26,741 nt of DNA from Ktedonobacterales bacterium. Lineage in GTDB: Bacteria; Chloroflexota; Ktedonobacteria; Ktedonobacterales; JADMIN01. Both the position numbers and the translations under genes were made by a program. Shown here piece after piece: positions 1 through 26,741 of the stretch; position 1 is the first letter of the stretch; the number at the start of each line of letters is the position of its first letter. Below the pieces are notes generated by a model. The model did no database searches. It was not told the origin of the DNA and saw only the letters and a program-made list of their open reading frames with translations. The stretch lies in contig DASYGC010000353.1 of assembly GCA_036000225.1 (NCBI GenBank), positions 1 through 26,741 on the forward strand. Reading direction: 5' to 3'.

Positions 1-1
1 G

Positions 2-337
2 ATCCGCGAGCTGCGCCCGGCGGCGCTGGAGCACCAGGGGCTGCTGCCCGCGCTGCGCGAGTTTGCCGCGCAGTGGTCGCGGCAGTCGGGCATAGCGGTG
101 GACATCCAGACGGAGGGTGAAGCTGAGAATGAAGATGATCCACCGCTGCTGGTCGAGGAGACGCTGTTTCGCATCGCGCAGGAGGCCCTCGCCAACGCCG
201 CCATCGCCGGGCGGCTGGTCATCAGCGAGAAGACGGTGAAGGGCCACGTTAGCAACATCTTCGCCAAGCTGCACATGATGGATCGCACGCAGGCGGCGGT
301 CTTCGCCTGGCAGCAGGGGCTGGCGCGGCGTGAGTGA
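2..337 (+). pseudogene. 5'-partial chimeric ORF: NarX/HisKA_3-type sensor kinase segment fused in frame to a LuxR-type HTH C-terminus
   Basis: The frame is open from position 2: IRELRPAALEHQGLLPALREFAAQWSRQSGIAV...LFRIAQEALAN (kinase H-box-distal region to N-box), then AAIAGRLVISEKTVKGHVSNIFAKLHMMDRTQAAVFAWQQGL (GerE/LuxR HTH). The rest of the HATPase domain and the REC domain are absent. Confidence 0.7.
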
Positions 338-361
338 TACGCTATGCGGGTGATCGGTGGT

Positions 362-426
362 GTTCTGTAGTCGCGCACGGGTGTAGCACAGCGTCGCTCT
401 GCCGTTCCGTAGTTGCGCACGGGTGT
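362..426 (+). repeat. Two 23-bp direct repeats, GTAG plus hairpin (REP-like)
   Basis: gttctgtagtcgcgcacgggtgt (362-384) and gttccgtagttgcgcacgggtgt (404-426) match at 21/23. The second copy extends into the hairpin GCGCAC-GGGT-GTGCGC. Confidence 0.65.
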
Positions 427-470
427 GCGCTCTGGGCCTCGTGAGGCGCCCGTCTTTGTCCGATCTTCCT

Positions 471-497
471 GGTAGACCTCGGAAGCAGGTGCCTACC
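471..497. terminator. Hairpin between convergent genes (possible terminator or REP-like element)
   Basis: ggtag-acct-cggaagc-aggt-gc-ctacc forms an interrupted stem. There is no clear U-tract. Confidence 0.3.
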
Positions 498-584
498 GCA
501 CGATGAGTACGATGCAATATGCTTTCAGCCGCTGCCGCCGATTGCAGGGCGCCAGGGATGGCGTACTCAGCAGTCACCTCACCC

Positions 585-782
585 TCATGCGTGCATGGCG
601 AATGCGCGCGGCGGTGGCAGCGCCTGGCCATCCTGTTGGGCCCACATGATGAGCGACTCGATCAAATCTTCTCCCTGCTTCACGGCCTGCTCATACGTCT
701 CACCATGCGTATAGTTACCCGGAAACTCCGGCACCGACACCATGAACGCCTGATTTTCGTCAGACCATAACGCGACGCGCAC
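585..782 (-). CDS. hicB: HicB-family antitoxin-like protein (RNase H-like fold, short form)
   Basis: WSDENQAFMVSVPEFPGNYTHGETYEQAVKQGEDLIESLI matches the HicB/UPF0150 pattern (W-S-D-E-D...P...G..T.G.T.EEA). GTG at 782 is preferred over 851 because the candidate promoter lies at 829-837. Confidence 0.75.
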   Translation of the reverse strand: MRVALWSDENQAFMVSVPEFPGNYTHGETYEQAVKQGEDLIESLIMWAQQDGQALPPPRAFAMHA

Positions 783-828
783 TTTTGCGCGACAACGCCG
801 TTTGGGAGAAGGGCCGGAAGTTGCGCAG

Positions 829-868
829 AGTATAGCATGCGGGCGCGGCAACCGTGTGACATATCACA
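829..868 (-). promoter_or_regulatory. Extended -10 promoter (TGcTATACT) with palindromic operator TGTGA-cata-TCACA
   Basis: The minus strand reads TGCTATACT at 837-829. The inverted repeat with perfect 5-bp arms at 855-868 overlaps the expected -35 region, upstream of the hicB-like gene. Confidence 0.5.
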
Positions 869-1001
869 GTGCGAATGGATGTACGCCCGCTGGCATGAGG
901 CCAACACGCCGTACATGGTGCCCTTCGCGCCGGCACAATGCGCTCAAATAACACCACAGATGAGGCTTGCCCCATGCCCCCCGAGCGTGGGTGCCGGCAA
1001 A

Positions 1002-1772
1002 TTACGCAAGCCGCGCTGCCAGGGGCTGTGGCGCGGTCACGCGCGTGGCGAAGGCGCCGACGCGCGCGAAGAGCTGCTCGCGCTCCACATCTTTGGTCAC
1101 GCCATGGTAGGAGCGCTCCAGCACCAGCATCTCTTTGTCGAGCGTGCCCAGCCGGCGGAAGACTTCCATGCCGTCGCGCGCGGGCACCACGTGATCGTGC
1201 AGCGCGCAGGCGATGAAGGCGGGACAGCGCACGCGGGGCAGCTCGTCGCGCACGGTGGGCAGCGTGCTGAAGAGGCTGTGCGCCGCGGCCACCGACGTCC
1301 AGCGGTAGGCCTGCCGGTTGTAGCGCCGTGGCGCGGCGGGGTCGCGCACGTCTTCGGGGAAGGTCGGCCAGTAGGGCATGACGCGGTGGGTCAGCGCCGC
1401 GATCTCCTTCTGGGCGAAGTGCATGTTTAGCGGCGGGCAGAGCGCGACAACCCCCGCGACGCGCGGTTCGTTGGCGGCGGTATGCAGCGCGAGCGCGGCG
1501 CCCATCGAGTGGCCGATCAGAATCACGTGTGCGTGCCGCTCCAGCAACTCGCCCGCGGCGCTGGCTACCGCCGCCGACCAGTCGGCCCAGGTGGTGCGGG
1601 CGAAATGGCGGAAATGGGTGCCATGGCCGGGCAAGAGCAGCAGGTGCGTGGCGAAGTCGCGCGCGCGCAGTGTTTCCCCCAACTCGTGCATATCCAGCGG
1701 TTCACCATTGAAGCCATGCACCAGCAGCGCCGCCGGTTGGTTCGTCTGGCCGCTGGCCCCAGGCTCGCTCAT
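1002..1772 (-). CDS. Alpha/beta-hydrolase, carboxylesterase (Est30/YvaK-like)
   Basis: LLVHGFNG oxyanion motif, GHSMG nucleophile elbow, DHVVP (Asp) and SYHG (His). An alternative start exists at 1805. Confidence 0.88.
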   Translation of the reverse strand: MSEPGASGQTNQPAALLVHGFNGEPLDMHELGETLRARDFATHLLLLPGHGTHFRHFARTTWADWSAAVASAAGELLERHAHVILIGHSMGAALALHTAANEPRVAGVVALCPPLNMHFAQKEIAALTHRVMPYWPTFPEDVRDPAAPRRYNRQAYRWTSVAAAHSLFSTLPTVRDELPRVRCPAFIACALHDHVVPARDGMEVFRRLGTLDKEMLVLERSYHGVTKDVEREQLFARVGAFATRVTAPQPLAARLA

Positions 1773-1815
1773 TCGCCGCACCCCGCAATCCGTTTGCCGG
1801 CCCATCCGGCCCTCT

Positions 1816-1850
1816 CTCTGACATTATACCAAAATGGAAGCCTGTCAGAG
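1816..1850 (-). promoter_or_regulatory. Consensus extended -10 (TGgTATAAT) enclosed by an 8-bp inverted repeat
   Basis: The minus strand reads TGGTATAAT at 1831-1823. The arms are CTCTGACA (1816-1823) and TGTCAGAG (1843-1850). Confidence 0.55.
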
Positions 1851-1866
1851 GAAGAAGCGCATCAGG

Positions 1867-2583
1867 CTACACATGTGCGCGCTGCAGCGCGATCAACTCG
1901 CCGATGCCCTGCTGCGCCAGGGCCAGCAGCGTGTCGAGTTGCGCGCGGGTGTAGGTGGCGCCCTCGGCCGTCGCCTGCACCTCCACAAAGGCGCCAGCGT
2001 CGGTCATCACGATGTTGCAATCCACATCGGCGTGCGAGTCCTCGCGGTAATCAAGGTCGAGCAGCGGCGTGCCGGCGACGATGCCGGCGCTGATGGCGGC
2101 CAGGCCCGCGCGGATCGGGTCGGCGCGCAGCTTGCCCGTCTCGCGCAGGCGCGTGCAGGCGCGCCGTAGCGCCAGCCAGGCGCCCGTGATCGCCGCCGTA
2201 CGCGTGCCGCCATCCGCCTGCAACACATCGCAGTCCAGCAGGATCGTGCGTTCGCCCAGCGCGCGCAGGTCCACCGCCGCTCGTAGCGAGCGGCCGATCA
2301 GCCGCTGAATCTCGTGGGTGCGTCCGCCCACCTTGCCGGTCACCGCCTCGCGTGGCGAGCGTTGCGCGCCCGAGCGCGGCAGCATCGCGTATTCCGCCGT
2401 GAGCCAGCCCTGCCCGCGCCCCACGAGGAACGCTGGCACCTTCTCCTCGATGCTGGCCACGCAGAGCACGCGGGTATCGCCCATCTCGATCAGCACCGAG
2501 CCCTCGGCATGGCGCAGATAGTCCATCGTGATCTTGACCGGGCGCAACTGATCGGGGGCGCGCCCATCCGCGCGTGCTGACAT
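1867..2583 (-). CDS. rph: Ribonuclease PH
   Basis: [55 protein letters not shown] and [19 protein letters not shown] are RNase PH signatures. An AGGAG RBS precedes ATG 2583, giving 238 aa. Confidence 0.97.
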
Positions 2584-2644
2584 ATGCTGGCTCCTCATAT
2601 TCGATTGCGGGATACGACGACATTCTTCCGCCATTGTGCCGGCA

Positions 2645-4174
2645 TCACGGCAGCGGGTCGCCCGCCTGGCTTACCAGCCGCACCGCGCCGTTGGGGTCCA
2701 CCGCGTAGACCCACGAGTCGGTGTGGAGGAAGCGCAGGTTCCAGCTCACCGTGAAGGTCACGTTGTATGCGCCGGGACTGCCCGCGATGGGCGCAACCGC
2801 CAGCTGCGCGCTGCCAGAGTAGGGGCCGTTGGTGCCGAAATCGGGATCGTAGGCGTAGAAGTCGAGCGTGCGGCTGCCTGGCCCGATGGTGAACGTGGCC
2901 GGGGCGACGAACGGCGGATCCTGCGCGCTGTGCGGCGGCAGCGTCGCCAACGCGGCGCGCGCTAGCACGGCGGCGGTCGCGGGCGTCACGCCGATGGCCA
3001 GGTTGGCGCTATCGCGCACCACGGCGATGGCGCCGTGATCGGATGGCACGAAAAGGAGTCCCGCGCCATCCACCGGCAGCGCGGCATCCGGCGGCCAGGC
3101 CACGGGCAGTGGCAATGCGGCCAGCGTCCTGCCCGTGACGCCATCCAGGGTGCGCAGTCCGCGCGCGTCGGCGAGATACACGTGGCCCAGCGCCGCATTC
3201 CAGCCCAGCGCCCGCGCGCCTGCCAGCGCGGCATCCGGCGTCAGCCGCGTTGGCGCGGTGGCAGGCGGTGGCGCCGCCGCCGCCAGATCGGCCAGCTTCA
3301 CGCTGTCCGTGCCGCCATCCCGCAGGAAGAGATAGAGCGTGTCGGTGGCGGGGTCGAGCGGTCCCAGCCGAACGCCAGCGGGCACGATCGTCCGCGCCCG
3401 CAGGGTCCCATGGGTCGCATCGAGCGCCAGCAGGTTGGTGGCGTTGAAGGTGGCTTCAATCAGCACGACCAGTCCGGTGGCGGGATCGTAGACTGGCCCA
3501 TCCAGCCGCGCAACACCCGCGGCGGGCGCGAAACTGAAGCGCGGCGTGCCGTGAAGCGCGTCCACGCCGAGCAGCGCCGGCTGGCCGGCGTTGCTCGCGG
3601 TCAGCAGCAGCGTGCCACTACTGGTCACGATGGCGCCGGTCTCTGGTCCGGCGCTGTCGCCCGCCGGCAGCGCGAACGTGACAAGATGCGCGCCGCTGCC
3701 CAGCGCGAAGACATCCACCGCGTTGGCCGAGATGACATCCACTATCCCGCGCCGCGCATCCACCGCCAGCGCGACCGGATGTTGCGCCGCGCCGACCAGT
3801 GGCGCCTGCGCAATGGTGGCGCCGGTGCGCCCGTTGACGACGAGCAGCGTATCCAGCGCGGGCGCGGCGCCACAGGCGCCGCTGGGCGGGCACGCCGGCT
3901 CCTGGGGGCCAGCCAGCAGCACGAGCTCGCCGCTCTCGCCAACCGCGGCCACGAATGCCGCGCCGGCCTCGGGTCGCAGCACCGCGGCGATCGCGGCGGG
4001 CGGAGAGGCGGGCGCGGGCAGGCGCGCGCTGGCCAGCACCCGGCTGGCGACCAGATGATGGGCGGTGTAGGCACCACCCCAGACCAAAGCGACGACGAGG
4101 ATCGTGCCCAGCGCCCAGAGCCAGGTGCGGCTCCGGCGCGCCGCGGCGGCTACCGGGGGCGGGGCGAGGGTCAC
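2645..4174 (-). CDS. Membrane-anchored extracytoplasmic protein, probable beta-propeller (YncE/YVTN-like)
   Basis: N-terminal TM segment [19 protein letters not shown] and recurring blade-like segments ([36 protein letters not shown]). The GTG start overlaps the upstream stop (GTGA). Confidence 0.6.
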
Positions 4175-4848
4175 GTGCGCCCTCCGCCGAGAGGGATGGT
4201 GGCCCGACCGTTCTCCGCCACACTGGCGCGCAGTTGGCGGAACTTATGCACCGCCAGCCAGATGATCCAGCCGATGCTGACCGCCAGAATCACGACCAGC
4301 GCGATGGCCAGGAAGGGCGCGATCAGCGCCAGCGCGCTCAGGGCCACCGCGATCGCGTCTTCGATGAAGCTCACGACGGGGTTGCCCACGCCCGCGGTGG
4401 TGGCCGTGACGGCCGGTCGAGTGGTCGCCTTCACGCTGTGCACGCCCAGCGCCAGCACCGCGCCGATCGCCGCCGCCACCCAGATATTGCGCTCGCTGAT
4501 CGGATTGCTGGTGGCGGCCATCACGATGGCGCCCGAGGCGGGACGGATGACAGTGTGCACGGCATCGCTGATGTGGTCGAAGAGCGGCAGCTTATCTACG
4601 GCGAACTCCGCGACCACCAGCACCACCAGCACGCCGATGATCCAGGGCCAGCCGACATGCTTGACGAATTGTTGGAACGGCGCCGAGAGCGCAATGGGGT
4701 GGCTGGGATCAACGGTGACTCCCAGCGCCAGCGCCAGCAAGGGCAGGTACGCGCGCAGCCCCGACGCCGAACTCAGGCTCAGCGCTGCGAGCAGGGTGGT
4801 GACGGCCACCGTGGGATCGGTGATTGCGCTAGCAGGAAGAGTTAGCAT
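4171..4848 (-). CDS. DUF4126-family integral membrane protein
   Basis: SGLRAYLPL, EFAVDKLPLFDH, HTVIRPASGA and NPVVSFIED motifs, several hydrophobic helices, and a GAGGAG RBS. Confidence 0.8.
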   Translation of the reverse strand: MLTLPASAITDPTVAVTTLLAALSLSSASGLRAYLPLLALALGVTVDPSHPIALSAPFQQFVKHVGWPWIIGVLVVLVVAEFAVDKLPLFDHISDAVHTVIRPASGAIVMAATSNPISERNIWVAAAIGAVLALGVHSVKATTRPAVTATTAGVGNPVVSFIEDAIAVALSALALIAPFLAIALVVILAVSIGWIIWLAVHKFRQLRASVAENGRATIPLGGGRT

Positions 4849-4952
4849 AGTAAATCCCGCTCCTCACCAGTCGTGACGACACACCGCGTAGAACTGTGTA
4901 ACTCCGCGTGGTGGCAGTTTACCACGTTTGAAGGGAGCGGTACAGAGCGCGA

Positions 4953-5480
4953 TCAGGCGAGGGCAGCGTCGTCTGGCGTTGCGGGTGGGGTCAGCGCGCG
5001 CCGCAAGAGCGCCACGGTGCGGCCATCCTGGGCGCGCAGGACGCCGACCTCCTGGAAGCCGCGGGCGCGGTGAAAGCTCAGCGAGACGGGATTGGGTGGC
5101 ACCAAGTTGACCTCGCAGGTGAGCGAGTCGAGGCCAAGCGCCAGGGCCTCGTCCGCGATGGCCTGGTAGAGCGCGGAGCCAATGCCGCCGCGCCGGCTCC
5201 GCGAGGCGATGGCCACCTGGTCGATGTAGAGGAAGCGCGCAAAGTGGCGCTGGAACCAGGCGAACTCCTCACCGTCGTACGCGTCGCTGGCGGTGTAGGC
5301 GATCAGGTAGCCGGCAACCCCTTCGGGCGCTTCGGCGACCCAACACCGAAGGGCACCGGTCTCCAGCGCGGCAAGTTCCTCCGTGCTCAGCGGCGTGACG
5401 CCCGGGAGCCCCGCCGCGTTGATGGCGCGTAGCGCCTCCAGGTCCGCGGGCCGCACCAGGCGGACCGTGATAGCTGCCAC
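4953..5480 (-). CDS. GNAT-family N-acetyltransferase
   Basis: FLYIDQVAIASRSRRGGIGSALY (acetyl-CoA motif A) and CEVNLVPPNPVSLSFH...GF.EVG. A GGAGG RBS precedes GTG 5480. Confidence 0.85.
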   Translation of the reverse strand: MAAITVRLVRPADLEALRAINAAGLPGVTPLSTEELAALETGALRCWVAEAPEGVAGYLIAYTASDAYDGEEFAWFQRHFARFLYIDQVAIASRSRRGGIGSALYQAIADEALALGLDSLTCEVNLVPPNPVSLSFHRARGFQEVGVLRAQDGRTVALLRRALTPPATPDDAALA

Positions 5481-5559
5481 CGAATCGCCTCCTCTTTCGC
5501 ACGCCGGACGCATAGCCCTACGCGAGGAGATACGCAGGAGAGTGAGCAGCGAGCGCTGT

Positions 5560-7782
5560 TCACGTCCACGTCAGGCCGAGTGTGGTGTTGAGCTGCACGC
5601 TGAGCTGCCAGGCGCTGCCGGAGCCCTTCGCATCAGCCACGGCACCGGTCGTAAGGTCGGTGGGCTGCTCTCCCGCCGGCCAGACCAGAGTCACCCGCAC
5701 CGGCAGCGTCGCGATGCCGCCCTGCTTCTGGATGGTGAGGGCATAGGCACCGCCGGGGTGGAAGGCAAGTGGCGCGGGCAGGTGATAAGTGAGCGTGACG
5801 GTCACGCTCGTGCCCGGCTGGATGACCAGGTAGCCGCCAAATACCGTCTTGCCGGCGTCGCTGGACTGGCTGATGGAATCGCCATAGCCCGTCGCGCGCA
5901 CGAGCTGGCTGCCCGCTGGGACGTAGACACGTAGATAGTTGCGGTATTCTGGCACCCCGCCGGAAGGCGCACCCGGTGGGGGGTTGGGGTTGTGGTAGGT
6001 GACGGCCAGTGTGGCAACCGGCAACCCAGGTTTGCTGAAATCCACGGTGTAGGCCACCGCGCGCGTCACATACTGGATGCGCTTGTTGTTGCTCATGCTG
6101 GCTTCGTTGAGCATCAGGTAGTCGCCGGCGCCGCTCGCGATAGCGCCGTCCCAGTGTAGGCGCTGAATCAGCGATTCCTCGATGGGCTGATTGAGATAGA
6201 CGAAGGCATCGGCGGAGCCGAACACCCCCTGCACCATCTGCCCCAGCGGCATGAGTTGCGCGTGCGGCAGTTGCAGCAGGCGATCCACCGTGGAATGCAC
6301 GACCTTGACCAGGAAATCTTTGTCGACGAAGTCGTGGCCTTGTGACTGCTCTACTTGCACGAGATTGCCGTAATCGAAGGCAAAGAGGGTCTGTTCGAAG
6401 TTCTGGCTGGTGACGGTCTGGCTATAGCCAGGGACCTGGATCGGGCCAGTCAAGTTGAGGAAGCCACGGAAGAGTGAGAGTCCCACCACGATCACGCCAT
6501 CAATGTGGACGCCGGGGTCATAGACGCCCTGGAAGCGCTCCATCTGCCGCGCCTGCGTGGGAAAGTCGGGATACCAGGAGTCCTGCATCATCCAGTGCGT
6601 CTGGGGGCCAAAGCCGCCCTGATCGGCGAAATAGTGGTAGAGCGGCGCCGGGAATGGCACACCGGGATCGGGGGTCCCGCCGTAGACCCAGCGCTGGAAC
6701 GAGCGGTAGTCGAGATGCGTGATCGCGCCGTTCTGGACCGTCACGACTCCCCAACTGCCAAAGAAGCCACCAGTTGGCCGCAGGTCGTCGGAGTCCATCG
6801 CTACCAGCAGATAGTTGCGGGTGCCGTGCGCGCCCAGCAGCGCGGGGAGTACATCGAGCGCCGCGACGCCCTGCTGCAACTCGGGCAGCCGGGTGGCGAG
6901 CGAGCTCAACAGATGGGCGACACGCCCGCCCAGCATCTGGGGCGGCACGCGCCCCAGCTCGCTCGCCGCGCGCGCGAAGTCCGCCTGCGCCGCCTGAAAT
7001 TGTGGGCGCCCGGTGTCGAGCGCGGCCAGAAATGCCGCGCCCACTTGCGTCTTCGCGCTGGACGCGCTGGTGCCCGCGGCGGCCTGCCCCGCCACCAGCA
7101 CCGCCAGGGGGCGCACTCCCGCCAGCGCCGCCTCCCCGCCCAGCACCACCTGGTGCGCGAGATCGAGCAGTACCGGCAGTGCGGTCGCGTCGCTGGCCGC
7201 GGAGACATTCGCCGCCAGGGGGAGTGTCCAGGCGAGCATCGCCTCTTGCGCGCGCGCTGCCCCCAGCGCGGTGTCGGCCCGGCTCAAATGCGCGCTGGCG
7301 CTATCCAGCGCGGCGACATCCAGCTTGCCAGTTGTCAGGGTCTTGAGAGCCGCTTCGCTCGCCGTAATCTCCGTCTGCGCGGTTTGCAACTGGTGGTAGA
7401 GGTGTACGCCGGCAACGGCCATACGCACCCCCACCGTCACCGGCAAGAGCAGCAGCGCCAGCAGGATCAGCACCACCGCGACCCGCGCCGACAACCAGCG
7501 TTTCGCCCGACGCCGGGGCGCACCAGCGATGCGCGGCGCTGGCGATGCCGTGGGCAACAACAAGTGGCCGGCCTGCATGGAGCCGCGCCGGAGCGTGCCA
7601 GCTCGGGGCGCGGGGGACGCGGGCAGGGCACGCGGGCGCCGCGTGGCCAGCGGGCGCGATGACCATGCGGCTCGCGCACGCAGGCGCCGCAGGCGCACCG
7701 AGAACTGGCGTCGCTGGGCTGGCGCGTCCTCGCGTCCGAACTCAAGTGGTGTGGGCCGGGGAACCGTCAATTTCCGCAGCAT
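5560..7782 (-). CDS. DUF4012-domain membrane-anchored protein (polysaccharide-locus associated)
   Basis: Basic N-terminus, one TM segment (VAVVLILLALLLLPVTVGV), a helical/coiled-coil stalk, then RNYLLVAMDSDDLRPTGGFFGSWG, PDFPTQA, IDGVI and a C-terminal beta domain (YRNYLRVYVP, Y.LTIQKQGG). Confidence 0.75.
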   Translation of the reverse strand: MLRKLTVPRPTPLEFGREDAPAQRRQFSVRLRRLRARAAWSSRPLATRRPRALPASPAPRAGTLRRGSMQAGHLLLPTASPAPRIAGAPRRRAKRWLSARVAVVLILLALLLLPVTVGVRMAVAGVHLYHQLQTAQTEITASEAALKTLTTGKLDVAALDSASAHLSRADTALGAARAQEAMLAWTLPLAANVSAASDATALPVLLDLAHQVVLGGEAALAGVRPLAVLVAGQAAAGTSASSAKTQVGAAFLAALDTGRPQFQAAQADFARAASELGRVPPQMLGGRVAHLLSSLATRLPELQQGVAALDVLPALLGAHGTRNYLLVAMDSDDLRPTGGFFGSWGVVTVQNGAITHLDYRSFQRWVYGGTPDPGVPFPAPLYHYFADQGGFGPQTHWMMQDSWYPDFPTQARQMERFQGVYDPGVHIDGVIVVGLSLFRGFLNLTGPIQVPGYSQTVTSQNFEQTLFAFDYGNLVQVEQSQGHDFVDKDFLVKVVHSTVDRLLQLPHAQLMPLGQMVQGVFGSADAFVYLNQPIEESLIQRLHWDGAIASGAGDYLMLNEASMSNNKRIQYVTRAVAYTVDFSKPGLPVATLAVTYHNPNPPPGAPSGGVPEYRNYLRVYVPAGSQLVRATGYGDSISQSSDAGKTVFGGYLVIQPGTSVTVTLTYHLPAPLAFHPGGAYALTIQKQGGIATLPVRVTLVWPAGEQPTDLTTGAVADAKGSGSAWQLSVQLNTTLGLTWT

Positions 7783-7906
7783 GAGAGGAGTCCTTTATGC
7801 CGCTGGCGCGCGAGCGGCGTATAGAATCAATCGGCAGCGCGCTCGTTGGCGCGACAAGCTGGAACCTCACCGTGACAGCGCCGTGGGAAGATCCGGTTGA
7901 GCGCGG

Positions 7907-8749
7907 CTAGCGTGCTGGCGTGCGTCGGGACACCGCGAAGCTGCGTGCCCACCAGCGCGGTAGACCACCACGCTGCGCTGACGCCGCCGCGCTGGCGAGT
8001 TCGCGCGCGGTGAAGGGCACCGGTGAACGTGTCACGATCGGCTGATCGTCCAGCAGGGCCCGCGGTACCGTTTCGACCAACTCGCGCACGCGGCGCGCGC
8101 CCACCAGCCGCTCAGCCGCCACCAGACTCTCCGCCCAGCGTGGCGGCCGCACGCTCAGCGCGTGAGCATCCGATGCCAGTACATGCGCCAGATCGTGGCG
8201 CAGCAGCAATGCGCTGGCGCGTTGCGCGCGTTCGCCAAAGGCGCCCAGCAGGCTCGATGCGGTGATCTGCACCAGCGCGCCGCTCTCCACCAGGGGGACC
8301 AGCAACTCGGGCGCGCGCTGGATGGCGCGCTCGCGTTCGGCATGGGCGATCACGGGAATGATCCCGCGCTGGCGCACCCGGGCGAGGATCACCGGGAGCG
8401 TGACGGGCACACCGCTGCCTGGCAGCTCCAGCAGGAGATACCGCCCACCATTGAGGGTGGCCAGCTCCTGGCGCGCGAGCGCCTCGTCCAGATCGGCATC
8501 CAACGCCACCTCGTGGCCTGGCCAGACTCGCAGGGGCACGCCCGCCCGCTCCAGAGCCTGGCACAACCGCGCCACTCGGTCGCGCACGTGCGCCGGGGAG
8601 AGGCGCGGGTAGACCGCGTTATAGTGGGGGGTTGCCACGACATCGGTCACCCCCGCCTCAACCTCGACACGCGCAAGCGCGACGGCTGCCGCAAGGGTAT
8701 CACAGCCGTCGTCGACACCGGGAAGGATGTGGGTGTGTACGTCGATCAT
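7907..8749 (-). CDS. PHP-family Mn-dependent protein tyrosine phosphatase (CpsB/YwqE type)
   Basis: MIDVHTHILPGVDDG, ATPHY, PGHEV, YLLLEL, IAHAER and ASDAH metal-binding motifs. Confidence 0.93.
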   Translation of the reverse strand: MIDVHTHILPGVDDGCDTLAAAVALARVEVEAGVTDVVATPHYNAVYPRLSPAHVRDRVARLCQALERAGVPLRVWPGHEVALDADLDEALARQELATLNGGRYLLLELPGSGVPVTLPVILARVRQRGIIPVIAHAERERAIQRAPELLVPLVESGALVQITASSLLGAFGERAQRASALLLRHDLAHVLASDAHALSVRPPRWAESLVAAERLVGARRVRELVETVPRALLDDQPIVTRSPVPFTARELASAAASAQRGGLPRWWARSFAVSRRTPAR

Positions 8750-9423
8750 CGGAAGAGTCGCCTACTCTGTATCCTGAATTGGAGGGTCAGACACCGGGAA
8801 TTGGGCACACATCGCGTGTCCATCGCTCCCTGGTGGCCATGCTCTCTCCGGCATCGGGGTACGCCCTCGGGGGCTTATGGGTGTTCAACCCGCTCGCATG
8901 TGATAACGCCAGATGCGCCCGAACGGCCACACGATGAGACCTATGCGTGAGACGCCGCGGCCCCACGCCGGTACGTGACAATTGCCCGGTGCCGCCGTGG
9001 TACTACTCGTGACTCCTGGGTAAGCTGCCACGTCCAAATGGGCAAGTGGATCACCTCTCCCCTCACCACTCGCGCCAGACACGCCCGTTTGGCCGCATCA
9101 CGATAGCTACTCCAGGATAAGCGCGGCGGACGAACTCCGGCAGCGTGCCCAACAACCTGAGCTGGACCTCCAGCCAGGCGCACGCCAGATGGACCGGAGT
9201 AAGTAGCCAATCGCCACGCCGCCAGGTGTCCGGGCCAACCTTACGCGCCCCCCCTGGCACAGAGCGATGCGGCAGCGCGATACGTCGCATTCACCGCGGC
9301 TCGATCGCTACATCTCGCATGACCGCGGTCACGAGGGCTAGCTGAGCGCACCGTTCCGTGCGTGGATGCGTCCGGCGGCCCAACGTGAGAAGACGCGAGA
9401 CGGAATAGGAAAGGACCAGCGAC

Positions 9424-10089
9424 ATGAGCAATGTGGCCTTGCGCGTCGTGTCCCGCGAGCCGCAACTCCTGGCGGCGGAGCCGGGCCGATGCTATCACAT
9501 CGCCAAGCGCGCGCTGGATATCGTGGGCGCCCTGATGGGGCTGGCGCTGCTCGCGCTGCTACTGCTGCCGTTTGCCCTGCTCATCAAGCGCGAAGATGGT
9601 GGGCCAGTGTGGTATCGGCGCGAGGCGATCGGGCTGGATCGCCAACGCTTCTATGTCCTCAAACTGCGCACCATGCGCCCCGACGCCGATACCTACTTCG
9701 CGCTTCATCCCGAGCTGCAGCGCGAGTTCCTGATCCATTTCAAACTGCGCGATGATCCGCGGGTCACCCGCATCGGGCGCTTCTTGCGGACCAGCAGCCT
9801 GGATGAACTACCGCAAATGCTCAATGTGCTGCGCGGCGAGATGAGCCTGGTTGGCCCGCGCTATGTCCGACCAGAAGAGTTGGCGCGCTACGGTCTGTTT
9901 GCCGTCGAGCGCGTGCGCATGCGTCCAGGTATCACGGGCCTGTGGCAGACCCGTGGGCGCAACGACATTCCCTACACCATGCGCGTCATCTACGATCGCA
10001 CCTACTACTATACCCGTTCGGTGAGCGGCGACATAGGCATCTTACTGGCGACCATTCCGGCTGTGCTGCGGCGACGCGGAGCCTATTAG
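9424..10089 (+). CDS. Priming phosphoglycosyltransferase / bacterial sugar transferase (small PglC/CpsE type)
   Basis: KRALDI, DGGPV, KLRTM, DDPRVTRIGRFLRTSSLDELPQMLNVLRGEMSLVGPR and RPGITGLWQ. An AAGGA RBS is present. Confidence 0.95.
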   Translation: MSNVALRVVSREPQLLAAEPGRCYHIAKRALDIVGALMGLALLALLLLPFALLIKREDGGPVWYRREAIGLDRQRFYVLKLRTMRPDADTYFALHPELQREFLIHFKLRDDPRVTRIGRFLRTSSLDELPQMLNVLRGEMSLVGPRYVRPEELARYGLFAVERVRMRPGITGLWQTRGRNDIPYTMRVIYDRTYYYTRSVSGDIGILLATIPAVLRRRGAY

Positions 10090-10115
10090 CACCAGACTCG
10101 CGAGGGAGAAAGCAG

Positions 10116-11156
10116 ATGATGTGGAACAAGCGCGTGGAGGGGAAGGCTTCCCCACTCCGTGTTCTGTATGTGACCAGCGCGCCTGATACACCCTACATGC
10201 AAGGCTGGTTACGCGCGCTCGCCACCACGCTGGCGGACGCGGGACATGCGCTGCTGGCCGCCTGCCCGGATGGCAGTCTGAGTGGTGATGCCCTGGCGGA
10301 GGACATGACGGGGCAACCCGCCTATGTGTACGCCACCATTGGGCGCTGGGACGACGTGGGCGGGTGGCTGCATTGGATGACGCTGGTGCGTCGTTACCGT
10401 CCCGACAGCGTGCACCTCGCGCCCGATCTGGATCTGGGCACCGCGACCCGTCTGGCGCTGGCCACTCGCCTCATGCGACCGGTCACGCTGGCGGCTGAAG
10501 CCAGGCAGGCCGCCGTACAACCCCGCGCGCCTCAGCGGGAGAGCGGACCCCAGGGTCAGTGGGTAGATAGCCACCGACCGCTAACGTGTGGCGCGGCGCG
10601 GCCTGATGGTCTGTCTGCCCAGGCGCATGCACGCGAGGGAGCGCATAGCTGGAAGCGTAGGACACATGCGCTGTGCGCATGGCTGTTCTATCGCGTCCTC
10701 GTCACGCAGATCCTCTGCGCTGATGTGCAGACGGCACGGGAGCTCATTCGGACGTACCGCGTCGCTCCCGCGCGCATCAGTCTGCTGTACAGCGGCGGAG
10801 CGGAGGCGCCACATCGGTCGCCTGGTCGCTCGGCCGCCGCGGCGCACACGGGCCAGCGTGCGTGGCGGGCGCCGATCACCGCACCGCAACGTGCCCGCCG
10901 CCTGGTCGCGCTCTTTGAGGTGTTGCGCACTCGTGATCTACCGCAGCCACAACCACAACCACAACTACAGCCAATTACCGCGCCCGAGCGCGCCATACGC
11001 CCCGCGACGAGCCCGCACCCGCGCATCGCATCGCCCCGGCTGGCCGCAGTCGCGGGGCAGGAGATCGAAGCCGCTGCGCCCGCTGGTCGTGCGCTGGTGT
11101 TGGGTGGATCGCGCGCGACCCTCGCAATGATGATCCGGCGTACCGACGCCCGGTGA
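10116..11156 (+). CDS. GT-B (GT4-like) protein retaining only the N-terminal domain; non-catalytic or degenerate
   Basis: LRVLYVT..., RRYRPDSVHL and QILCADVQTARELIRTYRVAPARISLLYSG resemble the GT4 N-domain. No C-terminal nucleotide-sugar domain (no E-x7-E) is present. A GAGGGAG RBS precedes ATG 10116. Confidence 0.55.
   Translation: MMWNKRVEGKASPLRVLYVTSAPDTPYMQGWLRALATTLADAGHALLAACPDGSLSGDALAEDMTGQPAYVYATIGRWDDVGGWLHWMTLVRRYRPDSVHLAPDLDLGTATRLALATRLMRPVTLAAEARQAAVQPRAPQRESGPQGQWVDSHRPLTCGAARPDGLSAQAHAREGAHSWKRRTHALCAWLFYRVLVTQILCADVQTARELIRTYRVAPARISLLYSGGAEAPHRSPGRSAAAAHTGQRAWRAPITAPQRARRLVALFEVLRTRDLPQPQPQPQLQPITAPERAIRPATSPHPRIASPRLAAVAGQEIEAAAPAGRALVLGGSRATLAMMIRRTDAR
10944..10973 (+). 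repeat. Hexanucleotide tandem repeat (CA[AG]C[CT]A) x5 encoding QPQPQPQLQP
   Basis: cagcca caacca caacca caacta cagcca. Confidence 0.8.
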
Positions 11157-11169
11157 AGGAGAACCGTCC

Positions 11170-12435
11170 ATGGAATCCAATCGCCAACGCCCGCGTGTCC
11201 TCCTGCTGTCCCAGTTGGTGGTCTATCCGGCGGACAATGGGCCGCGCGCCAAGACATTGCAAGTGCTCCGGCGTCTGTGCGCGCGCTATGACGTCACCTT
11301 CTGCGCCTTCGCGCGCGACGACCAGGAGGCGCGCAACGCGGATGCCCTGCGCGGCATTTGCCACCGTGTGGAGACCGTGCCACTGCGGCGCACGTTGCCT
11401 GGCGAGGCGCGCTTTCTGATCGAGAGTCTGATCACCGGCGATTCGTACGTGCTGCATCGCGACGAACGCCCGGCGATGCGCGAGATGGTTCGCCGCCTGC
11501 TCGATGAGGAACAGATCGACGTGCTGCACGTCGATCAACTCAACATGATGCGCTACGTCCCGCGCGACTGGCCGGGCACGGTCATCCTGGACGAGCACAA
11601 CGCCGTGTGGCAGGTGGTGGATCGCCTGCGGCAGGGGACCCGCGACCCGCTGCGCCGCTGGATGCTGGGACGTGAGGTGCGTTTGATGCGCCAGATCGAA
11701 GGGGCGGCTTGCGAATGGGCCAGCCTGGTGCTGACGGTGAGCGAGCCAGATCGCGCGGCGCTCGCCGCGGTGGCGGGGGCCACGAGCGCGCCGGTGGCGC
11801 TGGTGCCCATCGCCGTAGACGCCGCCGCGTGCGCGCTGGTGCGCGCCAAACGGCGTCCAGAGGCCGCGCGCCTGCTCACGATCGCGACGCTCTACTGGCC
11901 CCCCAACAGCGAGGGCATCGCCTGGTGGCTGCGCGAAGGGTTCGCCAGCTTAGCGGCGCGCTGCCCCGAGGTGGTCTACGACATTGCCGGTGCGCGCCCA
12001 CCACGCGCGCTGCGCGCGGAGGTCGCGCGCCACCCTGGCGCGCGCCTGCATGGCTATGTGGCGGATGCGGCGCCGTATTGGATGGCGGCCACCGCGCTGG
12101 TGGTGCCGCTGCTCTCGGGTGGTGGGGTGCGGGTGAAGATTCTGGAGGCGATGGCCATGGGCGTGCCTGTGATTTCAACGTCGGTCGGCTGCGAGGGGCT
12201 GGCGGTGCGCGACGGCGAGCACCTGCTGGTGGCCGATACGCCTGAAGCCATCGCGGCGGCCGGCGCCCGGCTGATCGGCGATCCCGCGCTGGCGCAACGC
12301 CTGGCGCGGCGGGCCTATCAACTGGTGTGCGAGCACTATGATGTGCCAATCGCGCTCGCGGCGCTGGATGCCGCTTACGCGAGCGTGCTGGCCAGCCGAG
12401 GTGAGGAGGCGAACGCATGCGCATTGCCTTTGTAA
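11170..12435 (+). CDS. Glycosyltransferase family 4
   Basis: LVVPLLSGGGVRVKILEAMAMGVPVISTSVGCEGL donor-binding motif and N-terminal PADNG...KT motif. An AAGGAG RBS is present. Confidence 0.92.
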   Translation: MESNRQRPRVLLLSQLVVYPADNGPRAKTLQVLRRLCARYDVTFCAFARDDQEARNADALRGICHRVETVPLRRTLPGEARFLIESLITGDSYVLHRDERPAMREMVRRLLDEEQIDVLHVDQLNMMRYVPRDWPGTVILDEHNAVWQVVDRLRQGTRDPLRRWMLGREVRLMRQIEGAACEWASLVLTVSEPDRAALAAVAGATSAPVALVPIAVDAAACALVRAKRRPEAARLLTIATLYWPPNSEGIAWWLREGFASLAARCPEVVYDIAGARPPRALRAEVARHPGARLHGYVADAAPYWMAATALVVPLLSGGGVRVKILEAMAMGVPVISTSVGCEGLAVRDGEHLLVADTPEAIAAAGARLIGDPALAQRLARRAYQLVCEHYDVPIALAALDAAYASVLASRGEEANACALPL

Positions 12436-13667
12436 CCGCCTATCCGCCCTCGCTGGTGCGGGTGCGCGCGTACGCCTTTGTGCGCGAGCTGGCCCGCGAA
12501 CACGAGGTGACCGTGGTCTGTGCCTGCCATACAGCCCGCGAGCAGGCGGATGTGGCGGCGCTGCGCGCGCAAGGGGTGCGGGTCGTCGCGGTGCGCACGC
12601 CAGGCTGGAGCGCAGCGGCCCACGCGACCGGCGCGCTGTTGCTGGGTGAATCGCTGCAGGTGGCCCATGGCGCCGCGACGGCGTTGCGGCGCGCGGTAGG
12701 GGATCTGGTTGCCACGGGCGCGATTGACGTGGTGCATGCCGAGCATCTGCGCACCATTGCCAGCGTGCGCGATCTCCCCGTGCCCGTGGTGTGGGATGCG
12801 GTGGACTGCATCAGCCAGTTGTATGAGCTAGGCGCGCGCCACGGTGCCACACCAATGATGCGTCTGATCGGCCGACTGGAGGCCCAGCGCGCGCGGCGCG
12901 AAGAGCAATTGCTGCTGCACTCATTGCGCCATGTGCTCGTCACCACCGGACGCGACCGCCGGGCGCTGCGCCGGGTATGGGAGGAGACGCGCTCGCCCGA
13001 ACTGCGCCGGAGCGATATCGCTCCCTGGCGCGCGGCGGCGGTGCATGTGGTACGCAACGGAGTAGACCTGAAGTACTTTATACCGGGCCAGTGGACCCGC
13101 CAGGCCAATCTGCTCGTCTTGAGTGGCAAGATGAGTTTCCACGCCAATGTCGCGGCGGCTGAACTCCTCGCTCACGAGATTATGCCGCGCATCTGGGAGC
13201 GACGACCCGACGTTCGGCTGCTCATCGCCGGCAGCGACCCCCCCCGCGCGGTGCAGGCGCTGGGTGCCGATCCCCGAATTGCCGTCACGGGCTATCTGTC
13301 CGACCTGCGGCCCGCCCTCGCGGGCGCTGCCATTGCCGTCAGCCCGACACCGTATGCCGTCGGCGTACAGAACAAGGTGCTCGAAGCGCTGGCCCTGGGC
13401 ACACCAGTGGTTGCCATGCCCGCCGCGGTCGGCGGTCTGAGCGCCATCGCCGGACGTGATCTACTGGTGGCCGGCACCGCCCACTCCTTTGCCCGCACCG
13501 TGGTCGAACTGCTGGATGATGCCTATCAGCGCGCCGCACTGGCACACGCCGGCCGCCAGTACGTCGAACGCTATCACAGCTGGTCCGGCGCCGGGCGGCA
13601 ATTGGCCCAGGTCTACGCGCTGGCCATCGCCGCCTGCCAGCATGGGCGGCTCGACGCTGCCGGTTGA
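12417..13667 (+). CDS. Glycosyltransferase family 4
   Basis: VRNGVDL, SGKMSFHANV and GVQNKVLEALALGTPVVA. A GAGGAGG RBS is present, and the gene overlaps the previous one by 19 bp. Confidence 0.92.
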   Translation: MRIAFVTAYPPSLVRVRAYAFVRELAREHEVTVVCACHTAREQADVAALRAQGVRVVAVRTPGWSAAAHATGALLLGESLQVAHGAATALRRAVGDLVATGAIDVVHAEHLRTIASVRDLPVPVVWDAVDCISQLYELGARHGATPMMRLIGRLEAQRARREEQLLLHSLRHVLVTTGRDRRALRRVWEETRSPELRRSDIAPWRAAAVHVVRNGVDLKYFIPGQWTRQANLLVLSGKMSFHANVAAAELLAHEIMPRIWERRPDVRLLIAGSDPPRAVQALGADPRIAVTGYLSDLRPALAGAAIAVSPTPYAVGVQNKVLEALALGTPVVAMPAAVGGLSAIAGRDLLVAGTAHSFARTVVELLDDAYQRAALAHAGRQYVERYHSWSGAGRQLAQVYALAIAACQHGRLDAAG

Positions 13668-13682
13668 TACCGAGTCCTTTCT

Positions 13683-13743
13683 GCCCGCGCGGGCGGGCAT
13701 CACAGCCATGCGGTCAGCCATGCGGTCGCAGCGACCCGGTCGC
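13683..13743. repeat. Intergenic palindromes plus 12-bp tandem duplication
   Basis: gcccgcgcgggc is a perfect palindrome (13683-13694), cagccatgcggt occurs twice (13703-13726), and gcgacc-c-ggtcgc spans 13731-13743. Confidence 0.7.
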
Positions 13744-13802
13744 AACCGCCCACACCGAGCGGGTCTGGAAGCCAGAACCCACGGATTGAGAGGAACCTCG
13801 CT

Positions 13803-15854
13803 ATGGAAAGCCACCCCAAGCAAAGCGATACCCGGCGGTATCTGGCGATGGCCAGGCGCTGGTGGGGCCTGCTGCTGGCAGGCATGATCATCACGGCGGT
13901 GGGCGCGCTCGCCTTCAGCCTGGTGGAGCATCCCGTCTACAAAGCCGAGGCCGTGCTGGTCGTTGACCAGCGATCGGCGGGGCAGAGCAGCTACGACAAT
14001 GTGCTGACCAGCGATCAGCTCACGACGACGTATGTGACGCTGATCACACAGCCCACCGTGCTGCAGGCAGCCGCCGCACAGGTGTCTGGCACCGATCCGT
14101 TGGTGTTGGCCCATCATGTGACCGTCACGGCCCCAAGCAATACACAACTGATTCAGATTGATGTGGACGACACGAATGCCCCGCGCGCCGCTGATCTGGC
14201 GAACGCGGTGGCCAATGCGTTTGTCACGCAGGAACAGCAACAACTGTCCATTGCGCTGACCACCTCGCATCAACAGTTGCTGGTGCAATTGGCCGCGGCG
14301 AACACCAGCGTCCAAACGCTGACCAGCCAGTTGGCGCACCTGCAGGCGGTCGCGCCAAACAGTCCGCAAATCGCCCAACTGCAACTCCAGTTGGCCCAGG
14401 CCACCGCCCGACAGCAGACGCTGCAGGATGTCTCCAATCAACTCGCCGCGCAGGATGTGGGCGCCAATACGAATATCGGCATCTTTCAGTCAGCCACGCC
14501 ACCCCTCCAACCCGACCACCCACGCCCGCTCATCAACACGTTGGTCGGTGCGCTGGCCGGATTGCTGCTCGCGGCAGGTGTGGTACTCTTCCGTGAGTAT
14601 GTGGATGACCGCGTGGATACCGAGGAGAAGGTGCGGTCGCTGCTCGATCTGCCCACCCTGGCGCAGATCGCCAACCTGGCGCACCGGACACCAGTGCTGA
14701 CCGACGCCGCACGGATGGATCTGGCCGAGAGCTATCGCATCCTGCGCACCAATCTCAGTTTCACCACGCTCGACCGCCCCCTGCGCACCATCGTCATCAC
14801 CAGCGCGCTGCCCGGCGAAGGCAAGAGCGTGACCGCCATCAACATCGCGCTATCGCTCGCGCAGGCCGGCAAGCGGGTGCTCTTGATCGATGCCGATCTG
14901 CGCCGCCCCTCGATCCACCACCTGCTCAAACTCAACAATCAGAGCAGCGGACTGTCGCTGCGGCTGCTGGATCGCCAGCGCGATAGCGACACGCAGACCC
15001 TGTTCGCCACCGTACCCCATGTGCCTAACTTGCTCGTCGTGCCGGCTGGCCCGACACCACCCAATCCGACCGAGTTGCTCGCATCGCACCGGCTGCAGTC
15101 CTTCCTCGCGCAGATGCTGCGTGGTGGCGCGGGCCTGGCGCCCTTCGACATCATCATCCTCGACACGCCACCGGTTGGGCTGTTCGCCGATGCCAGTGTG
15201 GTGTCCGCCGAAGCTGACGGCACGCTGCTGGTCGTCAACGCCCAGCGAACGCGCCAGGCGCAGGCGCTCCAGGCGCGCGAGGCGCTGGGGCGGGTCAACG
15301 CCCACGTACTGGGCGTCGTCCTCAATCGGGTCAAGGCCGTCGGTCAGGGTGCCTATGGTGTCTATCGCGCCTCGTATGCTTCCGGGCGGCGTGCAACGAA
15401 CGGAGAGTGGGCCAGTTTCGAAGATGATCCCGTTGAGCTTGCCGTCGACCCGGCCGGTGGTGTCGTGGGTCTGACCGACCTGGCGCGATCCGCCGTCCCA
15501 GCGGCGATCCCAGCGGCGATCCCAGCCGCGATCCCAGCCGTACCCCAACTGGCGGATGAGTCTCTCCCCGCTGGCGAGACCAACGGCGAGACCAACGGCG
15601 AGGCGCGCGCCAAAGCGAACGACAAAGCGAACGACAAGGCCGACGACAACGGCCACCGGGCCGGCAAAAATATCGCCGCCCTGCGCGCGAACCAGGCCAT
15701 GCGCGATGCGGTGCGCCACGGGCGCCTCCAGGCGCTCGACCAGTCCCTGACGAGTCTGGTAGTTGAGGCCCGCAAGGGTCAGTCCAACGGCCAGTCCAAC
15801 GGCCACTCTAATGGCCATGGACCCGCGATTGACGGCGGCGCTTCGCTCGGATAG
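13803..15854 (+). CDS. wzc: Wzc-type polysaccharide co-polymerase fused to a BY-kinase (CpsC+CpsD/CapB architecture)
   Basis: Wzz-like N-terminus with two TM segments and a coiled coil, AESYRILRTNL, Walker A SALPGEGKS, Walker A' IDADLRRP, Walker B IIILDTPP and Tyr cluster GAYGVYRASY. Confidence 0.93.
   Translation: MESHPKQSDTRRYLAMARRWWGLLLAGMIITAVGALAFSLVEHPVYKAEAVLVVDQRSAGQSSYDNVLTSDQLTTTYVTLITQPTVLQAAAAQVSGTDPLVLAHHVTVTAPSNTQLIQIDVDDTNAPRAADLANAVANAFVTQEQQQLSIALTTSHQQLLVQLAAANTSVQTLTSQLAHLQAVAPNSPQIAQLQLQLAQATARQQTLQDVSNQLAAQDVGANTNIGIFQSATPPLQPDHPRPLINTLVGALAGLLLAAGVVLFREYVDDRVDTEEKVRSLLDLPTLAQIANLAHRTPVLTDAARMDLAESYRILRTNLSFTTLDRPLRTIVITSALPGEGKSVTAINIALSLAQAGKRVLLIDADLRRPSIHHLLKLNNQSSGLSLRLLDRQRDSDTQTLFATVPHVPNLLVVPAGPTPPNPTELLASHRLQSFLAQMLRGGAGLAPFDIIILDTPPVGLFADASVVSAEADGTLLVVNAQRTRQAQALQAREALGRVNAHVLGVVLNRVKAVGQGAYGVYRASYASGRRATNGEWASFEDDPVELAVDPAGGVVGLTDLARSAVPAAIPAAIPAAIPAVPQLADESLPAGETNGETNGEARAKANDKANDKADDNGHRAGKNIAALRANQAMRDAVRHGRLQALDQSLTSLVVEARKGQSNGQSNGHSNGHGPAIDGGASLG
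15497..15818 (+). repeat. Four separate 12-bp tandem arrays in the wzc 3' tail
   Basis: cccagc[gc]gcgat x3.7 (15497-15540), ggcgagaccaac x2.5 (15573-15602), aaagcgaacgac x2 plus variant (15612-15647), and ggtcagtccaac/ggccagtccaac/ggccactctaat (15777-15818). Confidence 0.85.
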
Positions 15855-15940
15855 TGATGAACCATCGCGCCAGGCGCGCCGCGGAAGCGGAGAGGCGCCC
15901 GGCGCACGCGGAATGATACGCGACAGCATTGGAGGACGGT

Positions 15941-18900
15941 GTGGCAACGAGCCCATCGGCGACGGGGACCATGCCCCCCAGCCAGCGGACCGGACCAGAT
16001 ACCCGCGGCGCCCGGCGCGCCACGCTGGTGCAGATGGCCGCGTACCTCATCACCATCCCGATCTCGATCCCCGCCAATATCCTGCTGGCACGCTATCTTG
16101 GCCCCGCGCAATTCGGCGATTATACCTGGGCGATGCTGGTGCTCTCGTTCTTCGCGCTGTTCTCGACCATGGGCACCGAGCAGATCATCGTGCGTGACCT
16201 GAGCACCAGCGAGCGCTCGGCCTGGCCGGCGGTGATGACCACGGCGATTGGGCTGCGGCTGGTCACCTCCACAGTGGCCCTGGCGCTGTGCTGGGGGGTG
16301 ACCTTGCTGCTGCCGATCTCGGCCAACCAGCGCCTGCTGGTGCTGGCGGCCAGTGGCACCCTGCTGTTCAGCTTCCAGTTTTCGAGCAGCCTGAAGACGA
16401 CCTTTGATCTGGGCTTCCGCTCCGAGCAGCACATGCTCACACCCGCCGCGTTGCTGGCCATCGATCGGGTGGTGACGGCGCTGCTGATCGGCGTTGGCGT
16501 GTGGCTCAAGCTCCCGTTGTTCTGGCTGGCGTTGTTCATCGTTTACTCCGACGTGCCGTTCTTCGTGCTGCTGGCGCTGGCCAGCTGGCGCGCGCATGGC
16601 TGGCGTATCCGGCTTCCCCACTGGCGCGAGTTCGCGCAATTGCGGATCAGCCTGCCGCTGATGCTGGACAATACCCTGAGTTTCATCCATCACCGGGCCG
16701 ACATCTTTCTGCTTGCCGCCATCTCGGGACCCTTCAGTGTCGGCATCTACGCCGCCGCGCAGCGGGTGCTGGATCCGCTGGGCTCGGCGATCAACATGTT
16801 CTGTACCTCTTTCTATCCCGCGCTGGCTTCAGCGCGCGAGCAATCGCCCACCTCCTTCGCCCGCACGCTGACCACCGGGTTGAGCTATGTGCTACTGGCG
16901 CTGGCGCCACTCGCGGTTGTGCTTACCTTGCGCGACCGCGAGGTGGTGGCGCTGCTCTATGGCGCGAAATACGCCGGATCGGCGTTGCCACTGGCCCTGC
17001 TGATGTGGGCGCTGGTCGCGGTCGCGGTCATGGAGGTGGTCTACTCCGCCTGCCTGGCGGCACGCATGGAGCGCTTTGTTCCCTGGGTATCGGGGCTGGC
17101 GATGGTTGGCAACCTCAGCCTGAACGCGCTGCTGCTGCCGCACTGGGGCGCAACGGGGGCGGCCTGGTCCACGCTGGGCAGCGAATCGCTGCAGGGGCTG
17201 GTGCTCGGGGTCGCCCTGGCACGACGCGAGCGCACACTGCCCTACCTGCGCCCTCTGGCACGCATTGTCATCTGTCAGGTGCTCCTGGCGGCCATCCTGC
17301 TGGTGGGCCAGCGCGTGCCGCTGCTCATGCTGTTGCCGCTGGCCACGGTGGGCTATCTGCTCGCGGCCAATGCCACCGGAGCGTTACCGCTGCGGCCCGC
17401 GCTGGTTCAGACGCACGCCACCCTGATCGAGTTGCGCCAGCGCCTGGCGCGAACCGGCCACGGCGGCGCGTGGGCGAGCGGACCGGCCTTGAACGGATTG
17501 GCCACACTGGCCGCGAGTGGCGCGTGGGGCGTGGGAGTGCTGGACGCCCTTCCCAGTCGCCTATTCGCCGTCAGCTGGCAAGCGCGCTTCCACCGCTGGC
17601 TCGTTGCGGCCCAGGGGTCGTGGCCATCGCTGGGCCATGCGTTCACCTCCACCACGACACAGGTGGCGCCGGCCTACGCGTACGCCTCAGGCAACGCGAG
17701 TGTGCCGGGGCGTCTCACGACCTTCGAACTCGCGCTGGTGCATGCGGCCGCCGGGCCCCGCGGTCGCCTGCCACGGTGGCCAGGCCTGCCCGGCTGGGCC
17801 ACCACACTCGCGCTGGGCGCCCTCTGCCTCAGTTCCAGCGTGGCTATCAGTCTGAATCCGAAGCTGGCCGGCGCGGCGCTGATCGCCCTGGTGCTGCTGG
17901 CGCTGACCTGGCAGTTTCCCATGGAAGCGCTGATCGGCATGGCGCTGGTGCTCCCATTTTACGACTTCATGCTCCAGGTGCTGCGGCTGAAGCTTGGACT
18001 GAGCGGTACGGAGTTGCTCGCGGCGCAATCGCTCAAGGAAGTGGTGTTGGTGGTCGCCATCGTCGCCACACTGCTGCGAAACGTCCGCACCCGCACGGCC
18101 AGTGGGCGCTGGAGCCTGAGCGGTGTGCTGGTGCTGGGCATCGTGGCACTCACCATCGCGTGGATGCCGCTGGCCTATTCCACGACGATCGCGCTCTATG
18201 GCGCGCGCTCGATGCTCGAACCGTTTGTCTTCTGGCTGGCGGTCTATCTGGCCCGCCCCGACGCGCGACGCATCCAGCAAATGGTCTCCGGGCTGATCGT
18301 CGTCGCCACCATCAGTTCGCTGTTCGCGATCTTCCAGCACTTCTTCTGGAAGAGCTTCTACCTGGCCTACGACTACAATGGCGCGACCACCTGGGCCGGT
18401 GGTAATTTCTACGCGGTGGGGTTGAATGTCGATCGCTCATCAGCCTTTATGGCCTTGCCGCAGGAGTTCGGCGCCTATCTGATGCTGGCCATCGCGCTCA
18501 CCGTGAGCTGGCTTGTCGCGACGCGCCGCGCGCGACTGTTCGTGCCACTGATCATCATGGTCGGCGGACTGCTTGTCACCTTCCAGCGCAGTTCGTGGAT
18601 CGGCACCGTCGTCGCGCTGCTGGTGTTCCTCTGGCTCGCCATTCAGACGCGACGCTGGCGCCATCCCCTGCTGGTAGTGGGTCTGGTGGGCGCGGTGCTG
18701 GCCGTGGTTGCCGTGATCGTCGTGGCGCGTATTGACGTGGCCCAGATGCTCTCCGCCACGCTGACCCTGAACGATCCGAGCGCCCACGCGCATTACACCG
18801 AACTGTTCAACGATGGGCCGCGGCTGATCGGCGCCAATCCCTTTGGCCTGGGCACGGGTATGAGCGGTGTACGCACCGAGTCGTTCACCGCCAACCTCGG

Positions 18901-19216
18901 CCAGTTCTACAACGAAACCTTTTACTGGACGGTGGCGGCGCAGTGGGGCATCCCTGGGCTGCTGCTGGTGGTGGCGTTCCTGGTGGCCCTGGTCGCGCGC
19001 GCACAGGGCCTGGCGCTCGATCCGCGCGCGGGCGAGCTGACGCGGCGCCTGGGCGCGGCGGTCGCCGCGACCACCACGGGCATGTTGGTCGCCTCGGTCA
19101 CTTTCAACCAGTGGCAACTGCCCACGTTCGCCTACACCTTCGGGCTGGTCTGTGGCCTGCTGAGCGCCTCAGCCGCCCACAGAGGTGCATCCCAGACACA
19201 GATTGGCAGGTCGTGA
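15941..19216 (+). CDS. Fusion of a Wzx/RfbX-type flippase (N-terminal) and an O-antigen-ligase/Wzy-type polymerase (C-terminal)
   Basis: Flippase motifs LARYLGPAQFGDY, VGIYAAAQR and LNALLLPHWGATGAAWSTLGSE. After a ~130-aa linker come Wzy_C-like motifs TFQRSSWIG, NPFGLGTG and YWTVAAQWGIPG. There is no in-frame stop. GGAGG lies 5 nt before GTG 15941 (the ORF track starts at TTG 15929). Confidence 0.85.
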   Translation: MATSPSATGTMPPSQRTGPDTRGARRATLVQMAAYLITIPISIPANILLARYLGPAQFGDYTWAMLVLSFFALFSTMGTEQIIVRDLSTSERSAWPAVMTTAIGLRLVTSTVALALCWGVTLLLPISANQRLLVLAASGTLLFSFQFSSSLKTTFDLGFRSEQHMLTPAALLAIDRVVTALLIGVGVWLKLPLFWLALFIVYSDVPFFVLLALASWRAHGWRIRLPHWREFAQLRISLPLMLDNTLSFIHHRADIFLLAAISGPFSVGIYAAAQRVLDPLGSAINMFCTSFYPALASAREQSPTSFARTLTTGLSYVLLALAPLAVVLTLRDREVVALLYGAKYAGSALPLALLMWALVAVAVMEVVYSACLAARMERFVPWVSGLAMVGNLSLNALLLPHWGATGAAWSTLGSESLQGLVLGVALARRERTLPYLRPLARIVICQVLLAAILLVGQRVPLLMLLPLATVGYLLAANATGALPLRPALVQTHATLIELRQRLARTGHGGAWASGPALNGLATLAASGAWGVGVLDALPSRLFAVSWQARFHRWLVAAQGSWPSLGHAFTSTTTQVAPAYAYASGNASVPGRLTTFELALVHAAAGPRGRLPRWPGLPGWATTLALGALCLSSSVAISLNPKLAGAALIALVLLALTWQFPMEALIGMALVLPFYDFMLQVLRLKLGLSGTELLAAQSLKEVVLVVAIVATLLRNVRTRTASGRWSLSGVLVLGIVALTIAWMPLAYSTTIALYGARSMLEPFVFWLAVYLARPDARRIQQMVSGLIVVATISSLFAIFQHFFWKSFYLAYDYNGATTWAGGNFYAVGLNVDRSSAFMALPQEFGAYLMLAIALTVSWLVATRRARLFVPLIIMVGGLLVTFQRSSWIGTVVALLVFLWLAIQTRRWRHPLLVVGLVGAVLAVVAVIVVARIDVAQMLSATLTLNDPSAHAHYTELFNDGPRLIGANPFGLGTGMSGVRTESFTANLGQFYNETFYWTVAAQWGIPGLLLVVAFLVALVARAQGLALDPRAGELTRRLGAAVAATTTGMLVASVTFNQWQLPTFAYTFGLVCGLLSASAAHRGASQTQIGRS

Positions 19217-19220
19217 GTTG

Positions 19221-20438
19221 ATGTCGCAGGTGCGGATGCCGCATATCGTGTATGTGTGTGCCGCTCCGGTCTACGGCGGCGCGGAAGAATATCTCATCGG
19301 CCTGGCGGAGAACGTCAGGCGGGCAGACTGGCGCGTCAGTGCGCTGCTGCCCCAGCGCCCCGGCTTCGCGGGCGCCGTCGCGCGGCTGGAGGCCGCGGGG
19401 GTGGGTGTCGCCACTGGACCGATCAAGACCAGCGAGGACTATCCCTGGCCTACCCTGCTGCACCTGGCCGATGTGCCACAACGCGCCTGGCTGGAGCGCA
19501 CCCTGCGCGCCTATGCGCCCGATGTGGTGCACATCAACCAGCCTAACACCGAGGGTGGACAGTTGGTGCTGGCGGCGGCCGCCCGCCTCGCGGGGGTACC
19601 CGTCGTCACCACCGTCCACGCCTATGATAGCATCGGCGCACTCGGCTACCGTCTGGGCAGGCTGCGCGATGCCATCGTCGACTGGCACTACCGCCGCGTG
19701 CGGGCGATCAGCGTACCGGCGCCTACCGCCGCCCGGGTGTTGCAGCAGGCGTATCGCCACACGCGTGGCAAAGCCAGCGTGGTCGGGCCAGCGATCGATG
19801 CGGCGCGTTTCGCGCCCGCACGCGCCGCGGTGGGCGCCGCTGCCTGGCGGGCCCGTCTGGCGCCGGATGGCGCCACCCGGCTGGTGGGCGTCGTTGGCCG
19901 GCTCTCGCCCGAGAAAGGGCAGGTCGCGCTGGTGCGCGCCTGGCCACGGATCGTCGCCGCGGCGCCGGGCGCGCGGCTGGTGCTGGCGGGTGAGGGCCCC
20001 GCGCGTGGCGCCATCGAGGCGCTCTGCCAGGCAGCGGGCATCAGCGACAGCGTCGTGCTGCTCGGGGGAGTGGCGCACGACGACGTGCCCGCACTGCTGG
20101 GCGCGTTGGATGTCGTCGTGCTGCCCTCGCGCTATGAGTGCCTGCCGCTGGCGATTCTGGAAGCGATGGCGGTGGGTCGTCCCGTCGTGGCCTACGCGAT
20201 CAACGCGATCCCGGACGCCATCGCGCATGAGGAATCGGGCCTGCTGGTGACCCCCGGCGACGATGTCGCGCTGGCGGCTGCCATCCTGCGCATCCTGCGC
20301 GACCCCGCGCTGGCGCGATGCCTGGGTCAGTGCGCGCGCCAGGTGATCGAGACGCGCTTTACTGCCGCGGTTCAGACGCACCAGATTCTTGACCTGTATC
20401 AGCGCGTCCTGTGCGCGCCGGAAGGAACGCACCAATGA
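19221..20438 (+). CDS. Glycosyltransferase family 4
   Basis: GGAEEY, VGVVGRLSPEKG and VVLPSRYECLPLAILEAMAVGRPVVA (E-x7-E). Confidence 0.93.
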   Translation: MSQVRMPHIVYVCAAPVYGGAEEYLIGLAENVRRADWRVSALLPQRPGFAGAVARLEAAGVGVATGPIKTSEDYPWPTLLHLADVPQRAWLERTLRAYAPDVVHINQPNTEGGQLVLAAAARLAGVPVVTTVHAYDSIGALGYRLGRLRDAIVDWHYRRVRAISVPAPTAARVLQQAYRHTRGKASVVGPAIDAARFAPARAAVGAAAWRARLAPDGATRLVGVVGRLSPEKGQVALVRAWPRIVAAAPGARLVLAGEGPARGAIEALCQAAGISDSVVLLGGVAHDDVPALLGALDVVVLPSRYECLPLAILEAMAVGRPVVAYAINAIPDAIAHEESGLLVTPGDDVALAAAILRILRDPALARCLGQCARQVIETRFTAAVQTHQILDLYQRVLCAPEGTHQ

Positions 20439-21331
20439 TCTCTCCAGAAGCCGCTACGACGGCTTCGACCCAACGCACCAACAGAAAGCCGGCGATGGCA
20501 TCCGCGCCCCCCCGCGCCACTCCCTGGCTCCCCATCCTGGGCTACCATCGCGTCGTCGAGACGATGCCACCAGATGACGCCTGCTGGCTGTGTGTGCCGC
20601 GGCACGAGTTCGAGCGCCAGCTTGCCTGGTTTGCGCGGTTGGGGTATCGCACGATCTCGCTTGATACGGTCGGCGAACTGCTCGCGCGAAACCAGCCGAT
20701 CCCCCCACGCCGCTTCGCGATCACCTTCGACGATGGCTATCTGGATAATCTCAGCGTGGCGGCGCCGGTGCTGAGTTGGTTCGGCTTCAGTGCCACGGTA
20801 TACATGGTGGCCGCGCGCATTGGCGGTACGAACATCTGGGATCCCCACGCCAGCTGCGCCGCGCCGCTGATGGACTGGCAACACCTGCGGGCCTGGCGGG
20901 CGCTGGGGCATGCCGTTGGGTCACACACGCTCACGCATCCGCACCTGAGCACCTTGCGGCCTGACGCCGCGCGCCGCGAGTTGGTGGACTCGCGCCGCAC
21001 GCTGGAGGACGGCCTGGGCGAGGCGGTGCCTACGTTCTGTTATCCCTACGGCGACTGGTCGGCGACCACCGTCGCGCTGGCCGAGGAAGCCGGCTATACG
21101 CTTGCCTGCAACGATGTGGCCCGTCGCGAACATGGACGCTACACCATGGCACGCACTGATCCGCGCTGTTGGCCCGCCGCCCTGACGCTAGTAAGCGGCC
21201 AGCCATGGTTCGCCGTACTCAACCAGCATGGCCTGCTGCGTCTGCCACGCTGGGGTCTGCACCAACTGTGGCAGTACCGGATCGTCGCCACGCCGCGGCG
21301 CGCGGCACATGGAAGCGAGAACCTACGATGA
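20435..21331 (+). CDS. Polysaccharide deacetylase (NodB/CE4 family)
   Basis: ILGYHRV, TFDDGY (motif 1), GSHTLTHPHL (metal His pair) and FCYPYG. ATGA overlap with the upstream GT gene. Confidence 0.92.
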   Translation: MISPEAATTASTQRTNRKPAMASAPPRATPWLPILGYHRVVETMPPDDACWLCVPRHEFERQLAWFARLGYRTISLDTVGELLARNQPIPPRRFAITFDDGYLDNLSVAAPVLSWFGFSATVYMVAARIGGTNIWDPHASCAAPLMDWQHLRAWRALGHAVGSHTLTHPHLSTLRPDAARRELVDSRRTLEDGLGEAVPTFCYPYGDWSATTVALAEEAGYTLACNDVARREHGRYTMARTDPRCWPAALTLVSGQPWFAVLNQHGLLRLPRWGLHQLWQYRIVATPRRAAHGSENLR

Positions 21332-22932
21332 ACGCTCAGTCGCTCGCCGGCGTAGCGGTCTTTGCCGCCGATACCCACCCCGGGCTCGCGTTGCGCATCC
21401 CGCATAGCGTGCGCGTGCGCGATCGCCAGCCATGCGGGCGCACCGGCGCGCTCGATGCGCTGGTGCTCGACGCCCAATTGCGCCAGTCGCTGGTTTGCGT
21501 TCGGGAGCTGGGCCGCGCGGGTCAGCGCGTAGGTGCGCTGGAGTGCGACGTTGAGGCGGCGGCCTTCGCCTCGCGCTGGTGCGCGGTGAGCGCGGTGGTG
21601 CCCGGGTTCACACAGGAGCCAGCGGTCTATCGCAATGCCCTTCTGTCGGTGCTCGATCGCTACCCCGCGCGGGTGGTGATCCCCGCGCACGATGGAAGCA
21701 TCGAGGTTTTGCGCGCCTACCGCGCGACCCTGGAGCGCCAGACGGCGCTGGCCCTGGGCAGCGAGGCGGCGCTGAGCATCGCCGTGGACAAAGCCGCCAC
21801 GCTGGCCATCGCCGAGCGCCTGGGAATCGCCGTGCCACGCGGGGTCGCGGTGGACACGCCCGAGGACGTGGAGGCGGCCCTGGCCGAGACGGGGCTGCCA
21901 GCCGTGGTGAAGCCACGCGCCTCCTGGGTGGAGCGCGCTGGCGTGGCCACGCGCCTCGTCAGCGAGGCGGTGATGAGCGTGGACGAGGCGCGTCGGGCGG
22001 TGGAGACCATTGTGCGCGCAGGCGGCAACGCGCTGATCCAGCAATGGCTGCCAGGCCGGCGGGAGGCCATCAGCGTCTTCTCCGCGCGCGGGCGCATATG
22101 GGCGAGCTTCGCGCAGGTGGCCCACCGGATGGTGCCCGTGCTGGGCGGCTCCTCCGTGCTGCGCGAGAGCATCGCGCTGCCCGCCGACTCCACCAGCGCG
22201 GCACAGCGGCTGGTGCGCGCCATCGAACTGGAAGGCTACGCCGAGGTGGAGTTCCGGCGCGATCGAGATGGCCGTCCGGTGCTCATGGAGATCAATCCGC
22301 GCCTGTCGGCGTCGGTCGAAATCGCCGTGCGCGCGGGAGTCAACTTCCCGCGGCTGCTCTTTGCCTGGGCGGCCGGCGAGCCATTGTGGAGTGTTTCCGC
22401 CTACCGCACCGGGCGGCGCATGCGCTGGCTGGGCGGCGATTACTATCACCTCAAAGAGACGCTCGCCCACCAGGGCCGGCCCGACGTGCCACCCGCAGGC
22501 CGCGCCATCGGTACCTTCCTGCTGGACTTCTTGCGCCCGGCAGCTTACGATTACCTCGATGCGCGCGATCCGCTTCCGGCGCTGGTGGCCACGGGCCAGA
22601 TGCTGGGCCACCTGGCGCGCCGGGTCCTGTCCCCTCCTACAGCCCCTCTCCACGCCGGGGAGGGAGAGCGAGCAGAGGACGTACATCCGTACGCCCCTAC
22701 GGATGGGCGCGCGGGGGAGCCAGCGGACGTAACTGCCACGTCAGGTGGACCAGGTGGGCAGCCAGCTGGCGTACTGGCCGATGCTCGGATAGATGCGCGA
22801 GCGGGCACGAGCGTGTCTAGCGAGCCGGAGACAGAGGGTGTGGTCACCGTGCGTGGATCCGGGAGAGCGGGGCAGCATCTGGATAGGCCCACGGATAGCT
22901 ATCCCGCCCGTGTAGCATTGGAGCGACCTTGA
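21328..22932 (+). CDS. ATP-grasp ligase (carboxylate-amine ligase type) with ~100-aa low-complexity C-terminal extension
   Basis: VDKAAT, PAVVKP, LIQQWLPG and EVEFRRD...LMEINPR ATP-grasp motifs. ATGA overlap with the deacetylase stop. Confidence 0.88.
   Translation: MNAQSLAGVAVFAADTHPGLALRIPHSVRVRDRQPCGRTGALDALVLDAQLRQSLVCVRELGRAGQRVGALECDVEAAAFASRWCAVSAVVPGFTQEPAVYRNALLSVLDRYPARVVIPAHDGSIEVLRAYRATLERQTALALGSEAALSIAVDKAATLAIAERLGIAVPRGVAVDTPEDVEAALAETGLPAVVKPRASWVERAGVATRLVSEAVMSVDEARRAVETIVRAGGNALIQQWLPGRREAISVFSARGRIWASFAQVAHRMVPVLGGSSVLRESIALPADSTSAAQRLVRAIELEGYAEVEFRRDRDGRPVLMEINPRLSASVEIAVRAGVNFPRLLFAWAAGEPLWSVSAYRTGRRMRWLGGDYYHLKETLAHQGRPDVPPAGRAIGTFLLDFLRPAAYDYLDARDPLPALVATGQMLGHLARRVLSPPTAPLHAGEGERAEDVHPYAPTDGRAGEPADVTATSGGPGGQPAGVLADARIDARAGTSVSSEPETEGVVTVRGSGRAGQHLDRPTDSYPARVALERP
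22673..22700 (-). repeat. GTAG-type REP-like hairpin, copy 1 (inside the ATP-grasp coding tail)
   Basis: The minus strand reads GTAG-GGGCGTAC-GGAT-GTACGTCC-TCTG, matching the copy at 24960-24987 at 26/28. Confidence 0.7.
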
Positions 22933-23879
22933 TGAACGTCGCCGATTCCCAGTTGCCGCTGTCCTCACCGACAGATCAGCCAGCGATCCGCGCGCGGCTC
23001 GGTCGCGCGCTCGCCGGCGTGCTGCTGTCCACCGCCGCTGCCGCTGGCCCGCTGATCCGTCGCGGGTCGTCCGACCGACTGGGACACCATGCCCGGCTGA
23101 TGACCGGACCACAGGGACCGTATGTCGCCAAGCGCGCTACGACACCAGAGGAACGTAAAGGGGTGTGGATGGAAGTGCGCATGCTGCCCGCGGTGCGTCG
23201 CTATGCCGGCGCCGAGGTCATCGTCCCCCGCCTGCTTCATGTGACTGAGGCATCCGACGAGCTAGAGATCGATCTCGAATGGCTCGCTGGCTACCATAGC
23301 CGGGTGTCGCTGGCACGCTGTGCGCGCGGGGTGGATTGGCTGGCCCATCTGCCACTGGCGGCTTTTGCCGATCTGCCCGAACTCGACGCCGCGACGCTGC
23401 TGGACCAGGCGGAACTGGACCTGTTCACACTGAGCGGCGACCCCCTGTGGCGGCAGCGCGGTCCCCTACCAGAAGATCTGCTCGATCGCCTGCGCCAGCA
23501 TGCCTTCGCGCTGGCCGCCTTCCCTACGGTGGTCGTGCACAATGACTATCGCCCCGGCAACGTGCTCGTGCGTGGCGAGGCCATCGCGCTGATTGATTGG
23601 GCCGCGCCCGCGCGCGGCTGCATGCTGCTGGACTGGCTGCACCTGGGGATCACGCACATCGAATGGCTGCCCGCCATCTGGCGAGAACTCGAACGCCGCG
23701 TGGCTGACGATCCCGCGCGGGCCGCCGCGCTGCCGCATGCGGGGTGGTTCTGCGCTGTGGTCGCCGCCTGCCACACCGCGGCCCATGCCATGCAGCGACC
23801 ACGTGGTCTCACACTCGCGCCGCGGGGTGCTGTGCTGCGCCTGCTACTGGCACGGGAGCCGAGACTGGCACAGGGGTGA
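22932..23879 (+). CDS. Aminoglycoside-phosphotransferase/choline-kinase-like phosphotransferase
   Basis: YVAKR (ATP-binding Lys), HNDYRPGNVLV (Brenner motif) and ALIDW. TGATG overlap with the ATP-grasp stop; TTG 22929 is an alternative start. Confidence 0.8.
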   Translation: MNVADSQLPLSSPTDQPAIRARLGRALAGVLLSTAAAAGPLIRRGSSDRLGHHARLMTGPQGPYVAKRATTPEERKGVWMEVRMLPAVRRYAGAEVIVPRLLHVTEASDELEIDLEWLAGYHSRVSLARCARGVDWLAHLPLAAFADLPELDAATLLDQAELDLFTLSGDPLWRQRGPLPEDLLDRLRQHAFALAAFPTVVVHNDYRPGNVLVRGEAIALIDWAAPARGCMLLDWLHLGITHIEWLPAIWRELERRVADDPARAAALPHAGWFCAVVAACHTAAHAMQRPRGLTLAPRGAVLRLLLAREPRLAQG

Positions 23880-23900
23880 TCGCCGTCGCTTTGGCCACCC

Positions 23901-24470
23901 TCAATCGGTGGCAGTGGATGGTGCGGGAGTCCCAGCCGCGCCACGGCGTGCCAGCCAACCGACGACGACCCCGAGCGTGGTGCCATAGATCCAGTGGACC
24001 AGCACCATGATGATCGGTCGGTCGCGCCGGTCGCGTTGCGCTGGCGGCATCAGTCCGAGGGCTGGCGCCCATCCCATATAGCTGACAAACCAGATCAGGG
24101 TGCCATAGATCACCCCCTGGACGGCGGGATAACGCGCCAGCGGCAGCCGCCGGTATACCAGACCGAAGAACGTCCCACCTGCCGCGCCGAAGCCGAAGTG
24201 GAATACGAGCGCGAGCGCATTTTTCGCGGTCGTGTGCTGGTGCTGGCGCAGGCCTGGAAACAACGCCTTCTGGATGATGCGCTCGGGTGGTAGACGCCCC
24301 ACCAGACCGATCGAGCGTGCGGCAAGCATGCCGGCACTCATGAGGAGCGTGCCGAGCATCCCGCCGAGGGCACCGTTCAATCCCGCCCGCACCATTCGCG
24401 GCAGCATTGTGGGCGGCACGCCCTCCGCGCGCTGCAGCTCCGTTCGACGCGAATCACGCACGCTCACCAT
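23901..24470 (-). CDS. Conserved hypothetical membrane protein (DUF1440/DUF6789-like)
   Basis: Four hydrophobic helices with GGMLGTLLMS, HFGFGAAGG, YGTLIWFVSYMGWAPALGL and HWIYG. GGAGG lies 8 nt before ATG 24470. Confidence 0.7.
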   Translation of the reverse strand: MVSVRDSRRTELQRAEGVPPTMLPRMVRAGLNGALGGMLGTLLMSAGMLAARSIGLVGRLPPERIIQKALFPGLRQHQHTTAKNALALVFHFGFGAAGGTFFGLVYRRLPLARYPAVQGVIYGTLIWFVSYMGWAPALGLMPPAQRDRRDRPIIMVLVHWIYGTTLGVVVGWLARRGAAGTPAPSTATD

Positions 24471-24594
24471 TGCCATCACCTCCAGTGCGCCGGAACCAGC
24501 CGTTGAGCGAATCGGGGCATCGTCTGTCGTTCCGCGTGACCTCTGTGACCTGGAGAGCACGAGCAAGATGCGTTCCAGCGTTTGTGCGTGACGC

Positions 24595-24873
24595 TCATGC
24601 GCTCGTTGGCGCAGAGGAGCCGGCACCGGGTGGCGTAGCCCCTTGAACGCGCACACGGATGAGCGAGATGATGTCGTCGAGCAACACTATCTGGTCGAGT
24701 ATGTGGTGTTCGTCCGCCGTCAATTCATCGGCTGAATTTCGGTGCGGGAGCTCGCGCAGACGCTTGATCGTCGCATCGGATAGCCGAAAGTCGGCAATCG
24801 CCTCGCGCGAGGGTCCGCGCGCAAAGAACTCAACGACCTCCGCAACAGGACTCACGGTCGATGCCTGGCGCAT
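24595..24873 (-). CDS. Small conserved hypothetical protein (putative antitoxin-like)
   Basis: A GAGGAG RBS is present. EVVEFFARGPSREAIADFRLS...RLREL..RN....LTADE...LD resembles, from recollection, a small helical protein family common in Chloroflexota and cyanobacteria. Confidence 0.6.
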   Translation of the reverse strand: MRQASTVSPVAEVVEFFARGPSREAIADFRLSDATIKRLRELPHRNSADELTADEHHILDQIVLLDDIISLIRVRVQGATPPGAGSSAPTSA

Positions 24874-24959
24874 GGCGATCTGCTCCTCAGCCTCTTATAC
24901 TACATCCTGGAGCACACTCGCGGTGTGCGGTGGTTACAAGCCAGGTTTTGCCCGGCATC

Positions 24960-24987
24960 CAGAGGGCGTACCTCCGTACGCCCCTAC
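24960..24987 (-). repeat. GTAG-type REP-like hairpin, copy 2 (intergenic)
   Basis: The minus strand reads GTAG-GGGCGTAC-GGAG-GTACGCCC-TCTG, with a perfect 8-bp stem. Confidence 0.75.
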
Positions 24988-25065
24988 ATGATTTGACACT
25001 ATAATGGCACACGATCCGTAGGCTAAGTATACCGTGCCATTTGCACTCTGATCAGAGGACCCTGC

Positions 25066-25182
25066 TCAGCGCGGCAGCATGCCGGGCCCCCAGATGGTGA
25101 GCGTGCCGATGGCGGCATCCAGCAGCAGCAGGTGGCTGCCATCTGGCGACCACTTGAGCCAGACTGACTGCTCTGAGATCAA
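25066..25182 (-). pseudogene. 38-codon remnant resembling the last blade of a TolB/PD40/WD40 beta-propeller
   Basis: The frame is below the ORF-track length cutoff and reads LISEQSVWLKWSPDGSHLLLLDAAIGTLTIWGPGMLPR*. WSPDG is the PD40/TolB signature. Confidence 0.5.
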
Positions 25183-26741
25183 TCCTCGCCCAGGCGCAGC
25201 GTCTTGCCCAGACCGATGCGCGCCGCCGCGCGCGACGTGACCACCAGTCCAATCAGGAAGGCGACGAGCAGCGCGGCGTAGAAGATGGCGATGTTCAGCG
25301 GATCAACGAAGAGCCGGTCGGCTGGCACGCCGACGGTGGTGGCGTCGAGCGCGGCATCGTTGAACTGCAGATAGGGCAGCGTCGCGGTAGCCAGCACGGC
25401 GCCGAGCAGCGTGCCACCCACCAGGCCGAAGAGGTAGACCACCGCCTGTTCGCCCAGCAGCAGCCGGCTCAACTGGCGGGTGCGCATGCCTAGCGAGCGC
25501 AACACGGCGAACTGCACCGCGCGCTTGCGGGCGCTCAGGGCCGCCTGCACAATACTGCCCAGCAACGCTAGCGCCACCGCCAGCACCACCCCGGCGGCCA
25601 GCAGGCCGCGCATGCCGGTCTGCAACGGGCTATCGGTGATCGCGGTGCGCAGTTGCTGCCGATCAACCGTCGCGATCGCGCTGAGATTGGGCGTCAGGCG
25701 CGCCAGCGCCGCGGTGAACGCGGTGCGTTGCGCTGGGTCGGCGGGGGCCCGCAGCCAGAATTCGTTGGGGCCGAACGGCGGCGAACCGCGGATACCCGCC
25801 AGATCGCTGATGCCGACGACGATCAGGCCGCCGGGCGTTTGGCCGGGATAGTAGGTCGGGAAGTCCTGGATGATGCCCGCGACGACGAATACCGTCTGGT
25901 CGGCTGCGGCGCTGGCGAGTGCCAGCTGGAAGGTTTGTCCCTGCTGCAGATGCTGGGTCGCCGCGAACGCCGCGGTGACTAGCGCCGCGACCGGATGGTC
26001 GGCGCCGCCCAGGGAACTGATGCCAGTAGCGGTCGTCTGCCCGGCAGTGCCCGCCGGCCACTGGCGGGCCTGGAGCGTGGTCATGAGGCTGCTCAGCGAG
26101 GCGCTGGCGTAATCCGCGCGCCAGGAGGTCGCCCCCGCCACCTGGGGCCAGGTGCTCGGATCGACCGCCAGCACGGCGACGGGCAAACCACCCTGGTTGA
26201 GCGTCACCTGCGCGCTCCCCCGGAAGACCGGCGTCACTCCTGGCGCGCCGGGGAGCGCCGCCAGTTCACCCTGGGCGCGGGTGGCATCGCCACCGGCCAG
26301 CGTCTGGGCCACCACGACGCGGAAGTCGGCGCCCACCTGATAGGCCGCGCGGTCGCCGCCATTGTGGGTCAGTGACGTCGTGAAGGTCAGCGCGAAGAGC
26401 CCCAGCCCCACCCCCAGCGCCAGCAGCAGCGCCAGGCGCATCGGACCCGTGGCGCTGCGCGACACCTGGGAGAACGCGAGCATGCCCACCGCGCCACGGG
26501 CGCGGGCCGCCAGCCGCGCGCCCAGCCCCGCCGCCACCGGAAAGGCGCGCAGCACCAGCAATCCGCCGGCCAGCAAGAGCAGAGCGGGCGCCGCGAACAG
26601 GACCGGACTGCTGGCGGTCTGGCCCAACTCCGTACGCGCGCTCAGCCCGCCAAAGAGGCTGAGGTCCACATACGCCAGCACGCAGATGACCGCCAGCGCG
26701 ATATCCAGATAGAAGCGTCGCCAGAATGGTTGGTGATTGGC
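25179..26741 (-). CDS. FtsX/MacB-family ABC transporter permease, 5'-partial
   Basis: The frame is open to the window edge (ANHQPFWRRFYLD...). It contains AAYQVGAD, an extracytoplasmic domain, and the C-terminal FtsX unit RKRAVQFAVLRSLGM...LLLGEQ...GTLLG. Confidence 0.9.
   Translation of the reverse strand, partial: ANHQPFWRRFYLDIALAVICVLAYVDLSLFGGLSARTELGQTASSPVLFAAPALLLLAGGLLVLRAFPVAAGLGARLAARARGAVGMLAFSQVSRSATGPMRLALLLALGVGLGLFALTFTTSLTHNGGDRAAYQVGADFRVVVAQTLAGGDATRAQGELAALPGAPGVTPVFRGSAQVTLNQGGLPVAVLAVDPSTWPQVAGATSWRADYASASLSSLMTTLQARQWPAGTAGQTTATGISSLGGADHPVAALVTAAFAATQHLQQGQTFQLALASAAADQTVFVVAGIIQDFPTYYPGQTPGGLIVVGISDLAGIRGSPPFGPNEFWLRAPADPAQRTAFTAALARLTPNLSAIATVDRQQLRTAITDSPLQTGMRGLLAAGVVLAVALALLGSIVQAALSARKRAVQFAVLRSLGMRTRQLSRLLLGEQAVVYLFGLVGGTLLGAVLATATLPYLQFNDAALDATTVGVPADRLFVDPLNIAIFYAALLVAFLIGLVVTSRAAARIGLGKTLRLGED

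Follow-up and report, generated by a model that had tools for sequence, protein, structure and literature searches.

A probable Wzx/Wzy-dependent surface polysaccharide locus with a predicted flippase–polymerase fusion in an uncultured soil Chloroflexota bacterium

The window analyzed here, the whole 26,741-nucleotide stretch GCA_036000225.1 DASYGC010000353.1:1-26741, belongs to a metagenome-assembled genome (MAG) of an uncultured soil Chloroflexota bacterium near Ktedonobacteria, with an RpoB core identity of 75-78% to Ktedonobacteria versus 65% to an Acidimicrobiia MAG. Pfam and NCBIfam scans identified twelve intact genes in two predicted divergent operons, co-oriented within each (Table 1), at the positions given by the original prediction, which had been made from the sequence. 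The last four genes are joined by ATGA, ATGA and TGATG overlaps, and GC3 values of 0.72-0.86 across the genes, weakest for the half glycosyltransferase (half-GT), support coding for all of them. A GNAT acetyltransferase gene is located 46 bp downstream of the DUF4012 gene on the same strand and may be the last gene of the minus-strand operon, although its membership is uncertain. The divergent intergenic region contained no ORF with a family match, no Rfam match and no consensus sigma-70 site; an Rfam scan of the whole window returned nothing, and a promoter and terminator scan returned nothing beyond chance expectation.

Table 1. Features of the polysaccharide locus, with positions counted from the first letter of the window.
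Feature	Position	Strand	Evidence
GNAT acetyltransferase	4953..5513	-	Pfam Acetyltransf_1, E 4e-10; GC3 0.84
DUF4012 membrane protein	5560..7782	-	Pfam PF13196, 77 bits
CpsB/CapC-type PHP phosphotyrosine phosphatase	7907..8749	-	PF19567, 165 bits, full length
Divergent intergenic region, 675 bp, presumed promoters	8750..9423	.	Between both operons
Small Bac_transf priming transferase (PGT), 221 aa	9424..10089	+	Bac_transf, 183 bits
Truncated GT4-like protein (half-GT)	10116..11156	+	Sub-threshold Glyco_transf_4 only
GT4 glycosyltransferase a	11170..12435	+	Glyco_trans_1_4 and Glyco_transf_4
GT4 glycosyltransferase b	12417..13667	+	Glyco_trans_1_4
Fused co-polymerase/tyrosine autokinase (CpsC-CpsD type)	13803..15854	+	Wzz, GNVR, ParA-like P-loop
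Wzx-Wzy fusion	15971..19216	+	Polysacc_synt + Wzy_C, one ORF
GT4 glycosyltransferase c	19221..20438	+	Glycos_transf_1, 132 bits
CE4 polysaccharide deacetylase	20435..21331	+	Polysacc_deac_1 (PF01522), 87 bits
ATP-grasp ligase	21328..22932	+	ATPgrasp_Ter, CPSase_L_D2, ATP-grasp_3
APH-family kinase	22932..23879	+	APH (PF01636), 41.7 bits vs cut-off 23.2

The host lineage lacks outer-membrane markers, in agreement with the predicted monoderm-type setting. Omp85 was found in none of the 41 genomes scanned from the host's order. Poly_export (Wza, PF02563), the outer-membrane translocon of Gram-negative group 1 capsule export, had no match in the whole genome of the host itself (77% complete). Neither a Wza gene nor a nucleotide-sugar synthesis gene was found within the window; a UDP-sugar dehydrogenase is encoded elsewhere in the genome, so sugar precursors can be supplied from outside the locus.

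The priming enzyme matched the polyprenyl-phosphate priming phosphoglycosyltransferases, aligning with the C-terminal catalytic domain of the EPS_sugtrans/WbaP models, and is 63% identical to its orthologue in the related genome G023. Orthologues of GT4a in G023 and Ktedonobacteria loci share 56-61% identity, those of GT4b (44-56% identical) lie directly upstream of the PGT gene in the Ktedonobacteria loci and in G023, and GT4c has a 53% identical orthologue in G023. One priming enzyme and three intact GT4 enzymes, whose orthologues cluster in G023, agree with a repeat unit of about four sugars, as had been proposed. The proposed half-GT proved to be a truncated GT4-like protein with a match confined to the N-domain and below the cut-off. 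It is conserved only at aa 6-130 with ~424-aa PGT-adjacent ORFs of three genomes (G020, G002 and G015), its second half combines high GC2 with low GC3, and from these features it looks degenerate. A frameshifted full glycosyltransferase was rejected, because a C-domain of ~170 aa would not fit into the ~216 nt left after the end of the N-domain.

The co-polymerase and the tyrosine autokinase are encoded as a single 683-aa ORF with Wzz, GNVR and P-loop domains, which scored 173 bits against TIGR01007 (cut-off 108) and whose N-terminal half belongs with the CpsC family (TIGR01006), as expected of a polysaccharide co-polymerase. Its translation carries the Walker A, A' and B motifs and the three-tyrosine cluster of a BY-kinase, followed by an atypical ~155-aa repeat-rich tail, in which the repeats differ between strains by 12-bp units. 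The ectodomain between the two transmembrane segments spans ~200 aa, and the large (~400 aa) periplasmic PCP-2a domain of group 1 capsule systems is absent. A fused "diderm-style" Wzc had been proposed; the fusion was confirmed, whereas the diderm label was rejected because the ectodomain is short and CpsC-like. Firmicute cpsABCD loci encode CpsC and CpsD as separate polypeptides, whereas one ORF holds both here, and on domain content the protein is best described as a short-ectodomain fusion of the CpsC-CpsD type, like those of Actinomycetota. Fused kinases are already known in Actinobacteria (PMC4007543), and among the related Ktedonobacteria loci they are standard. The partner phosphatase is of the PHP-type CpsB class found in Firmicute cpsABCD loci, with the N-terminal His-rich PHP motif visible in the sequence and a full-length family match, as originally suggested.

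The flippase and the predicted polymerase are fused in one ORF of 1081 aa, composed of a Wzx flippase (~15971-17365), a basic linker (~17366-17803) with 11 K/R versus 3 D/E, and a predicted Wzy_C polymerase (~17804-19216). Polysacc_synt and Polysacc_synt_3 matches over aa 31-351 place the Wzx part in the MOP/PST flippase family, and the Wzy_C domain scored 37.4 bits against a cut-off of 31.7, in a family that also includes ligases. The predicted topology of 12 + 13 hydrophobic segments, with 12 in the Wzx part and then the basic linker, is compatible with a fusion. Independent assemblies contained the same fused protein (98.8-99.4% DNA identity; eight synonymous versus two non-synonymous codon changes), and contigs from four soil metagenome runs span the linker without gaps or indels. 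These observations rule out an assembly or sequencing artefact and bear out the predicted fusion. The Wzx tree shows a clade of Ktedonobacteria fusions with the reverse order, Wzy->Wzx, as the sister group of the window (SH-aLRT 100), in which the order is Wzx->Wzy. The Wzy half has few homologues and is unrelated to that of the Ktedonobacteria fusions, and its nearest stand-alone relative (30% identity, E 3e-36) is found in a Wzx/GT/sulfotransferase polysaccharide cluster. Simple membership in the Ktedonobacteria fusion family was excluded by the opposite order and the unrelated Wzy half. A literature search on Wzx-Wzy fusions found no relevant paper.

Downstream of GT4c, the CE4 protein contains a NodB domain with the Asp-His-His metal site motifs (TFDD and H-T-x-x-H) and no hydrophobic N-terminus, and is predicted to be cytoplasmic. 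The ATP-grasp protein has the expected fold domain, with distant PDB relatives (PurK, Ddl and cyanophycin synthetase), and a low-complexity tail of ~100 aa. Its homologues number more than 1500, and in many of them a flavin monooxygenase or a GT4 is part of the same protein; one source labels family members D-aspartate ligase. Orthologues of PGT, CE4, ATP-grasp and the three GT4s, 53-64% identical, are clustered in G023 and in the JGI contig L073; in G023, the ATP-grasp orthologue is 64% identical and the CE4 orthologue, at 55%, lies beside PGT. CE4, PGT and ATP-grasp also occur together in two further loci (L074 and L075). Judged by this recurrence, CE4 and ATP-grasp belong to a widespread PGT-CE4-ATP-grasp(-flavin monooxygenase) module. 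A search of the host's own genome (77% complete) found no monooxygenase partner, so that the tailoring branch may be altered or incomplete. The APH protein carries the catalytic H-N-D...N loop in its translation, corresponding to H-x-D-x4-N and a metal-binding Asp, and its structural neighbors in the Atlas are APH families. No APH homologue at E<=1e-5 was found in 40 relatives, and phmmer against the PDB gave nothing. In place of the three-enzyme tailoring module originally predicted, the homology searches indicate a PGT-tied CE4 and ATP-grasp pair followed by APH, an orphan, locus-specific kinase.

The predicted DUF4012 protein was recovered with a disordered Arg-rich N-terminus, one transmembrane segment, a long helical stalk, an alpha/beta core (~aa 296-565) and a C-terminal beta-sandwich. 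In a Foldseek search with the AF2 core model (pLDDT 77, against 75 for the overall model), the top 26 PDB matches were all LCP structures, whose identity was verified with the LCP profile, with E values of 3.5e-5 to 3e-2, probabilities of 0.82-1.0, TM scores of 0.28-0.42 and rmsd of 6-15 A. At the sequence level, hhalign against the LCP profile was negative (probability 1-3%), Pfam gave no match to LytR_cpsA_psr, and phmmer against the PDB gave nothing; the conserved columns R335, R400, D401 and K488 were aligned to LCP residues by eye only. No canonical LCP gene (PF03816) is present in the window, the only one of the genome being on contig C465, and the position held by the LCP protein CpsA in Firmicute cpsABCD loci is occupied by DUF4012. 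DUF4012 adjoins CpsB both in the window and in genome G032, and occurs in all 41 genomes of the order in one to eight copies. On the basis of its position and the fold model, DUF4012 would most likely handle a polyprenyl-pyrophosphate-linked polymer outside the cell.

Comparison with known systems supports a mostly lineage-typical locus. The core GT4b-PGT-Wzc-(Wzy::Wzx)-GT4-DUF4012 is kept in ~20 Ktedonobacteria loci, including that of the cultured Tengunoibacter tsumagoiensis Uno3 (L043), which shows the arrangement GT4b-PGT-fused Wzc-fusion-GT4-(DUF4012). Their proteins share identities of 44-53% (GT4b/PGT) and ~30-38% (Wzc/Wzx) with those of the window; these loci differ from it in the Wzy->Wzx order with an unrelated Wzy half and in having no CpsB, CE4, ATP-grasp or APH within 10 kb. 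Wzc, GT4, DUF4012 and CpsB stand in a row in G032, and Wzc, DUF4012 and CpsB recur as a group in another family. This recurrence, the ubiquity of DUF4012 in the order and the prevalence of fused kinases do not support the proposal that the combination is unusual for the host; the opposite-order fusion, the sugar-modifying set and the DUF4012 fold are its distinctive features. The Streptococcus pneumoniae cps locus shares CpsB, CpsC-like and CpsD-like proteins, Bac_transf, glycosyltransferases, Wzx and Wzy family proteins and the absence of Wza, and in both a membrane protein is encoded beside cpsB, whose extracellular core in the window has a possibly LCP-like fold. However, in the window CpsC/CpsD and Wzx/Wzy are fused, DUF4012 is at the CpsA position, the priming enzyme is small and single-domain, the genes are divided between two predicted operons that diverge, and a CE4/ATP-grasp/kinase set, presumably cytoplasmic, is found in addition. 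The EPS/CPS cluster of Bifidobacterium longum 105-A, also from a monoderm, contains a core of priming GT, DUF4012 and wzz/chain-length kinase in a pGT-DUF4012-wzz arrangement, but has separate Wzx and Wzy, a large priming enzyme and dTDP-rhamnose genes, and no CE4, ATP-grasp or APH (PMC5412050). The Wzc of the E. coli group 1 capsule and colanic acid systems likewise combines the co-polymerase with a kinase, its Walker A/A'/B motifs and its tyrosine cluster in a single polypeptide, whereas the window, from a host without outer-membrane markers, has no Wza or LMW-PTP Wzb, an ectodomain of ~200 instead of ~400 aa, and a long repeat tail. Among the papers searched, no characterized equivalent of the locus was found.

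We consider it likely that the genes specify a Wzx/Wzy-dependent route to a heteropolysaccharide in a monoderm soil bacterium, following the logic of the streptococcal cpsABCDE capsule loci, and in domain scans the complete system that had been predicted is intact. In the pathway that we infer, the small priming transferase would place a sugar-1-phosphate on polyprenyl phosphate, and the three GT4 enzymes would lengthen the lipid-linked sugar to the repeat unit of ~4 sugars. At the cytoplasmic face, the signal-less CE4 could strip an N-acetyl group, the ATP-grasp enzyme could acylate the exposed amine again, using a carboxylic acid or an amino acid, and the APH-type kinase could add a phosphate or provide a phosphorylated precursor. 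The fused Wzx-Wzy would then flip the lipid-linked unit and polymerize it directly outside, under the presumed control of a tyrosine phosphorylation cycle by the CpsC-CpsD-type kinase and the CpsB phosphatase. DUF4012, at the streptococcal cpsA position, may ligate the polymer to the wall or release it.

Alternative explanations were weighed for the tailoring branch, for the polymerase and for the locus as a whole. The ATP-grasp enzyme might instead amidate a uronic-acid carboxylate, with CE4 acting separately and APH supplying precursors as a kinase of small molecules or of sugars at the anomeric position. C. jejuni Cj1438 has an ATP-grasp domain with this uronate-amidating activity, and anomeric HexNAc kinases are found among the members of the APH family; the distant PDB relatives of the ATP-grasp protein, the UDP-sugar dehydrogenase of the genome and the lack of an APH orthologue accompanying the module elsewhere are consistent with such roles. 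However, CE4 and ATP-grasp are found adjacent or near to each other and to the priming transferase in unrelated lineages, which argues for coupled action, and the D-aspartate ligase naming implies amine acylation, leaving this alternative rather doubtful. It is unlikely that the Wzy_C half is a WaaL/PglL-type ligase or O-oligosaccharyltransferase that transfers short glycans onto protein or lipid, such as an S-layer or wall protein. PF04932 spans both ligases and polymerases, the score is modest (37 bits) and the genome contains six Wzy_C genes, but the co-polymerase/tyrosine kinase and phosphatase in the same locus are hallmarks of polymerizing capsule/EPS systems, and the polysaccharide cluster around the nearest stand-alone Wzy relative also favors a polymerase.

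It appears highly improbable that the locus is silent or a remnant in decay. The truncated GT and the missing monooxygenase partner (own genome, 77% complete) would fit such a remnant. However, all ORFs except the half-GT are intact with their catalytic motifs kept, and at least nine soil metagenome runs contain the locus. Between strains, synonymous changes exceed non-synonymous ones and indels are in-frame only, so that the decay considered at the outset was not seen.

Returning to the Wzx/Wzy-dependent pathway, a joint reading of its distinctive features is possible but tentative. Within it, DUF4012 may be a highly divergent, hitherto unrecognized branch of the LCP phosphotransferase fold that, in the Wzy-dependent systems of Chloroflexota, Actinomycetota and CPR bacteria, would either attach the polymer to the wall or act in its release. 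DUF4012 shares with the LCP ligases (TagT/U/V, Cps2A and MsrR) a membrane anchor, an extracellular location and a gene next to that of CpsB in a polysaccharide locus, and structures of these ligases are the only ones at the top of the PDB fold search, at TM < 0.5; it differs by a helical stalk of ~200 aa, a C-terminal beta-sandwich and the absence of sequence-level homology (Pfam, hhalign). An LCP-like fold would provide a first testable function for a domain of monoderm EPS loci, including those of probiotic bifidobacteria.

The joint reading would also have flipping and polymerization physically coupled so tightly that each of two sister lineages came to join Wzx and Wzy in one chain, in the reverse order of the other and with an unrelated Wzy half. 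Whether Wzx and Wzy act as a physical unit is a long-standing question of the field, and the window and the reverse-order fusions of cultured Ktedonobacteria are single-chain natural constructs that make this coupling testable. Finally, the PGT-CE4-ATP-grasp module may make a new amino sugar, N-acylated and here also phosphorylated, that is built at the lipid-linked stage. Mycothiol and bacillithiol synthesis similarly encodes a GT4, a cytoplasmic de-N-acetylase and an ATP-dependent ligase together, and D-aspartate ligase and Cj1438 are ATP-grasp enzymes that form an amide bond on a glycan or cell-wall precursor; the likeness is one of logic only, as other families are involved and the substrate in the window is presumably the lipid-linked unit. 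We know of no description of the chemistry of surface polysaccharides in the Chloroflexota, an abundant soil phylum, and the module suggests that soil members of the Actinomycetota and Chloroflexota commonly carry a glycan modification not yet described.

Gene calls in the window rest on Pfam and NCBIfam scans, which confirmed each gene listed in the original prediction and, in agreement with it, found neither Wza nor nucleotide-sugar genes within the window. The window (G+C ~68%) is the whole of contig C353 in a metagenome-assembled genome of 4.59 Mb, 914 contigs and 77% completeness. Third-position G+C is 0.72-0.86 across the locus genes, and the GT4c/CE4/ATP-grasp/APH junctions are ATGA, ATGA and TGATG overlaps. 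All indels among strains were in frame: the repeats of the kinase tail varied by 12-bp units, the CE4 gene by 9 bp, and the ATP-grasp gene by 2+1 bp and by 9 bp. Synonymous changes predominated; the locus is therefore not decayed, although it may be silent. Judged by its genes, this appears to be a real Wzx/Wzy-dependent polysaccharide locus, complete, as had been proposed, and intact, in a monoderm Chloroflexota bacterium from soil.

Genes called in the polysaccharide locus and directly beside it
Feature	Position	Strand	Basis or remark
GNAT acetyltransferase	4953-5513	-	46 bp downstream of DUF4012, same strand
DUF4012	5560-7782	-	Pfam/NCBIfam; after CpsB in minus-strand order
CpsB	7907-8749	-	Pfam/NCBIfam
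Bac_transf priming transferase, 221 aa	9424-10089	+	Pfam/NCBIfam
Truncated GT4-like ORF (half-GT)	10116-11156	+	Pfam/NCBIfam
GT4a	11170-12435	+	Pfam/NCBIfam
GT4b	12417-13667	+	Pfam/NCBIfam
Wzz-GNVR-P-loop tyrosine kinase	13803-15854	+	Pfam/NCBIfam
Wzx flippase + Wzy_C domain, single ORF	15971-19216	+	Pfam/NCBIfam
GT4c	19221-20438	+	Pfam/NCBIfam
CE4 deacetylase	20435-21331	+	Pfam/NCBIfam
ATP-grasp enzyme	21328-22932	+	Pfam/NCBIfam
APH-type kinase	22932-23879	+	Pfam/NCBIfam

The GNAT gene may extend the minus-strand operon; its product could cap an amine introduced at the ATP-grasp step or be unrelated. A 509-aa ORF at 2645-4174 on the minus strand shows good coding statistics (GC3 0.85) and a hydrophobic N-terminal anchor, with no Pfam or NCBIfam match; the 613-aa ORF overlapping it in antisense is probably spurious.

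The conserved core of RpoB shares 75-78% identity with Ktedonosporobacter, Tengunoibacter and one related Chloroflexota MAG, compared to 65% with an Acidimicrobiia MAG, which places the genome by sequence in Chloroflexota, near or within Ktedonobacteria. None of 41 genomes in the order, including 14 with a completeness of at least 90%, gave a match to Omp85/BamA, and a search of the source genome (77% complete) revealed no Wza; both results support the monoderm character originally assigned to the locus. At least nine soil metagenome runs contain the locus, with 70-93% of sampled words matched. In four soil runs, summed contig depth in bins 9789-10277 and 22503-22991 was 5-8 times that of other bins. 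Many loose ends in the former lie at 9811-9861, which suggests foreign organisms' sequences aligning to the conserved catalytic motif of the priming transferase, and the latter, spanning the ATP-grasp tail and APH start, holds back-joints at 22668-22721.

Most of the gene combination is typical of the lineage. DUF4012 occurs in 41 of 41 genomes of the order at 1-8 copies each (four in the source genome), and the family is enriched in Gram-positives, Chloroflexi and CPR, with a conserved priming GT-DUF4012-wzz core in the Bifidobacterium longum EPS locus (PMC6744442, PMC5412050). CpsB is patchy (6/41 genomes), and G032, a genome from a different family of the order, has Wzc, GT4, DUF4012 and CpsB consecutively. 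In the window, DUF4012 beside CpsB takes the place held by cpsA in streptococci. The locus is a rearranged variant of a lineage-typical architecture following streptococcal cps logic, so its earlier description as an unusual hybrid was overstated. The kinase described as a diderm-style fused Wzc is a CpsC-CpsD fusion rather than an E. coli-type Wzc: although it is a single chain, the ectodomain spans just ~200 aa, and the N-terminal half gives a match to the CpsC family. Actinobacteria also have fused (TAD-CD) BY-kinases (PMC4007543), and all related Ktedonobacteria loci carry a fused kinase. The repeat-rich tail beyond its tyrosine cluster (15354-15854) is polymorphic among strains, always in frame; L069, a contig from another assembly, lacks a 12-bp unit at 15777-15788, and a second such contig, L070, has an extra one after 15610.

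We highlight three features of interest, of which one is the order-swapped flippase-polymerase fusion with a Wzy half of separate origin. The fusion is real: the same protein has also been recorded in other assemblies, contigs from four soil runs cross the linker gap-free, and L069 and L070 (98.8% and 99.4% DNA identity to the window) show 8 synonymous versus 2 non-synonymous and 6 versus 2 codon changes in the gene, respectively, with no indel. A hydropathy scan gave 12 segments for the Wzx half and 13 plus a 74-aa acidic loop for the Wzy half; the 146-aa linker is predicted to be cytoplasmic by the positive-inside rule because it contains 11 K/R versus 3 D/E. None of the papers in the library searched describes flippase-polymerase fusions.

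When 1.84 billion representatives were searched exhaustively with HMMER, the nearest relatives of the Wzx half (28-36% identity) proved to be proteins of 1000-1170 aa with Wzy_C first and Wzx second, the reverse of the window's order. Of 22 Chloroflexota loci in a genome scan, 20 carry this Wzy-Wzx fusion, that of the cultured Tengunoibacter tsumagoiensis Uno3 among them; the fusion lies there within a conserved GT4b-PGT-Wzc-fusion-GT4-(DUF4012) core (PGT, priming transferase). Among the best 150 hits, only the window's protein had the Wzx-Wzy_C order, and one further long protein was a Wzx-GT4 fusion. The window's Wzy half is similar to a stand-alone Wzy encoded in a polysaccharide cluster rich in sulfotransferases (30% identity, E 3e-36). 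It shows no resemblance to the Wzy portion of the fusions in Ktedonobacteria (E 0.09), from which its origin is separate. In a quick IQ-TREE analysis of 56 Wzx domains, the window was sister to the entire reverse-order clade (SH-aLRT 100). Either the two orders were fused independently in two lineages, or the window lineage re-fused with a different Wzy. For the half-GT, two readings are offered: an accessory protein without catalytic function, or a gene in decay. Its conservation is confined to the first ~130 residues (34-37% identity), shared with ~424-aa ORFs that likewise follow the priming transferase in three relatives (G020, G002, G015) and show only a weak GT4 N-domain match, and its second half has atypical codon-position composition. 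A frameshifted full GT was ruled out because the sequence left over is too short to encode a C-domain.

The second feature is a widespread, uncharacterised PGT-CE4-ATP-grasp module, in which a kinase here takes the place of a monooxygenase. In the relative G023, one operon encodes PGT, CE4 and ATP-grasp (63%, 55% and 64% identity to the window) with GT4a, GT4b and GT4c (56%, 56% and 53%), plus a separate flavin monooxygenase, a methyltransferase and an epimerase; JGI contig L073 is arranged likewise. On other metagenome contigs, CE4 adjoins PGT or an ATP-grasp::monooxygenase fusion, and one protein from these carries the NCBI name Solirubrobacteraceae. By gene neighborhood, CE4 and ATP-grasp form a conserved but uncharacterised pair associated with the priming transferase. 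The ATP-grasp family gave more than 1500 hits, with identities of 50-66% among the top 120. Many members carry a fused flavin monooxygenase of the Lys/Orn type or a fused GT4, a hint that glycans in Actinomycetota and Chloroflexota may undergo N-hydroxylation and acylation. Among members P0201-P0279, fusion to the FAD monooxygenase (~800 aa) was very frequent and to GT4 occasional. In L073 and L062 (G023:C2:415000-434999), a Pel-like operon (DUF4118/GAF PelD-like, HEAT/TPR PelE-like, DUF3492-GT4 PelF, PelG) adjoins the PGT-CE4-ATP-grasp-monooxygenase-GT4x3 operon in back-to-back orientation, with an Agd3-type CBM87 deacetylase close by.

Unlike the G023-type module, the window has an APH-type kinase after ATP-grasp; no flavin monooxygenase was found in the source genome (77% complete), and no kinase homologs in 40 relatives at E<=1e-5. 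CE4 retains the TFDD and H-x-x-x-H motifs and should be cytoplasmic, since it lacks a hydrophobic N-terminus, in the same compartment as the ATP-dependent ligase and kinase. In the originally proposed cascade, CE4 would deacetylate, ATP-grasp re-acylate and APH phosphorylate, a reasonable inference by analogy with mycothiol/bacillithiol logic and D-aspartate ligase-type ATP-grasp enzymes. Amidation of a uronic acid by ATP-grasp, instead of re-acylation of an amine, is a live alternative, and a UDP-sugar dehydrogenase is encoded elsewhere in the source genome.

Finally, the third feature is the likely LCP-like fold of DUF4012. Its full-length AF2 model (pLDDT 75, pTM 0.72) comprises a disordered N-terminus, one TM helix, a ~200-aa helical stalk, an alpha/beta core and a beta-sandwich, and gave mixed PDB hits including two LCP structures. 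The best match of this model (m2f204943fc42) was 4g2a (E 1.9e-6, TM 0.42 by target), the entry for lpg2210 of Legionella, whose deposited title reads 'putative nutrient binding protein'. For the core model (aa 296-565; pLDDT 77, pTM 0.75), the best 26 matches were all LCP proteins (TagT/U/V, Cps2A, MsrR, LytR, BrpA and structural-genomics LCPs), confirmed as such with an LCP profile built from relatives, at E 3.5e-5 to 3e-2 and probability 0.82-1.0 over ~250/270 columns, although TM was only 0.28-0.42. Profile-profile comparison of DUF4012 with LCP gave no support (probability 1-3%). The modeled core likely has an LCP-like fold, and membership of the LCP family is unproven. Alignment of 28 homologs identified D330, E333, R335, R400, D401, K488, D525 and D554 as invariant or near-invariant, a charged pattern that would fit an active site rather than a scaffold. 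In our working model, DUF4012 would handle the pyrophosphate-lipid-linked polymer outside the membrane. The source genome has one canonical LCP gene, on a contig other than the window, and several relatives encode both families, which coexist instead of substituting for one another. Canonical LCP genes lie 3-9 kb from DUF4012 genes on contigs of three relatives (G028:C80, G034:C113, G031:C30).

Follow-up and report, generated by a model that had tools for sequence, protein, structure and literature searches.

The 26,741-nt window analysed here, the whole of the stretch taken from contig DASYGC010000353.1, holds a complete, typical Wzx/Wzy-dependent exopolysaccharide (EPS) operon (Table 1). The central gene encodes a flippase and a polymerase-like domain on the same polypeptide chain, and the position of the downstream GT4 gene is consistent with membership in the same operon. 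The CpsB/CapC-type phosphatase is expected to be the partner of the Wzc kinase. No outer-membrane exporter gene was found within the window. The fusion protein is the only polytopic membrane protein encoded in the EPS locus, in keeping with the claim of an earlier note on this DNA that the locus has no other flippase or polymerase. Genome-wide, five other, stand-alone Wzy_C genes are present. The source genome is a metagenome bin of 914 contigs (77% complete, 5% contamination) that shares its GTDB order with the Ktedonobacteraceae.

Table 1. Features of the EPS locus and of the Wzx-Wzy fusion gene, with the metagenome contigs that cover the junction
Feature	Position	Strand	Remarks
CpsB/CapC-type PHP tyrosine phosphatase	7907..8749	-	Pfam PF19567, 165 bits
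Priming transferase Bac_transf	9424-10089	+	Pfam
GT4-type glycosyltransferase genes (three)	9942-11156, 11170-12435, 12417-13667	+	Pfam
Wzc-like co-polymerase	13803..15854	+	Pfam; Wzz/GNVR domains joined with a P-loop tyrosine-kinase-type domain; adjoins the fusion gene upstream
Shine-Dalgarno-like GGAGGA	15931..15936	+	5 bases 5' of GTG 15941; read from sequence
Fusion gene	15941..19216	+	GTG 15941, 1091 aa; TGA stop 19214-19216
Wzx-type MOP flippase domain	15998..17404	+	P0002 residues ~10-478; aligns lengthwise with 14-helix MurJ
Linker	17405..17791	+	P0002 residues 479-607, ~130 residues
Wzy_C / GT-C-type polymerase-like domain	17792..19213	+	P0002 residues 608-1081
QRSSW motif with Arg873	18584..18598	+	Arg invariant in the 15-sequence alignment; candidate Und-PP phosphate-binding residue
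FYNETFY	18905..18925	+	Large extracytoplasmic loop; Tyr980, Glu982; read from sequence and alignment columns
GT4 glycosyltransferase	19221..20438	+	ATG five bases past the fusion-gene stop
Logan contig coverage, X1	16811-18031		
Logan contig coverage, X3	16925-17348, 17344-19300		
Logan contig coverage, X4	16196-18100		
Logan contig coverage, X5	16640-18031		

The fusion gene lies in one open frame without stops (15929-19216, forward strand) that offers three candidate starts, TTG 15929, GTG 15941 and ATG 15971. The GTG start yields the product on record for the contig, and the ATG start yields the 1081-aa product P0002, whose numbering is used for the domain limits. The in-frame joining of flippase, linker and polymerase proposed in the earlier note holds in independent assemblies: in four soil metagenome runs the junction is spanned by Logan contigs with zero gaps or indels, and three more assembled contigs encode the full-length 1081-aa product again (99-100% identity), free of insertion, deletion or stop. 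Third-position GC stays at 0.79-0.92 from ~15950 to ~19250, including 0.81-0.85 in the linker part, and is thus of the coding type throughout. Between 17300 and 17950, a scan of 20 bases around each in-frame ATG, GTG or TTG codon found no Shine-Dalgarno-like motif, in contrast to the start of the gene itself, which has one. On the read and contig evidence and the lack of such a motif, artefact, frameshift and internal-start readings were rejected. The exact protein is known from only one population, with copies 98-100% identical. Among the population SNPs listed, 24 are synonymous and eight non-synonymous; this partial sample divides (synonymous:non-synonymous) into 18:1 for the Wzx half and 6:5 for the Wzy half, which suggests weaker constraint on the latter.

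Structures were modelled with AlphaFold2 as two overlapping halves, because MAFFT stacked the ~480-residue Wzx and Wzy homologues on each other. The Wzx half was predicted with pLDDT >90 over residues ~20-470, as a two-lobed, all-helical MOP fold (12-14 transmembrane helices). Foldseek matched the model to MurJ (7WAW/6NC8, target TM-score 0.76-0.78 over ~500 columns) and to WzxE (9G9N, target TM-score 0.76), in agreement with the earlier description of a complete Wzx flippase. Pfam Polysacc_synt_3 (PF13440) scored 70.9 bits against a cut-off of 23 (residues 52-351, P0001 numbering) and Polysacc_synt (PF01943) 60.9 bits against 28.2, and the alignment of stand-alone Wzx homologues reaches fusion residue ~476. 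With 45.4 bits against a cut-off of 800, the protein is related to the NCBIfam equivalog NF041871 (Wzx_EPS) and is not a member of it.

The linker begins with an Arg-rich segment, continues through a moderately hydrophobic stretch (~510-528) and ends in an Arg/Pro-rich segment that leads into the first Wzy helix. Its pLDDT is mostly <50 in both half-models, and a search for linker homologues found none. Kyte-Doolittle hydropathy over 19 residues peaks at 1.26, short of 1.6, and the segment carries 11 Lys and Arg residues versus three Asp and Glu. With no transmembrane-grade hydrophobic peak and a net positive charge, the linker fits a cytoplasmic tether, the location that the earlier note had proposed to test.

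The Wzy half is more divergent in sequence, and its assignment to a complete O-antigen-ligase/Wzy-type domain agrees with both family and fold searches. Pfam Wzy_C scored 37.4 bits, barely over the cut-off of 31.7 (residues 874-1014, P0001 numbering), and 42.2 bits in the whole-genome search, so that Polysacc_synt-type and Wzy_C families all lie above their cut-offs on one protein. The model (pLDDT 80-92) has a predicted GT-C-type membrane fold (WaaL/SEDS-like); its best PDB match by Foldseek is WaaL (7TPG, E 2.5e-5, target TM-score 0.54), and FtsW (8P1U and 8BH1) ranks next. A sequence-profile search of the PDB with the Wzy alignment gave no match at E values up to 1, and WaaL was retrieved by the fold search only. 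The nearest sequences are the stand-alone Wzy_C proteins P0023, P0078, P0079 and P0125 (22-28% identity), and comparison with stand-alone Wzy proteins reached 130 bits. A word-index search that used only the Wzy half returned no matches, and a five-sequence Wzy profile retrieved 14, all of them stand-alone Wzy_C proteins.

Similar to WaaL (CAZy GT121, clan GT-C1), the Wzy half belongs to the Wzy_C Pfam family and has a conserved Arg that follows a transmembrane helix, and the two align over 420 columns with 16% identity. The ligase His in the large outer loop has an acceptor-activating role (PMC10920833); in the column of this residue (His313 of 7TPG) the fusion protein has Tyr980, with a conserved Glu two residues on. 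The earlier note had read YNETFY in place of the usual H-N motif. That reading is correct and the His-to-Tyr change is real, but the His is itself variable, being present in four of the 14 relatives (the four nearest) and replaced by Ala, Ser or Gly in the others; conservation falls instead on Glu982 and Arg873. Eleven of the 14 relatives share Glu982 (12 of 15 rows in all), and glycine motifs are kept as well. As the motif loop is modelled with pLDDT <50, the spatial correspondence of Glu982 to the ligase His is tentative. Arg968 is retained in the four nearest relatives only (15-sequence alignment). By analogy with WaaL Arg191/Arg265 (PMC10920833), Arg873 is a candidate for binding the carrier diphosphate; in inverting polymerase families (BP-Pol, clan GT-C1) the site of the ligase His is taken by Asp or Glu (PMC10920833). 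Since the ligase-type His varies among relatives and most of them retain the Glu two positions further on, the catalytic set, judged from the alignment, is probably of the polymerase type and non-defective. An inactive enzyme was rejected as an explanation of the His-to-Tyr change, as that His is not conserved across the nearest relatives.

The Wzy_C family spans ligases, O-oligosaccharyltransferases and polymerases, and the C-terminal half of a genuine fusion might instead be a WaaL- or PglL-like ligase/oligosaccharyltransferase, which would move the flipped glycan from undecaprenyl diphosphate onto an acceptor in the wall, a lipid or a protein. WaaL is the top structural match, and the five other Wzy_C genes of the genome are a possible source of polymerase. 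We consider this assignment unlikely. The PDB holds few Wzy polymerases, so WaaL would be expected as the top match under either reading. The Wzc-type co-polymerase/kinase and the CpsB phosphatase in the operon imply Wzy-dependent polymerization, the locus has no other polymerase candidate, and the conserved Glu in the absence of the ligase His fits the inverting polymerase families. Ktedonobacteria are described as being of the Gram-positive type and lacking lipopolysaccharide, which also counts against a ligase. A Wzy-type polymerase thus remains the preferred identity of the C-terminal half.

The Wzx half has its nearest relatives in a conserved Ktedonobacterial family of Wzy-Wzx fusions (30-38% identity), with the two modules in the opposite order. 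In the tree it is sister (SH-aLRT 99) to the clade of these reverse-order fusions (support 100). The family (P0003-P0017) includes a protein from the cultured Tengunoibacter tsumagoiensis Uno3 (P0016, 1065 aa, NZ_BIFR01000001.1), and its members align with each other over ~1000 residues at 37-48% identity. Full-length collinearity with the protein studied here is absent, its N-terminal half matching only their C-terminal halves. Its Wzy half gave no match to the Wzy halves of the family by phmmer or tblastn, and a profile comparison gave only ~20% identity. Synteny (tblastn over 23 loci, together with gene tables) places the fusion gene directly downstream of the Wzc gene in a shared EPS locus; the Wzy-Wzx loci share the order GT4, Bac_transf, Wzc, fusion gene, and their counterparts of Bac_transf and of the GT4 at 12417 show 45-54% identity to the genes in the window. 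The same position may also be occupied by split wzy/wzx pairs that overlap by 4 nt or lie 4 nt apart. The search for the same architecture recovered fusions in the opposite order, but no Wzx-first orthologue among 40 genomes from its family or order and 300 from its phylum. One locus, L043, which resembled a split version, was left out because its frames are fragmented in the metagenome-assembled genome, presumably of long-read origin to judge from its name.

The Wzx-Wzy order arose either by a second, independent fusion or by a module swap. To judge from sequence similarity, the Wzy module was probably swapped in from a different polymerase lineage, as the Wzy half is nearest to stand-alone polymerases. 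What has been kept is the tether and no particular arrangement, since the nearest relatives fuse the opposite order at the same cluster position. In one syntenic locus of one bacterial order, the two modules thus occur in three states: fused Wzy-Wzx, split with a 4-nt overlap, and fused Wzx-Wzy with a different Wzy module. This argues for selection on proximity and 1:1 stoichiometry rather than on an interface or an order, and it indicates that the polymerase module is exchangeable while the flippase is retained.

The two halves could also work as separate proteins, through proteolysis in the linker or additional translation of the Wzy half from a start inside the gene; the fusion would then serve co-expression only. 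The long linker with its low model confidence and lack of detected homologues would allow this, and in related loci the same task falls to split pairs whose stop and start codons overlap. The motif expected of an internal start is nevertheless missing from the 17300-17950 interval, unlike at the gene's own start, and the reverse-order fusions stay single ORFs (1015-1122 aa) in 20 of the 22 Ktedonobacterial loci; two separate products are accordingly considered very unlikely. Finally, a fused frame due to misassembly or sequencing error, or to recent read-through in a decaying gene with a non-working Wzy half, might be suspected from the fragmented bin, the absence of the Wzx-first order in close relatives, the non-canonical Tyr and the 6:5 SNP ratio of the Wzy half, but is highly improbable against the same indel-free frame in four runs and three other assemblies, coding-level third-position GC across linker and Wzy half, the kept Arg873, Glu982 and glycine motifs, a confidently predicted Wzy fold, and an expectation of ~1:3 rather than 6:5 without selection.

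The gene is thus likely a genuine single unit encoding a ~115 kDa membrane protein, in which a Wzx-type flippase (~14 helices) is tethered to a Wzy-type GT-C polymerase via a flexible cytoplasmic linker. In the mechanism that we propose, the Bac_transf and GT4 enzymes of the operon would work at the cytoplasmic face and assemble the repeat unit on undecaprenyl diphosphate, which the N-terminal half would flip to the outer face. There the C-terminal half, kept next to the flippase at a fixed 1:1 ratio, would add the unit to the growing chain, with Arg873 binding the diphosphate and Glu982 activating the acceptor. Chain length would be set by the upstream Wzc-like co-polymerase/kinase together with the CpsB phosphatase. 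The tether might favour channelling of substrate between the halves, as the earlier note suggested.

The part set is shared with canonical pathways such as E. coli WzxE/WzyE/WzzE (enterobacterial common antigen) and P. aeruginosa PslK/PslJ/PslE: a priming phosphoglycosyl transferase, glycosyltransferases, a MOP flippase, a GT-C polymerase and a co-polymerase with a kinase. Wzx and Wzy are separate in those systems and covalently joined here. The statement that the two usually have separate genes is true of model organisms; it fails for the order to which this genome belongs, where Wzy-Wzx, Wzy-GT4-Wzx, GT4-Wzx, Wzx-GT2 and Wzx-acyltransferase fusions are common. Similar to the Wzy-Wzx family, the protein combines Wzy_C, a Polysacc_synt flippase and a long polar linker (35-149 residues in the family) on one polypeptide. 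It differs in placing Wzx first, in its unrelated linker and in having Y-N-E-T where the family has the canonical H-N-Q-Y. The Wzy-GT4-Wzx (1338-1394 aa), GT4-Wzx, Wzx-GT2 and Wzx-hexapeptide acyltransferase fusions of the same order likewise join Wzx to a pathway enzyme, with different partners or a different order; in no examined case does Wzy come immediately after Wzx.

Direct hand-over of flipped repeat units from Wzx to Wzy is a long-standing proposal, and a natural fusion is a classic genomic sign of two proteins that work in contact. The proposal is open to bench work, since the cultured T. tsumagoiensis Uno3 carries a sister fusion. A literature search found no described natural Wzx-Wzy fusion, and the reviews and structure papers covered describe Wzy-Wzz/Wzc complexes and no physical Wzx-Wzy complex. 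The protein is a real, order-swapped form of a recurrent architecture for which no published description was found, and whose function we infer. Wzy alone is hard to express and purify, and a single-chain fusion may aid structural work on this polymerase.

A single Wzy has been described within the lumen of a co-polymerase ring, PslJ in PslE (PMC13434223). A protein of ~26-28 helices would not fit a lumen holding one Wzy. The occurrence in one syntenic locus of both fusion orders, each with a long linker that is probably flexible and cytoplasmic, beside a Wzc-type co-polymerase raises the speculative, and on balance doubtful, idea that flippase and polymerase need to stay within reach of each other although the Wzc transmembrane ring lies between them. 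In that case the linker would run beneath the Wzc protomers or through the space between them, and Wzx would deliver flipped units at a lateral gate of the ring; alternatively, these bacteria may have a different, larger assembly. If true, the architecture of these natural fusions would speak directly for a Wzx-Wzy-Wzc machine, and they would offer a ready single chain for cryo-EM.

The fusion gene is real; it represents an architecture that recurs and is apparently unpublished, here in a new form with the domain order swapped. It lies in an uninterrupted plus-strand open reading frame (15929-19216), for which GTG 15941, with GGAGGA located 5 bases before it, is the most plausible start, giving the 1091-aa product recorded from the contig. 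A start at ATG 15971 gives a 1081-aa form (P0002), whose residue numbering is followed here. Chance long reading frames are frequent in DNA with the G+C content of the window (63-74%), and third-position GC was therefore examined. It was 0.79-0.92 in the fusion frame from ~15950 to ~19250, 0.81-0.85 across the linker, and lower in the two other frames. No Shine-Dalgarno-like motif was found within 20 bases of an in-frame ATG, GTG or TTG over the scanned 17300-17950 stretch. Pfam assigned Polysacc_synt_3 and Polysacc_synt to the N-terminal half and Wzy_C, barely over the cut-off, to the C-terminal half, while the NCBIfam Wzx_EPS equivalog gave a weak match (45 bits, cut-off 800). The continuous frame, the coding GC signal through the linker and the presence of all three Pfam families on one protein bear out the earlier note, which had read the gene as a flippase joined in frame to a Wzy-type domain.

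The 90% identity cluster contains 4 full-length members, found on separate contigs (NCBI, JGI) and mutually 99-100% identical, and DNA of the locus was detected in at least 9 soil metagenome runs from different samples. In 4 of these runs, Logan contigs span the Wzx-linker-Wzy junction free of gaps, insertions, deletions and stop codons. The population SNPs listed, a partial sample with 63 additional differences over the same 3.5-kb stretch outside the tally, comprised 24 synonymous and 8 non-synonymous changes, at ratios of 18:1 in the Wzx half and 6:5 in the Wzy half, with 2 of the non-synonymous ones falling 5' of ATG 15971. In this partial sample purifying selection acts on both halves and is apparently weaker on the Wzy half. 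Three neighbouring differences (A>G, A>G, G>C; 19003-19007) were seen in 4/4 runs examined; residues 1012-1013 are Gln-Gly in the window and Arg-Arg in both the population and P0002, and the reading in the window may stem from a minority allele or from an error of local assembly.

The structure was modelled as two overlapping halves, Wzx plus linker and linker plus Wzy. The first model had a mean pLDDT of 80.6 (>90 at residues ~20-470). Its top PDB matches were MurJ (target TM-score up to 0.78 over ~500 aligned columns) and WzxE (0.76), and the N-terminal half is a complete MOP flippase whose helix count is the longer one, as in MurJ. In the second, pLDDT was 80-92 at residues ~630-1070, and two outer loops of the Wzy half, the motif-bearing loop among them, were modelled poorly. 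The best fold match of this half was the ligase WaaL (7TPG, E 2.5e-5), with FtsW next, a likeness that reflects the known GT-C1 relationship (PMC10920833). Together with the Wzy_C match, these models uphold the reading of the C-terminal half as Wzy/WaaL-like and of both halves as complete. The linker (residues 479-607) had a pLDDT mainly below 50 in both models and no homologues in the sequence search. None of its hydrophobic windows reaches transmembrane grade (maximum 1.26), and Lys and Arg (11) outnumber Asp and Glu (3). Since the termini are cytoplasmic in both MOP flippases and WaaL-type enzymes, a wholly cytoplasmic tether would be the simplest topology.

The earlier note had also pointed to a departure from the usual H-N motif of the Wzy_C loop. 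The exchange of His for Tyr is correct (Y-N-E-T), but the His is no family constant, because the column varies among the nearest relatives, from H-[S/V]-E-[S/N] in the 4 closest to mostly A-G-E-S in the next 7. Alignment with these relatives revealed Glu982 and Arg873 (in an S-R-S-type motif) as conserved. In inverting polymerase families an Asp or Glu is reported at the position of the ligase His313, and the diphosphate is bound by conserved Arg residues (PMC10920833); the conservation of Glu982 and Arg873 thus favours a putative polymerase-type active site.

A phmmer search run exhaustively over 1.84 billion representatives identified the nearest relatives of the Wzx half as the C-terminal halves of 936-1171-aa proteins (28-36% identity), in which Pfam places Wzy_C before Polysacc_synt, an order opposite to that of the fusion protein. 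A Wzx-domain tree groups Wzy-Wzx fusions and a few split forms in one clade (support 100) and places the query as its sister (SH-aLRT 99). Among species-representative genomes, Wzy-Wzx fusions occur in Ktedonobacteria (MAGs of Ktedonobacteraceae, Dictyobacter and Ktedonosporobacter, and the cultured Tengunoibacter tsumagoiensis Uno3, whose reading frame is identical to P0016), and one MAG bearing them shares its GTDB order with the window's genome. At 20 of 22 such loci, in genomes of 45-57% G+C, the reading frame is 1015-1122 aa long. The ktedonobacterial loci share their gene order with the window: a GT4 gene (~50% identical to the gene at 12417), Bac_transf (45-53%) and Wzc (26-31%), followed by the Wzy-Wzx gene. 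In two relatives inside this clade, wzy and wzx stand as separate genes at the same position, with a 4-nt gap or a 4-nt overlap between them; the fused and split states therefore interconvert, and the split loci are natural controls for the fusion.

The Wzy half had no phmmer or tblastn match to the Wzy halves of the Wzy-Wzx family, with whose profile it shares only 20% identity, although homology is certain (99.1% probability). Its best matches are stand-alone polymerases, the closest (P0023) from a locus with a separate Wzx. The P0023 contig also carries 3 sulfotransferase genes, GT2, GT4 and a hexapeptide transferase, a gene content that suggests a sulfated polysaccharide cluster. Two members of the Wzy-Wzx family (P0006 and P0013) likewise pair divergent Wzy halves with conserved Wzx halves, so exchange of the polymerase module seems recurrent. 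Two events are needed to account for the fusion gene: the modules may have fused twice, independently in the two sister lineages, or a single fusion may later have undergone rearrangement with module replacement.

Several large clusters of proteins that combine a flippase with Wzy_C (900-1170 aa; MurJ, MatE or Polysacc_synt with Wzy_C) are listed in the protein atlas from Actinomycetota, Chloroflexota and Bacillota, but no relative with the Wzx-then-Wzy order appeared among the best 150 matches, in 40 genomes from the same family or order, or in 300 genomes of the phylum. No publication on a natural Wzx-Wzy fusion was found in the literature. Relatives of the window's genome also encode Wzy-GT4-Wzx, GT4-Wzx, Wzx-GT2, Wzy-GT4 and Wzx-hexapeptide-transferase fusions, identified by Pfam on stop-to-stop frames in high-GC DNA and hence with uncertain N-terminal limits; Wzx is often joined to cytoplasmic tailoring enzymes (hexapeptide-repeat acyltransferase, GT2, GT4) in these relatives.

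The evidence best supports a genuine bifunctional flippase-polymerase, its halves probably tethered in the cytoplasm. Such a tether would fix a 1:1 Wzx/Wzy stoichiometry and could provide the proximity for passing flipped lipid-linked units from flippase to polymerase, under the control of the adjoining Wzc/CpsB pair. Recent structures site one Wzy inside a Wzc-like ring (PMC13434223), whereas the fusion would comprise 26-28 helices, which puts the location of the flippase in question. Linkers of fusions in both orders measure 35-149 residues and, speculatively, long ones might permit the flippase to remain outside the ring. The Wzx-first order is known at shallow evolutionary depth, which limits its significance, and the proposed function is drawn from sequence and models.

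The window holds a complete Wzx/Wzy-type operon, and only the fusion protein in this locus shows three or more strong hydrophobic peaks. No other protein on the contig matches Polysacc_synt or Wzy_C, in agreement with the claim that the locus has no second flippase or polymerase; the rest of the genome contains 5 stand-alone Wzy_C genes and further MOP flippases.

Features of the window and of related loci (window positions, or locus handle and positions)
Feature	Position	Strand	Remark
CpsB-type phosphatase, DUF4012 protein		-	
Bac_transf, then 3 GT4-type genes		+	first in plus-strand order
Wzc-like co-polymerase/kinase	13803-15854	+	follows GT4-type genes
Fusion gene	15941-19216	+	Wzx 15998-17404, linker 17405-17791, Wzy 17792-19213
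GT4, polysaccharide deacetylase, ATP-grasp enzyme, APH-like kinase		+	in this order after fusion gene
Second operon gene	9942-11156	+	
509-aa ORF	2645-4174	-	between RNase PH and DUF4126 genes
MurJ homologue, window's own genome	L009:934-3501	-	855-aa ORF
Split wzy/wzx	L066:2448-5707		after Wzc gene; same genes in L067
Split wzy/wzx	L065:2848-5443		after Wzc gene
Wzy_C - full GT4 glycosyltransferase - Polysacc_synt	L059:1390-5574	+	1338-1394 aa (three loci); same family/order
Wzy_C - full GT4 glycosyltransferase - Polysacc_synt	L060:4071-8189	-	as L059
Wzy_C - full GT4 glycosyltransferase - Polysacc_synt	L061:3972-7988	-	as L059
Wzx + hexapeptide repeat	L013, L015, L018, L020, L021, L023		Pfam
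Wzx + GT2	L017, L063		Pfam
GT4 + Wzx	L062		Pfam
Wzy_C + GT4	L064:6040-9411		Pfam; Wzy_C weak, sub-cut-off

The 509-aa frame, outside the polysaccharide locus, has two hydrophobic peaks and no Pfam match. In the MurJ homologue (contig C857), ~345 residues without a Pfam match precede the MurJ domain; this extension may be genuine, or it may stem from the high-GC open frame. The second operon gene has a sub-threshold match to the N-terminal GT4 domain (23 bits) and no match to the donor-binding domain, which agrees with a separate earlier description of it as a 'half glycosyltransferase'.
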